Source: Lepidodermella squamata (lineage: Eukaryota; Animalia; Gastrotricha). Taken from it: DNA of 64,000 bases. Positions 1-64,000 of the stretch are shown piece after piece. A program made the position numbers and the translations under genes. The DNA lies in NCBI GenBank assembly GCA_047495785.1, contig JBLDXI010000029.1:248001-312000 (forward strand), in the 5' to 3' direction. Within the stretch, counting starts at the first letter, position 1; each line of letters starts with the position of its first letter. The notes under the pieces are model-generated. The model was not told where the DNA came from and did no database searches. It saw only the letters and a program-made list of their open reading frames with translations.

Positions 1-396
1 ACGGCTCGTGAACCCATCTTTCATTCGAAAATCTAGAACAGCATTTCTATGATGCATTCTCGGTTTCCAAATTTTCGATTCATCTACGAAGAATGTTAAA
101 CCCCGGTCAGGGCGGAAGTTTTCACACGTTGCTACCCAATGGACAGATAATGCCGCAGATATTGTGAGTGTTTCTTCCGCATCATCCATATCGTGGAATC
201 TTAGAGGTGTCAAATCAATCGTGATATTCGTAAAATTGCTATCGATGAACGACGGGCCTTCGACGCACGTTGGCGAGTAGACATATGGTCTTATGCTGGA
301 ACAATTCCTAACCAACTCTTTGTCCAAATCTAACGCCATGCAATTCTGAGACGTGATGAGTGGGTGCAATATAGCAAAGGTCAGAAAGGGCTTCAT
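1..396 (-). CDS. Cys-loop ligand-gated ion channel / AChBP-like extracellular domain, 5' part (runs off window)
   Basis: Not in the ORF track because it has no stop inside the window. Open from ATG 396 to base 1: MKPFLTFAILHPLITSQNCMA (signal-like)...IRPYVY...NITIDLTPLRFHDMDDAEETLTISAALSVHW...SKIWKPRMHHRN. This fits the Cys-loop ligand-binding-domain pattern (RP; D..E.lt....l...W; IWxP...N). Confidence 0.65.
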   Translation of the reverse strand, partial: MKPFLTFAILHPLITSQNCMALDLDKELVRNCSSIRPYVYSPTCVEGPSFIDSNFTNITIDLTPLRFHDMDDAEETLTISAALSVHWVATCENFRPDRGLTFFVDESKIWKPRMHHRNAVLDFRMKDGFTSR

Positions 397-1050
397 GTCG
401 TTTAGATGTTATCAACGTTGGGATAATACGAGACCTTCAAAAATAATGTTTCAGGAAAGCAAATTTCAAGGAATATTATAAGGAGGACATTCATCGACAT
501 GCCCACCACTTTGGCCCCTGGATCGTTGTCCCACTGCATATTTATTGAAGTTGTTTATTTTATTGAGCGAGTTACATGTTCTATTTTAGCATTACCATGC
601 TAGAGAAGACAATTAAATATATTCATTTGTCCTCCTATCTTCTATTAATAACATTAATAAATAACAAGTCTAGACGAAAAGCACATTTGTCTTCCCCCTA
701 GTAATGCTTCTTTAATGTCCATGAGTCCAAAAAGACTGCGACAAACATGATGACCATGAAACAGGACAATTTGGAATCGATAAAGATAGATTTGATGGTG
801 TTCACTGTCAACATTATTTACTCCTACGCGAGGCGAATTCTCATCGTCTCAGACAAATTATACCAAAATCTGGAAAGCAGAAGAGAAATGATTCTTTGCA
901 TTCACCTTCAAAACTTAGTGATGCATTGCTGAATAAAAAACAATATTCGTGACATTGAAACGGTAATAGATTATGGAAAGTGTTGCTACTGTAAAATATT
1001 TCATTCGGCTATGTACGATTGATTACAATTGATAATCATCTATAGCAGAG

Positions 1051-2668
1051 TTAGTTTCCGCAAATACTAGGGAAATTCCCAGCGCATCCCGTTTTATCGG
1101 CGCCACGATCTATCAGCATTTGCGCTGTGCTAATCTGACCATAACGAACTGCATACAGCAACGCAGTCCAACCGTTGTTCGGGTTCTTAGCATCGATATT
1201 CGATCCGCGATCCAGCAGGAGCATAGCAATCTCGGTGTTGCCTTTATAACTCGCTGTCATCAGGGGTGTCATGCCCTGGCCATCGGAAGTGTCTGGTTGC
1301 GCGCCTTTATCAAGCAGTAGCCGCACTGATTCGAGCCATTTAGTGCCATTTGACACGCCGGATGCAAGGTGAAGGGGGGTGAAGTCACCGGTTGGAGTTC
1401 GCGACTGAACGCCCACTTGAGCATCGAGTAAGTATCGAATTGTGACGTAATGACCATCAACACAAGCCTGCCACAATTCCTGATATTCAAATTATGAATC
1501 TCTAAGAGAATTGACTAGAAAGGTAACTAACACCGGCGTTGATTCTACCACTATCTGGTGGAACCGCTATGGTTCCGCAAGACTGCTCGTCTGATGAATC
1601 GCCGCAATCGTCGGCTTCGTCGCATTGCCGGCTGTAAGCGATACAAAGGCCAGACTTCGGACTTCCATCTGGGCATGTGAACGATTGACACCCAGGCGTT
1701 GTGTTAACAGCTTGCGTTGTAGCAACTGTGGTGGTCCTGGTAGTTGTGGGAATAACAGCTGGACGGGTAAAAGTAAATCGAACAGTCGATCGAGTTGAAC
1801 TGCTAACAACATCTTGAAAAGGGGCTTTAACGTAGAAATTCAACCCGAAGTGCTGAACTTACTAACTACAGCTTGGCGTTGGCACAAGCCAGCCTGAGTC
1901 CAAGTCCCATCGCTGCGGCAGAAAACGTTCGGCTGCCCGACTAATTGAAAGCCGTCATTACAAGTAATCGCCCTAGTCAATCCGTTTGTTCCGGCCACTT
2001 CAGCGCTGGCTCCATTCGAGATTGTTGGCAGGGTCTGGCACGCTAGACAACAATTAAAATTATGTTCTTCCCGTGCGTTGACCAGTGAGAGGTTAACAGC
2101 AATGAGTGCGAAACTCTTGGCAACGAGCCAAAAAGTATATTTCCAACGCTCCACGTTCACATTATTCAATTATCCGACAGATGATGGGGAATACATAATA
2201 ATTAATGTAATTATTCTTGGGAATGATAATCTTACTCGATGTTCGACTGCAGGTCCCAGGCTGGGTCCACTGGCCAGTCGATTGAACGCAGGTGATTCTA
2301 GGCAGTCCACTCAGCCTTGCCCCAGGGTTGCACTTCAAATCCCTGGTAACACCCCACCCGTTGTCTGTGCCTTCGAAATAGCCATTGGCGACAAAAGGCG
2401 GCGGTCCACACCCGCCCTCGACTTTTAGCTCGCAGGTGCCAGGCTGGGTCCAGCGGCCATTGCAGCAGAAAATCGCATTGACGCCTTTGATCTGATAGCC
2501 AGTGCGACATTGAACCAGCCGGAGGACCCCAGTGTTGACTGGGCCCATGTAATAGTCGCCATTCGTAAGCTGAGGCAGCGCCCCGCAGTTATATAGCCCA
2601 TCGCTAGTTGTCTGTGCCTCTACAACGGCGATGTTCAGCGATATGATAATAGCAGCAAGCAACAACAT
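1051..2668 (-). CDS. Gene A: secreted 3xCCP(sushi) - Thr-rich linker - LDLa - ankyrin-repeat protein
   Basis: Hand-spliced exons 2668-2236, 2043-1863, 1812-1532, 1479-1051 with GT-AG junctions. Signal peptide MLLLAAIIISLNIAVVEA; CCP motifs C..P...NG...C..Gy.l.G.....C...G.WTQPG.C; LDLa CIAYSRQCDEADDCGDSSDEQSC; ANK motifs TPLH/TPLM/TALL; ends DKTGCAGNFPSICGN. Confidence 0.85.
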
Positions 2669-3232
2669 TCTTCCAGAAAATTAAAGACTTCTGTTCCCTT
2701 TGAGCTAATATCATTCAGCTTTTATCAATAGGATGGGCCACAAAGAGGCATAAAGTGGCACTTCAATAGGTAGACGTATTGTAACATTTTTTTATCCTTT
2801 TCAGACCCTAATTCGGATTACTCAAGCTTTCAACCTATCTTAGCCTTCAACCCAATTAAAATATTGCAAAAAATGGAAAGGAGATCAAAAGAAATATTTA
2901 CTCATACGGCAAATTTGGGTTTTTGGAGTCGTTATTCCGAAGATCGCAGCTGTTGTATCCATCAACACCGCGTGCTTTTCAAAGTTAGCTGGGCAGCGAT
3001 TTTCAGCAGGACTCTTGAGAAATTATTATTGAATGCAAATCAAGGTTAAATTGCTAGGGGCTATGAAGATGGTGCTTCAACTGAGTCAGCACTCATGGCG
3101 CGTGGACCAAAAATGGCGCATAGCTCGACCGTTTTCCAAAGCTCAGGTTTTTATTAATCTCAAAAACAGTTGGTTTCGAGATAATACAAAGGTGATTCGA
3201 ATTCCACTTTGAATTATATACACGTGAAAGTG

Positions 3233-6200
3233 ATGAAATCGGTTCTCCGAGCGATCACTGTCGCCATGTTAATAGCTCTCGTCACCTGCGCAGATTTATC
3301 ACCGTAAGTACCGTAAATTGGGGCAAAATGGCCGCGGGAAAAAAATTACCCCCTGATTTTTTCGCATTTTTACACGTTTCAGAGGGTCCTGATTCCGATT
3401 TTATAGGAAGCTCATTTTGCCCCAGGTTTGGGGCAAATTGGACAGGTGTTTTGGGGCTAATTGGCCACCCTTATCCTTATAATGGGTTTTTAATATTTAG
3501 TGATTGTGAGGGTTGAATGGTCGAGTGGTTGTGATGCGTCCATCAGAACTTGAGTGATCTGATGAGCGACGGTTCGAATCCTCATAAAGTAGCATTTTTT
3601 TGCTCCGCATTTAATTTTTTTAATTTTTTTGTTTTAATTGTCCATTTTGATAATTTTTAATTAGTTTCTCCGTTTTTTCTGAGAGTTTTATTGCTGAGCA
3701 ACTTTTAAACGTCTTCCGAACAAAAAAATGTCCGGCATACGTGATGTTAGTGGAATAATTAAAATGGATAATTAATAACAAAATTAAAAAAATTAAATGC
3801 GGAGCAAAAAATGCTACTTTATGAGGATTCGAACCGTCGTTCATCAGATCACTCAAGTTCTGATGGACGCATCACAACCACTCGACCATTCAACCCTCAC
3901 AATCACTAAATATTAAAAACCCATTATAAGGATAAGGGTGGCCAATTAGCCCCCATCATTGAGTTTTCCATTGGGTAATTTGGCCACAATCACCTAGCCA
4001 TACCTGTGCATCGCCTGGGGTCGCGGTTTTTTTTGCTGTCATCTTCGACGAAAATGGTCGAAGGAAAAAAATTCATCTGAACATCAAACCTCGTGATTGG
4101 CTCCAGGTAATTCAATTTAGAGGGGTCATTTTTACCTCCCTAAACTCACCTCTGTGCAACAACATGCTGTGACCTCATTTCGGGACATACGTGGCTGAAA
4201 ATTTGCAGGCTTGTAGGAGGCTTGTTGATAATCGTCCCCGTAAAGTTTTGTGAAGTTTTACCTTGTAGTTTTTGAGCTATCGATAAAAATGTGAAAACCT
4301 CAATTTTTGGCCAATTAGCCCCAAAGGTTCATTTTGCCCCAAATGACGGTAGGATACGTTATTGAATTATTGTTTGCAGTTTATTTTTCTTCATTTTTGT
4401 TACTTCAACTTTGACTTTGAAAATATCTGGTTAATTACCTCGATCTCTTGCCTCAAATGCTGTTGCCAGTAAACAGTAAACCTGAAATCTGAACATAACA
4501 CTGAATATAGGTGTTATCTAATTTCTAACTAATTATAAAATCACAGAAAATTGGAAGTATTTTATTAGTGGACACTGAAACCTATTGAACCGTCGACAGT
4601 AGGTTTACTATCAAGAGGCTGTCTACTATCCATACTATCTGAGCTTCTTATATACTCAACAGCTGAAGAGATGATGTCGAAATTCATTTCATTTTCTGGC
4701 TAAAAATATCAATTTTTACTCTCTCATCTCAGTAATCCAAATTATGACCGGCGTCATTCTCTTCGCGGCTCTTCCGACTCCGAGAGATCTTTCATCTCGC
4801 AATCCGCCGCCGAAGGACAACAGCTGAGCGACGAAGCTGATCTGATTGCGACTGAATCAAAAATTATTTCAAAAAGAGCCTATGAAAAGGTGAAGTTATT
4901 AATGTTTTAATCGGCAAATTTAAAATAAGAAGTTTCTTAGGCTGAATACATGCGTTGTCTCGATGAAGATGGTTCCATTTACTGCGCCCCGGTGGAAAGT
5001 GGATGCACCAAAGGCATTCAAGCTGCGCCTGTGAACTTCTTGTTTCCGAACGAAGCCGATTGTTTGGCCGCGAAAAAGCGTTTCTTCACTGTGAAGGCTG
5101 ATAAGCCTCTGACTTGGTTCGAAGCTAACGCCCTTTGCAGTTCAAAATCTGGCCACCTGGCGACCATCAAGACTCCAGCTGAGCAAGCCGCGCTCAGAAA
5201 GCTTCTCGAAGACGAATCTATCGCCAATGCTTGGGTTGGACTTCGGAAAAATGCCAACAACCGATTAGCCTGGATCGACGGTACGCCCCTTGAAGCCTTC
5301 GACATGCAATGGGGACCTCCTGAGCCGACTGGTGAGGGCGATTGCGGCAATTACATACTCTTCAAAGCTGAGGACGAATACACTGCTGGCGCCTACCTGA
5401 ACGATGACGATTGCCTGGTCCCGGCGCCTGCGGGAGTTTGCGAGACTTTCAGCCATTTTACTGATAAGAAGTCATCCGAGGTAAGATACTTATCTGACTT
5501 CCTGCTACACGTGTTTGTAGCTTGATATGGGGAAATAAGATCGAATTGTCTCTAGTATCTAGTATGATATCACTAGTATCGCATAAATCAGTAATTCTTT
5601 TTGAGAGCTCTTCGTCTGATTTTTAGAGAGGCTATTCGCGGTGTGTGGCTTTCCTCAACACAGGCGAGGTGACGTGCCGTCTGGCCTCTGAGGGTTGCCT
5701 GGCCACCGAGCTGGAATTGCCCTCTGAAACTGTCTTCTTAACACGACTCGCTTGCGAAAATACTCAGAAGCGCATGTTTGTCATCGAACTGCCCAAGGCC
5801 ATGGCTTGGCACGAAGCGAACAGCATGTGCTCTAGACAAGCAGCCCAGCTCGCTACGATCAAATCAGAAGCAGACCACGCGGCATTGCGTGAGCTGCTAC
5901 CGGCTGAGGCGAACCACTGGTATTGGATCGGCATGACAATGGACGCGTCAAGGAAGTTCGCTTGGGTCGACGGTACGCCTCTGCGAGCATTTGCAAAGCA
6001 GTGGGGCCCGGATGAGCCGAATGGAGATGGGGAATGCGGCAACTATTACCCGTTCCCGGCTGGTTATCATCTAAACGATGCTCCTTGCTCCGTCGACGGC
6101 CACTATGCTGTTTGTGAAACTTTCGAACCTGTAAGTTGTTTCCTCGAAGCCCGCGTTATTTATTTATATGTTTCTAACCCTAGAAACCGCATGTTTCGAT

Positions 6201-6969
6201 TGATCTGAACAAGGAATTGGCACAGGCCTGCATGGACGGCGAAGTGGCGAAGGTGCGACAACTCGTAGCCGATATCGACTCTGCGACGCGAGGCAAATTC
6301 GACCCGAACATGCGATATCGGCGCAAAATCTCAGCTTGCGAATGGGAAGTGAAAAACGGAACGTTGTTGCACCTGGTTACTCAGTGCGGTAACAAGCCGG
6401 AGGATCGGTTCGAAATCGTCCGCCTGCTGGTCGATCGAGGCGCGCATGTCAGTTACGATGAAAACATGTTCGCTCACATGCCTTTGCACTTGGCGGCGGG
6501 AAACGGGCTTTTGAAGGTTGTTCGACTGTTGATCGTGAAAGGAGCGGCAATCGACTGCAAAACGACTGACCTTCGGACTCCGCTGATGTTTGCTGCCGAA
6601 AAGGGACACTTCGAAGTCGTGAAATTGCTGCTCGATCGCGGTGCTGATATTGATAGCCGGAGCGACAAGGCGCTTACAGCTCTTTTGCCAGCGGTGGCCA
6701 ACGGCCACGCAGAAGTTGCAAAGCTACTTCTGAATCGCGGCGCAGACCCCAATGTTGCTAGCACCAGTTCAGGGAAAACGCCGCTAGACTGGGCTGTTGA
6801 GCAGAAGCAAAAAGATTTAGTCGCACTGCTTAAAACCAACGGCGGAAAATGTAAGAAAAATGCGTGCCAAGGTGCAATGGAAGCTCCGAATTCCTGTTTT
6901 AATTTGTCAATTTCACCTTCTCTTACTGATTCTGAATCATTCATTCAACCTTCAACGCAACAGTTGTAA
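3233..6969 (+). CDS. Gene B: secreted prepro - 2xC-type lectin - ankyrin-repeat protein
   Basis: Exons 3233-3303 (MKSVLRAITVAMLIALVTCA, phase 2), 4733-4889 (pro-region ...IISKR/AYEK), 4941-5480 (CTL, WVGL, EPT), 5627-6130 (CTL, WIGM, EPN), 6184-6969 (ANK). AATAAA near 7018. The 3' end after CKKNAC is less certain. Confidence 0.85.
3311..4349. mobile_element. Non-autonomous DNA transposon (TA-flanked, CCGT termini, Tc1/mariner-pogo-like) in intron 1 of gene B
   Basis: TA|CCGTAAATTGGGGCAAAATG ... CATTTTGCCCCAAATGACGG|TA: 20-bp TIR with 2 mismatches and TA on both sides. Subterminal GGGGCAAA/TTTTGCCCC and GGGGCTAATTGGCCA repeats. No transposase ORF. Confidence 0.8.
3453..3953. repeat. ~175-bp near-perfect inverted repeat inside the transposon; each arm carries a tRNA-like Pol III unit
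   Basis: Arms ~3453-3627 and ~3780-3953 are reverse complements. A-box TGGTCGAGTGG at 3518-3528, B-box GGTTCGAATCC at 3571-3581, oligo-T at 3595-3601. Confidence 0.9.
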
Positions 6970-7767
6970 ACATGTTTTCGGCTATAGCATATGCTGTAAA
7001 ATATATGAAGAAATTGCAATAAAACCTGAATTTTAGTGACAAGTTCGGTTCACAATCAGATAGCGTCTGGAAGGTTCGGCAAGCTTATACGGCAAGTTTC
7101 AAGTGAGACTGAATTTTTCTTGAGTATCGCAGAAGACCAACCGCAGCACCGAGCATTTACAGGAGCAAGGAATAGGAATCAATAAGAATCAGGAATGAAA
7201 GGCGCAAAACATCTGCTGAAGGTTTGCTGATGTATGAATAAAAAATGCTGCAAGTGGGGTCAAAATGACTTTGATTTGATTCAAGCTTCAAGCCTTAGTT
7301 CCGAGGTTTTTTTTACTTAATTACACCCTGAATTGAACAAAAATCAATCGCAACTTGCGACATGACGGTAAATTGTGTATAGGTATCCAATGATTCCTGA
7401 TCCAAGATCCAACTTTATCAGTACCATTTTCCTGAGTACCTAAGGCAAAGGATGCGTCAAACGCTCCACACAATCTGGAAAAAGTCATGTACTTTTGAAA
7501 AATGACGACATTTTAATGAAAAGGCCGCGCCGCTTGGTTTTAACCTGAATCAGGCACATCCTGGCTGATTCAATAACACATGTTCGCTCCTCATCTAAAT
7601 ATTTCGTAAGCCAGCCGTCTCAGAGATGCAACATGTTGATATGAAATATTTTTCTACATTCTAGATCGATCATTAAAGTGTGACAAGTGACAATTAAGTG
7701 GCTTCTATAGGCTTTCAAGCTTATTACTGCTGTGTAACCTGTAACCATATTTCGCCCACGAAGTAAA

Positions 7768-9754
7768 ATGATTAGGCTTGCAGTATTACTAACCTTTGCT
7801 GCGTTTTGTTCCACTTCAACTGGGCATAACTCTCCAAACAGAAATTTGTGAGTGCTCAACTGTTTCAGTCGCAACATGCAATCCTAATTAAGCTTTTCAT
7901 AATGATGTAAATTTGAAAATTTCTCGTTTGACAGGTATCGAAAATATGGCGAAGATATTCCCGGGCCACGCTTCGATTCAGCACGCTTCGGGGTCAATCG
8001 ATTTTCATCTAAAATTACAACTGAAATGTTGATTGGTGCTGGAAAACCAAGATTGTCTCGGATGAACAGCGGGCAAATTTCTCCTCGGGAGGCAGAGGCT
8101 AATACACCGCGGAAGATGAAACGCCGTGATGTTAGTGCAGACGAATTTGTATCCGCTGCTGGTGAACAGGTAAGGTTCTTGTCCTCGTAATGGCTTTTAA
8201 CTACGCTGATTCATGCGCAACAAAATCAGGTTTCTATAGCAACAAAATTATATATGCTTTGATAACCTTGCATAACACTGCATTCTATCTCATAGGTGGC
8301 GTACCAGCGATGCGTTGCATCCAATGGGAATGTTTTCTGTCATCCAGAGGCTGCCGATTGCGGCGATCTTTCAAGTGCTCTCCCCGGATCTTACCCTAGC
8401 AAACAGGCGTGCCTCACAGCTAAAAAGCGGTTCTTCGTTATTCGGCAAACGCCTGACTTGCGTCTGAATTGGGAAATAGCTGACGCTCTTTGCATGATCG
8501 AATCTGGAGTTTTGGCCTCTATCGTGACGCCTGAAGAACAGGCTGAACTTCGAAAACTTCTCGCCGCTGAGTCAATCATTTCCGCTTGGGTCGGTTTCTC
8601 GAAGGACGCGACGCAGAACTTCCGCTGGGGCGATGGTACGGCGTATGAGCCCTTCGTCGATCAGTGGGGCCCAAATGAGCCGAACGGCGCTGGTAATTGC
8701 GGCTCTTACAGCATATTCCCGGCTAGGGGCGACAAGCCGATGGGTCTCTACCTCAATGACGTTGATTGCAATGCAGCTATCGGAGCGGCAGTGTGCCAGA
8801 CTTATATATTGGAACCGAGACCTACACCGAAAATGGTAATCACATAAGCTGCCCTATTTAAGAGAAGTTTCTATGAAACTCGTATCAAACTTGAAATTTG
8901 ATTGACAAGGGTCTTATCGATTCTTAACAGTATTCTTATCATCTTTAGGTCGAAGCCCAAATCGTTAATCAGCCCATCGATGAAGTTGCTGCCAGCGGGG
9001 ACAAGGTACAATTAAAGTACATGGACAATTTACCTTTCAGCATTCATCAATTAAGCTTAATAAGCTGTTAATGAAAAACAACTGTTTTACGTTTCAGGCC
9101 GCAGACACTGCAGTTAATCAGCGTCTCGGTGAAGCTGTGGTCAGTGGTAATGTTGAAGAAGTTCGACGTCTCTTAGCCTCTCCGGATGTCGACGTAAAAT
9201 GGCGCGACAACCGCACTCTTGACAACGGAGCAGTGGTCGGTGGAACGGCGCTGCACAGAGCCGTGGCCAACTCAGCCCCGGTCGAAATCGTGAAGGCTCT
9301 CATTGAGGCAGGCTTCGATGTCAACGACGAAGAGCCAGCCAACGGTTGCATGCCCTTGCACTTGTCTGCTTCTCAGAAGACGAACGAAACAATGCTTTTA
9401 CTAATCAAATCAGGCGCAGTAGTCGACGCTGTTTGTCGAGGAAACGAAAAGACAGCGCTCATCTTGGCGGTACGTGCTGGTAGGCTGGATATGGTGAGGG
9501 CTCTTCTTAACCGTGGCGCAGAAATCGACAAGGCTACGACTACCAAAGGCTATTCAGCATTGCACTATGCGGCGAAGGAAGGCACTCTAAGCGTTGTCAA
9601 GGAGCTAGTTCGCCGCGGAGCTAACATCAACTTGAGGTCGAAGAAAAACAAGACACCACTAATGATGGCGGTTAAATATGGCCACCGATCAATTGCAACC
9701 TACCTCGTCAGCCGTGGTGCAGATGAAACGGGCTGTACGGACGATGCATGTTGA
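7768..9754 (+). CDS. Gene C: secreted prepro - C-type lectin - ankyrin-repeat protein
   Basis: Exons 7768-7847 (MIRLAVLLTFAAFCSTSTG, phase 2), 7935-8169 (pro-region ...RKMKRR/DVS), 8296-8835 (CTL, EPN), ~8949-9005 (linker), 9098-9754 (ANK, ends DETGCTDDAC*). Confidence 0.85.
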
Positions 9755-10561
9755 TTTTTCGGCATACTTCTCGTTCTTTCATCAATCGTTGATTCTTTAA
9801 TGCATTTCCGGAAGTAAAATTCAAGTCCTGTTTTATTTTGTTTATGAAAGGAGAATATAAAATTTGATTGATCAGACGCACAATTTATTTTGGCCAGGAA
9901 GGAGGAAAGTTGCTTCGATATTCGGTAGCTGAAATCTGCAAAAAGTATCATTGTAATCAAATATGGTGAACATGGCGTCATTATTCCGGCAGCTGCGACC
10001 CTTGTTAATGACTATTTACTTGGAGGTTTCGCTGATCTACCACAGCTTAGCAATCATCACCTATTTCAGGACAAATCAGGACATCAGGACACTCTTAATA
10101 TTTTTCTTGACAAAACTGGCTACAATCAAACAAGATGTGTTTAGATTTATATCTCAATTTTGTTTGGCCTACGCTAAAATATTTTGATGCGATAATGTTG
10201 ATTCGATTCGAATTGGGCGGTTTGAATTATATGAACCGGCACCTGAGTGTTGCTCACCCACTCTCTTACTCTCATCGCCACAGGTACAGTTCAATCAGGG
10301 GCCGAAGTCAGTTAAGATTGTATTCCCAACTGAATGAATACAATTCTGAATGAGATTTCGCGCTTCCCACATCTGTCGCCCAAAATAGAATTATTAGGTC
10401 AGGGGGCGGCGTAATCACACGCGACATATCGCGTGGTTGATGAATGGTACAGAGTGAAGCTTAAATTATTATTTTTTAGCAGCATTTGATGTCATTTAAC
10501 TAGAATAAACTCAACCTCAATTATATACTCTTAATAGGAAGGCTTTGACTCGCTAGAAGAA

Positions 10562-12876
10562 ATGAAGACCGGAAAATTCGCTCGAAGAGCAATTCAATTC
10601 GCCTTGTTATTTGGTGTGTTGTCGCGTGAACTCGCGGCGTCAAGTCAGCATGAGTGAGCTATTTACCTTGGCGAGATATTGCTTATTCTGCTCTTCTTTT
10701 ATTTTAATCAGCGATCAGCACAGCGAACATTCCCTCCACAACCCGTCTCATTCCGAGACTTCTGCAACCCAAGAGCAACCTATCAATGGCCCAAAGTTGA
10801 GCGACACAGCGGTTCGTGACACTGACTGAGATTTACAAATCATTTTTCCATCATTTTTCACAGGTCAATTCAAAGCAACGCCGAGATGTCAGCAATCCAA
10901 AATCGACAGGGACGAGAGCTGCTGGGACGGTATCAAATCAACCAATTGAGTGATCTTTTCTTAAATTCGCAATTTTAGACTGCCTTCACGCGATGCTTGG
11001 ACAAAGATGGCTTCCCTTACTGTGCATCTGTTGCTATTGGTTGCAACTTGCGAGCTTTTCCGGCAGGTTACTCGTATCCGACCAAGCAAGCTTGCCTAAC
11101 GGCTAAGAAGCGACTTTTCACGGTGAAAGCGGATGATCGGCGGCTGACCTGGTTTGAAGCTAATGCCCTCTGCACTGGTCAATCTGGCCACCTGGTAACC
11201 GTCAAAACAGCTACGGAGCAAACCAATTTTCGTAAACTCCTCGCCTCTGAATCGATCCCTTATGCATGGGTTGGACTCCGGAAAGACGCTACCAATAAAT
11301 TCGCCTGGACTGACGGAACGCCATTTGAAGCTTTCGACATGCAATGGGGGCCTCCCGAGCCGAACGGGGACGGAGAATGCGCAGATTACATCTCTTACAA
11401 AGCTAAGGAGGGATACCCTGCGGGACTTTACTTGAATGATTTAGATTGTCTTGTCCCGGCAGCAGCTGGCGTTTGCGAGACGTTCATGCCCCGCAGTCCG
11501 ATGTCCAACAAGGTAAAGAAAATTCAGATCTGTGTCATCTACAATATGTCATTTCCGACTTCGTTGTTCCCTTTTTAGAAAGGCTATCTACGATGCGTAG
11601 CGATACTCAACAAAGGCGAGGTCACGTGTCGGCTTGCTTCCGATGGCTGCAATGAGGACGAGCAAGCAAATCCTCCTCGCTACGCCTATGCTTCTCGAAT
11701 CTCATGCGAAACTGCGCCGAAATATATGTTTGTCGTCGAACTGCCCAAGGCTTTGACGTGGCACGATGCTAGCAGCATTTGCGCAGGGAAGTCGGGTCAG
11801 CTAGCTACGATCAAAACCGAAGCGGACCACGCCGCGCTGATGGATTTGATACCGGCCGGCTCGAACCAGTTCTACTGGGTCGGCCTGACGATGGACGCGA
11901 CGCGGAAGTTTACTTGGGTCGACGGTGCGCCCTTCACGCCTTTCGATAAGCAATGGGCGCACAACCAGCCGAGTGGTGATGGCGAGTGTGCAAACTACAT
12001 TCCTTTCGACGAACAGAGAGGCTATCCGGCTGGCTTTTACCTGAACGATGCAGCGTGCTCTGCCTATGCCTACTGGGCAGTCTGCGAAAGCTACGTCCCC
12101 GTGAGTTTTCAGCGCATTACATTTTATTCAGTACGAAGTGAATCTCCCAGTCTCCTTTCAATATTTTCAAAACAATTCCTGTATTTTTATTCTCCCTCTA
12201 GTAACATGTCCATTAATGTCAATTTCAAGCAGAGTTTCTAAAGTCTAAAGAAATATTCTTTTTTGTTCTGCTTGTGAACGCTTAGTCGCCGAATGCTGCA
12301 CTTGCGATGTACAAACAGTTGGGGCATGCGTGCGCTGACGCCGATTTATCAAAGGTTGTGGAACTCGTCGATGATATCGAAACGGCATCCGGCGGAAAAT
12401 TCGACCCGGAATGGCGTGACCCAGCCGAGTACAGCTCAGATAGTTGCTATGGAAAAGTTCTCAATGGCACGTTGTTGCACCGCGTCGCCCATTGCAAAGG
12501 CAACGAAGACCAGCGCATAGAAATCGCCAACTTGCTGCTAGATCATGACGCGAACATCAACAGCAAAGAAAAAACCTGGGGCTACACGGCCTTGTACCTG
12601 GCTACGGCTAATAACATGGTGGAACTGGCGCAGCTGTTGGTCCTGAGGGGAGCAGAGGTTGACAGTAAATTGAGCGACGGCTGGACGCCTTTGTTTGGCG
12701 CGGCGTTAAATGGCCACGCCGCAGTCGCCCGTCTGTTACTGGATCATGGTGCAGAAATCAACGTAGTTGGCGACGATGGCAACACGCCACTCGACTACGC
12801 AGTTCGTTCCAATCATGCCGAGGTCACTAAGCTGCTCAAATCTCGTGGTGGTCAGTGCCGCGCGCTAGAGTGCTGA
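10562..12876 (+). CDS. Gene D: secreted prepro - 2xC-type lectin - ankyrin-repeat protein (paralog of B)
   Basis: Exons 10562-10653 (MKTGKFARRAIQFALLFGVLS.., phase 2), ~10712-10811, 10864-10929 (KQRR/DVS), ~10979-11512 (CTL, EPN), ~11579-12100 (CTL, QPS), ~12286-12876 (ANK, ends GGQCRALEC*). Confidence 0.85.
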
Positions 12877-13665
12877 GCTGTTACTCTGGAAAGTGCTATT
12901 CTTTTTCAATGATTTCCTGTTAACTGCTAAACTATCGCTTTTAAATCATGAGAAGGCTTGTCCTATAGGAATCGATTTGAAATCCATTTGAAAAAGTGAC
13001 TCGTTAATAAAAGGTTTTCTCCAGTTCGCATGCGTGTTGGTGTTTTCATAATATACCATCGGTGGGGCAACGCTATTAGCCATAAGCACAAGTGATCCTA
13101 CAATTCTAAGTGATGCAAAGTCTTGAAGTCTCGAAGTATTAGCTAATTTTTGTGGCAACACAACATGGCAAGAGTTAGATTACATCTGCTTTTCTATTTT
13201 CTCATATTTTCGTGTTATTTTTCGATTTTTCGAAGCTATCCGATTTGCTGGTGTAGAAAGGAGGAAAGTGAATGGATGTTGGTTGGCTAATTCTGATGAA
13301 CGGTCTGTCGGCGCATCGGAATGTATAAGACAAACGGGATGTACTGAGAGATCGCTTCAGAAATTCAGCTGTAGTGTCTGCGACGTTTAACGCTTCAATT
13401 AAAAAACAAACAAGATTTGTTGTTCGCATATGTTTGAAATTGCCTCGAAATTGCCTGAGCCAACGCTGAAAATCAATACGTGCATTGATTCTGAAACCAA
13501 GATTGTGGTTCAAAGTGTGGCTCAAAGCAGTTTCCAATCTTTATTGCCATGTTATCTGGATATTGTACAGAAATCAGCAAAGTAACTAACAATATTTTAA
13601 CCGGGCTAAGCTAAGTTGGATAGAAAAAGTGTTAAAAAGCATAGCGTTCGGATATAATATATCTT

Positions 13666-16600
13666 TCAGCAAGACTCCTTCTTGCATTCACCGCCGCGAG
13701 ACTTAAGCAATTTGATGACCTCGCCTTGCTTGTAGTATACAGCATAGTCCGATGGCGTGTAGCCATCGTCGCCAGCTTCGTTGATGTCAGCGCCGCGGTC
13801 CAGCAACAGCCGAGCGACTTCCAAATTTCCGTGTATAGCCGCAGTCGTCAGGGGCCTCCAGCCGTCGCTCAATTTGCTGTCAACGGCCGCTCCTCGTTTG
13901 ATCAGCAAACGCACGACCTCCAACAAGTTGTTTCCGGAGGCGAGGTACAATGGCGTGTAGCCCCATGTGCTTTCTCTACTGTCAACCTCCGCGCCGCGTT
14001 CAAGCAACAGGCGAACAATTTCCAACCGCTTGTATTCGTTGCCGTAGCATTGGGCCACTCTGTGCAGAATTGTACCGTTGCGAACTTTGCCGTAACAACT
14101 GCTGTACTCGGCCGGGTCACGCCAGTCCGGATCGAATTTTCCGCGAGCTGCCTTATCGATTTGGCTCACAAGTCTTCGCACTCCAGCAGAGTCAGCGTCA
14201 GCAGCTGCCTGGCCCAAGCGCGTGTAAAGAGGCAGCAAACTGCTTTTAGCCGGGGAGATCTGCAATGAAAATTGAAGATATTTAAGAAAGGTAAATTCTA
14301 TGAACCAGACAATCTATATAATCTTCCGAAAATTAGCTTCACCTACCGTGGTCAACAATTTGGCGATTTCGCCGAAACCCCTGCTTTTAGCAAAATCTAA
14401 AGCAGTTTCGCCCGTTGACTTTCTGATGTTGACATCAGCTCCGCGTGCTAACAGCATTTCCACCACATCCTTACGACCACTGTAGGCGGCCTCAATCAGC
14501 GGCGTTGCGCCATCAGAGCCTCTAGCATTGATTGAAGCTCCAGCGGCTATCAAAGCATCAAGAATGTCAGCATTGGCTGCGTAGGCTGCTTTGTGCACGG
14601 CCGTGACGCCGTCTTTGTCGCGCCATTTGAAGTCGAGCGAGCCTTGCTGCAGCAAACGCTTGACAGTGTCAAGATCATCGCGGCCAGCAGCTTCGTTTAA
14701 CTGCCGCTGTACGACAACTGTCGGCATGCGGGCTGTAGATGTAGGCCTCGTTACGATTAGCGTGGAGGAGACTCCCTAAGATAACATAAACGATTAAGTA
14801 TTTCAACGTTTTGGACCTTTGGAATTGAAATTTGTTGAGAGTCACGCCTATAACCCATTTTTGGCAAGCTCAATGGCCTATAACACAAATACAAAAGTTG
14901 GAAAAACGAGTCGCAGCGGTTGGCCGAAAATCGTTTGATAGGGTTATTATCTTAATTATCTGTTCAACAGGAAATTTCAAAATTTTTTATTCACACAAGT
15001 TCATGATTCCCAAAAATTTGAGCTTTAGCATTGTTTTAGTTTTGCATACCTCAGCGCCGGAGAGGATCTGGATGATATTATTGAAACCTTTTTGCCTTGC
15101 GATGCTGATAGCGCTTCTCGCACCAACCGTCACCGATTTATCCGCTCCCCTCTCAACGAGTAGCTCAACGACCGCCACGTGCCCATATTCAACTGCAATC
15201 ATGAGTGGTGTCATGCCGTCCAGCCGCTGAGAATTCATCTCGGCTCCATGATCTAACAACGCAGCGACTACTACAGGTTGTCCGGCAAAGGCGGCCTTGT
15301 GCAGAGCGGTGGATCCGGTTGCATCACGCCATTTCAAGTCCAGACGTTCATCTTCAAGCAGCCGTAGTACATCTTCGTAGTTGACTCGAACAACGGCATC
15401 GTTCAATGCTTGTTGACGCATGATCTTTTCCAAGTCCAAAGCCCGAGCAGTGGTCGCAGGAGTTTCTGTTGTTGCGATGATCGTGAAAAGCTGGATAAAA
15501 TCAATATTATTTCCAGCCAGGGAACCAGCTGTTTGACCATCGTCAGCAACTACCCGGGAATCAGCTCCGTTCTGGATCAAATACTTGGCGATTTCAAGGT
15601 GAGCATTTTTCGCAGCTAGCATCAGAGCAGTGTAACCATCCTGAGCCATAGCATTGATATCAGCGTCGTATTCGACCAGAGCCTTAACGTTAGCCAACCG
15701 GCCATATTCAGCTGCTGCCATTAAAGCGGTTTTTCCATTGGCTTCGTCGCGGCCATTGACATTCGCGCCAGATTCGATGAGGTATTCAACGATTTCAGAG
15801 GAGCTAGTTTTCGCAGCGGCGATTTCCAGAACTCTTGAACCATACTTAGTCTCCTTGGTATTTAAATTGGCACCGGCTTCCACGAGAGTTTTGACCAATT
15901 CTAGAGGAGCCTCAAGGTCCAAGGCAATGTGAAGGGCCGTTCCATTGACGATAGTCCAAGTGCCACGCTCTGATGAATCACGCCAATTAACGTCGACATC
16001 TCTATCCTCTAGTAGCTCGCGAACTTTGACGATATTCTGCTCTGTGATCGCTTTCATGAATTCCACTTGCTTGGCAACCAAATCCTTAACAAGATCATGC
16101 GAATGAGGATGAGTTTTAGACGTTGGTTACCTTTTGGTTACAGTTGCTGATATCTGGATACCACGTTGAGTTATCAAAGCAAGTTGAGCCGAGCGGACCA
16201 TTTGTGCATTCGTAGCCTTTGTTGCATTTCAGATAGATCGATGTGAATGGCGAAACAGCTGGGCCTTTGAGAACTTGGCCAGTATGAAGATCCAGCAGAA
16301 CACCGTTGGAAACCTCTGGTACCAGACATGAGCCTATTCAAGAACAAAATACATATAAGACCTCGAAGGATCTAATTCAGCTGTGAGCAGCCTTCATCAA
16401 CAATATTGCTGGTCAAATGAAATGCGTATGATTATTTTAGAATTTCCGTGTTATCGTTTTTTGAAACCGAAGAGCTGTTACCTCTGGGGCTGCAAATTCC
16501 AGGCTTTGACCAGCTGCCGTTGTTCGAGCATGCAACGAAGTCAGCTCCATGCAGTTCGTAGCCATCGTTACAGGAAACTGCGACGATGCTTCCCGGGGTG

Positions 16601-19600
16601 GTCTCTGAGCCATCATCCACTAACCCATTCGGAATTGCCGGAATCTCGCCACAGTCTGATACAGACACATAACCAATAAAAGTAATTGTATGAGTTCTTA
16701 AATCAGTTCTACCTAAATGAGATTCAACACAGGAGCCTGGCTGAGACCAAGTGCCATTCATTTGGCAAACAATGGCACCAGGGCCTTCCAAGACCCAGGG
16801 CTCCATGCATTTGATCAGAACGACAGTGCCCTGGCGAAACGGCTTTTCAGGTAAGTTAATTTCAGAGTTGAAAATTGAAGGCGGTTCATCGTTGCAAAGA
16901 GCTACACATTCGCCATCCACCAACCAGGATTCTGATACTGCTGAATACTTGACCGAACTTTGACCGACAAGCGAAAATCCCGCGGCACACGTAATCGTTC
17001 CGATCTCTGAGCAATCGACCTCGTTATCAATGAAGTATTCTATCGATCCATGGGAAACTATCATTGGCTTGGTGGATTGAACTATCCAAAAAGTTGATAT
17101 AATGTGTCAATGATTTCTAGTGATTTCTTACCTGCATGGAATTTCTGAAATTTAGCCATTTCGCCATCACCAAACTTACATTTGGTTAGGCTCTGTGGCG
17201 CGGGGCTATTTGAGCCTCGTTCACACTTGCCCGATCGGCGCATAACATCGAGAACCTGGTCATATCCAGCTAACCTTGCCCAATCAAAAATGCCAACATT
17301 TCCGAAAGCGCCCGCACACGGTGCATTGAATTTGTTGAAAAGGAGGTCGACCAGAGCCGGGCAGTCACGATCGATAGCCAGCATCAGCAAAGTCTTCCCC
17401 AGTGGGTCCTTCAGAGCCAAAGCTTTCGAAAGCTGCTCCGAATCAGAGGAAAGGATTAAAAGAATAGCCTCGACAGTCGATACGCCAGAATCGCTGCATC
17501 TAGCCGCATTGAGCAATGGAGTCCGGCCATAACTATCCGCCGTTATCGCGATTTCACGATTGTGCGTGAGCAGTAGCCTAACCATGTCGGGCTGCTGTGC
17601 GGCGATCGCGTGAAGCAATGCGATGGTGCCGTGATTGTTCGATGCTTCCTCCCTGAAGCTATCCGCGAAGATCTCTTTCAATAGAACCTCAACGAAAGCG
17701 CGAGCATTCCTCTCCACGGCCAATGTGAGCACTGTTCGGTTTTCTTTATCTCGGCTATCGAAGAGACCGCTCTGCTCGCTTGAAAACAAGCCCAGCAAAG
17801 CCACGTCAGCTTCGGCTACGGACAAAAGAGAGGTTAATGAGTTAGGAGTTAGGAATAAAGCTCCAACCAAGAATTTTTTCGAAATTGAGCCCGAAATGTC
17901 AACGCGAGCAGATTATCCCTCGAAAATAAATCCATTTTGGAAATACCTGTGATAATCAAATTCGTCCATCTGGCAGTTAACTGTTTCTGAACTATGTCTT
18001 CAAAACAGAGGGACTGCGCTATTTCCGCAAAGTTTTCCTAAACGCTCCGCCGCCGCAGAGCTCTGATTAAATATTTTACTTGAACATTTCGACGTGCTTA
18101 TTCTTAAAATTCACTTTTTACGTAGCTTTTTTACATTATTCCCGAAACTGGGAATGCGCAGTGTAATTTTAAAACAAAGCATAAAATAAAATAAAATCGA
18201 AAATAATCCTGTGTACAGTTTGATCAAACCCTAAGTAATCCATTGCCTTTTTTACAGCTGAGCTTTTCAACTTTTTCTAAAAACGGATGAATGTCTCTTA
18301 AATAAATAAATAAATAAATAAATAAATCGTTTTGCGCAATCGATGACGGTCAAACGAAATTTAGGAAATTTGGCTGGAGACGGCAGAATCATTCAAAATT
18401 AAATTTGATAATTTGTAATTTCATTGAAAGAATTGATGGAATATTATATATTTCCGAATTTTTCTATAGCTTTTGCAGCTCAACCTTGCCAATTCTTTAC
18501 CGTCAATGTCCCCGTAAAATTCTTGTAAAAATATTTTATTTTTGTGAAATAAAACCTGGAAGATTGTTTAAAAATTTAGCTCTCAGTATGATTTCGTAAT
18601 TAAGCAGTATGCTAAAAATTTAGATTATTGGAATGGAGATGCTATCTTGCTCTAATTTTAAAAATTTACGGCTCCAAATGTGAAATAATATTGTAGCTAA
18701 GCTTACTTCTATCGATTGACTGGTCAGATTGAAGAGCCATAGCATGGGCGGCATTTCGGCCTTTCGAATCGGTGGCGGCTAGATCAGCGTCATGCTCCTG
18801 CAACACTTTGACACACTCCAGCTGTCGCATGTAACTCGCAAAGTGAACCAGCGGCCCCCGATCGGCGCCCTTGACATCCCGGTTTCCTGACGTGTAAGCG
18901 CACGTCTCAGACTTGACCAAACTCCTCGTGCCCTCTTGAATAGAAAACAGCACTCGCAGAAATTCGCAGTTGCCTTTTCGAATCGCGTAGCACAGCGGCG
19001 TCTCGTCATTCTCATCCACAGCCGTTGCTTTGAAAAACAGCTTCGCAAACTGATTACGCAACATTTCGATTTTGTTCTCTTCAGCAATAACGTGCGACGA
19101 CGTTTTCACATTCTGCTTTGATGATCTCGACAATGACTGGTCAGGGAAGAACAGCTTGATCATCGCTTGGTTCTTGCTCGCCAGCGCGATTTCGAAAGCA
19201 AAGCCGCCACTGCGGTCTCTGACGTTAGGATCAGCCCCACGTTCCAAAAGCCCTTTCGCCACTTCAACGGCACGAAGCGAATGCGATTTAACAGCATAGA
19301 ACAAAGGTGTTTGGCCCTGCCAAGTTTCAGCATTGACGATTTGCTTCTTCTTATCGTCGCTCGCCTTTTCGAGTAAGAAATCAATCATCTTCAGGTAACC
19401 ATTCAGAGCAGCGAGGTGAATTGGCTGCTCGCCAAGGTTGTTACGAGCCTCGACATCTGCGCCAACTTCGTCAATGAGAAATCTCGCGGTCTTAGAAGCG
19501 TTGTAAGCAGCTGCAACGTGCAACGGCGTGTGGCCAGTGGCGTTTTGCGTCGCTTTCAGTTCACCGATGTCCGAGAATTCATTTCTGATTCTTGCAATGA

Positions 19601-20141
19601 GGTCGTAGCGAATGTATTGATTGTAAAGTTTGTTCAGTTTGTTTTGAGCCTCATCTCGTGCGCGATCGGGGTTGCCAATTTGCGCCAGAGAATCGTAGTC
19701 ATAACTCGGAGCAATCGAATGTTCGTCAGCCTCGGAATCGATTTTGCCCCTAGTAGAATTTCACGAGATTTGAATTAAAACATAATGTGTAAGGGAAATG
19801 TATCGGATTTTAGGAACCCATTTTAATGGTATCTACGTTATCTACACAATGTACTTATGTTCGAAAAAATTCCTATTTGATATGATTTAATCAGTTTTTT
19901 AGAGTGAAAAAGATAATTCATTAGCCCCATGAATTCTATCTCCCCCATAGATGAAGTAGAAAATGGCGTAAATAAAATTAAAAACTGTTTAACCAAATCG
20001 CACTGCCATAAAAAAATTATATATTATTAATTAATCCACTCACGGTACTGCGGCGTTCGCTAGGGCTGACTGACTTGTGATCGCCAACAATACAAATACA
20101 GCTTGCCAGAAGACATAGGTCCATCGATTTTGTTTTCTCAT
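13666..20141 (-). CDS. Gene E: large secreted ANK - ANK - 4xCCP - multi-ANK protein
   Basis: Signal exon 20141-20044 (MRKQNRWTYVFWQAVFVLLAITSQSALA, phase 2). ANK exons 19749-18707 and 17815-17132. CCP exons ~17080-16713, ~16655-16483, ~16333-16131. ANK exons ~16084-15050, ~14775-14348, ~14260-13666 (ends GGECKKESC*). Colinear with gene N. Confidence 0.85.
18299..18327. repeat. (AAAT)n microsatellite in an intron of gene E
   Basis: About 7 tandem AAAT units. Confidence 0.9.
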
Positions 20142-20688
20142 GGTTAAAACGTTTATGGTTTAGAATGATCTAGTTTTCATGCCGCGGTGGAATTGCAAGC
20201 TTAAAGGTGCCAGCTTAAATTGTCATCGCGTGTCAATCAGGTGCGCAGCCTTGACCCCACCCAAAGTGTACCATTTGTTTTTGTATTGTTTACTAAGTTG
20301 CTTGAGCTTTCTTGAATGACGGCCCAAAATATAATTTTTAAAAAGTGGAGCGCTGGTAACTTTTCAGAAGTTCAGTTATGACTCTAAGATCTTACAAATA
20401 ATATAGGCCGAGGAGAAGGGAGGCTGAAGAGTCAGGTGATTTTATTCGATCGCCTCATTTTTTGCGAACCGGCTTCAGATTTTGAATGACTTCAAAACAA
20501 CATCTTTAGCTAATATTGTAAATATTTTTTTATAAAGCAATTCTAGTCAATTAAATTCAAGTCAGTCCCTTTTCCAAGTAAAGCAGATGGTTATATATTC
20601 AGGATTTTGAAGGTCAAAGCTGTAAACAGTTCTTTGCAAGAAACCAGAGCAAGCAAACGTCAATTTTGTGTAATCAGGGCGAGAATTT

Positions 20689-21624
20689 TTAGATATTAGC
20701 CTTCGGGAAATCAGTTGTTTTAGACTTGCGATCCCACGTGAACCATCCAAAGTTTTTCTCAAACGTCGCGCCCATCGAATTGTCATCCCAACGCCTGTCG
20801 TAGAAAGAAAACCAGAACGCCGGCTTTCCTTTGGTCGCCCCACCAGTTACCCACTTCGAAACAGCTTGGTAGTACTGCTTTGAAGTTTCCAAACTGCCTG
20901 GAACGCCATTGCTATAGCCAACCCCACCGGCAGTTGGGAAGCCAGTTTCGGTCAGAACGACCTTGGAATTGTCATAGCGCTGCATCATTTTTTGCCACTG
21001 AGAATCAAGAGGCGATATGGGATTTTTCGTGTCGTAGTACCCAAAGTAGGGGTAGATGTTGACTCCGATGATATCGCATGCGTTAGCCAATTTCGTAGTT
21101 TCCGATTTGATAGAGTCTGAAACCCATTCCGTGATGCGCTGGACAGTTCCAACCGGGACACTGCGACCAGTCGCTTTCTTCACTGCGTCTTTAATTCCAT
21201 TAATCCTCGCGATAATATCATCAGCCGTGAATGGGCCGTTAGGTTTGAGATTTTCGTTACCGACCAGGATAGCTAGGACGGTATCTGGGAAGGCTTTCAC
21301 TGCGTCGACAGCTGACTGGACCTGGGATTGGTACCAGCCTTCGTTTGTCATGAAAACTCCCAGGTAGAGTTTAACCTTGTACTTGGCGGCAGCTGGAGCG
21401 ACAGGGACGCCGTAGAAGTTCGAGTAGAAGGTCCTCACGTATTTAACATACTTCGACATGTTGGCGAAATCGTCGTCCATAGCCTTGGCGAGGTTGCCGA
21501 GAGTGCCGCCGTTTAGTGGGTACTCTGAGTTGTGCATGGCGTCGTAGTTGGCGCCCAAAAGGGCCTGGCCATAAACCTGACAGCCAGCAAGAGCCAGCAG
21601 GAAGATTAGACCGCCTAAATACAT
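20689..21624 (-). CDS. Secreted glycoside hydrolase family 17 (beta-1,3-glucanase/glucanosyltransferase)
   Basis: 311 aa, uninterrupted CDS. Signal peptide MYLGGLIFLLALAGCQVYG. GH17 motifs VRTFY, ILVGNE (acid/base Glu), DIIGVNIYPYF, LTETGFPT (nucleophile Glu), FWFSFYD, FEKNFG. Confidence 0.9.
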   Translation of the reverse strand: MYLGGLIFLLALAGCQVYGQALLGANYDAMHNSEYPLNGGTLGNLAKAMDDDFANMSKYVKYVRTFYSNFYGVPVAPAAAKYKVKLYLGVFMTNEGWYQSQVQSAVDAVKAFPDTVLAILVGNENLKPNGPFTADDIIARINGIKDAVKKATGRSVPVGTVQRITEWVSDSIKSETTKLANACDIIGVNIYPYFGYYDTKNPISPLDSQWQKMMQRYDNSKVVLTETGFPTAGGVGYSNGVPGSLETSKQYYQAVSKWVTGGATKGKPAFWFSFYDRRWDDNSMGATFEKNFGWFTWDRKSKTTDFPKANI

Positions 21625-22258
21625 CTTTTATCGGCAAAGCTAAATAAAGAAAAGTAAGTGTTGAAATAGTGGATGGAAATTTCTAGTTTGTAGATTTTGA
21701 TTAGTTCTGAGGCCTTGAAGTAAATGCTAAAGTAAAGTAAAAAGTAAAGTAAGTAAAGGAAGACATATCGGGAGCAATTCCGAAACGGACTGCACGTAGA
21801 CGGTGTAAAAAGCATGAGAGTTGATCGGATAACGAATCAAGAGCAATTCCGTTTTCAAATAAAGCATGAAATAGTTCTTCTTTTTATGTCTCGATTCTCC
21901 ATGTTAGCGGTGATTTTTTGCAAAGGCTGTTGACGCACGTTAATATGACGCCGATTATTGTTTACACAGCTGAACAATTTGGCTGTTTTTTCGCTCTCAT
22001 CCTCGGAATCTGGGCTCTGACTTTTGACACCATTCCTTGAGCAATTTATGCACTTCAGTATCTGCTTCAGTAAACTCTGATTTGCAGTTAGCATTAATCT
22101 GAGTTATAACTGCGATTTGTGTTCATCTCAGTTAACTCAGAGTTCTGAAAAAAATGAATACGGAAATGTTTTCTGCAATATTTGTTGAGAAAAACTTTCC
22201 ATCCTTACTCTCATCCGTTATCCTTGGCGTTATCAAACTAAGAATAAAAGCTTATGTT

Positions 22259-23593
22259 TTATTGCTGAAAAATTGCAACAAAAATTAAGAATGGTACCAG
22301 CCATTTTTGCGTGATGTAAGTTCTTTGCCCGAACTCGCTACACGATGATTCGAGCTGGTAAGCTTCGAGCTGATACGGCGGTGAGGTAGTGAAGAATAGT
22401 GTTTTGTTGTGATAGACCATCCGATCGGCTTTAAAGCCTTTAATCACAAACTCCCCACTGGATTTGTCCATGGCCGATAGCGAGTTACAAGCTCGAGAGA
22501 AGACGTAGTCGTTGATCACGATAACTCGATCTCGATAAGACGAGCCTTTCCAGTAACAAAAATAAGTCGCTACGACTTGTCCATCAGAATTTCTCACAAC
22601 AACAACAGCATTGTTCCGAGCACTGACTAAATAGGTGTAGGTGCCATCTGTGCCCCAACTTTCGTTATTCTCCAGGATTTTATCCGATCGCCACAGCTCG
22701 ACCTGTCGATTGATTGCTATTCCATGCAGATTGACCATGCAATCGCTGGCCCATAACAGACTGCAGGTGTAACTTGTGGCAATTGCGATTTCATTTGATA
22801 TAACAGGCGACCACCAAAACATGTCTGCGCCCAATTCATCGGACGATTGGAACGTAAACGACCACAGCTCGTCGCCAGAAACAGGGTCCAGTTCAGCTAG
22901 TCGATACGGCAAGGAGATAAAAAGCCTCCGCTTTTGATAAACCGTAGCTGAGTACGTTGTATTGGGACTAAAATCTGCCGTGAAAATCGGTTTTAACGTC
23001 GGTAGCTCATAAGCTATGATTTCATTGGCCCGCCCAGTGTAAACGACCCCCAATTCATCAATATTTGAGTTTGAAAATCCTATATTAGATGGGCCTGTTT
23101 TACCGTGTAAGTAGGTTCTCGCGGTTATCACTTTAAGTTGATTGATGTCTATCACTAAATTGACCTCATAATTCGAAGCATCGCCCCGTATGAAGATGTA
23201 AAATCTGTCGTCTCGGCCCTTTGCAACAATAGGCGTGCTGATAGTCGAGAAGTATCCGTATGGCTGATTTTTGAATAAAGGAATCGATTTCTTCAACTGG
23301 CCACTTTTTTCGTCGATCGCATGGAGTAGGCCGAGCTTGTCCGCGTAGAATACCAGTCCTGCGTAGATTATAGGTAGCGATTCAAGGCAAAGAGATTCAG
23401 GCATTGCGTGGGTCCATAACTGTTTCGGCCGTTTAAGCCGTGGTCCTAGTGTTTCGTTTTTGAAACCAGTGTGACCTGCGTCACCATCGAAATGCGTCCA
23501 AGGCCCGTCGTAGATTTTCCGCGAATCCGAAACCAAACATGCACCGAACGAGGTCAATAGGCTTGAGTGGATAAGTGTTGGAAAAACAAACAT
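22259..23593 (-). CDS. PQQ-like / BamB-type beta-propeller protein with signal peptide and hydrophobic C-terminal tail
   Basis: 444 aa, single exon. N-terminal WTHFDGDAGHTGF...KQLW motif. Blade motifs PIIYAGLVFYADKLGLLHAIDEKSGQL, LAELDPVSGDELW, LHGIAINRQVELW, LSAMDKSSGE. C-terminus WLVPFLIFVAIF. Confidence 0.7.
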   Translation of the reverse strand: MFVFPTLIHSSLLTSFGACLVSDSRKIYDGPWTHFDGDAGHTGFKNETLGPRLKRPKQLWTHAMPESLCLESLPIIYAGLVFYADKLGLLHAIDEKSGQLKKSIPLFKNQPYGYFSTISTPIVAKGRDDRFYIFIRGDASNYEVNLVIDINQLKVITARTYLHGKTGPSNIGFSNSNIDELGVVYTGRANEIIAYELPTLKPIFTADFSPNTTYSATVYQKRRLFISLPYRLAELDPVSGDELWSFTFQSSDELGADMFWWSPVISNEIAIATSYTCSLLWASDCMVNLHGIAINRQVELWRSDKILENNESWGTDGTYTYLVSARNNAVVVVRNSDGQVVATYFCYWKGSSYRDRVIVINDYVFSRACNSLSAMDKSSGEFVIKGFKADRMVYHNKTLFFTTSPPYQLEAYQLESSCSEFGQRTYITQKWLVPFLIFVAIFQQ

Positions 23594-24307
23594 TTATAGT
23601 TTAATGTCGAATGATGTGTGTTTTACACGAGAAGTGGGCGATGAGGAATTGTTATAAGCTAAAGAGGGCGCCTCGCGACATGGAGTATTGCGTACCGGAA
23701 CGATGAAGTGGTTTTGTTCTCTATGCGCTAGTAGATCGATACTAATTCGAGAAGGTTTTCGCATCCTTTTTCGCGTTATTTCCCCAGGGCTTCCTTGCTC
23801 TAAGTATGCTTATTCCATATTTTCATTTAAGGGAGTATCTTAATTCATCCCTCAAGAAACCCAATCAACATATTAATTTTTAATGTGTCTGCTTATGCAA
23901 TAGGAGCATTTCTGCTTCCTGCTCCCGAATAAGCTGTTTGAGGTAATACCATCTGAAAATTGAAGCAACGCGTTGTCAGTGGAGTTAATGTCATGCATTT
24001 ATTATTTGTGATCAGGTCGAGCAAGTCAGAAGGCTGTGTCCCAGTCTTTCAGATATCGCATTCTGCCCTGCCCTATTTCTTACCTTTTCTATTACTAAAT
24101 TGTTTACATAGTTTCCTTTTTATGCTTTCAAGTGAGAAGATAAGCCAATGATTTATGATTATGTAGGCATCCTACTTTACTCTTTCATCAGCTTGCGTTC
24201 TGATTTCCAGACCATTCAAAGACGCCTTTTGACTTGGATAGATGAATAGTCTGCATCTGGCAATTAAACGCGTCAAATCGCACTGAAAGCAACCGCTTAA
24301 CGATTTA

Positions 24308-25482
24308 ATGCAATCCCAGTGCATTAGAGGTGGTATGGCGACAACTCAAGATTTCTTATCGCGGCTACTCGAAAAAGTCAACGTCGTAGTCGTTAGCCTT
24401 CGAGAAGCATCACCAACACCCAGTGATGTCAATGTCGAGAGCATAGCGAATTCTTTCGAGGACTTGGCGTCGAGCGTCAAAATTTTCCATAGCATCCATC
24501 GAAAAAGATTAAAGGAGCAAAACATATTCGAAGCCTATTTCGAACTTCAAGGCTGCTTGATCAAGATGCGATCTACGCTAAAACGACATCTAAAGGAAGG
24601 ATTGAGTGGTTCTCAGAGGTAAACATATCGTTAGCGGCGCGCCAAAACAACCACTTAGATGATTCATTCGATCGTACTTGAAGTCGCCGAACGTAATGAT
24701 AAAGTACGATAGGCCATTTGAGCACTGATTTTTTTCTACTCTCGATCGTACTATCCATATAAAATCTATAAATAGTAAAGTGGTTGTTTTGGCGCGCCGC
24801 TAACGATATTGAGCTATCAAACATTTGGTCTATATCGAGTGTATTCAGGGAGAAGTTTCGATCCAAATCGCTGTATCTATCAGCGATTTTCTGTCAAATG
24901 TATGAGAAGCTGAGAGACTTCCACGACGAGTTAGCTATGTCTCTTTTGCCGAACTCTGAGTTCTACATCTTTACGAAAAGAATCCATGACATTTTCGATA
25001 CGGCAGTTGTGTCTCTGGCTAGTTTCAGCTTTTACCTAGGCTATGATTCTCTAAGGGCTAGAAATGGCGGGGACCTGCCGCCGTTATCGGTCGAGGCACT
25101 GCCGGAGTCGGATCCCACCGAAGAATTGCCACCCGCCCCGAGCTTGCAGCGAATCAATGTTCTCTATCGCCCTATTTGCATCTCGATCCGACGCATGCCT
25201 CTGCCGAAATGCCGAGTCGACCCAGTATGGACACCTAGCGAGCCTGTTTCTCAGTTTAAAAGATCGTCATCTTTCTCGCTAATCGGTGGTAAAGCGTTCA
25301 ATGAAGGATTCATGGAGATTAATTCGCAGCCGAAACCATTTGGACCGGTAAGGTCCAAACCACCGAAACACGGCTTGGCAATCTACCGAGCCAAGGAAGT
25401 TCAAAGGGCATATGGAAATCGACAGGAGAAACTTGTTCTACCGCCGATTTCGCGTGATGTGAACCTTGTTGCGCAACAGTAA
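24308..25482 (+). CDS. Two-exon protein of unknown function
   Basis: Exon 1 ends at 24618 (CAG AG|gtaaac) and joins in frame at 24849 (ttcag|G GAG AAG = R-E-K-F-R-S). AATAAA just after the stop. Start could be 24308 or 24335. No domain recognised. Confidence 0.6.
24625..24809. mobile_element. MITE-like element with a perfect 32-bp inverted repeat, in an intron
   Basis: ATATCGTTAGCGGCGCGCCAAAACAACCACTT (24625-24656) and its exact reverse complement at 24778-24809. Confidence 0.75.
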
Positions 25483-26270
25483 CTAAATAAATTAGCTAAA
25501 CATTGGTTTTAGCTATTGACATATTGAATATTCAGTCATATTACTTTAGGTTGAATTGTACTTTCCAATTCGCTGAATTCGGCTACGCATATTTACAAAA
25601 GTTTTGTTGACTCCCATAACTAGCAGGTTGTTGACTTCCGGTGATCGATAAAAGCACTGGGTAGCGCCACAACAATGCCCTCGGCGCTGCTTAATTTGCC
25701 GGCTCGCATTCATTGTATAGCTAAATTTGATTACTCACACACTCACAGTTACTGGCTAATGAATATTTGCTGTATAATTTGTCGAATCAAATATTGAGTT
25801 CTTTCCTTAGTAACCGTTGCTTCCTGTTGCCATGGCTACTTATTAATTGATGCAGAAAGTCACAACGTCGTACTCATTCTAGAAGTATAACAGTGACGAG
25901 CTCTGAGTGAGGAATGAGCTCCGCGTTCTGTATTTCGGCATCCAGTCGGTTGTTAGAGCTCGGGCGGCGAGATAAACTTTAAGGGCACTTAGTATATTAT
26001 AGCCAAAGGTAAGGCTATAGGCTATAGGCTTTGGGGATCACTCAATACCACCTTCCTTCTTTCGGCATAACGAACTCTCCCATATCAAATCTACACTCCT
26101 AGATATTCCCTCTATCCCCGCTTTGGACCGGAATACTCTAAAACTTTCCTTTGAATTCTGTCGCTGGAAACTAATATTTGCCGGATTGGAGTAATTTTGG
26201 GTCTGTTAATCCACCGCATTGATACAGCATCACTTTCCACATCCATAGGACGATTTTCTATATTATTAAC

Positions 26271-27518
26271 ATGATCGAGGATCAATGTAAATGCCTTCAG
26301 GTTTTCTCGATTACAATCCGATCAATCAACCTCATTTCAGCAGTCGTGACGCTTTTTCTATTATGCTGGGCGCTCTTTACCTTCCATTTGGTTTCCTATT
26401 GCATGAAGTCATGTGACCAGCGTTTTCTACCGGCTTTGCAAAAGCCAAGCTGGAACACATTTGACAGCCTTATTGCGAATAGCTCACGAAAATCAGAGAT
26501 CGAAACTGATTTTCCAATATTTCTCGGCCAAAGGAACGAATCAGCCGACCCGCAGCCTTGGATCCTTGCCCTATCAACAATCTGCACTTTGGACTGCAAG
26601 AAAACAATGCTCAAACTTCAGTGGCCTGTCATCATGTCCATTTTCCACGTCTGCCTCATTCTGAAGTTGCTTAGGAAAACTTCCTATCGCGAAAAAGAAG
26701 AATACGCCTTCGTAACACTGTGCTACGTCTTTGATCTGCTCTTACAATGCGTTAGCTTGAGCCAATTGATAACCCATTTCAGGTATAATCAGGAAAACAA
26801 GCCTGAACTCAAGTATGCAGTCTTATTTTCCTCAAAATTACTACCTGATTACAATCAAGTTATTCTACTTGTTTTACCTGCTTCTGTTGTCTCAATGCTT
26901 TCGAATTTGCTACAAGCTGTGCTAGACCAATTCAATCCAGTGACTGAAAAACAAGTTGATTCGACAAGAAAACTTGTCTACCGCTTCAGAATTCTCCATA
27001 CCCATGCTTCGTCTCAACTGATTTGGTTCGTAAACAGCATTTCAGCCCTTGCTAATTGCTACCTCAATCTCTGGATGTGGTTCAGGTCATACGGTCTCAA
27101 CGACGATAGCTTCACGCAAATTACAATTATACTAGCCTTTTCTCAATGCGTGATATGTTTTGGTTACATGCCATCTTCAAATCGTTACAAAAGCTCGAGA
27201 CAAGAAAAAATCGCCTGGATTCTGTTCATTTGTCAATCGGCGCTGCTTAGTGGGATAATCACGTGGTCGTTGGTTGTTGAGACTTGTTATGACTTGAAGA
27301 AGCCTGTTTTCGCTGCGGTATCCTTACTGCTACTTCTAGCAGACTTTAGCAGCCGCTCAACGCCTTGTGACTGTGGCGGTGATAATGCTGAGAATCTTTC
27401 TATAGACGAAGGCAAGTTCGACGAAGTTTGGGTCGAAGATGTCAATCGTAAAGCCAGCATTATTGTAATTGAAGTAACTGAAGAAGCAAAGGAAAGGCCT
27501 TTTGAAACTCACGTTTGA
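26271..27518 (+). CDS. Multi-pass membrane protein of unknown family
   Basis: 415-aa single-exon ORF with roughly 7-9 hydrophobic segments and an acidic C-terminal tail. AATAAA follows the stop. Confidence 0.7.
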   Translation: MIEDQCKCLQVFSITIRSINLISAVVTLFLLCWALFTFHLVSYCMKSCDQRFLPALQKPSWNTFDSLIANSSRKSEIETDFPIFLGQRNESADPQPWILALSTICTLDCKKTMLKLQWPVIMSIFHVCLILKLLRKTSYREKEEYAFVTLCYVFDLLLQCVSLSQLITHFRYNQENKPELKYAVLFSSKLLPDYNQVILLVLPASVVSMLSNLLQAVLDQFNPVTEKQVDSTRKLVYRFRILHTHASSQLIWFVNSISALANCYLNLWMWFRSYGLNDDSFTQITIILAFSQCVICFGYMPSSNRYKSSRQEKIAWILFICQSALLSGIITWSLVVETCYDLKKPVFAAVSLLLLLADFSSRSTPCDCGGDNAENLSIDEGKFDEVWVEDVNRKASIIVIEVTEEAKERPFETHV

Positions 27519-27727
27519 ATATAAATAAACCTGCTTCAACATCGAAGGTTGAAAGGTACATTTGTTACCCTAATGTATAATTTCGATAAAAGAAGCTATC
27601 TGGAAAAATTGGAACAAGACCAGTTTAAAATAGCACAACAGAAACGTATTACGAGCAATTTTAATGTGGTTTTTGTAATAAATAAGTTTTCAACTGCATA
27701 GAGCCATTTAATAACAGTTCTTATAGC

Positions 27728-29778
27728 TCAAGGTCCACATATTTCCGGATACAACCCAGCACAGTCCTGCTTGTCCGCACCTCTGCTAACCAGCAGCCTA
27801 GCCACACTGGCATGGCCGTAGCGAGTCGCATATGTCAAGGCCCGCCATCGGTTATCAGCTTGAGCGTTCTTGTCAGCGCCTCGATCTAGCAGCAGCCGAA
27901 CCACGCTAGTATAACCACGATACGCCGCCCAGATAAGCGCAGTGAACCCGCTGGAATCTCGCAAATCAACGTAGTCCCGCACCTTACCATCCGTAGCGTT
28001 GAGAATCAGCTCGATTGTTGCCAAATAATCGCTTGAATTTCCAGATTTAGCTGCGACAATCAACGGAGTTGCACCAGTTGCGTCCTCTGATTCCAGATCA
28101 AAATTGGCCTGATTTATGAGATAGCGAACTGTTTGCGAACGTCCTTTAGCAGCAGCGGCAAACAGCTCCTGAATATTGCTCTTACCACTTTCAGGCGGAA
28201 TTTCGATCATGGAACAGTTGAACTCATCGCTGCCGTCCACTTAAAAAAAGAGACTTGAGAACTTCCTTGAATTCTGGGGGAATAACATTTTCTTACCACA
28301 TTGCTTGAGGTGGTCGCATTGATTTTTGACCGGGATACAACCTGACTGGTTCCCACATTCAAAAAGCCTAGGCCCGCCACAGGATTCTATGTATGGCGTT
28401 GAAGCTGGAACGCAGACATCGACATCACTATTGATGCGCCCATCGTGGCTCAACCAAGCGCCGTCTAGTCTGCATTGCAGGGTGGCTAATTCCAAACTAG
28501 CATTGTTGCCCCTTGGCCTGAATCCATCCAAGCAGCGAATGTACAAAACCTGGTCGACAGCAGCCAATGGGGACATCGTTGTCAATGGGAAGTCATCGGA
28601 ATCATCCTCCATCGTTTCAAACGTAAAAAAGCCGTTGTCTATGCTGGGCACGACGCATCGAATCGGCATTTTTGCCCGTTTTACGCATTGCCCGGGGACT
28701 GACCACGTTGCGCTGCTCAAACACGTTACAGATGCATTACCTTTCAATTGATATCCAGCTCGACACGTCAAATTTCGATATGAACCAATTTTTGCCATTG
28801 AATCTTCGTCGTAGCTCAGAAAAATTCCATTGTCAACAACAGGCAATGTCCCACAAGATGACGGTGCTGCTGGAACCGCCGGAGCAGGATCTGTCGAATA
28901 ACTACCTAGTCTGGGAATTTGTAATCGCAACCATGGCAACGCGACGCAAATTTTGCTGAAGATCACGCTCAAACACTGATCTGGGTTAGCAAACGACGCG
29001 ATGCCAAATAGCAAACTGCCATTTTTTCCCTGGCAAACTGTTGGGGATCCGTGCTTCTCGAAGCCACAATCTGTTTCATTGGCCTGTTCAGACGTTGCAC
29101 AAAACGTATTTCGCTTCGATAGCGCATCAAACGTTGAATTGAAGCATTCAGACAAATCATCGCGAATTTCAATATTTTTAGCGATTGGGCTTGTAAATTG
29201 GGATCTGTTGTCAAATTTATTGCAAAATTCTGGTTTTTGGCACTGTGCCAAAGTTGGGATCTGTATTGGATTCAGGTAAGGGTGGCTTATAGATGGCTTG
29301 ATTGGCGTTGGAAGGCGGATTAGAGCGAAATCGAAGTGGTAAATGCCGAATATACTAGAAGTAACGAATTGAGGGTGAACGTAGATTCGGGTTGATTTTA
29401 GCTCGAAAACACCAGACAAGCGGCTTATAGGATCGTCCTCGGGTTCATTTTGTAACAAGACACTATTAATAGCTGGTTGGTGAACTGAAATTGCGTAAGC
29501 TGTACTTCCCCTTACCTTTTGGCTGAATCCATGGTATCCAAGTCGGAGTTCGGGTTGAAAGTGCGCACACAATGAGCTGCAGTCACGACCCATTCCGGAT
29601 CGATCAAAGTTCCGATGCAAACAGTGATGAAGTCATTCGGAAAATAAACTGTCAGACGCAGAGTTGATGTTTTGTTGATGGTTTGTCGAGGCTTGTCGAT
29701 GGTTGAATTTTCCAAAGCATTTCCGAACGAAAAGCACGTGAAGCAAAGCCAGGTGAGATTGAATAGGAACGAATTCAT
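27728..29778 (-). CDS. Gene H: secreted pseudo-trypsin - 2xCCP - LDLa - ankyrin-repeat protein
   Basis: Exons 29778-29516, 29462-28297, ~28239-27728. Signal MNSFLFNLTWLCFTCFSFGNA. Trypsin motifs CIGTLIDPEWVVTAAHC and DFALIRL, but CGFEKHGSP replaces GDSGGP. Two CCP; LDLa (CIPVKNQCDHLKQC/VDGSDEFNC); ANK; ends DKQDCAGLYPEICGP*. Confidence 0.85.
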
Positions 29779-30630
29779 TTTACTTGTTTATTATTGCATT
29801 TTCTCAAATAGCCTGATAGCAAGTACTTAGTCCAGCGGCGTAGCCTGGTGAAATAATTGGCACCTTGTCGAGATTTGTTTGGAACTATGTAACATGATGC
29901 GCAGTGCATAATATTGTAATATCAATATTGCCACAAAGAACGTAGTAGTTATCACGTTCTTTTTCTAAGACAAATATTTGTAGTTATTGGATTTTTCCTG
30001 AGAAAGAAGGTGTATCGGTCAAGAAATAAATGTGTAATTAGTTTTCAATAGTTGTGCATTCAATAACTTTGAGGGTCAAGGTAATCATTTTAGTATAAAG
30101 CCCCGAAGAAATACTCATTAAAACGTTAACTGCCAACCTACTGTGAGATCCGATATTTGGATCCAAATCTTGGAGCTGTCAAATGCTCTTTAATTGAAGT
30201 TCAAAGACGCGCCGAAGGGCAAAACTCTTGACGGGGAAATGTAGGCCATGTCTCAGGGATGCTGGCGACACCAAATTCATGGCTCAAAACATCATGGATT
30301 GCGCAGGAATCAATTTGAAAAAACTGTGAAACATTTGGATTAGAGCCAGGAGTCAGACCATAGAATCGGAGCCAATTATTAGACCCAGATTGTGGCGCAG
30401 CAATCAAAAAATTTACAGGTTAATCATCATTTTTCTCAAGTTGATGGTTACTACTTCAATGGGCAATAGGCGATGTGTTGTTTGCATGTTTCACTCAAAT
30501 TCGCCATGTGTTACAGCTAAATCAACAGTGTTGCGTTTGCCGACCGGTTTTAACACAAGAAAAGGATGAATTCGAATGAAAGCTTGGATGAAGTAACACT
30601 ATCTTCCGAAAACTCTCAAAATTCTCCTGT

Positions 30631-33600
30631 ATGATGAAATACTTCATTTCAGGCAGCACTATATGCTGTCTGCTTGCAATTATATGGCAGGCCGATGCTG
30701 TGGTTAGCAGGAATTTCGCCACGTAAGTCCCTCTTTATAATAAAATGCACAAATATTCCACATGAAGATAGATTCGGACTTCAGAGAAAATTCTAATTCA
30801 ATCTCAGTTAGGAAGTGCAATTAATACTCTGAATTCTGAGCATTCGATAAAAAACTATCATGCTTTCAAGTATTTAATTTAAAATTTAATGCTAATTGAA
30901 GTTCACAAACATAATTATTATTAAAAAATCTCAATTAATGCTTTTTTAACCAACGTTCATCGAGTTTAACTGCTTTAGATCCGGACCTCGATTATCGACC
31001 ATAAATTGGAGAAAGTTGCATGGTTTACGCTTGCCAGCTGATCAGCTTTATGAATTGAAGCAAGAATACTCACCGGAACAGTTGAAAACGGAACGAGATT
31101 CCAATGGCGACAGTGTTCTTCACAAAGCAGCAGATCGCGGAGCTCTTAAAATCTTGAAATACCTTATAAACGACCTTGAAATGGACGTCAACGAGCGCAA
31201 CAACCTCGGCGAATCGCCTCTTCATTTCGCAGCCGCTAGAGACAGCTTTGAAATCATCGATGAACTGCTAAAGTTTTCGTTTATCGAATCAAAAGACAAC
31301 CAAGGCGAAACTCCGTTGTTCTACGCCGCCAGATCGAACTCTGTTGGAGCGTTGGACGTCGTGAAGCACCTTTTGCAGGCTGGAGCTGATCCTCAAGCTC
31401 AAGATGACAATGGTCGATACGTTTTCTTTTCGACGAACAATACGAAAATCGCTGAGTTGTTGATGAAAGCAACGAAGAAAACAGATGGTGGGGCGACAGG
31501 ACGACTTGCCAAGTCTAAAACACTGTCAACTTCGCACTTGTTGGCTGCGGATGGCAGAATCGAAATATTTCACACCGACCTGTATCTTGTTGCATTTAAC
31601 GAATCAGCTATTGATAGCTTTAACGAAACAGCGCTTTGTTATGCTGTAAGGAACGGTCATTGTAATACATTCCTACGGAGGCTTTTCACGATGAAGATAT
31701 CAACGCGAGGTTTGATCAATTCGACACGATGCTGGTACAAGGAGAAGAATGATCGGTTCGTGTCGCAGCGCGTTAATGGTTCGCTGCTTCATCTGGCGGC
31801 GTTCCTTCAAAACGGAGACTGCGTCAAGTTTTTGATGGAGTTTGGTGCTGATGCTTCCTCTGTCGATTCTCAAGGGGGCAGCGTTTTCCACGCAATAGCC
31901 ATGCGATCGGTAGACAACTCAGGTATAGAATTAAACAAATGAACAAATGAACAAATGAAAATGTTTTATTTTACGTCCACCTTCGGCTAAAAGTGATGGT
32001 AATATATATACAAGCCTTACCCGTGAGGGTTTAGGGGACGGCGGACGGCTGACGACGAGAGATCAGCTTCAGGAACAGTCGCGAACAATCTGCTTTTTCC
32101 CATGAATTCATAATTTTCTAGAATTTTTCTAGAATTATAGAATTAAACATGATACTTATACAATTTATCAAAATTTGCTCGCAACATTTCATTTCGCTAA
32201 TGTTGCTCAATTTCGAAGAGGCCATGCGTTATAAGCTTTATGGAATTTTGTATGATCTCGAATTTTCACATTACCTCTTATCACTGAAGCTTCTTTTTCT
32301 GTTTTAGATGCTCGTCAGATCTTGACCACTCTGGCCAGCAAGGCCTACAACGTGACGACACTCAAAGATGGCAATGGAAAGTCGCCATTTTTACTCGCTG
32401 TGCAAAACCGAGCTGAAAATTTAGCTGTGGCATTGATGGCAATTTCTCCTGATGTGACTGGTGAAAGCCTGTTGTCCGGGAATACAGCCCTTCATCTGGC
32501 AATATCCGGAAATATGTCAACGGATTTTCTATCCCAAATCGTCGAAAGCGATGTCATTGACCTCGGAGCAGTGAACAAAGCCGGACAAACTGCGTTACAC
32601 CTCGCTGTTTTGTACCAACGGCTGGAAGTAGTTAAAGCTCTCGTTTCGAAATCAAATCGCATCGCGACGTTGAAAGACAATTTTGGTCGTTCGCCGCTAC
32701 ATTGGGCAGTTGGATGCTCTGATTTGAAGCTGGCAATAGCCGAAGAACTTCTGCAAAGCCTAGCCCTGGATCCGTCGCTGCTAACAAAAGCTCAGCATCA
32801 AAAAGATTCGGCCGGTTTAACGATGCTGTCTCTTGCGGTTGAACGAAACTGCCCGACCCTTGTCGAGATGCTTCTTGATAAATTCGCCGCGCCATGTTTC
32901 GGCACTCTGGGTGGAATTGATTTGATGTCATGGGCAGAGATAAATGGCCTTCAAGAAATCAAAGATATCATGGATAAATTCGGAACTTGCGCCTCGTTCT
33001 CCAAAGATCCCGTCCTTTTAGGTGAGAACGGCTGGTTTTCTAACTCATCTCGAAATGAATTCTTCATTATGTGATTTCTTCTCTCAGTGTTATGGTTAAT
33101 TTCAGTTATGTTTGCTTATTAAATCTATGTCAATTTTTGCAACTTTAGACAAGCCTCACTCAGTGCCACATGGTAAAATTGTATTCACGACGGACGATGC
33201 TGACTCCCAAGACTCCTCAATTGGTCGCATCGAGTGTGATTCTGGCTACTCGTTGGTTGGCTCTGATTTTGTTGGCTTAGACGCAGAGTTGAAAGACTGG
33301 AAGGTTGACGGCCGGTGTTTCGAGACCTGCGATGAGGAGGGAATCGTTGTAGATAATGGCGCGATCAAAAGCCAAAGCCCGAATACAGTGGGCACCATTG
33401 TCGAGATTGAATGCTTTGAAGGATATGAATTGATTGGACGTAACGCTGCAGTTTGTCAAGCTGGGGGCAAGTGGTCGAAACCGGGCCGCTGCGAATCAGG
33501 TATTCAGATACGATTTTTTAGTGAAATCTACTTAGTTTTACCTGTTTAGAGAATTGCGTGGCACCGGAAGAAAAGAATGGGGTCATCGTGGTTCTGAAAT

Positions 33601-36600
33601 ACGACCGGGAACATTCTGATGAAGAAAGAAGCCTAGGATGGTTATTGCCAGCCTTTGCTATCGTTCAGCTGAAATGCAACGAAGGATTCCAAGTCGTTAA
33701 CGGATCTGACTTAGCTATTTGCCAAAAAAGAGGCAAGCTTCAACCAAAACTTGGAACATGTGCACCTGTTCAGGTAAGCAAATTAGTTGTGATTTTCTTT
33801 CTACTGTACGGTTGTTTGTTATAATTTCACGGGAAAATTAGAGATAGCATGATTTTGACCTGCCAAACTTTGAAGTAATAGCCTTTTCCTGAACTGCTTT
33901 CCCGGCAATTTTTTTAATTGAAATTGTCTCCTTACAGAAAGGTCAGGATGGATACGGCGTCACAATAGCACGGGCGCCTGGGATGTCAGCAGCAAATGCT
34001 GATCAACAACTCACTACGAGTCAGAATCCCCACTCGAATGAATCTGAACTTCAGGAGCAGCTGATGAAAGCGAGTTCTGGCGGCGATCTCGAAGAAGTGA
34101 TGCGATTGCTTGCCCTGGGGTATTTGGATGTTAACTGGGTGGATGCCGGTGGCTCTACGGCGATTCATAAAGCTGTCGCTTCGAAGAATTCTCTGATTGT
34201 TGCTGCTCTGTTGGATGCCGGGGCTGATATCAACTCGCGAACCAAGGATGGCGGAACGCCGCTGATAGAAGCTGTCTACCTCAAGGCAAAAAATGTCGTG
34301 GAATTGCTTCTGAATCGAGGTGCCGATCGAGAGCTTGCTAAGAGTGATGGCGCTTCGGCGTACAATTTCGCAGAATGGGGCGGCGATAAAGAGATCGTTG
34401 AAATGATGCGACAAACCGAGCATGAAGTAAGTTTTCGAATGGAGTTATGAAAAGCTGACTTCAATTATTGCAATATATCGTGTGATTACTATTAATGATT
34501 GCCTTGCTTTCTTACAGCTTGAAACTACAACCATACAAGTGACGACGGAGGAGGACCTCACGATAAAGCAACAGCTGCTGATCGATGCTGCTGGTCGTGG
34601 TGATTCGAACGAAGTCGAGCGTTTACTTGCAATCAAAAACCTCGATGTTGAGTGGAGGGATTCAGAAGGATCCGCTGCGATTCACAAAGCAGTAAAATCT
34701 AAAAACCCGCAAGTCTTAAATATTCTCTTGGCTGTTGGGGCTGATGTCAACTCTCGAACACGGGATGGCGGAACGCCTTTGATCGAAGCTATCTACCATA
34801 AGGCGAAAGATGTTGTGAAATTGCTGCTGGATCGAGGTGCGGATCGGGATATCGCGAAAAATGACGGGGCCACAGCTTACAACTTTGCGGAATGGAGCGG
34901 TGACAAAGATATAATTAGCCTAGTTCACAGGGGTAGCAATCGCGTGAGTCTTTACTTATATAATATTATTTTCTATCTTTGAGCCAAATTATATTTTTAG
35001 AATATTGCATCAAGTATCCCGCATGTCGCAACAACAGCTTCGAATAGCGATGACTTTCAATTAACGCTTTTCAATGCAGCTTCTGCGAAAAACCTGGGCG
35101 AAGTGGCGCGCCTCTTAGCCGTCGGCAAATTAGATCCGGCCTGGAGAGATTCAAGCGGTTTTGGAGCGATTCACAAATCCGTTTGCGATAAGAAGCCTGC
35201 CATAGCAGCGGCTTTGCTCGACGCCGGGGCTGATATCGAATCGCTGACAGCGACGGGCGCGACGCCACTCATCGAAGCGATCTTTTGCCAGGCGAAAGAA
35301 ACAATTCGGTTTCTGCTGGAACGCGGCGCTAATGTGGCAGCTAGGAAGTATGACGGGGCGTCAGTTGAGAACTTCGCTGAATGGACGAACGATGCCGAAA
35401 TTGTTTCGTTGGTCAAAGAATTCAGAGGCAAGGTGAGTCGGAAGGTTTTGAGATTGTAAATCAGAGACAATTTACTGCCGGGAATCGAAATGTCATCCTT
35501 TTCTTATCCTATCCGCTGAACAAAATGCCTTGATCCGGGGGTGTTATAGAATACAGAGCTCGTTTGTCTCTTTTTTTCAGCTCAAGTCGTCAACAGTTCT
35601 TCCCACTGTCACCACTGTAGTCCCAACTTCAGTTTTACAACAACGCTTAAACGATGCGGCAGGTCGGGGCGACATATCTACAGTCGAAGAAATATTAAAA
35701 CACCCAGATCTTGACATAAACTGGCGTGATCTAGGCGGCAAAACAGCAATGCATCGAGCTGCTTACGCTGGCCATGAGAAAGTGATTGATGTGCTGATCG
35801 CAGAAGCGGGAGCCTCAATTGATGCGAGAGGCATTGATGGTGTAACGCCGTTGATTGAGGCCACTTCGCGAGCCAGGCAGGATCTGGTGAAAATGCTCCT
35901 CGAACGAGGGGCGGACTGCTTCCTAGCGAAGGCAACTGGAGAGACGGCATTCGACCTGGCAAGACGCAACGGCTACTCTGGCATTATTCACCTTTTCACT
36001 CAACATAGTGACAGAGTGAGTTTTCTATCATTTACTCGCCAAATCCTTGTCTTGCTGGGTATGCTGATTCTATTTGGAAGTGTGTTTCCAATCTAATTAT
36101 GCCTTGGCAAAAGAAGTCCCAAGTTTTCCTAATGTAATCTGCAATTATTTTCAGGCTTATCGAATAATGATTGCGGAAAATGGTCGATTACTTGGCGCGG
36201 CTGTTGCTAGCAACAATTTGGAGGAACTGCGGAAAGTTATAGCTTACGATCCCGTTGATGTGAAATGGCGAGATGAGCGGTTGGTCGATGGAATTCAGAA
36301 TGCAACAGCACTGCACCGGGCTATTGTTACTAATGCCTCGCTCAACGTAGTGAAAGCTCTTCTGAACGCTGGCGCTGAGATCGAATCTAGAGAATCCAAG
36401 TATGGTCATACTGCTCTCAGCTTGGCGATTAAGTCAATGGCGAGTCCGGAAATCGTGAAATTGCTTCTCGATCACGGTGCCAGCGCCGAAATTCTGTTTG
36501 GGCCGGAAAACATGACGCCTCTGATGCTCGCATCTGTAAATGGTGATGTTGAAGCTATCAAAATACTTTTGGAGAAAAAGGCTGCAATTCGGGCGAAGGG

Positions 36601-38249
36601 CAGTCTGGGTTTAACTGCGTTGCACTACGCGATTGTTCACAATAACACCGAAGCAGCTCGTCAGCTCCTGAATGCTGGGGCTGATCTTGAAGCGAAAGAT
36701 GTTGATGGTTATACCCCGCTTATTGTAGCCGCCTGTTATGGGAGAGTAGACATTCTGAAAGATCTACTCAAAGCAGGTGCGAACGTGCAAGCGAAATCAA
36801 ATAATGGCACGACGGCGTTGGATTTGGCTGAGGTCCGTAATCAGAAAGATGCGGCCGAGCTTCTTGAGCTGTACGAGGTGAGTGATTTTTCCTACAACTC
36901 AAAACCGTTCTCTTCATTCTATCTACTTTCTCCGATGTACGTATTTTAGGTGAGCATGGACGAAGTCAGTCGCAGACTCGGCGATGCAGCCGCTGCGAAC
37001 AACACAAAAGTAGTACGGGAGATCATTGAAACAGGCCGCGCCGACGTTAACTGGCACGACAGTCGTGTTTCGGAAGACATTCTTCGAAACCCAACCGCAC
37101 TTCACCGCGCTGTTCACGCGACTGCTCACACTGAAATCGTCGAACTGCTTCTCAACGCAAGTGCCGATATCGAAGCTCGGGAAGCGAAAATCGGTGCTAC
37201 GCCACTTGCGATCGCATGCCGCCGTCCAAACTTGGCAACAGTGCGGCTTCTGATCGAGCGGGGGGCGAACGTGAATGCGCAGTCGAGTCAAGGAATGACG
37301 CCACTCATGCGTGCCTCTAGCTCCGGAATGGTTGCGAACGCTGAGTTGCTGCTCGCAAATGGGGCCGATGCGAAAATTGCGAGTTTAAAGGGCGAAACAG
37401 CGCTTCATTTCGCTGTCAGTCGTAATAATTCCCAACTTGTGCGATTGCTGCTGGAACGAGGCGCTCCTGTGAATGCGAAAATGGCTGGAGTTACTACGCC
37501 GCTTATAATGGCAGCGAGTATCGGCTCACTGGACGTTGTTCGGTTACTACTCGCGGCTGGTGCTAATGTCAGTGCGATGGACAAGTTAGGCCGAACAGCT
37601 GCGGCTATCGCAACGGCTCAAAATCATCTTGCTGCAGCTGCACTCATAGCCAAGTTCAAGGTAAAACCAGTTATTCCTGAGTTTAAACAGGATTTGAAGG
37701 TTTTATTTTCACCAAAGTCGCTTCGAGGAATTTCCTTCAGCTTACCCTCCGCAACTACATTTCTTTCATGTAATTTTATTTCATTCTCAGATTCCGACTG
37801 CTGAGCTGGCAGCTCTACTTTGCGAGGCTTCGTGTAGCGGCGAATCACCCACGATCGAAGGCCTCCTCGCCATTCGACGCATCGACTTAAATAGCAAAAT
37901 CTGCGTCCACAATATTGACCAATTAACTACAGTTAGAATGACGCCTCTTCATCAAGCTGTTCGGTGTAAGAAAACGCAGATCATTCAGCTACTGCTCGAC
38001 AGGGGCAACAAAGTCAACGCACTAGATTCCAATGGTGCAACACCTCTCATTTGGGCTGGTTACATTGGATCAACTCCTGTTGTTAAGCAGCTGATTGGCA
38101 AGGGAGCAGGAAAAGATGCTAAAATGAAGAATGGAGGGACGGCTCTGATGATGGCGGCTAAGAACGGTCACGTCGAAACTGCACGGTACTTGATCAGCCT
38201 CGGCGCTAATGCTACAGGCTGCGCGTGGGAGCCTTGTTTTTCTGGCTGA
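30631..38249 (+). CDS. Gene I: very large secreted ANK - ANK - 3xCCP - 7 ANK-cassette protein
   Basis: Signal exon 30631-30722 (MMKYFISGSTICCLLAIIWQADA, phase 2). ANK ~30980-31922 and ~32309-33021. CCP ~33150-33499 and ~33550-33773. ANK cassette exons ~33938-34426, 34518-34943, 35001-35433, 35581-36015, 36155-36877, 36950-37660, 37791-38249 (ends NATGCAWEPCFSG*). Confidence 0.8.
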
Positions 38250-39368
38250 CAATTATAAACCTTTTTATGTTTCGAATTTTAGTAAAAAAGTCATTTTCTT
38301 GTGACCTTTGTCATAGCTGATGTCAGAAAGACCTTGAGGACAAATAATAGCTTTCGCTTATACGCTAAAATACGCTCACGTTTCATAAAAAGCAATTTAA
38401 AGTTTTGGCTAGTTGTTCGTTGTGTGTTTTACCAGCTGCTTAAATTAAAATTTCTAATGTTTTCATCATAGTATGAATCATTATTATTATGCCAATTCCA
38501 TACGTAAAATTTAGCGCAAAATTACGATGCATAGAAATGCGAATAGCTGGTATTAGGCAACAAGTACCGTTCTCGTTTTCGGTGTTGCCATGAGCAAAGC
38601 CTTTTTTACCGAGGTTAAAAAATCGCGAAATATAGATAATCAAAAAGAGATCTCGACGTATACCGTTCCTGCTGAATTGTACGCTCACCATATTGTTCGA
38701 TTTGTTTACTCACCATACTACCACAATAGCAGAATTTAAAATATGCATACTTTGAGCAAATCACAAATCCGATCGAATTGAGAAAAACAAATTTCGCAAC
38801 CAGGACCGCCTTGAAAAACTAAATAGGATAGACTGAAAACATCTCTTTCGAAAAATGGTGTCGCTTGCTATGGCTCCGATGGCTCCGACTTTTACCCGCT
38901 GTTATGACGAAGTGCAAAGCGATTTGTTTGATGCTAGCTCGCTTGTTTCTTGTCACTCACATCCAAGCTGCTGTATGCCTAGTTATACAATTATAACTAG
39001 CGATATATTATCTGGTTTATGTTTCCTGTGACACGAAACGCTCTGCAGAGCGAAAAAATATCACCGCTCCGTTTGGCGGAGCCTGTTACTCAATTTGCCA
39101 ACTCTTTTAACTTTTAACTTATTACACTGTGAGCAAAACGGCTCTTTATTTTTCATTTCATAATAGCCAGCATCTATTGGCATGTGACGACTAGACTCAC
39201 TACGAGGCAGTCACCCAGTCGATAAAGAGGTAAAAATGCGTAGCCCGTTTCCCGCCGCTCGTTTGCACAGGTGCTTTGCGTTAGAAAATGTTTAGCACTT
39301 CTGTTAGGCTGGGTATCAAAAAATTGCTGCTTTCACCGAATTTTATTTTTGAAAATAATAAAGAAACC

Positions 39369-40455
39369 ATGGGGACAGATCTGGGCGTAGGATTCACAGC
39401 CCTTTTCTCTTCATCACTCGTAAAATGCCTCAACCGGATTCTCCTGAAATCGCTAACATCGCCGAGCTCTGCAGAACAGCTAACCGTGCTGTACGTCATG
39501 CTGGTTCGGCCAATCACAATGGCTTTCTTCGCCATTCCTTTCGTGACACTAACGAAGTCGCCATTTTTTACATTCACGGGACGCGAATGGGTACTACTCG
39601 TGACTCGGTCTGTGGTTGCTTTCGTATCAGCAGGTGCGAATGCATTCGCCGTCACGTTGATTTCACTGTCAGATTTGACGACGATAACTTCTGTAACGCC
39701 TATGGTAACCTCATTTGTAAGTTGGCCAATCCTTGGCGAGAGACCCAAGCTATCGGATTTCCCGATCTTCTTAGTTATGATGTCAGGTATGCTTGTGAAA
39801 CCGCGACTCCAAGTAATGATTTTATCCTTATTTGTTAAAGGAATACTTTTCATCATTCAGCCGAGGTTCATGTTCGGTGGCTCTAATGACTACGCACCGC
39901 CCAACCAAGTAGGCGTGATGCTTGGCATTCTGTCCATTTTAGGCAGGGTATGATTTAGTGGAAATTTTATTCATGAGCTGTAGGATTTCTGCCTTCTAGT
40001 GTTTGAATCATACGAGCACTCGAGGGCTTCGAAATGTCCCTACAGCCAGCGCAACCTTTGTCTACAGTCTTGTTTCTTCCTTCATCTGTATAGCTATCAA
40101 TCTGGCTTTCGACAACTCGCCACTGCCGTGTTTGACGCTATCACGCTTTGAAACCCTCCTCGGTGGGCTTTTCATGTTGGTCGACATAACCATGAGCAAA
40201 TATGCCGGTCGATTCTTGCCAGCAGCGTTCTTGTCCCTCGGCGCAGGGATTGAACTGATCTTGCAGCTTCTCATTCAGCTGATATTTTTCGACAACGAGG
40301 TGAAACTGTTCAACCTAATTGGAGCGCTAATTGTAATATCGGCCTTTGGACTTATTGCTATGCGGAATTGGGTGGTCGAGTATAACGACGATGAAAAGCG
40401 CGCCGTTTGGATTAGTCGAAAACCCGGCTGTTTTATGAAGTTTCTTAATTTGTAG
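39369..40455 (+). CDS. EamA/DMT superfamily (SLC35G-like) transporter, copy 1
   Basis: Three exons (~39369-39787, ~39841-39947, ~40000-40455), about 10 hydrophobic helices. EamA-type motifs LVTRSVVAF...ISLSDLTTITSVTPMVTSFVSWPILGERP and LLIQLIFFDNEVKLFNLIGALIVI. An upstream exon cannot be excluded. Confidence 0.8.
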
Positions 40456-40612
40456 GTGTCACTTGACGGCAGTAGTTGCCGACAGTTTGCACTGATAGTT
40501 TTTAGTCTTACCTCGCGCATCGCGTGAAGAATGATAGGCTGACTATATGGAAGCCAAGACGGAGCCTCAAGATGACAAAATAAAAAACCTGTGACTCCTA
40601 TACCCATATAAA

Positions 40613-41057
40613 TCATGAGACGTAGCTAGGACGCCACAGCTGGGTTGTTTACGAGTTGGCAGAGATAATTAGGGTCAAAGGTCACTTTTTGAAAATAATG
40701 AGATGAATCACCTCATTAAATATTCGCGTTCTTTTCATCCTATTCTTATGTTGTCCAAAGTCAGGTTAAAGGTTCCTTTGATTCAGGCGCAATCAATCGA
40801 TAATTAATGATAAGGTAAGTGTGCATAATTCGTTACAAAAACGGTCTTTTTGCGCCATTTCTGCCACCGCGCGCTCATTTCGAAATTTGAACTTAATATT
40901 TTTTAAATTTCAGATATTAATAAAATAATTGTTTTTATAAATCCAATTGTTTCAAAAGGCAAATTATTCAGAATATTCAGAGATAAGCATGCATAACGCC
41001 AACGTGTCACTTTGTATGGCGGGATTCATGCTTCGGCGTCCTAGCTACGTCTCATGA
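40613..41057. mobile_element. MITE-like element with 23-bp perfect terminal inverted repeats
   Basis: TCATGAGACGTAGCTAGGACGCC (40613-40635) and GGCGTCCTAGCTACGTCTCATGA (41035-41057); AT-rich non-coding interior. Confidence 0.7.
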
Positions 41058-41779
41058 CTAGTGGTTCCACAATGTAAACGAGCGTAAAAGTGGTGAATTA
41101 CTGCGGCAAAAAACAATTGTTACCAAAAGCTTTATGGATTGCACGAATGTTTCATCCGGGAGTCATAGCAACGGATCGATTGACCAATCAACATGCGCAT
41201 CGGATTGGACATCGGATTGGATTGGTACCACTATCATTATAAGTTACATTGAAACGTTGGTCCAAAGAAACTTGTTCGGCTATTATTGCGGTTTACAGTG
41301 TACAGTTTACAGTTCGCTGGCCTGCTACCTGCCAGCCGTTGATCACGAAGCTACGAGCCATGCCTCAAAAACATTAGCCGCGTTTTCTTTCGATGTAGCC
41401 TCGTGACAAATTGCCACAAATTGGCTGAATGGCTTGTGGCGTGTGAACAAATATAAAATAAGCTAAATTTCCTGGACCCATTATTCTTGTTTGCTACACA
41501 CTCATCTTTCGCTGATGGCGGATCAGAGAAATGTTTTCGTAGTGCATGCGCATAGCAAAAATGATTTTTTCATTTTCAAATTGCGCTTTCACGTAAAATA
41601 AAAAATATGCTCACTTGGTGGTGGTAGTAAAACTTTAAGCGGTTCTGCGTTTGTTCAGTTGTTCTTTTAACATTTTTGTTAGTGCTAAGGCGCTCTTAGG
41701 TGCGAGTTGAGTTTCAAATGATTGCTAGGTCCGTTTAGAAAAGTTTAACCATTTAGAAATTGAAAAACCAAGGAAACAC

Positions 41780-43378
41780 ATGGGCTCAGATCTCGCCATA
41801 GGCTTATCTGCCCTGCTAGCTTCATCGCTTGTAAAATGCCTGAACAGACTTCTACTCAAATTACTTACGTCGACCGGCTCTTCAGAGCAGCTAACCGTGC
41901 TATACGTCTTGCTAGTTCGGCCAATTACAATGGCTATTTTCGCCGTGCCATACGTGACGCTGAGAAAAGCGTCATTCTTCACATTCACAGGTCGCGAATG
42001 GCTCATGCTGATACTTCGATCCGTCGTCGCCTTTGTATCTGCCACGTCAAACGCCTTCGCTGTAACGATGATTTCAATGGCTGATTTGACAACTATCACT
42101 TCCGTCACGCCCATTGTGACGGCATTCTTCAGTTGGCCCATCTTAGGCGAACGACCCAAACTATCGGATTTCCCGATTTTCCTCGTCATGCTTTTAGGTA
42201 AACTTTAAAGAGAAATACTAATGTAATTATCCATTAGGAAAAACTAGGTCAATCATGAGAAAAGTTTCAGACGGGCGAAAGGGCTCATTCGACAATGTTA
42301 GCTAATTAGCTTACATTTTCTGATAGACCCTCTCATTCGTCTACCGTTTGGGCCATAGTCTCTATTTACATGCAAAAACCAAAAACATGGCCCATTGGAC
42401 GGTAGACGAATTATTAGCTTGTACTGATTACTGATGACAATATTTGCTCTTGGACCGGTACATGCTAATAGCCTGAGCTTTATAATAGTATAGCAGTGTA
42501 CCTCAAGCCTAAAGGGAGTGATGGGGGAGTAATAGGGATTGGTTTCCCGGAGTTAAATTGTAACAATAAAAAACTCTCTTTCGAGAGTCTGGATTAAAAC
42601 CATCGGATTCTCAATATCGCGGGTGGTTTTGAGTCATGTTTAGTGTTAATAAGCGTCAGGCAGTGAGAGGGAAAACCCTTCATGTTGCAGAGAAACACTA
42701 AACAACCGCCCACCACGTTCTCCATTGACATTAACATACAATTGCTTCAATTTTCCTTAAAAGGCATAATTTTCGTCGTTCAACCGCAATTCATTTTCGG
42801 CTGGTCCGCTGACTACGCTCCACCGAACCACGTTGGAGTGATACTTGGCATCGTGTCAATTATAGCAAGGGTATCGCACTACTCTAACTCACCTGCTTAT
42901 TCTCCATTTTAATTGTTAACAGTGCCTAAACCACACGAGCATTCGCGGACTTCATGCTGTACCTACGGCCAGTGCTACATTCATCTACGCCACAATATGC
43001 TCTGTCATCACCATAGTAATCACACTGCCCTTCGATCAAACGCGCCTGCCTTGTTTGACGCTATCACGCTTCGAAACCGTCCTCGGTGGGCTTCTGATGC
43101 TGGTCGACATTACCATGAGCACATATGCCGGTGGATTCCTGCCAGCACCTTTTCTGTCGCTCGGCGCGGGGATTGAGTTGGTCCTGCAACTTATCATTCA
43201 GCTGATATTTTACGACAGTGAGGTGAAAATGTTCAACCTAATTGGAGCGCTCATTGTAATATCAGCTTTCGGATTGATCGCCACCCGAAATATCATTGTC
43301 GAAAAGTATGCTGATGAAAAGCGTCGAACCAGATTGGAGAAAGATCGTTCTTGCTGCTTGACATTTCTTACAATTTAG
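41780..43378 (+). CDS. EamA/DMT superfamily (SLC35G-like) transporter, copy 2 (tandem paralog)
   Basis: Same exon structure as copy 1 (~41780-42197, ~42764-42870, ~42922-43378) with highly similar protein; longer first intron. Confidence 0.8.
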
Positions 43379-43592
43379 CATCAATCACAGGGTGGTATTC
43401 ACTTATTTATTTGAAGACCATGATATCGATGATAGGATGATTTACAAGAAGAAAAAGATAATGCATCCGCAAGGTGCCAGGGTTGAGTAACTATTTATTT
43501 TTCACGCACAACACGCATAACCAGCTTGAAGAATGTTCCCTCTCAGTATCGTTCCAAGTGTTTTGAAAAACAGCGGATGGGATGGCAATCTA

Positions 43593-43772
43593 CAGGGTGG
43601 CCAAAAAATTCCGCAGAGCGGGAATTCGCTGCGCATCAATTTAATGAGGAGTTTTAAAAAGTTGAAGAGTTTCAAGCCTTCTTTTGCCAACGGAACTCCA
43701 CAATTACTTGCAACTCCTCATTAAGATGATGCGCATCGAATTCCCGCTCTGCGGAATTTTTTGGTCACCCTG
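43593..43772. mobile_element. Tc1/mariner-type MITE (near-palindromic, TA-flanked)
   Basis: TA|CAGGGTGGCCAAAAAATTCCGCAGAGCGGGAATTCG... ...CGAATTCCCGCTCTGCGGAATTTTTTGGTCACCCTG|TA; arms exceed 60 bp. Confidence 0.85.
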
Positions 43773-43970
43773 TATAACAAATCTTGTGACTTTTCTCGTT
43801 AACGCCCTTAGTGGAACCAGTTAAAATCCACAATTATCTGATTGGTCGGATGGTTTCAAGTCTGTGATTGGTTGGTTCAAAGAGCACGCGACACGCACCA
43901 TTTATTTCTATTTTTTTCTGCGATTATGAAAATTGAAATTTAGCGGAAAGTGACTACCTCTTGCCATCAA

Positions 43971-44043
43971 GCCGAGATAGCTCAGTTGGGAGAGCGTTAG
44001 ACTGAAGATCTAAAGGTCCCTGGTTCGATCCCGGGTCTCGGCG
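43971..44043 (+). tRNA. tRNA-Phe(GAA)
   Basis: GCCGAGATAGCTCAGTTGGGAGAGCGTTAGACTGAAGATCTAAAGGTCCCTGGTTCGATCCCGGGTCTCGGCG: canonical eukaryotic cloverleaf with a downstream T-run. Confidence 0.95.
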
Positions 44044-44112
44044 TACCTTTTTGCGCCGTAATTGGCCTATCCTAATTGCCACGTTAGAAGCCCACGGGGG
44101 TTTTCTATCGCA

Positions 44113-44184
44113 GGCCCGTTGGTCTAGGGGTATGATTCTCGCTTCGGGTGCGAGAGGTCTCGGGTTCAATTCCCGAACGGGCCC
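44113..44184 (+). tRNA. tRNA-Pro(CGG)
   Basis: GGCCCGTTGGTCTAGGGGTATGATTCTCGCTTCGGGTGCGAGAGGTCTCGGGTTCAATTCCCGAACGGGCCC: all stems pair; downstream T-run. Confidence 0.93.
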
Positions 44185-44267
44185 ACTAGGTTTTTCTTCA
44201 TTTGAATTTCAACAAGCTATTGAAAATTCATCGCATAATCTTCACATTCAGTATTTATCTTCACACA

Positions 44268-44339
44268 TCCCTGATGGTCTAGTGGTTAGGATTCCGCGCT
44301 TTCACCGCGGCGGCCCGGGTTCGATTCCAAGTCAGGGAA
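44268..44339 (+). tRNA. tRNA-Glu(TTC), T-stem damaged (possible pseudogene)
   Basis: TCCCTGATGGTCTAGTGGTTAGGATTCCGCGCTTTCACCGCGGCGGCCCGGGTTCGATTCCAAGTCAGGGAA. The T-stem CCGGG/CCAAG has two mismatches. Confidence 0.8.
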
Positions 44340-44394
44340 AGTTTTGGTCCGAAATGAGGTTTTTTGCAAAAATCACTGCTTATCGCAAGAAATC

Positions 44395-44562
44395 GAGGGA
44401 GGCTTAGGGGATCGAACCTTCAATCGTCTGCTATCTGGGCAGACACTAACTGGGCAAGTTTTTGAAAAGCTGGCGCCCTTCGGGAGACTCGAACCGCAGA
44501 AACTGCGATTAACTGCTCACGGGAGACCAGGGTTCGAATCCCTGCCAAGGAGCTAGCTTTTT
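44395..44562. pseudogene. Degenerate tRNA-like remnants (two on the - strand, one on the + strand)
   Basis: Minus: GTCTGC-CCAGATA-GCAGAC hairpin plus GGTTCGATCC (~44395-44450). Minus: GGTTCGAGTC followed by a T-run (~44465-44500). Plus: CAGGGTTCGAATCCCTG followed by a T-run (~44520-44562). No complete acceptor stems. Confidence 0.5.
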
Positions 44563-44936
44563 TCTCAGCTTTTCTTAGCTTTAAACTATGCGTAATGGCC
44601 AAAAATGTACAACCGCCCGTGTCGCGTGCTCTCTGAACCAACCAATCACAGACTTGAAACCGCCCGACCAATCAGATAATTGTGGATTCACTGGTTCCAC
44701 TAAGCCGTTGGCAAGGCAACACAACAGGATAGCAGCTGTTGTCAAGGGAGATTTTATTATTCAACTGTAAAGCTCCATCCTATTATCTTTTCTGCGTTTT
44801 CGACCCACCGATGAATCAGCCACGAGTTAATTTTCATATCCCATATTATTATTAAAAGTCGTCAGAGCTCAAGTGATTTTAATCATCGAAGGCCATTATA
44901 ACCATCATCAACAAGACACGAACAAGAAAACATAGA

Positions 44937-47900
44937 TCAACCAACAATTTGCGTGTTCAAGTGCTGGCGGATCACATTCGCGACATCGTAACGGTTCGCC
45001 GCGACAGCCAAATCCAAAGCCGTTAGCCCGCCTCGATTCCGCAGTGAGGTGTTAGCAAGATTGTCCAGCAGCACCTTCACAGTAGCGAGATGGCCTGCTC
45101 GAGCGGCGTAGTGTAGCGCTGTTTCCGATTCGAAATCGGCCACATTGACAAAGGCTCTGCCTTCGATGAGCCGGCGGACGTTCTCAGTCAGCCCCAAACG
45201 AGCAGCCTGCATTAGGGCAACTCGGCCAACTCCACCCGGCTCCCTAGCGTTGACATCAACCCCTCGCTCCAGAAGCAACTGAACTGTATTTGGGTTGTCT
45301 CTTGCAGCGGCTAGATCCAGAGGTCGAACGCCAAAGTTGCCTTCAAGAGCGCTGACGTTAGCCCCGGAGTCTATCAGTAGTTTAACGAGTTCTGTCGGGC
45401 AGGTGTTGATGACAGCCCGATGCAAAGCGGTGGCGTTGCGGATGGGCCAGTTGTCAGTTTGACGAGCGTCTCGCCAGTCGATGCTGACGCGGCGTGAAGC
45501 GATGAGACGGCGCACTTCCGGAGTATCGCATACAGCCGCTGCTTCGCCGAGGCGTTGATTGAGGAGAACAGCTGGTAGCTATCAAAATTAATAAAATTTT
45601 GAAACAGTATTTTAGATTTTAGCCCTATATTTATCGAGCTGAACCTTAAGCTAGTGTACATAGCAATTTTCATGCCAGAACTGCAAGACTGAGCACACTT
45701 TTTTAAGCGCTGATTTAAACGCTGAGGATTGTACTTGCATATAGTTCACAAGGTTCGATGACAATAAAAAGCTAGAATACCCTTTTCATTTTAGTGACAG
45801 TATGACTTTTCGTGATCTATTTACAAGTTATGGCTAAGTTAGAAATTCCAGAGAAAACTCACCGTGTAAAGCTCGAGCAGATTAACCAATGAAGTTTTCT
45901 TCTGACTTTTAGCCAAATCCATCGCTGTTTTTCCAGTCCTAAGCTTCGCATTCGCATTCGCACCACGCTCGAGCAGCACTTTCGCCGCAGATTCGGAACC
46001 CTTGTAAGCCGCTATCATCAACGGCGTGACGCCCTGATTGTTTTTCGCATCTATAACTGCTCCATGATCAAGCAGCGACTGAACAACGTCAGCTCTGTCT
46101 TCCGTCGCAGCGAAATGTAGCGCCGTAGCACCGCCTTTGCTCATTTCCTCGAGTTTTGCGCCCTTGCTCAGCAAAAGTTTGACATTCTCAATGAGTCCTT
46201 GACTTGCAGCCCACATTAAAGCCGTACTCTCGTCTTTCCTGTTTAATTTAGCGTCAACCAAGGCGCCTCTGTCCAACAAGAGCCGAACCGTTGCTGGGTT
46301 AGACCTCGAAGCAGCAAGAATCAAAGGCGTTGCTCCAATTTTCAATTCGCTGGCGTTGATATCCGCGCCATGGTCGAGGAGAAGAGCGATTACTTCTGTT
46401 GGCGCAGTGTTTGCGACGGCTCGGTGGAGCGCTGTCGCATTTTGCAGGGTGCCGTTGTCGGTCACGAGCTGGTTGGCCCAGTTGACATCGGTGAGCTTGC
46501 TGCCTAAAAGACGGCGAACTTCGGCGACGTCGCCCTTAGCGGCCGCTTCGTTTAGAAGCTCGCTATTCAGCAAAATTGTAGCCGAATTCTGCCCCTGAAA
46601 GATACACAACATTAACAAGACCATTTTCATTTTGTTCATCGATCCGCTAGGCAGTTCCCCGTTCCCCCGAAAATCTGGCATAGCACTTTTAGCCAATGCC
46701 CTACTTTATGAAGAAATCAGTTCCAGTTGTAAATTGCTCATCCGCTGGAATGTTTTAGTTTGGCTCGTTTCACCATGCTAATTCTTAATTCTAACCATAA
46801 TACTAAGCCTGATTCTGCAATTTGAATACATCGGGTCTTTTTAACTGGAACGGGAATTTAAACTGGGCCAAATTGTTAATTACTGCCCGAATCGATTTTT
46901 ACGTTAAATGCCAAAGTTGGAAATCAAAAATGGAACAAAAATGCTACTAACTGCTTATCCATCCTATAAGCTTTCAAAATTACCTTGAAATCATCGACAG
47001 ACGGTACTGAGCCCATTGCGGTGGGACCAATTGCTTCGTTCGATGAATCGGTGACGGCTGAGCTTGTCTTTACCTGCTTCACACATTTACCAACACTTGG
47101 ATGCCACGTTGAGCCGATGCGGCAAACAGAACCTGAAGATCCAGCCGCAATTTGATAGTCATCATTGCATTTAACAAGCAAGGCTGAGTAGGTCGGCGTA
47201 AAATCGCTCGTGATCACTTTGCCATCAAAAGGATTAATTGCAACTCCATTTTCGATATTAGGAACAGCGCATTTTCCATCTAGTAAAGTTAATACAAATA
47301 ATTTAATCTGAAAGGGGAAGAGCGTTATTCATGCCTCCGTTTGTGGCCAATTTGAGGTGGTAGTTCAGGCTAGCGACTTCGATGGCGCTCATGCCTTGGG
47401 GATCCAACAGCGTCAGATTTGCCCCTGAGTTGCTAAGAGCCTTAACACAGTCCGCTTTTGCTGAGTAAGCCGAGAAATGGAGTAAAGGCCCCGATTTCGA
47501 AGCATCAGCCAAATCGTAGTGGCATAGTGCCGTATTAACAATAGCTCTCACATCTTTTCTGAGGCTTAGCAGCTGTCTCAGAAATTCGCAATTGCCTTTT
47601 CGAATCGCATAGCACATCGGCGTTTCGTTGTTTTCATCCAAAGCTGTTGCGTCGAACCTCAGAATTGTCAATGGATTGGCAAGAATCGCCAGCATATTCT
47701 GTTCAGCAATTACGTGCCAAGTTGTCTTCACTCCACGCTTCACAGTTCGGTCGAGATCTGCAACTTCGTTTTTCGACGGTGATTTTTCGATGAAAAGATC
47801 GATGAGTTTTTGATTGCCACTTTCAACCGCGGCTTGAAACGGGTGCTTATCGTTCAAGTCTCTCGCGTTCAGATCAGCTCCTGATTCGAGCAATTTTCGA

Positions 47901-48672
47901 GCGATGTCGACCGATTTGAAAGATTTCGACCTTGCAGCGTAGTAAATCGGAGTCTGTCCAGCTTTCGTTCTGGCGTTTACTTCAGCTGAATCGCGAAGAA
48001 GTCGCTCGATGATTCGGAGACTGCCAGCCATAGCGGCAAGATGCAGCGGCCGTTCGCCGTAAACATTTTCAGCGTCGACGTCGCAGCCGACTGTGTCGAT
48101 CAGGAAACCAGCTGTCTTGTCAGAATCGTGCAAAGCAGCGATGTGTAATGGCGTGAAGCCAGACGAGTTCCGAGCGATTTTCAAAGTCTGCAAGTCCAGA
48201 AATTGCAGCTTCAACCCGCTGAGTTGGTCTAGCTTGATCAAGTTTTGAAGATGGTCGACATTGAAGCCGCTGTTGACATGCTCGACGCGCCTTATCTCAT
48301 CAGCTGCCCGCCTGCTGCAAAGTAAGTAAATAGACAGTTGAATTTATAGAGAGAATTATATGAAACCGCGTTTTTTCGCTCGGTTGAAGCTTCGTACAAA
48401 CGTCTACTAAAACACTGAATTCAGAAGCTACTTCGCAGATAATAAATAAACGCTAAAAACGAGTTGTCATTGTAATGGCGTATTATTTCGAAATTAGTGA
48501 GCAAAATGTTGCAAATGAATTTCGAGTTATTGTAATTATAAGTGGGTATCACTGCATCAAAATGAATTTTTATATTTTGATAAGATGAACCTTACCTTCC
48601 ATAGCGAAGAGCTGATGATCTATTGGCCAGCGCAGCAAAAAATACAAGGAATACCAATATTCTAGTCATCAT
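44937..48672 (-). CDS. Gene K: secreted ANK - CCP - ANK - ANK protein
   Basis: Signal exon 48672-48596 (MMTRILVFLVFFAALANRSSA, phase 2). ANK ~48314-47335; CCP ~47279-46984; ANK ~46594-45863 and ~45570-44937. The intron after the first ANK exon appears to be GC-AG. Confidence 0.8.
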
Positions 48673-49305
48673 GATCGCATTTGTGTTGAGCACTGGTAAA
48701 ATGAAGTCGGAGTTGAGGTGATTGTTTACTGTTTGAACTTGCAGATGCCACGCAAACGCATCGCCTGAAGAGTAGCAGCTACGCAAACTGCGTCACCTGC
48801 GCTGTCGAATGGGATATAATTATAAATTAGGATCTAGAATGCAAGGTGTTCATAGCGCCACCGCTGCGCTAAAACCTAGCTATCAGTGTGCGAGCAAGCT
48901 TTTAGCTCCATTAAGGTGTATTATCTTTAATGAGAGCTTTTCATCTTAATTTTGCAAATATTTCATCTTTAGCGTTAACAGACTGTCGTAATTTTAACGC
49001 GGCCGGGTGTTTCTAACGGTGTAAATTTTCAATCGATTACTATATATCAGTTCTTATTCGAGAAATCTGCCTTCCATTTCTTTCTGTCGATCGACTAACA
49101 TAGCGAAGGATCCGAAGGATCGGAATTCGAATGCTTAAATAAATTCATGAAAAATGAGAAAAAAACGATTTTTATTAATTGTGAGGTCATAAAGTTATTT
49201 TGTTCTTGTCATTCGATAAATATGTCGCCAGATAGTCTCGCTCGGAGATCGCAAAGTAAATACAGAATATTTTCAAAATAGCATATCGATTGCAAATATT
49301 TTGTC

Positions 49306-51935
49306 TCAGAGTAAGAGATTGACTATGTCTTCATGGCCAGCTTCTCGAGCCAGGTCCAACGCAGACTTTCCGTCCAGCTTGTGGATCGCTGTGTCAGCCT
49401 TCCGCTCCAGAAGCAGCTTCACAACATCGGTGGCGCCGTAGTAGGCCGCCGACATCAACGGAGTCACGCCTTGGTAGCCTCGCAGATTGATATCAGCGTT
49501 AGCATCCAGAAGAGCAGCTACAATTGCCGCATGGTTGCCTAGAGAAGCACGGTGAAGTGCGCCCATGCCGCTGGCGTCTCTCCAGTCCATGTCCAGGTTA
49601 CCTAGGCTGATCAGAGATTGAACCTCAGCGAGATCGCCATGGCTAGCAGCTGTCGCCAATTGGTGTTGCTTGGCGATAATTTCAGCGTTATCCTCTTCAG
49701 TCTTCACAGGAGCTTCATCGTTCTGAATTTCAACCTCAGGCTCCACTTGCGAGTCCACGTTAGCCATTTTCAAATTGCCAGGCAAATCGCTCGTAGTGAC
49801 ATCGCTAGCTCTCTCGCCAGCGGCGTTGTTCGTCGCCGCATCACCCGAAGCTCTTTCAACCAGCAGTTTCACAACATCGCCAGCTCCAATCTTCATCTCG
49901 TGCACAGCGTCGAACAGCGCATTCACGATGCTCGGCTTTCGGCTCAAAATCGCCTTGTCGATAGCCATGAAGGCGAATTTGTCGCGCTGTGCGAAATCTT
50001 GATTGCCGGGCGCCAGCAGACGGTCAGCGCCGTCCAACGTATCACTCGCTGCTGCGATCAGCGTCTGCGCGTTGTTACAGGTACTGCTGGGTGCGTCTTC
50101 AACGCGCGATCCACGCAACACAACTTTCGGTTCTTCCTCGGCTGCGTCGCTGAGAACCTTGAGAACACAATTCAAATTATCAATTGACATGCGACTTAAA
50201 GTTAGAGCGAAGCAATGCAATATTCAGTGCTAACACCTAACTGAAACCCAGAGGTCCTAGATTTCTTACCGGCATATCAGCGTATTTGTGGAGCAAAGCC
50301 GCAAGCTCAGTCTGTTCGTGCCGCTCGGCGAAACTGATTAGCAGATCGATGGACAGCGAGCTGAGAGCTCCTCGTTCCAGCAGCGTCTTACACACGTCAA
50401 TCGCGACGTAGAACACAGCTTCGTCGAGGGCGGTCGTGCCGTCAGGGCGCCGCAAGTTGATCTGAGCACCGGCATCCAGCAGAGCCGCGACTACGCCGGC
50501 GTTCTTACTAGTAACCGCCTTGTGAAGGGCTGTCATGCCGAGTGAATTTCGCCAGTTGACGTTCAGGCTGCCTGTGGAAAGCAGGTGCTTCACTGCGAAC
50601 AGGTCGCCGCGCTCTGAGGCAAGAACCAATTGCTCCTGAGGGGTTGGTGGCGGAGGCGGCGGTTGCGTTGTTGTGGGAGGCGCCTCAGTCGTGACCTGTT
50701 GAAAAAAATCAAAGCCATAAGAGATTAACGAGCGCCTATGAAATAGAAAATGCAGGAAACCTAGAAAAATCCGGAATACAATCACTACCTCACGAATACA
50801 GCAAATTGAATTTGCCAACAGTGACCTAAAGTGGTATGAGCGGTTTTTACGGAACTTACCATGTAAGCTTCGAGGAGACCAACCAGGCCTATATCGTAAC
50901 CCCGTCGGACTCGGGACTGCGCCTTCAATAACGCTGTCTCCCCATTGTTGGCCACGGCAAACGCATCGGCGCCCTTGTTCGTAAGAACCCAAGCGGCGCC
51001 CAAGCCGTCGTTCGAACTAGCAGCCATCAGTGGCGTCTCGCCATTCGAATCTCGCGCGTTCAAGTCAGCCCCAGCATCGATGAGAAGCTGAACGCCCTCG
51101 ACGTGATTCGCCTCAGCGGCGTAGTGCAGAGCCGTCCGACCCGCGTCGCTCTGCTCTTCGATTCCAGCCTTCCGATCAATGAGAAGCTTCATCACGAGGG
51201 CGTTCTTGTTGGCTGCAGCGATCATAAGAGCAGTTTCGCCTTTTTCTGTGGATCTCGAGTCCAAGTAAGCTCCGTAGGTCGCCAGAAGCTCCGCAACCTC
51301 GTAATTGCCCAGCGAAACAGCGACTTGTAGTGGCGTGAGGCCTTTTAGCGAATCGCGTGACTCAATATCAGCTCCAGCGTCCAGAAGGCACTTGACCAGC
51401 CTCGGCGGGGCGTTGTTGATGACCGCTCTTAGGAGAGCTGTCGCGCCTTTCAGCTGGCCGTTGTCGGTTACGCTTTCATCGCGCCAGTTGACGTCGATTT
51501 GATTTGAAAACACAAGCCGGTGAACCTCGTCCGTGTTCTTGCTGGCTGCGGCTTCGCCAAGCTCGCGGCCCATCGCGTCAAAGTCGACGGGTCGAAGCTC
51601 TGATGGATCAAAGTTCATGGCGCTTTGAAGTAAGATTTGACCAGTGGGCTTCGATTGCCTGGAAAAAGAGCAACCTGCATTATTCCATTTTAAATATAGC
51701 CCACCCCTCGTGAATTGTATACAAAGAAATTCCTAAACATTGAATAGTTATCACTATCCGCACTCATTAAATCTACTTTTTTGCGAATAATTAAAAATTT
51801 CAACGTAAAGTTGATTAATTGAAAATAAGAATTGACTTACCCGCCACCGCATTCTGTTGAAGATCGAATTAATAAAACAAGCACGACATAAAGTTGAAGC
51901 CTCGCTCCACTGATAAGGCACTGCACCGCTCCCAT
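49306..51935 (-). CDS. Gene L: secreted ankyrin-only protein with Pro/Thr linker and one degenerate cassette
   Basis: Signal exon 51935-51841 (MGAVQCLISGARLQLYVVLVLLIRSSTEC, phase 2). ANK exons 51658-50860, ~50696-50271 (VTTEAPPTTTQPPPPPP), ~50157-49306. Confidence 0.8.
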
Positions 51936-53277
51936 TTGTACTGAAAGCTGATGCGGATATCGTAAATTAAGGCCGTAAAACGAGATTAATGTTTATTAGG
52001 TGTAAATTTAAAAAATTGTTTTCATTAATAAAATTGAATTGAAACACATTGCATCGCGTGCTTAACGTGGAAAGGGGGCTAATACGTCGCACGCGATCAG
52101 TTGAGGTGTTGTTTTTATGTTTCTTTTCGAAAAGGCGCAAAAATTCTGTTACCCACGTAATATAATCTAAACAGATGTTATTTTATAACAAAATGTCGCT
52201 GGTTGTTGAAATGACATAATTAAAATTAATCGCGCCAGGATCACGATACAATTTCAGAGAGATATAAAATGACTTGCTCTGAGAGGGCAAAAATCATGTC
52301 AAACGTTGATTCGGTTTCTTAACTATTTTCTGCGGTCAAGATGAGTCAAACGGACGGTTATAAGAAATTGAGCGCGCATCGTTGGCGAATCAATTTCTGA
52401 AATGAACATCATAGGCAAAGTTTCCTGCCTGATGTCATCCTGGCAAGGCGATTGTATCGCGTGATTAACAATAGCATGTTGATTAATACCAATCAATACC
52501 TAGTTATGCAGTTCTTATTTTTTCAATGTTTATTGGAGAACTCCCATTTTACTTCTTTATCCTGTTCTCATCATCTGCATGTCAAATTTTTCCGATCAAT
52601 TAATGCTGGTCAAACTTGGATTACAAATTGTTACACCCTGTCAAGAGCTCGAATGGTAATCAAAGACACGGCTGATTTGCATATGTGGATAATACCCTCG
52701 ATCAATCTGGATAATTTGACGAAAAAACGAGTGTTGTCACTCATTTGAGATTTGATCGCTGAGATTCCTGAACTGGTCGTTAAAAGGTGTTATTTAGGCA
52801 AGCACTGTTTTTTTTATTTCTCCTCGAATTTTCGGGTCGCAAATAATCTAACTTACCTTGAACTTGAAATCCAAAGATTAGAGCTGTATAATAGTTCATT
52901 GCCCAAAAACCAGCTCGGGTGTTTACATTGGCAAATCTTTCGCATCCGCTGCAAAGATTAGATTGAGTTTCCCGAAATTCCGGGGAGACTAAACTAAACC
53001 ACTCAAGTTATCGTAATAAGAACGGAACATCAAACCTATCTGATATTTTGCCATGGAACTTTCATGTAAATCTCAATCCCAACGCAATGCTTCGTCTTTA
53101 AAATCTGTATGCTTGAACTCAACTGAACTAACAAATAAAGCTACATGTAGAAATCATTGTGTGACATCTGTTATTTACTTTTTGAACCTGACACCAATAT
53201 CTATTCGGTCTATTCGGGAAACGCCGAGTCTAATTTTATAGCTTCAGCAGTGATTTGAAACAAATTTGAAGTACACT

Positions 53278-56200
53278 ATGACATTTCTACGATGGACCTT
53301 ACGCTTGAAGCTAGCTTTCCTGTTCATGGCGATACCCGATTGCGTCGTTTTAGCGAATGGCTCGAAAACGTAAGTGAATAAAATATATAATTCGCTTGCC
53401 AACGTTAGCCAACTTGGGAAAATGAAGATTGTTTCTCTAGAATCATCGCTTATTTCGAATGTTATTTTCTCTAGTGGGAAAATTCATGTTGAGGCTGGTG
53501 AGCACTCGCTGGCTTCGTCTTACGACTACGAATCTCTGGCGGCGAAACTTGTCACCAATGAGCCATCACGTGAGCAGGGTCAAAACAGGCTGAATAAACT
53601 CTACAATCAGCACATTCGCTACGACGTATTATCGGCAATCAAACGAGATTACCCCAATGTAAACGATTTGAAGATTGTTACAAACGCATCTGGCCATACA
53701 CCCCTTCATGTAGCAGCATTTTACAGCGCTTTGAAGACAGCTACATTTCTCGTCGATGAAGTTGGTGCCGATATCGAGGCTCGTAACAATCTTGGCGAGC
53801 AGCCAATTCACCTCGCCGCTTCAAATGGCCACCTCAAAATCATCGATTTCCTACTCGAGAAATCTGGCGACGATAAGAAGAAGCAATTTGTGAATGCCGA
53901 AACTTTGAATGGCGAAACACCTTTGCTCTACGCTGTAAAATCTCGTTCGACTCGTGCTGTTGACGTTGCGAAAAGACTTTTAGACCGAGGAGCTGATTCG
54001 AACGTCAGAGACCGCAGTGGCAGCTTTGCTTTCGAAATCGCCCTGGCAAGCAAGAACCAAGCGATGATTAAGCTGTTCTTCCCGGACGAGTCAATGTCAA
54101 GATCGAAGCAGAACGTGAAAACAACGTCGCACGTCATTGCTGAAGAGAACAAAATCGATCATTTGCTGAATAATTTTACAAAACAGTTTTTCAAGGCTGC
54201 CGCTTTGGATGAACATGGCGAGACGCCGCTATGTTACGCGATACGTAAAGGCAACTGCAACTTTTTACGGCTTTTGTTCTCAGTTCGGGAAGACACGAAA
54301 ACTTTGGCCACATCTGACACCTGTTTCTATTCGGCTGATAATCGCGATGTGAAGGCCAAGGGCGTCGTTGATCGGGGCCCACTGGTTCATCTTGCGAGTT
54401 TTCTGCGTAAAACGGAGTGTGCCAAGGTTTTGAAGGAGGCAGGGGCTGATCTTGCAGCTACTGATTCTAGAGGCCGAAATGCTGCGCATGCTATGGCTCT
54501 TCAATCCGATCAGACAATCGATAAACGTTAGTTGGATTCTCAATTTTTTTAAATTCGGCTAAAATACCATGACTTTGCTTGATCATAATTTATAAGTTCT
54601 GTTTGAACATCTTTTGGCATTTTAATCGAAAATTAACAGCTGATGTCGATGAAGAACTGATTAAAATCTTGCTCGACGAGCCGGCCGGTCTTTTCGATGG
54701 CCGCGATCATAACAACCGAACTGTGCTAGCCTTAGCCGCGGAGAAGAACACGCGAGCTTTCGTTGAGGTTCTGTTAAGAGATATCTTTTCGGAAAGCTTC
54801 AGCGACGAAGAACCGAGTAATCATGGCACGATCGCACTGCTTCACGCTATCGCTACACAGCAGGCTGAGATGGTCAAGCTGTTGCTGCCCTACAGGCGTG
54901 AAATTGCAATGTCATTGGATAGTCATGGCCGGTCTCCGTTGTTCAAAGCAGCTCGGTGCGGTGACTCTGGTTCGAAAACCATCGAAGCAATCCTGACACC
55001 CATTTCTTCCGACTCGGAGAAGCTCTCCAAGGCTTTGTCTCTGAAAGACTCGACCGGCAAAACATTGCTCATGCTGGCTGTCGATCGAGATTGCCCAGCT
55101 TTGGTCGACCTTCTTCTCAACAAATTTAACGCACCTTGCGAGGGAAGTTTTGGCAATGTTGGCATTTTCGATTGGGCTAGGCTAGCTGGGTATGAGCAAG
55201 TTTTTCAAGTTATGCAACAGTCTGGCCGGTGCGACAAACCTAATGTTAGCGTTACATCGCAGAGTTTGCGAAAATGTGTGCTAGATGAAGGCGATATGGC
55301 GCAATTCCAAAAATATCAAAGCAGTATGTTTCGAGAATCCATGAAAATTCAACTTTGAATTTTGCCTTTATTATGTATTATAGTTCAATCTTCTAAGCCG
55401 AAAAAAGTTTCCAATGGACTGATTGAATACTCCCCGAAGAGCGATGACAGCTGCTCTGATATCGGAACCATAACTTGTGACGCAGGATTTTCGCTGATTG
55501 GTCCAAGCTCGGTTAAGTATTCAATAGAAGATGGATCCTGGATGGTAGAGGGCCAATGCCTTGCGGCTTGTAGCGACGAGATTCCTTCAGTTCCCAACTC
55601 TGAGATGGCCGAGCCTGATAAGCCGTTTGTTCACGGCACAGTTGTTTCTTTCAAGTGCATGGAACCATTGGTCTTAGAAGGCCCTGCTGCTATCGTTTGC
55701 CAGAGGAATGGCACTTGGTCTCAGCCTGGCAGCTGTGTTGAATCTAATTTAGGTAGAAATTACTAGCTAAATCGAAATTTGATCTTGAATTGCTGAATTA
55801 CTATATAATATCAGACTGTGGCGAGGTTCCGGCAATTCCGAATGGTTTGGTTGATGATGGCTCAGTGACTACCCCGGGAAGCATAGTCGCAGTTTCCTGT
55901 AACGATGGCTACGAACTGCATGGAGCTGACTTCGTTGCATGCTCGAACAACGGCAGCTGGTCAAAGCCTGGAATCTGCAGCCCAAAAGGTAATAGCTCTC
56001 AAAGTTCGAAAAATGATCACACGAAAATTCTCAAGCGCTCATCAATTCCAATTGAGTCCCAGTATTTCGATTGAACCATGTGCAATTCTAAATTAGATAT
56101 TTTGAGGTCGACGAAAATTCTAGTAATTTATTCTTGAATAGGTTCATGTCTAGTTCCAGAGGTTTCGAACGGTGTTTTGCTGGACCTTCATACTGGCCAA

Positions 56201-58945
56201 GTTCTCAAAGGCCCAGCTGTTTCGCCATTCACATCTATTTACCTGAAATGCAACAGAGGCTACGAAAGCAAAAATGGTCCGCTCGGTTCAACCTGCTTTG
56301 ATAACTCAACGTGGTATCCAGATATCAACAGCTGTAACAAAAAGGTAAGTAACGTATGCGGCTCATCCTTATTTATCGTATGCCCTTGTTGTAGGATTTG
56401 GTTGCCAAGCAAACAGAGCTCATGAAAGCGATCACTGAGCAGAATATCGTCAAAGTTCGCGAGCTGCTAGAAGATAGAGATGTCAACGTAAATTGGCGTG
56501 ATCCATCAGAGCGTGGCACTTGGACTATCGTCAATGGAACGGCCCTTCACATTGCCTTGGACCTTGAAGCGCCTGTAGAACTGGTCAAAACTCTCGTCGA
56601 AGCCGGGGCTAATTTAAATGCTAAGGAGGGTAAATACGGCTCAAGAGTTCTCGAGATCGCCGCTGCGAAGACCAGCTCCCCTGAAATCGTTGCATACCTC
56701 ATCGAATCTGGGGCGAATGTCAATGGCCGTGACGAAGCTAATGAAAAAACCGCTTTGATGGCAGCAGCGGAATACGGCCACCTGGTTAAAGTAGACATTT
56801 TGGTCAAATACGGTGCTAACGTCAACGCTGTTGGTAAGGATGGTTACACGGCTCTGATGTTAGCGGTGAAGAAAGCTCACCTGGATATTGTCAAGTATTT
56901 GATCCAGAACGGAGCTGATTCCCTGATAGTGGCTGACGATGGTCAAACAGCTAGTTCCCTGGCTGGGAATAATATCGATTTTATCCAGCTTTTTACGGGT
57001 ATTTCGACAACAGAAACTCCCACGACCACTAATCGGGTATTGGACTTGGAGAAAGTCATGCGTCAACAAGCATTGAACGATGCCGCTGTTCGGGCCAGCT
57101 ATGATGAAGTGCTGCGATTGCTTGAAGGTGAAACTCTGGACCTGGAATGGCGCGATGCTACCGGATCTACTGCTCTCCACAAGGCTGTTTTTGCTGGACA
57201 GCCTGTCGTAGTAGCTGCGTTGTTGGACCACGGAGCCGAGATGAATTCTCAGCGGCTGGACGGCAAGACGCCCCTGATAATAGCAGCTGAATATGGCCAC
57301 GTGATGGTCGTGGAACTGCTCGTTAAGAAAGGAGCGGACAAGTCCGTCGCGGTTAGTGGGAACCGTGCTGTCGACATCGCCAGGCAAAAGGGTTTCACGG
57401 ATATTGTACGCATTCTTTCTGGGAACAGGGTATGCTTTAACCAATAACAGACAGCTTGAGACAGCTGAGACATAGGTATTCTTTAGAAGAGTTTTGAATT
57501 TTTTAGAAGAATTCAAATTCCTGTCAGGTTATTTTTATTGGATTCTTCATCCTTCGAAAATTACACATTTTCATTTAATATCAATACTTTCATCAATACT
57601 ACTTCAATAATTCCCAAAATATTTAATAATTGAAGTAATAAATGAATTGAACTTGTAGATCGCCTATCTCTCGACAATCGCCACTAAGCCCACCTCTACA
57701 ACTCGCACGCCAACGGTTGTGTTGCAGCGGCAATTGAACGAAGCGGCAGGCCGCGGCGATCTTGACACTGTTGGCCGCTTGTTGGAGCAAGGATCACTTG
57801 ATTTAAATTGGCGTGATCAAAACGGCGTCACAGCGGTGCATAGAGCAGCCTACACAGCGAATGCTGACATTCTCGATGCTCTCATTGCCGCTGGAGCTTC
57901 GATCAATGCGAGGGGCTCAGATGGTGCTACGCCGCTGATTGAAGCTGCTTACAGCGGCCGTGGTGACGTCGTGAAAATGCTGCTTGCTCGTGGCGCTGAT
58001 GGCAAAATCAGAAAATCGACTGGTGAAACAGCTCTGGATTTCGCGAGAAGCAAGGGATTCAGTGAAATAATCAAACTGTTGGCTCCGGTAGGTGAAACTT
58101 GGATAGTTAATATTTTAAATTCAATAAAGGATAATCGAAAGCCACTTAGATTTATATGTTAACCCTATTCGGAAAATTCGGCATGGCGATTTCACGAGAG
58201 TCTATAAGGCACAACATGTCAACGTTTTATAATGGAAACTGGACTTTTATGATGAGTTGTAGGTTGATTATTTCATGTCTCTCTCTAGGCTGGCGATCCG
58301 GAAGTCAACAGGCGTCTCGGCGAAGCCGCTGCCAGGGGCAACTCGACTAGAGTTCAGGAGCTACTCCAGACTCAAGGTATCGACCCGAAATGGCGCGACA
58401 ATCGTGTTCTCGACAACGGCAATGTCACGGGTGGAACCGCGCTTCATCGCGCCGTAGTGAACGCAGCTCCGCTCAGCATTGTGAAGGCCTTGGTTAAAGC
58501 CCGATTCAACGTGAACGAAGCTGAACTAGGCAACGGCTGCATGCCACTGCACCTGGCTGTCAGCCAGAGAACAACTAGCACATTGCTGTACCTGATTGAG
58601 ATTGGCGCAGATGTCGATGCTGTATGTTCGAAACCCGGAATAACGGCACTTATGATAGCAGCGTATAATGGAAGATCGGATATGGCCACAGCCTTACTCG
58701 ATAAATCTGCTGAAGTCGATAAGGTTTCGACGAAGGAAGGCTACACGGCTTTGCACTATGCGGCTGAGAAAGGCCAGCTGGGCGTCGTGAAGTTACTGCT
58801 GCGTCGCTCTGCGAATATTAACGCGAGATCGAGGTACAACGAGACTCCGCTCATGAGAGCTGCCGCGAATGGGCAGGCGGCTGTTGCGCGTTTCCTTATC
58901 AGGATGCAAGCCGATAAAACAGGCTGTGTTAGCAAGTACTGCTGA
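53278..58945 (+). CDS. Gene N: large secreted ANK - ANK - 4xCCP - multi-ANK protein (inverted paralog of E)
   Basis: Signal exon 53278-53369 (MTFLRWTLRLKLAFLFMAIPDCVVLA, phase 2). Exons ~53475-54526, 54640-55324, 55384-55751, 55815-55988, 56142-56344, 56395-57429, 57659-58087, 58289-58945 (ends DKTGCVSKYC*). AATAAA near 59025. Confidence 0.85.
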
Positions 58946-59124
58946 GACATCTAATGCGCTCGGCATGATTGTTTTACTCATTTTGTAACGATTCGTTTCA
59001 TTTTGAAATGACAGCATTTTCTTGAATAAACATATGAATGGGGTTTCTTACTATGATTTCATCACTGCCAAGTTTAATGTATTTTATTCCCTCATTTGAA
59101 GCTTTCCATGGCCATCTTTTCAGT

Positions 59125-60838
59125 TCATATGTCGTTGCAAACCATGCGGTGAACTCCATCCATTTCGAAATGGCTCAGGTTTTTACACTTGAATTCCAAA
59201 GTGAACGACTTGGCCTCTCCGATGTCAGGGCGAGACGGCGAGGCTGAATCTCCGATGAAACATCTCAGCTGTTCGTTAGCTAACCCTAGACGAGGGCTAC
59301 TGGCTTTCTCAGTAGTGGAAGTTTCTTCAGGCCTTGATGTTGACGTTGAGACGATAGATTCTTGAATCACCTTGGATTCAGAAGTCGAGACCTTTGACGC
59401 CGAAGCTTCGTCCAGAGGAAGAATTGAGTCATGGGAACCGCTGTTTGCCTTCTCGTCAGCTTGAATCTTAGATATCAGTTCAGCGACAGAAACCACAGTT
59501 TCCGTCGTGCTTGTTTGCTCCGGGTTAGTAGGCGAAGTCTTTACAACTGACTCTTCTTGCGTAGGAGAAGAAGCATGACCTGCTGCAGAGCTTTCACCTT
59601 CATCACTGATGCTCGAGGTTTTTGATGTTGGAGACGTTGCGACTTCCGATGTGCCTTCTGTTTCCGGTGTCGTGTTAGCTTCATGCGAGGACGATGAAGA
59701 AACCAGCTCATTTCCAGTAGGAGATGGTGATGTTTTCAATTCCTCAGATTCAGTCGCCGAAGTAGATGTCGAGGAATGGCCCTGCTCCATAGATGGGCTC
59801 GGGGCTAAGGAAGCAGCAGATAGTTTCTCATGCGGTTTGTTAGATGCAGCAGTCTGCTCAGTGGATGATTTTAACGATTCGTCATCATCAGGGATTGTAG
59901 CAAACGAGCTTGGCGAAGCTGGAGAGCTAGCAGTCGCAATAGCATCTTCTTCATCTTTGGTTGTAAAATGCTGTGATTCGATAGAGTTCGAATTCGACAA
60001 TGATGATGAAGGTTCTACTGTTGAACTGCTGATGGCGATATGCTCAGTGGTCGACTTTATTTCATCGTGCTCTGAGCTCGAAGCCTCAGGTAGATCACTC
60101 TTGAAGGTGGATCTCGATTCTGAGCTTGACTCTTCGCTTGGTACAGTAGAAGTGGAGCCAGCTAGTGATTGAATCGAAGCGTAGTGTTCAGCAGTAGGGG
60201 CATTCGATAGCGTGTCGATTTTTTCCATGGGATCAGCAGAAGCAGAAAGTGAGCTGTGCGCATCGTTGTTTACTTCAGCTGAAACTTGACCGGCCAAACC
60301 TGTGTTAAAAGGCGATTTCTCAATTCCAGTAGCTGACGATTCTGCTGGTTTCGCATTAACATGTTCATCAACTTGAACTAACGAGCTCTTTTCATTCTTG
60401 TGAACGGGTTCAGGGGTAGTTGCCTCTGTATTGTCAGCCTTGTTTGGTACGTCCCCGCTTCCAGATTCAGGAAAACCATCGATATCGACGGAAGGCTTCA
60501 CACGACGCGTTACTGGGGGTTTTCTAGTCGCTTTCTTCTTCCTCGAAGTTTTCACCACGCTGTCCGCAACAGCTTCAGCCGTGCCTGCAAAGGATGATCG
60601 AACACTCTCAGGGTTTCGGTTTTCGAATCCTTCTCCATCATTTTCAGCTCGCTGGACCAAGTCTTGTTTGCTGAATCCAAAGTTGCCGAGGCCATTCTGA
60701 TTTTTTGTAACGCGCCTGTAAATCTATGAGTGGAATTACATCAAATCGGAGTAAAGAAAAAGGCACTTATCATCTTACAGTGGAGTCCGCAGTTTGTATC
60801 ACAACTACAATGACCAAAATCACTGTCAGAGTTTTCAT
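59125..60838 (-). CDS. Secreted Ser/Thr/Glu-rich mucin-like protein with a short Cys-containing C-terminal segment
   Basis: Signal exon 60838-60779 (MKTLTVILVIVVVIQTADST) splices in frame to 60723-59125. Long low-complexity S/T/E/P tract; three Cys in the last ~45 aa. TATAAAA on the - strand near 60891-60897. Confidence 0.8.
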
Positions 60839-61239
60839 TTTTCAATTGATGATTTCGGAAATAATGAGCGAGAAGACTGACGAGAGCGACTTTTATACTT
60901 ATGTTGTGATAACGGCCAGGTGTTTTGTAATCAAAACTCGTGGGTTAGACACGGCTGAAGTAAATGCCTACCTGATGGCACTTTCCCATAGAAACGGGTA
61001 ACAGTTGCGCAGGGTTCTCACAGCCCATGTTGTGAAGTTTCAGAAAAAAACACAAATCATAAATCTTCAAAGTCAAAGTTCACGGATAAACCAATTCCAA
61101 AGCCCTAAGCCTATTAAAAAAATAGGCCGGTTGAATAATAATTGTGCGATGATTAAGGATCGAAATTAAAGTTTTATACCGTGGATTTTTTTCACCCCAT
61201 CTAGCCTATTAAATGAGGTGAATGGTTACGACAGGTGTC

Positions 61240-61539
61240 CATTGTGTTTGAGGTTGTAAGTTGAAAAAAATCTGCACGCTGATTGGTCAGTTGGCTCATA
61301 TCCATGACTCCGCCTTGCTACTTGATCGTGCGATCTATATAATTTGTGGCTTTTATTATTTTTATGAAGGCCGTGTCGTAGCACGCGTTTCCAACAAATG
61401 CGTAAAACCATTCATAAAAAGATATTTTTTGCAAACATTTTATGGATCGCACGATCAAGTAGCAAGGCGGAGTCATGGATACGAGCCAACTGACCAATCA
61501 GCGTGCAGATTTTTTCAACTTACAACCTCAAACACAATG
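61240..61539. mobile_element. MITE-like foldback element with ~100-bp arms
   Basis: CATTGTGTTTGAGGTTGTAAGTTGAAAAAAATCTGCACGCTGATTGGTCAG...GATCGTGCGATC (~61240-61335) is mirrored at ~61445-61539. Confidence 0.8.
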
Positions 61540-61828
61540 TCATCATAACCAAAGAGCTGGGTCATTCTCAACCATCCTCTCCGACAACTCATCTCCTCGT
61601 TTTATTGGCACTAGTCCCGAAATATATTGAGATTGCTGAATATCGCCATGAAATTGAAACTTCTTCCATGGGCAAAAGAAAGCATGGTCACCAGATGTTT
61701 TGAAATTGCCGTTCTTATTCTTTATTCGATTCAAATTATTAAGTAATCATAACAAACAATTAGAAACCCCGCCCCTGTTGAATATAATCAAATCAAGAAC
61801 AATCAAATTTGAAAAGTCAAATAGTTCC

Positions 61829-64000
61829 TTAACAGCTTGGATTGTCCGTGGTAATGTCGCAAACCAACTTCTCGGAAATCCACGATCCAAAGGGCTCAAG
61901 GTCTGCAAACAGCGGTAACTTATTGGCTGAACATTTTTCATCGCGGCCAAAATAAATCCCGTACTGCAAAAAATTAGCAATCAAATAAATAGATTATTTT
62001 TAAATGTTTGTCTTTAGTACCTGCAAAAGGCTGTCTCCTAGTCCTGATTTCGCGTCGTTAAGTGATTGGAACATAAGCGGGGAGCCTTCATCACCGTCGC
62101 AGGGCACATTCAAATCACGAGTGGCAGATTGGAAGCAGCTGTCAGTCGCTGGTTCGAACCCATCTTTCCAAGAAATCACGCAGTTTTCATCATCGAGCTT
62201 CACGCCATGAACAAATCTTGGCAACGTTCTACTTGTCGGGCCGGATCGGCCATTTTTACCCCAGCCGGCTGTAAACTGGAATGAGCTGTGATCGATACTG
62301 TTTGAATCTTTGCCATAGATCGAAATGTCGTTTACGTAAGCTGAGGTCATGTCGATTGGTGATTTCAACTTCAGCAGAGCAATGTCTCGTTCTGAGTTAC
62401 CGGATCGAATAACGTTGGATATGGCATGCGTCTTTTTGTAGACAGAAGAGACTGCGAAGTCGTGAACACCAGTCACAACTGGAAGCTTGTATGCATCGCT
62501 TGAATTCACGCATTTAGCCGAGGTTAGGACCCACAGTTCGTCGATAATCGAAACAGTGCACATGGTTTCATTGCCGAATACGTTGCCAAGGACGCCGAGC
62601 CATGGAAACTGACCAGCTCGTGGGATTTGAGCTGATGACGACGTGTGAGCTGGAATCGGTGACAGCGGCAACTTCGGCTGTCCAGGCATCGCGACTTCAT
62701 GAGTGTTGCGGCAGGCGCTAATTAGACGCTGGATCTCGGGCCAGGATAGGTCTGAGTAGTAAACCGATAAGCAGGATAGGCTGTCTCCACGGGCTAACGC
62801 CCCGCCGACCCAAGCAAAGCCAATTTCTACGCCGGTAATACCGCTCATGTCAACCGCGACAGTTTTGGTTGTCTTTTGGGCGACACCATGCTTGTTGTAG
62901 ATGGTGATTTGCTGAGAAAACGCGTTATAACTGAAGCTAACGAAATTCCAGACATAGTCTGTGCTCAGCATTGTAGATGCCACATCGTATCCTCCAGCAG
63001 ATAGGATTACTTTATTACCAGAGTAGTAAATTTGTGGCAGCCTGCGAGATGAGGGAATCGAGTCCGCCGAGAACTGAAATACTCCACCCTTCGAGTCTTT
63101 TTTACCCAGCCTGAGGAAAAACGAGACAGTGAAAGACTTTTTCGTATTTTGGAAAGCAGAATGCGAGAATCGGAACATTCCATTATCAGTGTCTTTTGCT
63201 GATACGATTGCGTTGAGCTCCCCTCCGAATGGACCGTTCGCTGGGACGAAATAACCATTGGTAGGAAAACTAGGGGAAAGGTCGTTCTTGCTCAAATCTT
63301 TAAACTTGTACTTATTGGTTAGGGGCCAGACTGCTATCAGGTTGTCAGTTGAAGGCCACATTGACGGGTACTCGCCCTTGTATTTGCAGGCATCACTCAG
63401 CTGACTGATATCATTCGGGCTAAGAACAGAGCTGTGAACTGTCACGCATGCAATAGCTTCGTTCGATTTCAAAATATGCGAAGCGCCATTTTTATCCTTC
63501 GCATAGCCAACAACGTAGCCTGTCATCGAGGTTGGCTCGATATAGAAGTCTCTGAAGCTCTGCTTCACAAAACCAGCTGAGTCGTAGAGTGTTACTTCAT
63601 TATTTGCATCGTCGTAGGTAACAGCGATGAAATTCCACTGGGATGGTGCAAAGAAATTTTCGGCTTTCTCAACGCGGATCGATGCGAATTTCTCGCTATA
63701 GCCGTAAACTTCAAGCGCGTAGCCTCGTCGTATGAGGCCAAGTCTTCTCGGCATAGTGTTTTCCTCCGAAAATATGCCAGTAGTTTCATAGGTGTAAGCA
63801 TTGTAATACATTGTATAAGTGAAGCTGGTGTAAGTGTTCTTAGTGGCGTTGTAGTAAACCATGGCGCTGCTACTCGATTTGACGCTGTAGCTCGACTGCG
63901 GCTCACCGAAAGGCCCATTGTATCTGGAATTTACCACCGCATTGCCGCTCGAGCTGATCGCCTGCTTGCCCGACAGGTCGTTAACACCATTTTTCGCGTC
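61829..64000 (-). CDS. LamG/pentraxin-like tandem domains plus catalytically dead trypsin-like domain (5' end outside window)
   Basis: Open from the window edge to 62021, with a last exon 61963-61829 (YGIYFG...LEPFGSWI...PSC*). Repeated LamG-like units (lIAVWPL...DLS.N...GPFG...sFT..f....WNF...tY). Trypsin-like GQFPW, CTVSIIDELWVLTSAKC, DIALLKL, PCDGDEGSPL. Confidence 0.8.

Follow-up and report, generated by a model that had tools for sequence, protein, structure and literature searches.

Closest described systems

Ankyrin (ANK) repeats of animals are treated as an intracellular module, the textbook exceptions being a spider toxin and microbial effectors. The latrotoxins of widow spiders have no classical signal peptide and consist of about 20 ANK repeats preceded by a specific N-terminal domain, with neither lectin nor CCP modules. 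In Notch-type receptors, extracellular modules and ANK repeats are present within one protein, but a transmembrane (TM) helix separates them and the ANK repeats are cytosolic. Collectins such as MBL are TM-free proteins with a signal peptide (SP) in which an EPN-type C-type lectin (CTL) domain is combined with a non-lectin part, and MASP/C1r/C1s, factor I and factor B/C2 combine CCP, LDLa and trypsin-like modules in a secreted chain. Finally, oomycetes are reported to possess secreted ANK proteins as an expanded class of effectors (PMC11139960).

Here we analyzed a window of 64,000 nucleotides from the gastrotrich Lepidodermella squamata (contig JBLDXI010000029.1, positions 248,001 to 312,000), where ANK repeats seem to have been transferred wholesale to the secretory pathway of an animal, to have been joined to lectin, CCP, LDLa and protease-like domains through exon shuffling, and to be maintained under purifying selection in the resulting proteins. 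In this genome with small introns, about 11 genes coding for a signal peptide, ANK repeats and modules of the lectin or complement type are clustered in the window; the cluster is discontinuous, with unrelated genes between its members, and an additional ANK-module gene is located upstream. A preliminary description had counted ten genes: the cluster itself stands, but the count is better given as 11 in the window plus the one upstream, gene K probably being two genes. The gene models are:

Gene A, 1051..2668, minus strand: SP-CCP3-Thr-rich linker-LDLa-ANK, 440 aa; exons 2668-2236, 2042-1863, 1812-1532, 1479-1051; Pfam Sushi, Ldl_recept_a and Ank, and a contig of run X1
Gene B, 3233..6969, plus strand: SP-linker-CTL-CTL-ANK, 685 aa; exons 3233-3303, 4733-4889, 4941-5480, 5627-6130, 6184-6969; Pfam Lectin_C (two) and Ank, and two X1 contigs
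Gene C, 7768..9754, plus strand: SP-linker-CTL-ANK, 503 aa; exons 7768-7847, 7935-8169, 8296-8835, 9098-9754; predicted model, refined to retain the last CTL cysteine; Pfam Lectin_C and Ank
Gene D, 10562..12876, plus strand: SP-linker-CTL-CTL-ANK, 612 aa; exons 10562-10653, 10712-10811, 10979-11512, 11579-12100, 12286-12876; predicted model; Pfam Lectin_C (two)
Gene E, 13666..20141, minus strand: SP-long ANK region-3-4 CCP-four ANK modules with Thr/Pro-rich linkers, about 1522 aa; exons 20141-20044, 19749-18707, 17815-17132, 17039-16713, 16655-16482, 16315-16131, 16084-15050, 14775-14347, 14259-13666; predicted model refined against paralogue N; Pfam Ank and Sushi
Gene H, 27728..29778, minus strand: SP-trypsin-like-CCP2-LDLa-ANK, 646 aa; exons 29778-29516, 29462-28297, 28239-27728; Pfam Trypsin, Sushi, weak LDLa, Ank
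Gene I, 30631..38249, plus strand: SP-long ANK region-CCPs-seven ANK modules, about 1988 aa, 12 exons; predicted model; Pfam Sushi
Gene K2, 44937..46639, minus strand: SP followed directly by two ANK modules, 472 aa; exons 46639-45863, 45578-44937; Pfam Ank
Gene K1, 46924..48672, minus strand: SP-ANK region-one CCP, about 465 aa; predicted model; weak Pfam Sushi (18.6 bits)
Gene L, 49306..51935, minus strand: SP-ANK-ANK-acidic spacer-ANK, 691 aa; predicted model, phases 2,0,0; Pfam Ank
Gene N, 53278..58945, plus strand: inverted paralogue of E, about 1550 aa; exons 53278-53369, 53475-54526, 54640-55323, 55384-55752, 55815-55988, 56160-56344, 56395-57405, 57659-58087, 58289-58945; refined predicted model; Pfam Sushi and Ank

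A neighboring gene (59125-60838) codes for a Ser/Thr-rich, mucin-like protein with a signal peptide.

Genes B, C and D share with the collectins a (here predicted) signal peptide, the absence of a TM segment, an EPN-type lectin and a non-lectin tail with the potential to recruit partners, but their lectin is N-terminal instead of C-terminal and an ANK module stands where collectins have a collagen-like stalk with a coiled-coil neck; the B, C and D models contain no Gly-X-Y run and no Pfam collagen match. Genes A and H resemble the complement-type proteins through CCP, LDLa and trypsin-like modules, to which we add the phase 1-1 cassettes formed by the CCP exons. Only the proteins of the cluster have an appended ANK module, however, and CUB, EGF, vWA and SRCR are not visible there (no Pfam match for CUB or EGF on the cluster exons scanned). 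The trypsin-like part of H keeps its His (TAAHC) and its Asp but presents EKHGSP at the expected GDSGGP, so that the serine motif is lost and with it the full His-Asp-Ser triad of the complement-type proteases; the C-terminal half of this domain is unrecognized by Pfam. With latrotoxins the cluster has in common an animal origin and many ANK repeats, which in the cluster would likewise act outside the producing cell, but its genes have signal-like exons, and Pfam recognizes nothing but Ank in the N-terminal exons of E and N. The ANK effectors secreted by oomycetes (PMC11139960) and by intracellular bacteria and symbionts combine ANK repeats with a signal or secretion route and likewise form lineage-specific expanded families, and their bare SP-ANK layout is shared by L and K2. 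Those effectors are pathogen or symbiont products working within host cells, whereas the cluster genes belong to an animal genome, contain spliceosomal introns and are mostly fused to disulfide-rich extracellular modules.

Gene models and transcript support

Models were built gene by gene with a dynamic-programming gene finder and junctions were corrected by comparison between paralogues; since the gene finder mis-modelled A relative to its transcripts, the transcript-free models may contain single-junction errors. The public run X1 comes from transcripts: GT-AG introns are missing from its contigs, and its depth is zero between genes. In gene A, a 564-nt contig joins 2236 to 2042 and 1863 to 1812, which confirms the introns 2043-2235 and 1813-1862 and links CCP2, CCP3, LDLa and the start of the ANK module; its loose end extends 8 letters beyond 1533 into the ANK exon starting at 1479, giving an intron at 1480-1531. 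For gene B, two contigs continue from 6130 to AAACCGCAT at 6184, exactly the junction CETFEP/KPHVS that the preliminary description had written. Such transcript support exists for A and B, the other nine models being predictions based on GT-AG sites and phase. Gene H provides a different argument, because one open reading frame (27728-28240, minus strand) runs from ...DGSDEFNC through a linker into the ANK domain without interruption.

CCP exons have phases 1-1 and ANK-module exons mostly 0-0, with one 0-0 exon per ANK module in the predicted model of I. Gene D is identical to B in exon structure and phases (2,0,0,0), as is E to N in phases (2,1,1,1,1,0,0,0). In C, D, E and N, the ANK exons lack an in-frame start codon of their own, and their splice phases match those of the verified genes. 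The signal exon of B lies 1.4 kb upstream, across an intron containing a 1041-bp high-copy repeat (3313-4353), and joins in frame through a GTAAGT donor. K probably represents two genes, because K2 has its own signal-like start, located with the first ANK module in a single open reading frame; K1 would then terminate at the stop at 46924. A single-gene reading of K was rejected, tentatively, because the internal hydrophobic stretch has only about 10 residues and directly follows an ATG.

Predicted signal peptides and absence of transmembrane segments

The signal-like N-termini noted earlier were recovered upstream of each gene as an ATG exon resembling a signal peptide, which in nine of the 11 genes is a separate exon joined in frame at phase 2 and in A and K2 is part of the first coding exon. 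These starts are at 2668 (A), 20141 (E), 29778 (H), 48672 (K1), 46639 (K2) and 51935 (L) on the minus strand and at 3233 (B), 7768 (C), 10562 (D), 30631 (I) and 53278 (N) on the plus strand. Judged by hydrophobicity and by eye, all 11 have an h-region of 9-15 residues and mostly small residues at -3/-1. Scanning with 19-residue hydrophobicity windows also agreed with the proposed absence of TM segments: no model has a TM-like stretch past residue 30, and the highest windows past that position fall in ANK helices, lectin or protease-like domains, none of them at an ANK junction. A search for hidden TM exons in introns yielded only marginal, T-rich hydrophobic frames, one of which falls in an intron spliced out according to the transcripts. 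A single TM-free polypeptide with predicted signal peptide, extracellular modules and ANK repeats, as first proposed, is shown by transcripts for A and B and by the reading frame for H, and is consistent with splice phases for the rest. Because the proteins combine a predicted cleavable signal peptide, in most cases disulfide-rich modules, and no membrane span, their ANK repeats would fold within the ER lumen and be active extracellularly; secretion with extracellular ANK repeats is, in our opinion, very likely.

Domain content and structure of the ANK modules

Pfam placed Sushi/CCP, LDLa, C-type lectin, a trypsin remnant and ANK on the exons to which they had been assigned by inspection. Sushi/CCP was matched in A, H, E, I, K and N, Lectin_C twice in B and D and once in C (E-values of 1e-11 to 1e-16), Trypsin only in the first exon of H, and Ldl_recept_a in A (30.8 bits) and weakly in H (17 bits), where the C-x-C...DGSDE...C pattern can be read from the sequence. 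Ank, Ank_2 and related models matched with E-values of 1e-16 to 1e-65 in a scan of 13 ANK exons, at least one per gene, and no toxin-type N-terminal domain, pore-forming or translocation module was found by Pfam on the cluster exons. As read from the sequence, the sugar-binding motif EPN...LND is present in CTL2 of B, in the CTL of C and in CTL1 of D, CTL1 of B carries EPT and CTL2 of D carries QPS, and linkers between modules are Thr/Pro-rich and mucin-like.

The tandem 33-residue helix-turn-helix repeats that define the ANK fold were recognized in the cluster modules by Pfam, AlphaFold and Foldseek. The AlphaFold model of the gene C module has a pLDDT of 91.5, and in Foldseek this model superposes best, among PDB structures, on DARPins (TM-scores of 0.8-0.86, 32-36% identity), with gankyrin and AnkB among further top matches. 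The DARPin-like character suggested beforehand agrees with this predicted structure and with the near-consensus repeats of the modules, which are self-capped, encoded by one exon each and ordinary in their concave faces. They differ from DARPins by being natural and, for some, by an N-x-T sequon (in the first repeat of 8 modules) and a terminal cysteine pair (C-x(4-8)-C after the last repeat, kept in 8 of the 11 genes). Another difference is that no hypervariable binding face was found in a single test, of 8 repeats compared between E and N.

Selection and exon shuffling

Comparing E with N gave dN/dS values of 0.09-0.32, meaning purifying selection. Run X2 contains a divergent copy of gene A (allele or paralogue), in whose ANK exon 22 of 24 nucleotide changes are silent and 2 are replacements. 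The ANK binding-face positions showed no excess of change between E and N (0.15 vs 0.16, for only 8 repeats), which, within the limits of this small sample, speaks against a fast-diversifying immune repertoire. The ANK-module bodies of E and N are 82-85% identical, but the terminal ANK exon is swapped: the terminal module of E is 62% identical to that of D, and the one of N 56% identical to that of C. The family would have grown by tandem and inverted duplication together with the shuffling of exon cassettes, namely signal exons of phase 2, CCP exons of phase 1-1 and ANK exons of phase 0-0.

Possible function and alternative explanations

The statement that no described family has these architectures held in the searches we performed, which returned no relative so organized and, by full text, no paper describing them in an animal. 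A CTL exon compared with 1.84 billion representatives matched only generic multi-CTL proteins from amphioxus, echinoderms and others, and Ank was absent from all 10 of the multi-CTL matches scanned. In length-limited searches, exon 2 of H and the CCP3 exon of N had no match; the ANK module of D matched only generic ANK proteins, and the ESM Atlas returned only generic ANK clusters. Searches for lineage markers yielded neither nematode SL1 nor nematode cuticle collagen, and neither an arthropod cuticle R&R domain nor a tunicate-type cellulose synthase; these negatives have little weight, as for three of the searches the controls were negative too.

We consider it reasonably likely that these are genuine, expressed genes encoding soluble proteins of the secretory pathway, which would work as a recognition or bridging set in which the ANK modules bind partners. 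Each protein would have a cleavable signal peptide, in most cases followed by CTL, CCP, LDLa or a dead trypsin-like domain, and one or more self-capped ANK modules. As extracellular protein binders, these modules would link heads recognizing glycans or surfaces (EPN-type lectins and CCP arrays) to partners, and the set would operate like collectin- or complement-type proteins, with ANK replacing collagen or CUB. An immune or recognition role is what we infer; that the surfaces recognized belong to microbes or other non-self is a more tentative suggestion. A further elaboration, which we think has only a slim chance of being correct, is an ANK-based extracellular recognition network in which lectin-ANK sensors, dead-protease/CCP/LDLa-ANK adaptors and giant ANK-CCP-ANK scaffolds assemble through shuffled ANK modules. 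Such a network would be complement-like or agglutinin-like, with ANK in the roles of collagen/CUB, Ig or LRR elsewhere, and would be a natural counterpart of engineered extracellular DARPin binders.

Among other explanations, the proteins could be secreted, venom-like effectors directed against cells of prey, host or microbial eukaryotes, with the lectin or CCP docking on the target surface and the ANK repeats acting on or in the target, in the manner of latrotoxins or of oomycete and bacterial effectors. The family is large, lineage-restricted and duplicated in tandem, L and K2 consist of signal peptide and ANK only, and the expanded oomycete class (PMC11139960) offers a precedent; the absence of toxin-type, pore-forming and translocation modules in Pfam and a selection that is purifying rather than arms-race-like nevertheless make this unlikely. 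Improbable to a similar degree is a structural or adhesive role in extracellular matrix, mucus, egg coat or secretory granules, in which the ANK modules would form stiff beads along mucin-like strands and act as spacers or cross-linkers without specific recognition. Here the intact EPN-type lectin motifs and the CCP/LDLa heads, more typical of recognition proteins, and the near-consensus ANK modules with ordinary concave faces have to be set against the beads-on-a-string layout of E, I and N with their Thr/Pro-rich linkers, the adjoining mucin-like gene and strong purifying selection, which is compatible with such a role.

It is highly improbable that the architectures are artefacts of the models, unverified members being separate transcripts or having a missed TM exon that leaves the ANK repeats in the cytosol as in Notch. 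Nine of the 11 models are GT-AG and phase predictions, and short hydrophobic reading frames are present inside several introns, but those frames are marginal and T-rich, one of them being in a transcript-confirmed spliced-out intron. The artefact is refuted for A and B by the spliced contigs, with introns of 52-53 nt too short for an exon, and for H by contiguity of the reading frame; in C, D, E and N, the missing start codons of the ANK exons and the shared phases argue in the same direction.

If secreted recognition or bridging proteins are confirmed as extracellular, they would show that ANK solenoids fold in an animal ER, perhaps glycosylated and disulfide-capped, and would provide both a new class of soluble multidomain proteins for study and a clear-cut case from nature of a domain recruited from one side of the membrane to the other. 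As natural secretion-competent scaffolds, they would also constitute a comparison set for engineered binders. Within this set, gene L, which has neither lectin nor CCP, may behave differently, headless like K2, because it has no sequon and few cysteines.

Gene models and domain content

Pfam scans of the ORFs found all the domains named in the preliminary description: ankyrin (ANK) repeats matched strongly in all genes, Sushi (CCP) in genes A, H, E, I, K and N, Lectin_C (the C-type lectin domain, CTL) in genes B (two copies), C (one) and D (two), trypsin in the first exon of gene H, and Ldl_recept_a (LDLa) in gene A and weakly in gene H, where the cysteine/DGSDE pattern is visible. The label of pseudo-trypsin given to gene H is fair, because EKHGSP occupies the expected GDSGGP site of its protease-like domain, which keeps the TAAHC histidine motif and an aspartate. 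Ten genes had been proposed; the cluster stands and the count does not, since a signal-like start directly precedes an ANK module within one ORF of K, which is better read as two genes (K1 and K2), giving eleven.

A scan for hydrophobic starts found, upstream of each gene, an ATG-initiated one that is a predicted signal peptide. In genes A and K2 the predicted signal lies inside the first coding exon; nine signal exons are separate, each with a GTAAGT-type donor, followed by a phase-2 intron and in-frame with the next exon. One of these is:

3233-3303, signal exon of gene B

The following intron of gene B carries at 3313-4353 a 1041-bp, very high-copy element with a depth of about 5,000-12,000, against about 84, in X2, a sequencing run of DNA; in one X2 contig 3312 is joined directly to 4354, so that the element, which looks like a polymorphic transposon insertion, is missing.

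The CCP exons are of phase 1-1, and the CTL genes as well as E, I, L and N present one phase 0-0 exon per ANK module. Once their models were refined against each other, E and N had the same phase string, [2,1,1,1,1,0,0,0]. Such regularity over eleven genes is not expected from chance ORFs.

Extracellular and ankyrin exons on one transcript

The public run X1 was judged to be transcript-derived, as its contigs skip canonical introns and depth between genes is zero; the DNA run X2 is devoid of those joints. For gene A, one 564-nt X1 contig spans 2331-2236, 2042-1863 and 1812-1533 and then continues with 8 letters matching 1473-1480, placing a GT-AG intron at 1480-1531 with the junction ...RINAG/ELWQAC..., given one synonymous difference at 1532. 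One RNA therefore carries CCP2 and CCP3, followed by the Thr-rich linker, LDLa and the beginning of the ANK exon. The signal peptide, CCP1 and CCP2 are encoded by a single exon. For gene B, two X1 contigs reach 6130 and then read AAACCGCAT, the sequence at 6184, across an intron of 53 nt; this CTL-to-ANK junction is identical to the one quoted previously. In gene H, the linkage is independent of splicing, since one ORF holds the final third of LDLa together with a linker of 20 residues and the ANK domain:

27728-28240, minus strand, ORF of gene H

Probable secretion and properties of the ankyrin modules

In agreement with the proposed lack of transmembrane (TM) segments, 19-residue hydrophobicity windows gave zero membrane-span candidates past residue 30 in any model, the top windows being ANK helices or lying inside lectin or protease-like domains. 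Hydrophobic frames in the introns were marginal and T-rich, one of them inside an intron spliced out in transcripts, and no model had a GPI-like tail at its C-terminus. With predicted signal exons, no TM candidate and transcripts for A and B, the proposal of secreted ANK proteins is well supported, and we consider it highly probable that these proteins are TM-less and their ANK modules extracellular.

Three features read from the sequence may be signs of the adaptation of the ANK modules to the secretory pathway: in eight modules the first repeat has N-G/A-T where G-x-T is usual, 8 of the 11 proteins end in a C-x(4-8)-C pair directly after the last repeat, and Thr/Pro-rich, mucin-like linkers connect the modules. 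In the class-2 alignment, the cysteine pair stands where internal modules retain an ordinary C-cap. The AlphaFold model of the gene C module (pLDDT 91.5, pTM 0.87) resembled best, among solved structures, DARPins and other consensus ANK proteins, with TM scores of 0.8-0.86 and 32-36% identity.

Duplication, exon shuffling and selection

Gene N is an inverted paralogue of gene E, and each flank of the cluster carries one copy of a duplicated LamG/trypsin-like gene with the serine motif GDEGSP:

13666-20141, minus strand, gene E
53278-58945, plus strand, gene N
L001 8308-10000 and L003 1-488 (DNA flanking the window), plus strand, LamG/trypsin-like gene
62000-63937, minus strand, second copy of the LamG/trypsin-like gene

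The E/N pair and these flanking copies together form a large inverted segmental duplication. The ANK-module exons shared by E and N are 82-85% identical and the remaining aligned segments 64% to 90%. The terminal exons of E and N fall into different module classes, that of E being 62% identical to that of D and that of N 56% identical to that of C, which is direct evidence for exon shuffling within the cluster.

For E versus N, dN/dS was 0.09-0.32 over six alignable segments, with no excess of replacements at the canonical ANK binding-face positions (0.15 versus 0.16, in eight repeats only), and a divergent X2 copy of the gene A ANK exon presents 24 coding-nucleotide differences which change just 2 residues. 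It follows that the genes are functional and under constraint, and from these sequence comparisons no arms race is visible. At 1005-1293, in the region of the ANK exon of gene A, the sole X2 copy is about 9% divergent, against about 1.7% elsewhere in the gene, and X1 carries both forms. Either two old haplotypes or a paralogue of very recent origin could account for this, with both copies transcribed.

Relatives and possible function

As suggested in the preliminary description, which knew of no family with these architectures, sequence and full-text searches revealed no comparable one outside the genome. The sequence searches used length windows, ranked multi-repeat proteins first and were run without an annotated Lepidodermella squamata proteome. 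Outside the genome, the CTL exon retrieved generic multi-CTL proteins only (Ank in none of the 10 scanned), word-indexed searches with exon 2 of H, the CCP3 exon of N and the ANK module of D retrieved nothing or generic ANK only, and the ESM Atlas contained generic ANK clusters only. The full-text literature reports secreted ANK proteins for oomycetes and bacteria, and the search of it found no animal family with a lectin/CCP-ANK architecture.

The architecture works similarly to that of collectin/complement-type modular proteins, but the cluster proteins fall outside those families, given that they lack collagen, CUB/EGF and an active protease. We tentatively favour a role as soluble recognition or bridging proteins, in which EPN-motif lectin heads and complement-type CCP, LDLa and protease-like heads would recognize glycans or surfaces and the ANK modules would be the protein-binding end. 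The same proteins might instead be effectors directed at prey or host, which seems unlikely, or serve a structural or mucus/matrix role, for which we see a similarly small chance. That an artefact of the gene models explains the members lacking verification is very improbable.

Genome setting

The cluster lies in a 121-Mb assembly of 151 contigs, in a gene-dense window of about 45% GC whose GT-AG introns are short, often 50-60 nt. Nematode SL1, arthropod R&R cuticle proteins, tunicate-type cellulose synthase and nematode cuticle collagen were looked for and gave no match, a result of little weight since the controls of three of these searches gave none either. Its members are interspersed with unrelated genes (GH17-like, beta-propeller-like, transporter-like and three tRNAs), and an additional ANK-module gene is present in L003, 1.2-4 kb upstream of the window. 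Among the neighbours are:

20689-21624, minus strand, one-exon gene with a signal peptide and a weak Glyco_hydro_17 match (26.3 bits, just below the cut-off of 28.2)
39288-40455 and 41780-43378, plus strand, a tandem pair of paralogous multi-pass membrane protein genes, which break up the ANK cluster
43971-44339, plus strand, tRNA genes Phe-GAA, Pro-CGG and Glu-TTC, all inside 370 bases, flanked by transporter-like genes and K2
59125-60838, minus strand, Ser/Thr-rich, mucin-like ORF of 511 aa with no Pfam match and a strong signal-peptide exon immediately upstream, at 60838

Across the genome, the CTL exon type of 168 residues is present in at least 150 copies (at least 150 scored matches, 519 candidates), with huge tandem arrays on contigs C36 (95-265 kb), C33 (1.30-1.32 Mb) and C4 whose products are probably giant multi-CTL proteins. 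Short ANK modules are found mainly in the cluster of the window and in one other on contig C54 (G000:C54:2290864-2307271), where about nine of them belong to the class of modules E_m3, N_m3 and I_m1-4 of genes E, N and I.

What the first reader, a model, noticed from the sequence alone, without database searches (positions are those of the whole stretch)
1051..58945. Conserved C-terminal Cys-pair cap and Cys-substituted ankyrin repeats suggest adaptation to the extracellular space
Seen: eight of ten genes have two Cys right after the last repeat, at or near the C-terminus: A DKTGCAGNFPSICGN*, B GGKCKKNAC.., C DETGCTDDAC*, D GGQCRALEC*, E GGECKKESC*, H DKQDCAGLYPEICGP*, I NATGCAWEPCFSG*, N DKTGCVSKYC*. 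Internal cassettes also have conserved Cys sets: LCYAIRKGNC...C in E/I/K/N, ARC...DC...APC...C in E/I/N, and GCMPLH...AVC in C/N. Inference: these are disulfides stabilising ankyrin stacks outside the cell, which is independent support for secretion. K and L lack the cap.
Basis: partly seen in the sequence, partly recalled or inferred. Interest (0 to 1): 0.75.

Follow-up and report, generated by a model that had tools for sequence, protein, structure and literature searches.

The report
Cysteine-pair tail on secreted ankyrin proteins
Eight of ten neighbouring ankyrin-repeat genes of an unidentified small animal end in two conserved cysteines four or seven residues apart, on proteins that also carry export signals and extracellular lectin, sushi or LDL-receptor modules, so the tail most likely forms a small disulfide loop at the end of an ankyrin domain working outside the cell, although the bond could not be measured.

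Summary
All eight C-terminal motifs are at the stated places. Seven are followed by a stop within 0-3 codons. In B the stop is replaced and 33 more codons follow.

- **Spacing and register:** the spacing is Cx4C in six genes and Cx7C in two, in two different registers.
- **Background:** the tail is absent from generic ankyrin proteins: 0 of 109 with a terminal repeat have it, against 8 of 10 here.
- **Internal sets:** each internal cysteine set has four invariant cysteines. Outside the conserved sets, cysteine is depleted to 0.30%, against 1.00% in generic ankyrin proteins.
- **Extracellular setting:** this rests on other evidence. There are signal-peptide exons, Pfam-confirmed C-type lectin, sushi and LDLa modules in the same genes, no membrane span, and an LDLa motif completed on the ankyrin exon of H.

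Two cysteines 4-7 residues apart can close a terminal loop but cannot staple the repeat stack. AlphaFold2 gave the tails moderate confidence (pLDDT 66-76), and the tool returned no coordinates, so no S-S distance was measured. No RNA data cover these genes. Covalent multimerisation through the tail is a live rival.

The scan had already noted four-cysteine N-cap staples on ankyrin modules elsewhere in this genome. I rate this a new variant of a known kind, of moderate interest.

The parts
1054..1098 (-). Gene A tail, GADKTG-C-x7-C-GN-stop. Cys codons at 1084-1086 and 1060-1062. It ends a 4-repeat ankyrin exon (1054-1491) that follows SP, 3 sushi, a Thr-rich linker and LDLa.
6337..6867 (+). Gene B terminal ankyrin exon, type 1. 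N-cap Cys pair at 6337-6339 and 6385-6387. Tail GGK-C-x4-C at 6850-6852 and 6865-6867. The frame then continues for 33 codons to 6966 because the stop of D and E is CAA here.
9347..9751 (+). Gene C terminal ankyrin exon, type 2. Internal pair GC(MPLH) at 9347-9349 and (DAV)C at 9434-9436. Tail GADETG-C-x4-C-stop at 9734-9736 and 9749-9751.
12445..12873 (+). Gene D terminal ankyrin exon, type 1. N-cap pair at 12445-12447 and 12493-12495. Tail GGQ-C-x4-C-stop at 12856-12858 and 12871-12873.
13669..14097 (-). Gene E terminal ankyrin exon, type 1. N-cap pair at 14095-14097 and 14047-14049. Tail GGE-C-x4-C-stop at 13684-13686 and 13669-13671.
27731..28240 (-). Gene H terminal exon. Its first nine residues (VDGSDEFNC) complete the LDLa motif. 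An ankyrin module follows, then the tail GADKQD-C-x7-C-GP-stop (Cys at 27761-27763 and 27737-27739).
38208..38246 (+). Gene I tail, GANATG-C-x4-C-FSG-stop. Cys at 38220-38222 and 38235-38237.
58538..58942 (+). Gene N terminal ankyrin exon, type 2. Internal pair at 58538-58540 and 58625-58627. Tail QADKTG-C-x4-C-stop at 58925-58927 and 58940-58942.
18813..18992 (-). Cassette 1 four-Cys set of gene E: Cys in place of the His of TPLH, Cys at the start of helix 2, a loop Cys, and a Cys in helix 2 of the next repeat.
31637..31822 (+). Cassette 1 four-Cys set of gene I.
47447..47614 (-). Cassette 1 four-Cys set of gene K. This gene has no cap.
54232..54420 (+). Cassette 1 four-Cys set of gene N.
17223..17498 (-). 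Cassette 2 four-Cys set of gene E. A fifth Cys, shared with N only, lies between two alternative donors.
32715..32990 (+). Cassette 2 four-Cys set of gene I.
54957..55232 (+). Cassette 2 four-Cys set of gene N. The third Cys codon carries a synonymous TGC>TGT difference in the only public run that holds the locus.
44940..45578 (-). Terminal ankyrin exon of gene K. It ends after an ordinary C-capping repeat, with no Cys tail.
49309..50223 (-). Terminal ankyrin exon of gene L. It ends after an ordinary C-capping repeat, with no Cys tail.

Best explanation
The two terminal cysteines are a selected feature of the last ankyrin module of proteins made in the secretory pathway. Most likely they bond to each other, closing a 6-residue (Cx4C) or 9-residue (Cx7C) loop at the very C-terminus.

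In A, C, H, I and N the loop sits where the beta-turn of the next repeat would begin. The first Cys is at repeat position 33 and the second at position 5 of a repeat that is otherwise missing, so a stapled turn stub replaces the usual C-capping repeat. In B, D and E the loop follows a complete C-capping repeat.

Such a loop would hold down and protect the free end of the solenoid against fraying and exopeptidases. It would not brace the stack.

Shown: the motif, its conservation, its rarity elsewhere, its register, and the extracellular-type domain context. Inferred: secretion, oxidation of the pair, and the protective role.
For: - **Motif and termini:** (poly-A-like signals 5-130 nt downstream).
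- **Register:** from the alignment with uncapped paralogous modules and my own repeat HMM.
- **Conservation:** only the Cys are conserved within the tails. The intervening residues differ: KKNA / RALE / KKES, and TDDA / VSKY.
- **Both or neither:** eight genes have both Cys, two have neither, none has one.
- **Rarity:** absent from generic ankyrin proteins.
- **Cys depletion:** Cys outside conserved sets is 0.30% against 1.00% in generic ankyrin proteins, p 5e-10.
- **Secretory context:** signal-peptide-like first exons for all ten genes. Pfam Lectin_C, Sushi and Ldl_recept_a in the same genes. Phase-compatible short introns join them to the ankyrin exons, and the LDLa motif of H is completed on its ankyrin exon. 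There are Thr-rich linkers.
- **Genes under constraint:** 21 synonymous against 13 non-synonymous differences in gene N, p 4e-5, including TGC>TGT in a set Cys.
- **Chemistry (established knowledge):** Cx4C rings are sterically easy disulfides. Oxytocin and vasopressin are examples.
Against: - No S-S distance could be measured.
- AlphaFold2 models the tails as coil with pLDDT about 66 (N) and 76 (E).
- No RNA or protein data cover these genes. The one public run is DNA.
- The splice models are computational.
- A, B and D have an extra lone Cys in the N-cap helix, so not every Cys is paired.
- K, L and many internal modules do without any Cys.
- Paralogy means only about four independent module types.
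Confidence: 0.5

Rival explanations
1. The tail is a covalent multimerisation piece. One or both terminal Cys form disulfides with the tail of another chain, giving dimers or higher oligomers of lectin-ankyrin and sushi-ankyrin binders. The IgM/IgA tailpiece, the IgG hinge CPPC and the Cys-rich stalk of lamprey VLRB work this way.
For: - In four genes the Cys is the very last residue, and in all eight the pair lies in the last 3-15 residues.
- The pair occurs only at protein ends, never at the ends of internal modules that end in an ordinary cap.
- It appears in two different registers, which suggests selection for a terminal Cys pair rather than for one fold.
- AlphaFold2 leaves the tails flexible.
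- The partner domains are lectins and sushi modules, which commonly act multivalently (general knowledge).
Against: - One Cys would be enough for cross-linking, yet the spacing is strictly 4 or 7.
- There is no evidence of any oligomer.
- Nothing else in the tails looks like an assembly signal.
Confidence: 0.25
2. The tail Cys are not disulfide-bonded at all. They are free thiols or metal ligands, or one of them pairs with a Cys elsewhere in the protein, such as the lone N-cap Cys of A, B and D.
For: - Odd Cys counts in the ankyrin exons of A (3) and D (5).
- Tails are modelled with only moderate confidence.
Against: - The N-cap and the tail lie at opposite ends of a 4-5 repeat stack, so they cannot meet within one chain.
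- C, E, H, I and N have even counts without the N-cap Cys.
- Two free thiols on a secreted protein would be unusual, given the strong depletion of other Cys.
Confidence: 0.1
3. The proteins are cytosolic after all, the gene models are wrong, or the genes are dead. On that view the Cys tail is a lipidation or zinc motif, or a relic kept by recent duplication.
For: - No RNA evidence for these genes.
- The signal exons are predicted by a hydrophobicity rule only.
- The tail of I, CFSG, formally resembles a CaaX box.
Against: - The LDLa motif and the ankyrin repeats of H share one exon with no membrane span.
- Lectin_C, Sushi and LDLa are disulfide-dependent extracellular modules.
- The other seven tails fit no prenylation motif.
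- There is an excess of synonymous differences in gene N.
- Paralogues are only 37-63% identical, yet they keep the Cys.
Confidence: 0.07

Closest known systems
Cysteine-rich flanking caps of extracellular leucine-rich-repeat domains (LRRNT / LRRCT; for example Slit, Toll, GPIb-alpha, lamprey VLR, small proteoglycans). From general knowledge.
   Same: A solenoid repeat domain that works outside the cell ends in a short disulfide-bonded element. Intracellular versions of the same repeat lack it.
   Different: The repeat fold is different. LRRCT is a 40-60 residue module with two disulfides that covers the hydrophobic core. Here the tail has only 6-15 residues and one possible bond. There is no sequence relation.
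C-capping repeat of natural and designed ankyrin domains (DARPins)
   Same: Same fold. The N terminal exon model matches DARPin structures at TM 0.80-0.85. Caps seal the hydrophobic core and limit stability (PMC8683736). B, D and E keep a normal C-cap repeat before the Cys tail.
   Different: DARPins and the generic ankyrin proteins sampled have no terminal Cys pair. In A, C, H, I and N the C-cap repeat is missing, and a Cys-flanked turn stub stands in its place.
Four-cysteine N-cap staples on ankyrin modules elsewhere in this genome (scan notes s1-374062 and s1-374150)
   Same: Same genome and the same idea: conserved Cys pairs on predicted secreted ankyrin modules. The N-cap pair of B, D and E may be related.
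   Different: Those notes describe two bonds tying an N-terminal strap to repeats 1-2. This finding concerns a pair at the C-terminus. The notes are unchecked AI notes, and their bonds were also not measured.
C-terminal disulfide rings of peptides (oxytocin/vasopressin Cx4C ring; the 'Rana box' of frog antimicrobial peptides). From memory.
   Same: A terminal Cys-x4/5-Cys ring. The type 1 tails CKKNAC and CKKESC look superficially like Rana-box loops.
   Different: Those are small peptides, not caps of a repeat domain. This is a resemblance only and was not tested.
IgM/IgA tailpiece and the VLRB stalk. From general knowledge.
   Same: Cys within the last residues of a secreted binder.
   Different: Those Cys make inter-chain bonds and sit in longer conserved tail sequences. 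Nothing here shows oligomers.

Membership tests
Ankyrin repeat domain (Pfam Ank, Ank_2, Ank_4) | 33-residue helix-turn-helix repeats matching the Pfam models above their gathering scores | tested here: met
   All ten terminal or internal exons scanned score far above the cut-offs, for example Ank_2 at 71-165 bits against a cut-off of 27.3. My own HMM finds 140 repeats.
Ankyrin repeat domain (Pfam Ank, Ank_2, Ank_4) | Stacked solenoid fold | tested here: met
   AlphaFold2 gives pLDDT 92 and 91.6 with paired helices per repeat. Foldseek best matches are DARPins, gankyrin, FEM1 and AnkB at TM 0.8-0.85.
Secretory or extracellular protein | N-terminal signal peptide | tested here: inconclusive
   An ATG exon with a hydrophobic core lies upstream of each of the ten genes, with phase-compatible donors. 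No dedicated predictor and no RNA were available. The candidate for B lies 1.7 kb upstream.
Secretory or extracellular protein | Disulfide-dependent extracellular modules in the same polypeptide, with no membrane span before the ankyrin part | tested here: met
   Lectin_C is found in B, C and D; Sushi in A, E, H and N; Ldl_recept_a in A. The LDLa motif of H is completed on its ankyrin exon. The linkers are visibly non-hydrophobic. The joins rest on predicted splice sites, except in H.
Disulfide-bonded cap (the claim itself) | The two Cys lie within bonding distance and are oxidised | not testable with these tools
   Structure prediction returns no coordinates. The tails are coil with pLDDT 66-76. 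Only the sequence spacing (4 or 7 residues) and the conservation pattern argue for it.
LRRCT-type cysteine cap | Homology to the LRRCT or LRRNT modules | tested here: not met
   Pfam scans of the terminal exons return ankyrin families only. The comparison is an analogy of role, not membership.
Prenylation or GPI signal | A CaaX, CC or CXC end, or a hydrophobic C-terminal GPI signal | tested here: not met
   The tails end ...YC...AC...EC...SC...CGN...CGP. Only I (CFSG) fits CaaX formally. No hydrophobic tail follows.

The most novel reading that the evidence does not exclude
The Cys-pair tail is an assembly device. It cross-links secreted lectin-ankyrin and sushi-ankyrin proteins into covalent multimers, so this animal would make multivalent, ankyrin-based soluble binders. 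That would be a third repeat-protein answer to the antibody problem, beside immunoglobulins and lamprey LRR-based VLRs. The interchangeable terminal ankyrin cassettes would act as the variable heads.
Probability: 0.15. Interest if true: 0.85.

Novelty: new variant of a known kind. Interest (0 to 1): 0.55.

Why it matters
Ankyrin repeats are textbook intracellular modules, and engineered ones (DARPins) are valued because they need no disulfides. Here a natural family places ankyrin domains behind export signals, next to lectin, sushi and LDLa modules. It keeps cysteines only in conserved even sets and strips them elsewhere. That would show how a cytosolic fold is adapted to the oxidising extracellular space, much as extracellular LRR domains gained cysteine caps.

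The terminal Cx4C or Cx7C tail is a small, directly testable element. Its oxidation state and its effect on stability or oligomer state could be measured on a 150-220 residue recombinant module. If it proves useful, it could be copied onto designed ankyrin binders.

Tried and rejected
- **RNA evidence:** the one public run that holds the locus is DNA. It shows no joints and its contigs cover the introns. Splice sites and termini therefore remain predictions.
- **Relatives:**
  - A word-indexed protein search with the N terminal exon found only generic ankyrin proteins at or below 46% identity.
  - A profile search of 1.84 billion representatives was swamped by giant multi-repeat proteins. None of the top 150 has the module's N-cap motif.
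  - A metagenome scan gave 26 loci at or below 43% identity.
  - A family-wide covariation test across species was therefore impossible. These blanks do not prove absence of kin, because of length limits and the top-150 cut-off.
- **S-S distances:** two AlphaFold2 jobs ran, but the tool reports only pLDDT and secondary structure.
- **Literature:** four searches found no paper on natural extracellular or disulfide-capped ankyrin repeats. The library is partial.
- **Rejected readings:**
  - Prenylation or a GPI signal: the tails do not fit.
  - A Cys after modules E_3 and N_3: it is the GTATGC donor read through.
  - Gene I as two genes: no signal exon lies between its halves, and there are more ankyrin and sushi exons there.
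- **Spliced models:** joined protein models were not searched or folded. All searches and folds were done exon by exon, by reference.
Full report
**What the window is.** The 64 kb window is eukaryotic DNA with short GT-AG introns. It holds ten ankyrin-repeat genes, A, B, C, D, E, H, I, K, L and N, among a few unrelated genes. Pfam confirms ankyrin repeats in every exon tested. A repeat HMM that I built from the window finds 140 repeats in 29 ankyrin exons.

**The observation.** Exact six-frame matching finds all eight cap strings at the places given.
- The stop codon follows the second Cys directly in C, D, E and N, after two residues in A and H, and after three in I.
- In B the codon aligned with the TGA of D and E is CAA, and the frame runs on for 33 codons with one more Cys.
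- Poly-A-like signals lie 5-130 nt downstream of the stops.
- K and L end after an ordinary C-capping repeat.
- The spacing is Cx4C in B, C, D, E, I and N, and Cx7C in A and H.

**Register.** I aligned the terminal exons of N and C with five uncapped paralogous modules. Uncapped modules continue from G-A-N/D into a last, capping repeat. N and C stop after G/Q-A-D-x-T-G-C-x4-C instead. On the repeat numbering of my HMM (D1 ... T6 P7 L8 H9 ... G27 A28 D29 ... R33), the first Cys is position 33 and the second is position 5 of a repeat that is otherwise absent.
- These two residues flank the beta-turn. From memory, both are among the surface positions randomised in DARPin libraries. I did not verify this in the paper I read.
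- A, H and I share this register.
- B, D and E are different. They keep a full C-capping repeat (TP[LS]D[YW]A ... LLK) and then add G-G-x-C-x4-C.

The terminal pair therefore exists in two registers and on four module types. These types are distributed across different architectures. The collinear paralogues E and N even carry different terminal types.

**Internal sets.**
- Cassette 1 (E, I, K, N) has four invariant Cys. One replaces the His of TPLH (position 9), one is at position 17, one is in the following loop, and one is at position 19 of the next repeat.
- Cassette 2 (E, I, N) has four invariant Cys. A fifth, shared by E and N, lies between two candidate donors and may or may not be coding.
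- B, D and E share an N-cap pair.
- C and N share GC(MPLH) at position 5 and (DAV)C just after position 33 of the same repeat.

Twelve of 16 Cys columns are invariant among paralogues, against 27% of all columns (p 9e-5). Lone Cys exist: one in the N-cap helix of A, B and D, and single ones in B, K, L, I_6 and I_7. So not every Cys can be paired.

**Is it more than chance, and is it common elsewhere?**
- None of 120 generic ankyrin proteins of similar size has C-x(3-8)-C in its last 16 residues.
- Two of 150 giant ankyrin proteins do, but in a zinc-finger-like end and a hydrophobic end.
- Of 109 background proteins whose last repeat ends within 25 residues of the C-terminus, three have two or more Cys in the tail. 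None has a terminal Cx4C or Cx7C. The window has 8 of 10 (p about 1e-8 to 6e-11).
- Outside the conserved sets, Cys makes up 0.30% of 6,576 ankyrin-exon residues, against 1.00% in the generic set (p 5e-10). Seven of the 29 ankyrin exons have no Cys at all.

Cys that are either kept in conserved even sets or removed is the pattern expected of proteins that fold in an oxidising compartment.

**Context.**
- Each gene has an upstream ATG exon with a hydrophobic core. Examples are the exon at 53278 for N, the one contiguous with the first sushi in A at 2668, and the one at 29778 for H.
- Pfam finds Lectin_C in B (two), C (one) and D (two), Sushi in A, E, H and N, and Ldl_recept_a in A.
- Predicted introns of 50-260 bp join these exons in phase to the ankyrin exons.
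- In H the join needs no model beyond one 57-bp intron. The ankyrin exon itself begins with VDGSDEFNC, which completes the LDLa consensus. Twenty non-hydrophobic residues later the repeats start.
- Gene I also has sushi exons (33100-33821) and one more ankyrin exon (35452-36093).
- Thr-rich linkers join modules.
- N-x-S/T sites are denser than in generic ankyrin proteins (0.79 against 0.44 per 100 residues). One site just before the first ALH of many modules is conserved.
- Contigs of the single public run differ from gene N at 34 listed exon positions, 21 of them synonymous (p 4e-5). One is TGC>TGT in a cassette 2 Cys. The frames I use are therefore under purifying selection.

**Structure.** AlphaFold2 on the terminal exon of N (with six paralogous modules) gives pLDDT 92. 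On that of E (with B and D) it gives 91.6. Both are regular helix-pair stacks, and the N model matches DARPins at TM 0.80-0.85. The tails are coil, with mean pLDDT about 66 (N, residues 211-218) and 76 (E, residues 181-187). The tool returns no coordinates, so the decisive S-S distances were not obtained. Only exon-level sequences were folded or searched.

**Reading.** A pair only 4 or 7 residues apart can close a terminal ring. It cannot brace a 4-5 repeat stack.
- Most likely (about 0.5): an intramolecular ring that pins and protects the free end. It stands in for the missing C-cap in five genes and is added after the cap in three.
- Main rival (about 0.25): inter-chain bonding. The facts in its favour are that the pair is found only at protein ends, in two registers, often as the very last residue, and on proteins whose other modules are lectins.
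- Poor fits: free thiols or metal ligands, and a cytosolic reading.

**What is known.** I found no paper describing natural extracellular or disulfide-capped ankyrin repeats. I also found no relatives of these modules in the protein and metagenome collections. Each of those searches has limits, which are stated under Tried and rejected. The nearest analogy in role is the cysteine cap of extracellular LRR domains. Earlier notes of this scan report four-Cys N-cap staples on ankyrin modules on other DNA of this genome and a genome-wide family of signal-exon ankyrin genes. The present finding adds the C-terminal element to that picture rather than opening a new one.

**Verdict.** This is a new variant of a known kind. 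Interest is moderate, because the bond, the secretion and the expression are all still inferred.

Noticed in passing
window 6865-6969 (+), compared with 12871-12876 (+) and 13666-13671 (-): Gene B has lost the stop that ends D and E (CAA where they have TGA). It reads on for 33 codons with an extra Cys. An AAG|GTGCAA donor-like site sits at the same spot, so B may instead splice onward.
   Followed up: partly
E terminal exon 13669-14313 (-) and D terminal exon 12286-12873 (+); N terminal exon 58289-58942 (+) and C terminal exon 9098-9751 (+): E and N are collinear paralogues but carry different terminal modules. E's is 63% identical to that of its tail-to-tail neighbour D. N's is 56% identical to that of C. 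Terminal ankyrin cassettes seem to be exchanged between genes.
   Followed up: partly
for example 6330-6345 (B), 12438-12453 (D), 14041-14056 (E), and the first repeat of E_3, N_3, I_6, K_2 and K_t: A conserved N-G/A-T glycosylation site lies just before the first ALH of many modules. Overall sequon density is 0.79 per 100 residues, against 0.44 in generic ankyrin proteins.
   Followed up: partly
window 57430-57435 (+) and 15045-15050 (-): GTATGC splice donors read through as Val-Cys in the open frame. This creates apparent Cys after modules E_3 and N_3 that are not in the protein, a trap when counting Cys from raw ORFs.
   Followed up: yes
window 28244-29787 (-), gene H: The trypsin-like domain of H keeps TAAHC, but reads GKNGS where GDSGG is expected. 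The catalytic serine appears to be lost, making this a pseudo-protease fused to sushi, LDLa and ankyrin.
   Followed up: no
window 35184-35186 and 35286-35288 (+), module I_5: Two Cys sit at surface positions 13 and 14 of consecutive repeats in an otherwise Cys-free run of small modules. They may form another inter-repeat pair.
   Followed up: no
window 43971-44339 (+): A cluster of three tRNA genes (Phe-GAA, Pro-CGG, Glu-TTC) lies between genes I and K.
   Followed up: no
window 20689-21624 (-), 22259-23593 (-), 62000-63937 (-): The non-ankyrin neighbours are a weak GH17-like ORF with a signal-like start, a 444-residue ORF with a weak PQQ/beta-propeller match, and a Laminin_G_3 plus trypsin ORF.
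   Followed up: no
window 33100-33821 and 35452-36093 (+): Gene I contains sushi exons and one more ankyrin exon that were not in the first list of ankyrin ORFs. Its architecture therefore matches E and N.
   Followed up: partly
window 53200-59100: The only public run holding this locus differs at about 98 positions over 5.9 kb and has an 8-base deletion at 59038. The source is a second haplotype or a different strain.
   Followed up: partly

Follow-up and report, generated by a model that had tools for sequence, protein, structure and literature searches.

We analyzed a 64,000-nt window of the Lepidodermella squamata genome (contig JBLDXI010000029.1, positions 248,001 to 312,000), which contains genes that end in a terminal ankyrin (ANK) cassette behind either C-type lectin (CTL) or ANK and Sushi/CCP modules (Table 1). 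The lectin genes are B, C, and D; genes E and N are the ANK/Sushi pair. The last exon of each gene is referred to by the gene name (E-last, N-last, and so on). The UTP23 protein of this genome is at best 48% identical to known proteins, with a named chiton protein (45%), ticks, snails, and nematodes among the matches, which places the animal among the protostomes.

Table 1. Positions of genes, exons, and terminal cassettes in the window; a slash marks the splice site.
Feature	Position	Strand	Description
Gene B	4950..6969	+	Two C-type lectin exons and B-last
B-last	6214-6969	+	Longer, distant member of the broad E/D cassette type
Gene C, candidate signal-peptide exon	at 7768	+	Signal-peptide scan
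Gene C, lectin exon	8296..8835	+	Pfam Lectin_C; donor ATG/GTAATC after 8835
Gene C, possible micro-exon	8949-9005	+	57 nt, in frame
C-last	9098..9754	+	Terminal ANK cassette; acceptor position, length, and stop as in N-last
Gene D, lectin part	10997..12100	+	Two C-type lectin exons (Pfam-like CTL ORFs); intron 11511-11576; donor CCC/GTGAGT after 12100
D-last	12286..12876	+	Terminal ANK cassette
Gene E	20141-13666	-	Signal peptide-ANK-Sushi-ANK layout
E, part shared with N	14347..20141	-	ORFs; Pfam Ank and Sushi; 64-93% identity to N
E, signal-peptide exon	ATG 20141, donor after 20044	-	Phase-2 splice conserved with N
E, following exons		-	Two ANK-rich exons, then three Sushi/CCP exons
E, two-cassette ANK exon	about 16100-15049	-	
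E, penultimate ANK cassette	14775-14347	-	Donor ACG/GTAGGT
E-last	13666..14259	-	Terminal ANK cassette, "GKFDP.WRDP" type; Pfam; 197 aa
Gene N	53278-58945	+	ANK/Sushi paralog of E
N, part shared with E	53278..58087	+	Signal-peptide exon (ATG 53278), ANK-rich exons, Sushi exons; Pfam Ank and Sushi
N, two-cassette exon	56398-57423	+	
N, penultimate cassette	57659-58087	+	Donor CCG/GTAGGT
N-last	58289..58945	+	Terminal ANK cassette, long "WRDNR.LDNG" type; Pfam; 218 aa, intact

Genes E and N are colinear from the signal-peptide exon through the penultimate exon, with DNA identities of 64 to 93%. In a self-BLASTN comparison of the window, E 14335-19758 (minus strand) matches N 53467-58099 (plus strand) at 75 to 79%. 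Pfam assigns Sushi and Ank domains to both genes, in a layout with Thr/Pro-rich linkers, and both conserve a signal-peptide exon that is spliced in frame as well as the donor of the penultimate exon. Genome-wide, the two front ends are 67% identical, the next front-end paralog reaches 39%, and no third gene carrying the front end of E or N was found; by sequence, the two are each other's sole close paralogs in the genome. No hydrophobic (membrane) span was seen on inspection of their ORFs, and both proteins are apparently secreted. Homology between E and N ends 12 nt after the donor of the last intron. A global alignment gives 74% identity for the penultimate exon but 44 to 50% across the last intron and last exon, a level that corresponds to forced alignment. 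Because most of the other E/N introns are likewise saturated, a breakpoint 12 nt past the donor looks no different from decay and can be placed no more finely than the last intron. The breakpoints are eroded.

The type of last exon seen in E also stands behind other front ends. E-last follows a phase-0 acceptor (gcag/ATC at 14260/14259), has four conserved cysteines, and closes with the tail ...SRGGECKKESC before the stop; its predicted fold is confident and self-contained (pLDDT 94, pTM 0.90). It lies tail to tail with D-last, 790 bp away, and the two form a diverged inverted repeat (D-last 12376-12858, plus strand, against E-last 13684-14160, minus strand; 70.8% over 483 nt in the self-BLASTN). 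Genome-wide, E-last scores highest against C3-last, the last exon of a gene on contig C3 (268 bits), and next against D-last (254 bits); the three cassettes are colinear down to the same stop (61% and 61%). The front end of C3, signal peptide and ANK, is the third to carry a cassette of the E/D type. D-last and C3-last share 81.8% DNA identity over a stretch that opens no more than 3 nt from the acceptor and runs to 45 nt past the stop codon. Elsewhere in the genome, GKFDP-type cassettes occur behind Sushi modules, alone or in tandem; none of the 14 other cassette loci sampled had a C-type lectin front end. A search of 5.8 billion proteins, confined to those of 0.55 to 1.75 times the query length, returned only generic ankyrin matches to E-last (at most 49% identity over part of it), with no ortholog and no annotated model. 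The first-pass annotation had extended the E-last type to both D and B. For D this is well supported; B is only loosely related. The lectin exons of B are paralogs of those of D (70 to 73% DNA identity), but B-last is only 42% identical to D-last and falls outside the supported E/D/C3 clade, although its placement inside is not rejected (p 0.08).

N-last, by comparison, pairs with C-last, as had been proposed. Its acceptor is also phase 0 (ctag/GCT), its tail reads ...ADKTGCVSKYC before the stop, and its fold is predicted with a pLDDT of 90. Like E-last it has four conserved cysteines, and disulfides are predicted for both cassettes. The self-BLASTN match (C-last 9189-9665, N-last 58380-58856; 65.8% over 485 nt) becomes, at the protein level, a gap-free alignment that opens with the first residue past the acceptor and runs down to the stop codon (218 aa, 56%). 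C-last is the best genome-wide match of N-last at 250 bits, the runner-up scores 125 bits, and, judged by these scores, C-last is its sole close relative in the genome. Among 1.84 billion representative proteins nothing exceeded 41% identity to N-last, but giant ankyrin proteins with multiple matching segments crowded the list, which makes this search uninformative. By score, the lectin domain of C is clearly closest to the first such domain of B and of D, and a lectin-domain tree groups it with these two with weak support (67/0).

In a maximum likelihood tree of 47 cassettes, C-last and N-last form a clade with support of 100/100, E-last groups with D-last and C3-last in the arrangement (E-last,(D-last,C3-last)) with support of 100/99, and E pairs with N at 100 for the three cassettes that they share. 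The AU test rejects a clade of E-last and N-last (delta lnL 118, p 2e-60) and also a single clade of the B, C, and D last exons (p 1.8e-4). The conflict between last exons and upstream cassettes that the first-pass annotation had predicted for per-exon trees is therefore borne out, as are the cassette motifs it quoted and its description of E and N as paralogs over eight exons with different last exons. Both terminal types are joined to CTL and to ANK/CCP front ends: the N/C clade is found with ANK-Sushi and lectin, and the E/D/C3 clade with ANK-Sushi, lectin-lectin, and signal peptide-ANK. In all five genes (B, C, D, E, and N) the last intron is phase 0, as are the introns flanking the penultimate cassettes of E and N, and all relevant junctions have canonical GT..AG borders. 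One terminal cassette corresponds to one exon, as seen in homology that runs from acceptor to stop and in the acceptors of D and E present in RNA-like contigs.

Synonymous divergence between the last-exon partners (dS 1.55 and 2.05) exceeds that of the shared E/N cassettes (0.49-1.24), although values of 1.2 to 2 are near saturation and leave the order of events loose. Path lengths in the cassette tree run the same way (0.69 and 0.73 for the last-exon splits, 0.16-0.27 for the E/N cassettes). The last-exon splits look as old as the E/N duplication or older, so that present-day D and C are probably not direct donors after the duplication. For a simple copy of the D or C cassette to postdate the duplication, terminal cassettes would have to evolve faster. 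Neither dS nor the search for relics gave a sign of recent or recurrent exchange at the E/N pair. The terminal cassettes are under purifying selection: dN/dS is 0.18-0.21 across the four cassettes and 0.18 for both partner pairs, and all four have therefore been kept functional.

We consider germline exon shuffling, in the form of replacement of the 3'-terminal exon, the best explanation of the E/N-C/D mosaic and a probable one. The genome holds a very large family of modular genes whose proteins are apparently secreted. In this family, ankyrin repeats are organized as self-contained capped cassettes, each in its own exon between phase-0 introns; upstream of them stand a signal peptide and modules of the C-type lectin, Sushi/CCP, LDLa, or protease kind. 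E and N would descend from one ancestral signal peptide-ANK-Sushi-ANK gene, through a duplication that placed the second copy about 35 kb away and inverted. A recombination or duplication breakpoint in the last phase-0 intron would then have left the copies with terminal cassettes of different origin: in E, a GKFDP-type cassette facing the related end of D, and in N, a long-type cassette whose sole relative terminates a lectin gene. In the model that we favor, a partial duplication halted in the last intron and may have recruited a resident neighboring terminal exon. Since the folds predicted for E-last and N-last in isolation are complete capped ANK domains, such a swap need not disturb folding. 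The first-pass annotation had called the mosaic direct evidence of shuffling. The mosaic itself is real and far beyond chance; "direct" is too strong, as the exon-level exchange is something that we infer from tree conflict between sequences whose breakpoints have eroded and which have left no displaced exon behind.

Differential loss would account for the same pattern without any exchange with lectin genes at that time, if the E/N ancestor had possessed a cassette of each type, used as alternative 3' exons or arranged in series, and one had survived in each duplicate. The greater depth of the last-exon splits relative to the E/N cassette splits is in its favor, as both types would therefore predate the duplication. 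We nevertheless regard this scenario as unlikely. No relic of the other type was found in the last intron or downstream of E or N; more broadly, near E, N, C, and D there was no trace of the alternative cassette at an E-value below 0.1, silent or orphan cassettes were absent, and searches for remnants of displaced cassettes or lectin exons found none. E and N each have a single terminal cassette and do not qualify as genes with alternative 3'-terminal exons. Both cassettes have a terminal-type cysteine tail and a stop and so did not stand in series, and their presence on lectin genes would still demand earlier shuffling.

Front-end gene conversion is a further alternative: E and N would then be older, distinct ANK/Sushi genes whose exons 1 to 8 were homogenized by gene conversion between the inverted copies, leaving the last exons as a record of their deep history. 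Identity between E and N is indeed uneven, with a central tract (about E 16430-15400, one intron included) at 85 to 93% between flanks at 64 to 79%, and dS among the exons spreads from 0.49 to 1.24. However, the flanking exons are 21 to 35% diverged, so any conversion spanning all 5.4 kb would likewise have happened long ago, the colinearity takes in the signal-peptide exon and all splice positions, and there is no third gene with either front end in the genome. This explanation, which would leave the lectin-gene mosaic still in need of shuffling, seems to us quite improbable.

The gene models of D and E find support in RNA-like sequence. RNA-like contigs skip both introns of D, with GT..AG joints from 11510 to 11577 and from 12100 to 12286, and do not cover the intergenic stretch 13139-13536. 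RNA-like unitigs join the penultimate exon of E to E-last at the predicted GT/AG, and an RNA-like loose end connects 15049, at the end of the two-cassette exon, with the beginning of the penultimate one. Were E-last or N-last instead a separate gene or a dead downstream exon, no chimeric protein would be made. The junction between N-last and the N penultimate exon is a prediction from sequence, and the sole RNA-like unitig across the last junction of E lacks 2 nt (14250-14251), so that in that sample a stop would follow three E-last codons; the gap is absent from an independent DNA run. Against such an artefact, which we think has little chance of being correct, E-last and N-last have no start codon or signal peptide of their own but begin in phase 0 after a polypyrimidine-AG, the penultimate exons stay open in frame up to a conserved donor and therefore need a downstream exon, and dN/dS is about 0.2. 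An assembly error that joined unrelated pieces at the last junctions of E and N is very improbable: regions rich in cassettes can in principle collapse, but we found no specific support for an error here. The independent DNA run (1-2% differences) spans 10950-16900 with even depth and no empty bin and shows no loose end at 14260-14350, the paralogs, 20 to 35% diverged, are too distant to be confused, and the RNA-like junction matches the assembly. Misassembly and chance resemblance were both rejected, on the coverage by the DNA run, the gap between the N-last match to C-last and its runner-up, and the AU test.

Classical exon shuffling of animal extracellular modules (Gilbert; Patthy) involves symmetric-phase EGF, Sushi/CCP, kringle, and LDLa modules in clotting and complement proteins, typically between phase 1-1 introns. 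The E/N-C/D mosaic resembles it in that modules coincide with exons, the introns on either side are of equal phase, the module occurs in unrelated domain contexts, and the history of the module conflicts with that of the gene; its partners in this genome (C-type lectin, Sushi, LDLa, trypsin) belong to the classic set of shuffled modules. It differs in that what moves is an ankyrin cassette of several repeats, a fold normally found inside cells, in that the introns are of phase 0, and in that it is the terminal exon that is replaced. The first-pass annotation had also likened the mosaic to tip exchange in polymorphic toxins. Like Rhs and CDI systems, E and N combine a conserved front end with alternative C-terminal modules, but they lack a toxin domain, an immunity gene, orphan or silent tips, and near-identical recombination flanks; they are eukaryotic spliced genes under purifying selection whose events are old (dS at least 1.5), and the toxin comparison is not supported. 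Lamprey VLR LRR cassettes and designed DARPins are repeat-protein binding scaffolds of capped cassettes that are used combinatorially, as the ankyrin cassettes are here. Unlike in lamprey VLR, exchange here is germline, rare, and ancient, not somatic, and a binding or immune role is putative.

Exon shuffling is textbook knowledge, and cases resolved with statistics, matching phases, and partial RNA confirmation are useful. As such a case, the E/N mosaic is clean but old; what is new is the evidence of cassette exchange, which includes a younger copy, D/C3, whose limits are those of the exon. What sets the shuffled module apart is that it is a whole ankyrin cassette, predicted to fold by itself, in apparently secreted proteins, and no description of secreted ankyrin-lectin or ankyrin-Sushi families was found in the literature searched. 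Besides duplication, this large undescribed family would diversify by cassette recombination between C-type lectin, Sushi-ankyrin, and ankyrin-only front ends, which bears on how an ankyrin family could generate binding diversity. Tentatively, and with more doubt than confidence, we suggest that the E/N-C/D mosaic and the D/C3 copy may be traces of a genome-wide germline process that repeatedly carries disulfide-capped extracellular ankyrin cassettes, one exon at a time, between secreted scaffolds of the lectin, Sushi, and protease kinds and builds a combinatorial ankyrin recognition repertoire, a counterpart of LRR and Ig innate repertoires. The prediction is that cassette trees conflict with scaffold trees across the genome.

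Genes E (minus strand) and N (plus strand) are paralogs with a shared front end of signal peptide, ankyrin (Ank), and Sushi exons. Pfam assigned Sushi to three exons and Ank to exons 1 and 2, to the large exon with two cassettes, and to both the penultimate and last exons; the shared annotated exons and a signal-peptide exon (ATG at 20141 in E and 53278 in N) make eight exons common to both genes. In each gene the signal-peptide exon has a phase-2 donor that joins exon 1 in frame, at homologous positions. In global alignment, E and N are 64 to 93% identical from exon 1 through the penultimate exon, whereas from the last intron onward, last exon included, identity drops to the forced-alignment background of 44 to 50%. 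Homology stops 12 nt past a conserved donor (ACG/GTAGGT in E, CCG/GTAGGT in N). These results bear out the colinearity proposed in the first-pass annotation, as well as its claim that the last exons differ in type; the peptides it quoted were found in the window sequence. Exon 2 is 67% identical between E and N (next-best match 39%, to gene H in the window), and this comparison found no other close relative of either gene. A central tract, one intron included, reaches 85 to 93% identity between flanking exons of 64 to 79%, which suggests a possible later partial gene conversion between the inverted paralogs.

Coordinates of genes, cassettes, and repeats in the window, with DNA identities of paired segments
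Feature	Coordinates (strand)	DNA identity or note
E / N self-BLASTN match	14335-19758(-) / 53467-58099(+)	75-79%
E / N central tract	about 15400-16430 / 56040-57090	85-93%
D / E terminal cassettes, self-BLASTN	12376-12858(+) / 13684-14160(-)	70.8%
C / N terminal cassettes, self-BLASTN	9189-9665 / 58380-58856	65.8%
B / D lectin regions, self-BLASTN	5070-6045 / 11102-11997	70-73%
Type 1 tail cassettes (A, J, H, C, N)	1051-1476(-), 27728-28240(-), 37938-38249(+), 9098-9754, 58289-58945	
D terminal cassette / contig C3 copy	12283-12921 / G000:C3:53000-62999, 4920-5556 (minus)	81.8%
Candidate micro-exon, gene C	8949-9005	57 nt
Palindromic stretches, perfect centre	3453-3953, 43591-43774, 61240-61539	77-87% (self-inverted matches, self-BLASTN)
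Tandem multi-span membrane protein genes	39349-40400, 41760-43323	73-75%; unrelated to ankyrin family

The terminal ankyrin cassettes of E and N (E-last and N-last; those of other genes are named likewise) group instead with those of C-type lectin genes. Ankyrin cassettes are extremely abundant in the 121-Mb animal assembly, in which the window spans 248001-312000 of contig C29, with about 3,000 to 3,400 first-look candidates per query. A housekeeping protein encoded on a different contig reaches no more than 48% identity in database comparison; its top named match is UTP23 of a chiton (45%), and tick, snail, and nematode proteins come next, which places the source among the protostomes. A maximum-likelihood tree was built from 47 cassettes, comprising all window cassettes, 20 relatives of E-last from across the genome, and two cassettes of C3, another contig of the assembly. 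E and N are paired at the penultimate cassette and at each half of the large exon (support 100 each), whereas the last exons contradict this grouping: C-last joins N-last (100/100), and E-last joins D-last with the terminal cassette of C3 (100/99), the sister being the C3 upstream cassette (95/89). An E-last plus N-last clade, the outcome that would have spoken against the first-pass annotation, was clearly rejected in the AU test (delta lnL 118, p 2e-60), as was a single clade of the B, C, and D last exons (p 1.8e-4). The assignment of N-last to the C type stands, C-last being its sole strong genome-wide match (250 bits; next 125). E-last had been assigned to the type of both D and B; the D part holds, and a placement of B-last inside the D/E/C3 group was not rejected in the AU test (p 0.08).

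By Pfam and splice sites, genes B and D read lectin-lectin-ankyrin and gene C lectin-ankyrin. Gene C has a possible in-frame micro-exon between its lectin exon and C-last, bounded by AG and GTACAA; the frame is kept without it. By score, the closest matches of the C lectin domain are the first such domain in D (159 bits) and that in B (138 bits; others ≤103), and tree support for this grouping is weak. The last introns of B, C, D, E, and N (N's last junction being predicted) and the introns flanking the penultimate cassettes are canonical GT..AG and phase 0. N-last and C-last share the first residue after the acceptor and the stop, and align gap-free over 218 aa.

Two sequencing runs cover D and E. 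The public run X1 behaves like RNA, with zero cover over intergenic 13139-13536 and joints at GT..AG (11510 to 11577 and 12100 to 12286), the second of which splices the second lectin exon of D to D-last. Compared with the sequence, the X1 loose ends at 14350 and 14249 correspond to the junction of the E penultimate exon with E-last at the predicted sites, and the one at 15049 to the junction of the large and penultimate exons; a gene-model artefact is a less likely account of the last exons. The X1 unitig over the last E junction lacks 2 nt (14250-14251) that are present in the assembly and in X2, an independent DNA run sharing many variants with X1. Either a frameshift polymorphism or an error in the unitig may account for this absence; if real, it would introduce a stop codon after three codons of E-last in the X1 sample. 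Misassembly at the last junctions, also less likely, is argued against at the E junction by X2, which has a contig spanning 13629-14266 without a gap and even depth in every bin.

Germline exon shuffling, in which the terminal phase-0 cassette exon was replaced in one of two duplicates, is the best explanation. E-last and D-last form a diverged inverted repeat, arranged tail to tail with 790 bp between them. Because of this arrangement, and because their split does not look younger than that of E and N, we favor a route in which the front end would have been partially duplicated, the duplication ending inside the last intron, and the truncated duplicate would then have recruited the resident neighboring terminal exon. 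Differential loss of terminal exons is less likely, as is gene conversion of the front ends; searches around E, N, C, and D revealed no relics of displaced cassette or lectin exons. By Nei-Gojobori, dS is 0.49 to 1.24 for the shared E/N exons, 1.55 for E-last/D-last, and 2.05 for N-last/C-last; tree path lengths are 0.16 to 0.27 for E/N cassettes, and the last-exon pairs lie at 0.69 and 0.73. The terminal cassettes therefore seem to have parted from their lectin-gene partners around or before the E/N duplication. dN/dS is 0.08 to 0.22 in all pairs, and all terminal cassettes have remained under purifying selection. The suggested analogy to polymorphic-toxin tip exchange finds no support, with no orphan tips, recent exchange, or fast evolution.

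Terminal tails are of two types: G-A-[DN]-x-[TD]-[GC] followed 4 to 8 residues on by the last Cys (A, J, H, C, N), and R-G-G-x-C-x3-4-C (D, E, C3, B). Since H, the nearest E/N paralog, has an N-like tail, there is a weak hint that N's terminal type is ancestral.

The short C3 gene, a third setting for this cassette group, encodes a signal peptide, one cassette of the E-last/D-last (GKFDP) type, and a terminal cassette that shares 80% identity with D-last (dS 0.51, the youngest pair in the set). DNA homology runs from within 3 nt of the D-last acceptor to 45 nt beyond the stop, so the shared unit is essentially the exon, and the pair reads as a cassette copied between contigs more recently and bounded by the exon. 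Elsewhere in the genome, GKFDP-type cassettes form tandem arrays, stand alone, or follow Sushi modules, and at none of the 14 sampled loci do they follow a lectin domain.

Exon shuffling as a process is classical; the novelty lies in the instance and in the module type, an ankyrin cassette of the extracellular kind whose introns are phase 0. The literature searched gave no account of a family of this sort, and database protein searches found no orthologs; our analysis adds evidence of cassette exchange within this ankyrin-cassette gene family. E-last is predicted with high confidence (pLDDT 94, pTM 0.90) to fold into a two-helix cap, a beta-hairpin from the GKFDP...YGKV insert, and four repeats, and N-last (pLDDT 90) into six helix pairs; each is modeled as a complete domain by itself. 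Four Cys are conserved in each terminal type, of which the C-terminal tail contains two, whereas the internal penultimate cassettes have none; we infer disulfides in the terminal cassettes and secretion of the proteins.

Follow-up and report, generated by a model that had tools for sequence, protein, structure and literature searches.

The gene at positions 20689 to 21624 on the minus strand of the stretch of Lepidodermella squamata DNA that we analysed (64,000 nucleotides, hereafter the window) encodes an enzyme of glycoside hydrolase family 17 (GH17). Taken together, the results make it probable that this is a secreted member of a host family of at least eight paralogs, which would go back to an old transfer from an oomycete or a relative of the oomycetes, would since have been naturalised and kept under selection, and would serve mainly in digestion. 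The usual animal solution for beta-1,3-glucan is an enzyme of family GH16, so the occurrence of a GH17 in an animal is unusual. The GH16 beta-1,3-glucanases and beta-glucan recognition proteins of animals are presumed to have this substrate too, and they serve in digestion or immunity outside the cell, but they are beta-jelly-rolls whereas the window enzyme is a TIM barrel, and there is no sequence relation between the two. According to a paper published in 2025, GH17 was undocumented in animals before the plant-derived genes of the whitefly (PMC11800479), and the genome paper of L. squamata is silent on horizontal transfer (PMC11660948). We found no paper in the literature on an oomycete-type GH17 in rotifers, gastrotrichs or tardigrades, nor any analysis of horizontal transfer for Gastrotricha.

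The whitefly proteins, Bta06115 and Bta06118 of Bemisia tabaci, are also secreted animal GH17s gained by horizontal transfer, and one of them cuts beta-1,3-glucan. However, their donor was a plant and they belong to the plant-type branch of the family (PMC11800479), in an event independent of that behind the window family. The oomycete-type branch described here, distinct from that of the whitefly, constitutes an established and selected multigene family in a gastrotrich. It adds a eukaryote-to-animal case to the known transfers of carbohydrate enzymes, with a concrete enzyme that is easy to assay, and it suggests a route by which microscopic grazers gained the breakdown of beta-1,3-glucan. 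No principle is altered, as small invertebrates are well known to have acquired glycoside hydrolases.

The coding sequence is complete and single-exon, with 311 codons and a stop (20689..21624, minus strand), as seen from the open reading frame listing, the family profile and the structural model. The frame opens with ATG and contains no internal stop, and the window copy has no introns. The intact GH17 with an uninterrupted coding sequence described in the initial annotation is therefore found at these exact coordinates. An in-frame TAA located 6 nt 5' of the ATG (21628..21630, minus strand) fixes the start of the protein there, so that an exon further upstream could contribute untranslated sequence at most. 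The candidate 3' splice acceptor, possibly for trans-splicing, is a run of pyrimidines that closes with TAG 15 nt 5' of the ATG (21640..21660, minus strand), and the paralogs C36a and C42 have a like motif 11-12 nt before their own ATG. No acceptor-like motif was found upstream of the host HSP70 genes. From the reading of the sequence, the use of this TAG motif as a splice acceptor is plausible, and it may be a trans-splice site. On the other side of the gene, an AATAAA about 240 nt past the stop (20441..20446, minus strand) is a candidate poly(A) signal.

The first 20 residues (21565..21624, minus strand) probably form a signal peptide, to judge from the hydrophobic N-terminus, MYLGGLIFLLALAGCQVYGQ, which resembles one. 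These residues are the sole part of the AlphaFold model that is of low confidence and outside the barrel, and in both the word-indexed and the exhaustive database searches the relatives all start to align at about residue 21. Hydrophobic residues up to position 20 and homology from about position 21 fit a cleaved signal peptide, and the window enzyme is predicted to be secreted.

Taken as a single sequence, the protein scores 26.3 bits against the Pfam model PF00332, below the cut-off of 28.2, and the match covers only residues 217-302, in the C-terminal third. This model was built mainly on plant-type GH17, and several close oomycete relatives do have a precomputed PF00332 match. A family profile made from an alignment of 60 relatives was compared with the PDB. 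It matched RmBgt17A of Rhizomucor miehei (4wtp) with an E-value of 7e-30 over the whole domain (profile positions 48-305), the bacterial GH17 laminarinase 6fcg with 2e-20 and the catalytic domain of Penicillium sumatraense G7048 (8akp) with 2e-17; plant GH17 structures were matched with 1e-13 to 2e-7, in the C-terminal third only. The AlphaFold2 model obtained from the same alignment is a (beta/alpha)8 barrel with a mean pLDDT of 94.1 and a pTM of 0.90. A Foldseek search of the PDB with this model returned only GH17 structures in its top nine (8akp, 6fcg, 4wtr, 6jms, 4wtp, chains B and A of 3ur8, 2cyg and 3ur7), with E-values from 7e-17 to 1e-11. Fold, profile and catalytic residues all place the protein in GH17, even though its single sequence misses the Pfam threshold.

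Both catalytic glutamate motifs reported in the initial annotation are present. Glu124, in VGNEN (codon at 21253..21255, minus strand), is the putative acid/base catalyst; it occupies an invariant column of the 60-sequence alignment and is aligned with VGSE of RmBgt17A and VGNE of the Formosa GH17 6fcg. Glu226, in TETG (codon at 20947..20949, minus strand), is the putative nucleophile; its column is nearly invariant, and it is aligned with the glutamate of SETGWP in 4wtp, the residue that is replaced by alanine in the active-site mutant 4wtr. In GH17 the acid/base follows strand 4 and the nucleophile follows strand 7, and this is the arrangement seen in the model, where Glu124 stands at the end of strand 116-124 and Glu226 within strand 222-227. 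The secreted barrel would act on beta-1,3-glucan by a retaining mechanism, with Glu124 as acid/base and Glu226 as nucleophile. RmBgt17A (4wtp/4wtr), a beta-1,3-glucanosyltransferase of the fungal Bgl2/Bgt type, is the closest solved relative (TM about 0.8 by target length) and shares the barrel and the positions of the catalytic glutamates, at an identity of about 20%. This enzyme transfers glucan chains in the fungal wall and is thus a transglycosylase, not a hydrolase, so that the window enzyme may act either as a hydrolase or as a transferase.

The word-indexed database search with the window protein gave 97 matches. Metagenome and transcriptome proteins came first, at 58-62% identity, followed by two proteins of the rotifer Brachionus at 57%; about 57 of the matches were named oomycete proteins, mostly at 41-52% identity, and a single marginal one was fungal. 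An exhaustive HMMER search returned 1,239 representatives at E <= 0.001, including 81 at E <= 1e-30. Names were found for 12 of the 30 representatives that were looked up: ten oomycetes (Saprolegnia, Aphanomyces, Albugo with two proteins, Pythium, Lagenidium, Peronospora, Achlya and one sequence each from clusters that had a name before), one green alga (Scenedesmus sp. PABB004) and one tardigrade (Paramacrobiotus metropolitanus). Apart from Brachionus and the tardigrade, no named animal occurred among the matches of either search, in databases that hold very many animal proteomes. The named relatives are thus overwhelmingly oomycete in the word search, the HMMER search and the maximum-likelihood (ML) tree described below, in line with the oomycete resemblance that had been proposed in the initial annotation. 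Moreover, the motifs quoted there as oomycete-like agree with the consensus of the 60-sequence family.

The genes of the other holders also lie in genomic settings of their own. The Scenedesmus GH17 gene is intron-rich and sits among ordinary genes on a contig of about 80% GC, which indicates that it is native to the alga. That of P. metropolitanus has a PAN domain and introns and is flanked by UDP-glucuronosyltransferase genes. The Brachionus calyciflorus gene, next to a BK-channel gene, comprises one exon for PAN and, after an intron, one for GH17. We found no synteny between the loci of these relatives and the window or the paralog loci; the GH17 parts alone match. On the metagenome contig L019 an Rfam scan gave no match, and the Pfam content of ORFs on L019 and L020 gave no pointer to their organisms.

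A six-frame search of the entire L. squamata assembly (121.2 Mb, 151 contigs) revealed at least eight GH17 paralogs on five contigs: C29, which carries the window, C74, C36 (two copies), C42 and C3 (three copies). The C74 copy is 69-77% identical to the window protein and the three C3 copies are 36-41% identical. Introns are found in several of these paralogs. C74 has a GT-AG intron of 102 nt, and once this is excised the copy aligns perfectly with the window protein; C36a and C42 have GT-AG introns of 136 and 125 nt, respectively, at a common position that differs from that of C74. C36b has lost its donor site and the N-terminal half and looks dead. The intron-bearing paralogs entered the trees, the dN/dS estimates and the Pfam searches exon by exon rather than as joined gene models, and short junction peptides were translated solely for placing the GT-AG borders. 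The window gene is thus a member of an old multigene family and not a lone oddity. With regard to the host, an HSC70-like ORF of the assembly matched only animal proteins, with best identities of 75-79% and no close species among them. COX1 was absent from the assembly, and a provisional rotifer spliced-leader sequence gave no match, which is weak evidence.

A different account of these sequences would be contamination, in which chimeras formed during amplification linked animal DNA to a gene of a co-amplified oomycete or alga. The published assembly (122 Mbp, 157 contigs, 43% GC) was obtained from DNA amplified by multiple displacement amplification, a method that produces chimeric reads, and 370 contigs with non-metazoan best matches were taken out of it (PMC11660948). 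As non-metazoan contigs were filtered out in this way, the contig bearing the window gene passed as metazoan overall. The distribution of the family argues against a chimera, since eight paralogs are spread over five large contigs, three of them carry short GT-AG introns and three copies have host-style acceptor motifs on their 5' side; furthermore, identity to the window protein does not exceed 62% for any oomycete or algal protein in public databases. The gene itself lies about 270 kb inside contig C29, which is at least 312 kb long, between ORFs of Sushi/ankyrin type and an orphan ORF. Its GC content of 50% and its GC3 of 59% are within the range found in nearby ORFs and in housekeeping ORFs of the host, and there is no compositional step across the window, the GC content of which varies from 41 to 51%. 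We therefore regard both contamination and a chimeric join as very unlikely. The gene is physically integrated in the host genome, as indicated by its ankyrin/Sushi flank, by the introns of its paralogs and by its host-range GC3.

The divergence among the paralogs gives an indication of the age of the family. Between the C29 and C74 copies, pN is 0.14-0.20 and pS is 0.76-0.86, which is saturated, and dN/dS is 0.07 for the C3a/C3b pair and 0.04 for the C36a/C42 pair. Saturated synonymous sites together with low dN/dS indicate an old GH17 paralog family on which purifying selection acts.

To place the window copy among its relatives, we rely on a careful ML tree of 46 rows (IQ-TREE, LG+C20+F+G4); a quick 85-row tree gave a concordant picture. 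In the 46-row tree, the window copy pairs with C74 (support 100/98), this pair groups with the Scenedesmus sequence and two unnamed sequences (98/89), and the resulting group joins the Brachionus clade at 96/99, which makes ten rows in all. Together with the C36 and C3 lineages of the host, the latter including one metagenome sequence, this clade of ten rows falls within a group of 34 rows that is internally a polytomy and whose remaining named members are all oomycetes. Outside this group stand, successively, an Albugo clade, the tardigrade clade and Phytophthora sequences. The animal genes are therefore nested within oomycete diversity, which points to a transfer from an oomycete-like donor to animals and not to the reverse. 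An old oomycete-to-animal transfer of GH17 is well supported as the probable origin of the family. The horizontal transfer put forward in the initial annotation as a candidate thus gains from the nesting among oomycete GH17s in this tree, and likewise from the paralogs, the introns and the host-like composition.

A broadly distributed metazoan clade, which had been named as the outcome that would speak against a transfer, did not appear: among the named matches, rotifers and a tardigrade are the only other animals, the latter in a farther clade. Under vertical inheritance, GH17 would be an ancestral eukaryotic or metazoan gene that was retained in a few small invertebrates and lost elsewhere. 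The presence of the family in three animal phyla is what such vertical inheritance has in its favour; but the animal sequences lie among oomycete paralogs, with oomycetes both inside and outside of them, no additional named animal was matched in spite of the very many animal proteomes in the databases, and the whitefly genes were presented as the first GH17s documented in animals (PMC11800479). We consider vertical inheritance highly improbable.

The number of transfers is a separate matter. In the unconstrained tree, the host lineages C29/C74, C36/C42 and C3 fail to group together on the polytomous backbone, and the tardigrade clade stands far out. These observations would fit several independent transfers, in which gastrotrichs, rotifers, the tardigrade and the alga each received PAN-GH17 genes from related freshwater oomycetes, and in which C29/C74, C36/C42 and C3 may even have arrived separately. 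It is in keeping with this account that the holders belong to distant phyla with no further named animal among the matches, and that oomycetes parasitise such animals, according to a reference cited in PMC4316629. The AU test, however, leaves standing a single clade of the 14 non-oomycete rows with the tardigrade pair left out (p 0.35, not rejected), as it does an animals-only clade without the alga group (p 0.45, not rejected), and the grouping of the window clade with Brachionus at 96/99 could also mean a single transfer or a spread from animal to animal. In our estimation, several independent transfers have a little under an even chance of being the correct account.

In the preferred reading, animals would have acquired an ancestor of the gene in the distant past, the donor being an oomycete or something closely related. 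After the transfer, the gene would have taken on the composition of the host, gained introns in some copies, duplicated and remained under purifying selection.

The presence of a green-alga gene within the "animal" clade complicates a simple oomycete-to-animal account. We can put forward, as a rather speculative extension, that an oomycete-type and often PAN-linked GH17 lineage moved repeatedly among unrelated freshwater micro-eukaryotes, namely gastrotrichs, monogonont rotifers and a chlorophyte, with a sister lineage reaching the tardigrades, and that the animals recruited the enzymes for feeding on or fighting organisms with beta-glucan walls. If this were true, the clade of gastrotrich, rotifer and alga would represent eukaryote-to-eukaryote gene sharing in a pond community and not a single ancient transfer.

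The domain architecture of the family varies among its holders. The oomycete glucan endo-1,3-beta-glucosidases of family GH17 (Phytophthora, Pythium, Saprolegnia and Aphanomyces; P0012, P0018 and P0219) are 41-52% identical to the window protein over the whole catalytic domain and share with it the conserved motifs and both catalytic glutamates. Some of them have an N-terminal PAN/apple domain. This architecture recurs in the rotifer, tardigrade and alga relatives and in the paralog C74; in C74 it is seen as a Cys-rich N-terminal part with weak PAN matches (E 9e-4). In contrast, the window protein runs from the signal peptide directly into the barrel and consists of these two parts only, with neither a PAN domain nor a C-terminal extension, and its gene sits in an animal genome with the composition of the host. 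Oomycete GH17s are thought to remodel the wall of the organism that makes them, and animals have no such wall. The Brachionus proteins, named "family 17 glucosidase SCW11" and "glucan endo-1,3-beta-D-glucosidase" (P0005 and P0007), are the products of animal genes at 57% identity and form the clade at 96/99 with the window copy; they differ from it in that they belong to another phylum and another subclade, and P0005 has a separate PAN exon. Their names are automatic only, and it is under such names that public databases already contain members of this oomycete-type family from Brachionus and the tardigrade.

As the animal has no glucan wall, the substrate of the enzyme must be foreign. Likely candidates are the laminarin or chrysolaminarin of algae, or the walls of yeasts, fungi or oomycetes. 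The animal eats microbes and algae that are rich in beta-glucan, which makes digestion the simpler reading. Digestion appears favoured over defence as the role of the enzyme: it would mainly degrade dietary beta-glucan, extracellularly or in the gut, with an attack on oomycete or fungal parasites in second place.

The reverse order of these two roles, for the same gene with the same origin, is unlikely in our judgement but has several observations to its credit. The enzyme would then damage the beta-glucan walls of parasites, or free glucan fragments for recognition, and its gene would belong to a group of ankyrin, Sushi and protease genes that resembles an immune cluster. The neighbourhood of the gene does hold secreted-type ankyrin/Sushi and trypsin/LamG genes, and PAN/apple binding domains occur in some of the paralogs and relatives; in addition, bdelloid rotifers upregulate horizontally acquired glucanases upon fungal infection (PMC11258130). 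The window copy, however, is devoid of a PAN domain, and no synteny of GH17 with ankyrin, Sushi or protease neighbours was seen at the loci of relatives in other species, which, beside the diet, argues for digestion as the main role.

Finally, the neighbourhood of the gene is of host type on its downstream side, where pieces of ORFs on the minus strand (14987..19523) carry ankyrin repeats (Ank families in Pfam, E 1e-16 to 1e-65) and Sushi/CCP (6e-19), as expected for one or more animal-type genes. Elsewhere in the window, Pfam detected a trypsin/LamG gene and further ankyrin ORFs. The locus had been described as a lectin-ankyrin cluster; its ankyrin part stands on these Pfam matches, whereas its lectin part comes down to a weak match to LamG_3. 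We found no terminal or direct repeats of the kind left by transposons bracketing the GH17 gene. The upstream neighbour is an orphan ORF of 444 codons (22259..23593, minus strand) for which the word search retrieved no homologues; both its N-terminus and its C-terminus are hydrophobic, and it has a weak match to the beta-propeller family PQQ_2.

The closest relatives of the window GH17 gene outside the host are the two GH17 genes of a metagenome contig (ENA ERZ19610909, ptg000877l, 52% GC; locus L019, 6922-7803 and 10001-11035), which lie 2 kb apart, together with a gene of the alga Scenedesmus sp. PABB004, whose GC content is about 80%. The latter encodes a PAN-GH17 protein (P0223) that falls in the clade of the window gene, and it lies beside a PAN-thaumatin gene. 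These two algal genes (JABVCE010000012.1; locus L018, 7944-13342) are arranged head to head, and both encode glucan-related secreted proteins with an N-terminal module identical in kind (PAN).

A farther branch within the same oomycete-dominated GH17 family is occupied by the PAN_4-GH17 gene XP_055356949 of the tardigrade Paramacrobiotus metropolitanus (BHEN01000315.1; locus L023, 8001-9874), which contains introns and is flanked by UDP-glucuronosyltransferase genes. Two proteins of saprolegnialean oomycetes, P0218 of Aphanomyces stellatus and P0219 of Saprolegnia diclina, carry three GH17 domains in tandem over roughly 900 residues, and all three domains are placed in different subclades of the tree.

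Two GH17 paralogs of the host have particular features. C36b (contig C36, 743419-744230; locus L009) is probably a pseudogene; its N-terminal half is missing and the GT donor of the intron common to paralogs C36a and C42 is gone. C3c (contig C3, 1901886-1902725; locus L008) ends in a hydrophobic tail (…SIFALILLAILSLVM), which suggests a GPI-anchored or membrane-bound form, in contrast to the window copy.

Three of the GH17 paralogs have a pyrimidine tract followed by TAG, 11-15 nt 5' of the ATG, at 21640-21660 in the window and upstream of the GH17 start codons at host loci L003 and L004. This motif was absent from the same upstream position in four HSP70 genes. Judged from sequence, the tracts are compatible with candidate spliced-leader acceptors.

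Directly upstream of the window GH17 gene, also on the minus strand, lies an intronless orphan ORF of 444 codons (22259-23593). Both its N- and C-termini are hydrophobic, its sole domain match is a weak one to the PQQ_2 beta-propeller, and a word-indexed protein search found no homologues. Across the window (1-64000), ankyrin-repeat ORFs predominate on both strands, at least 15 of them with strong Ank matches, and part of them adjoin Sushi/CCP exons. A trypsin/LamG gene is located at 62000-63937.
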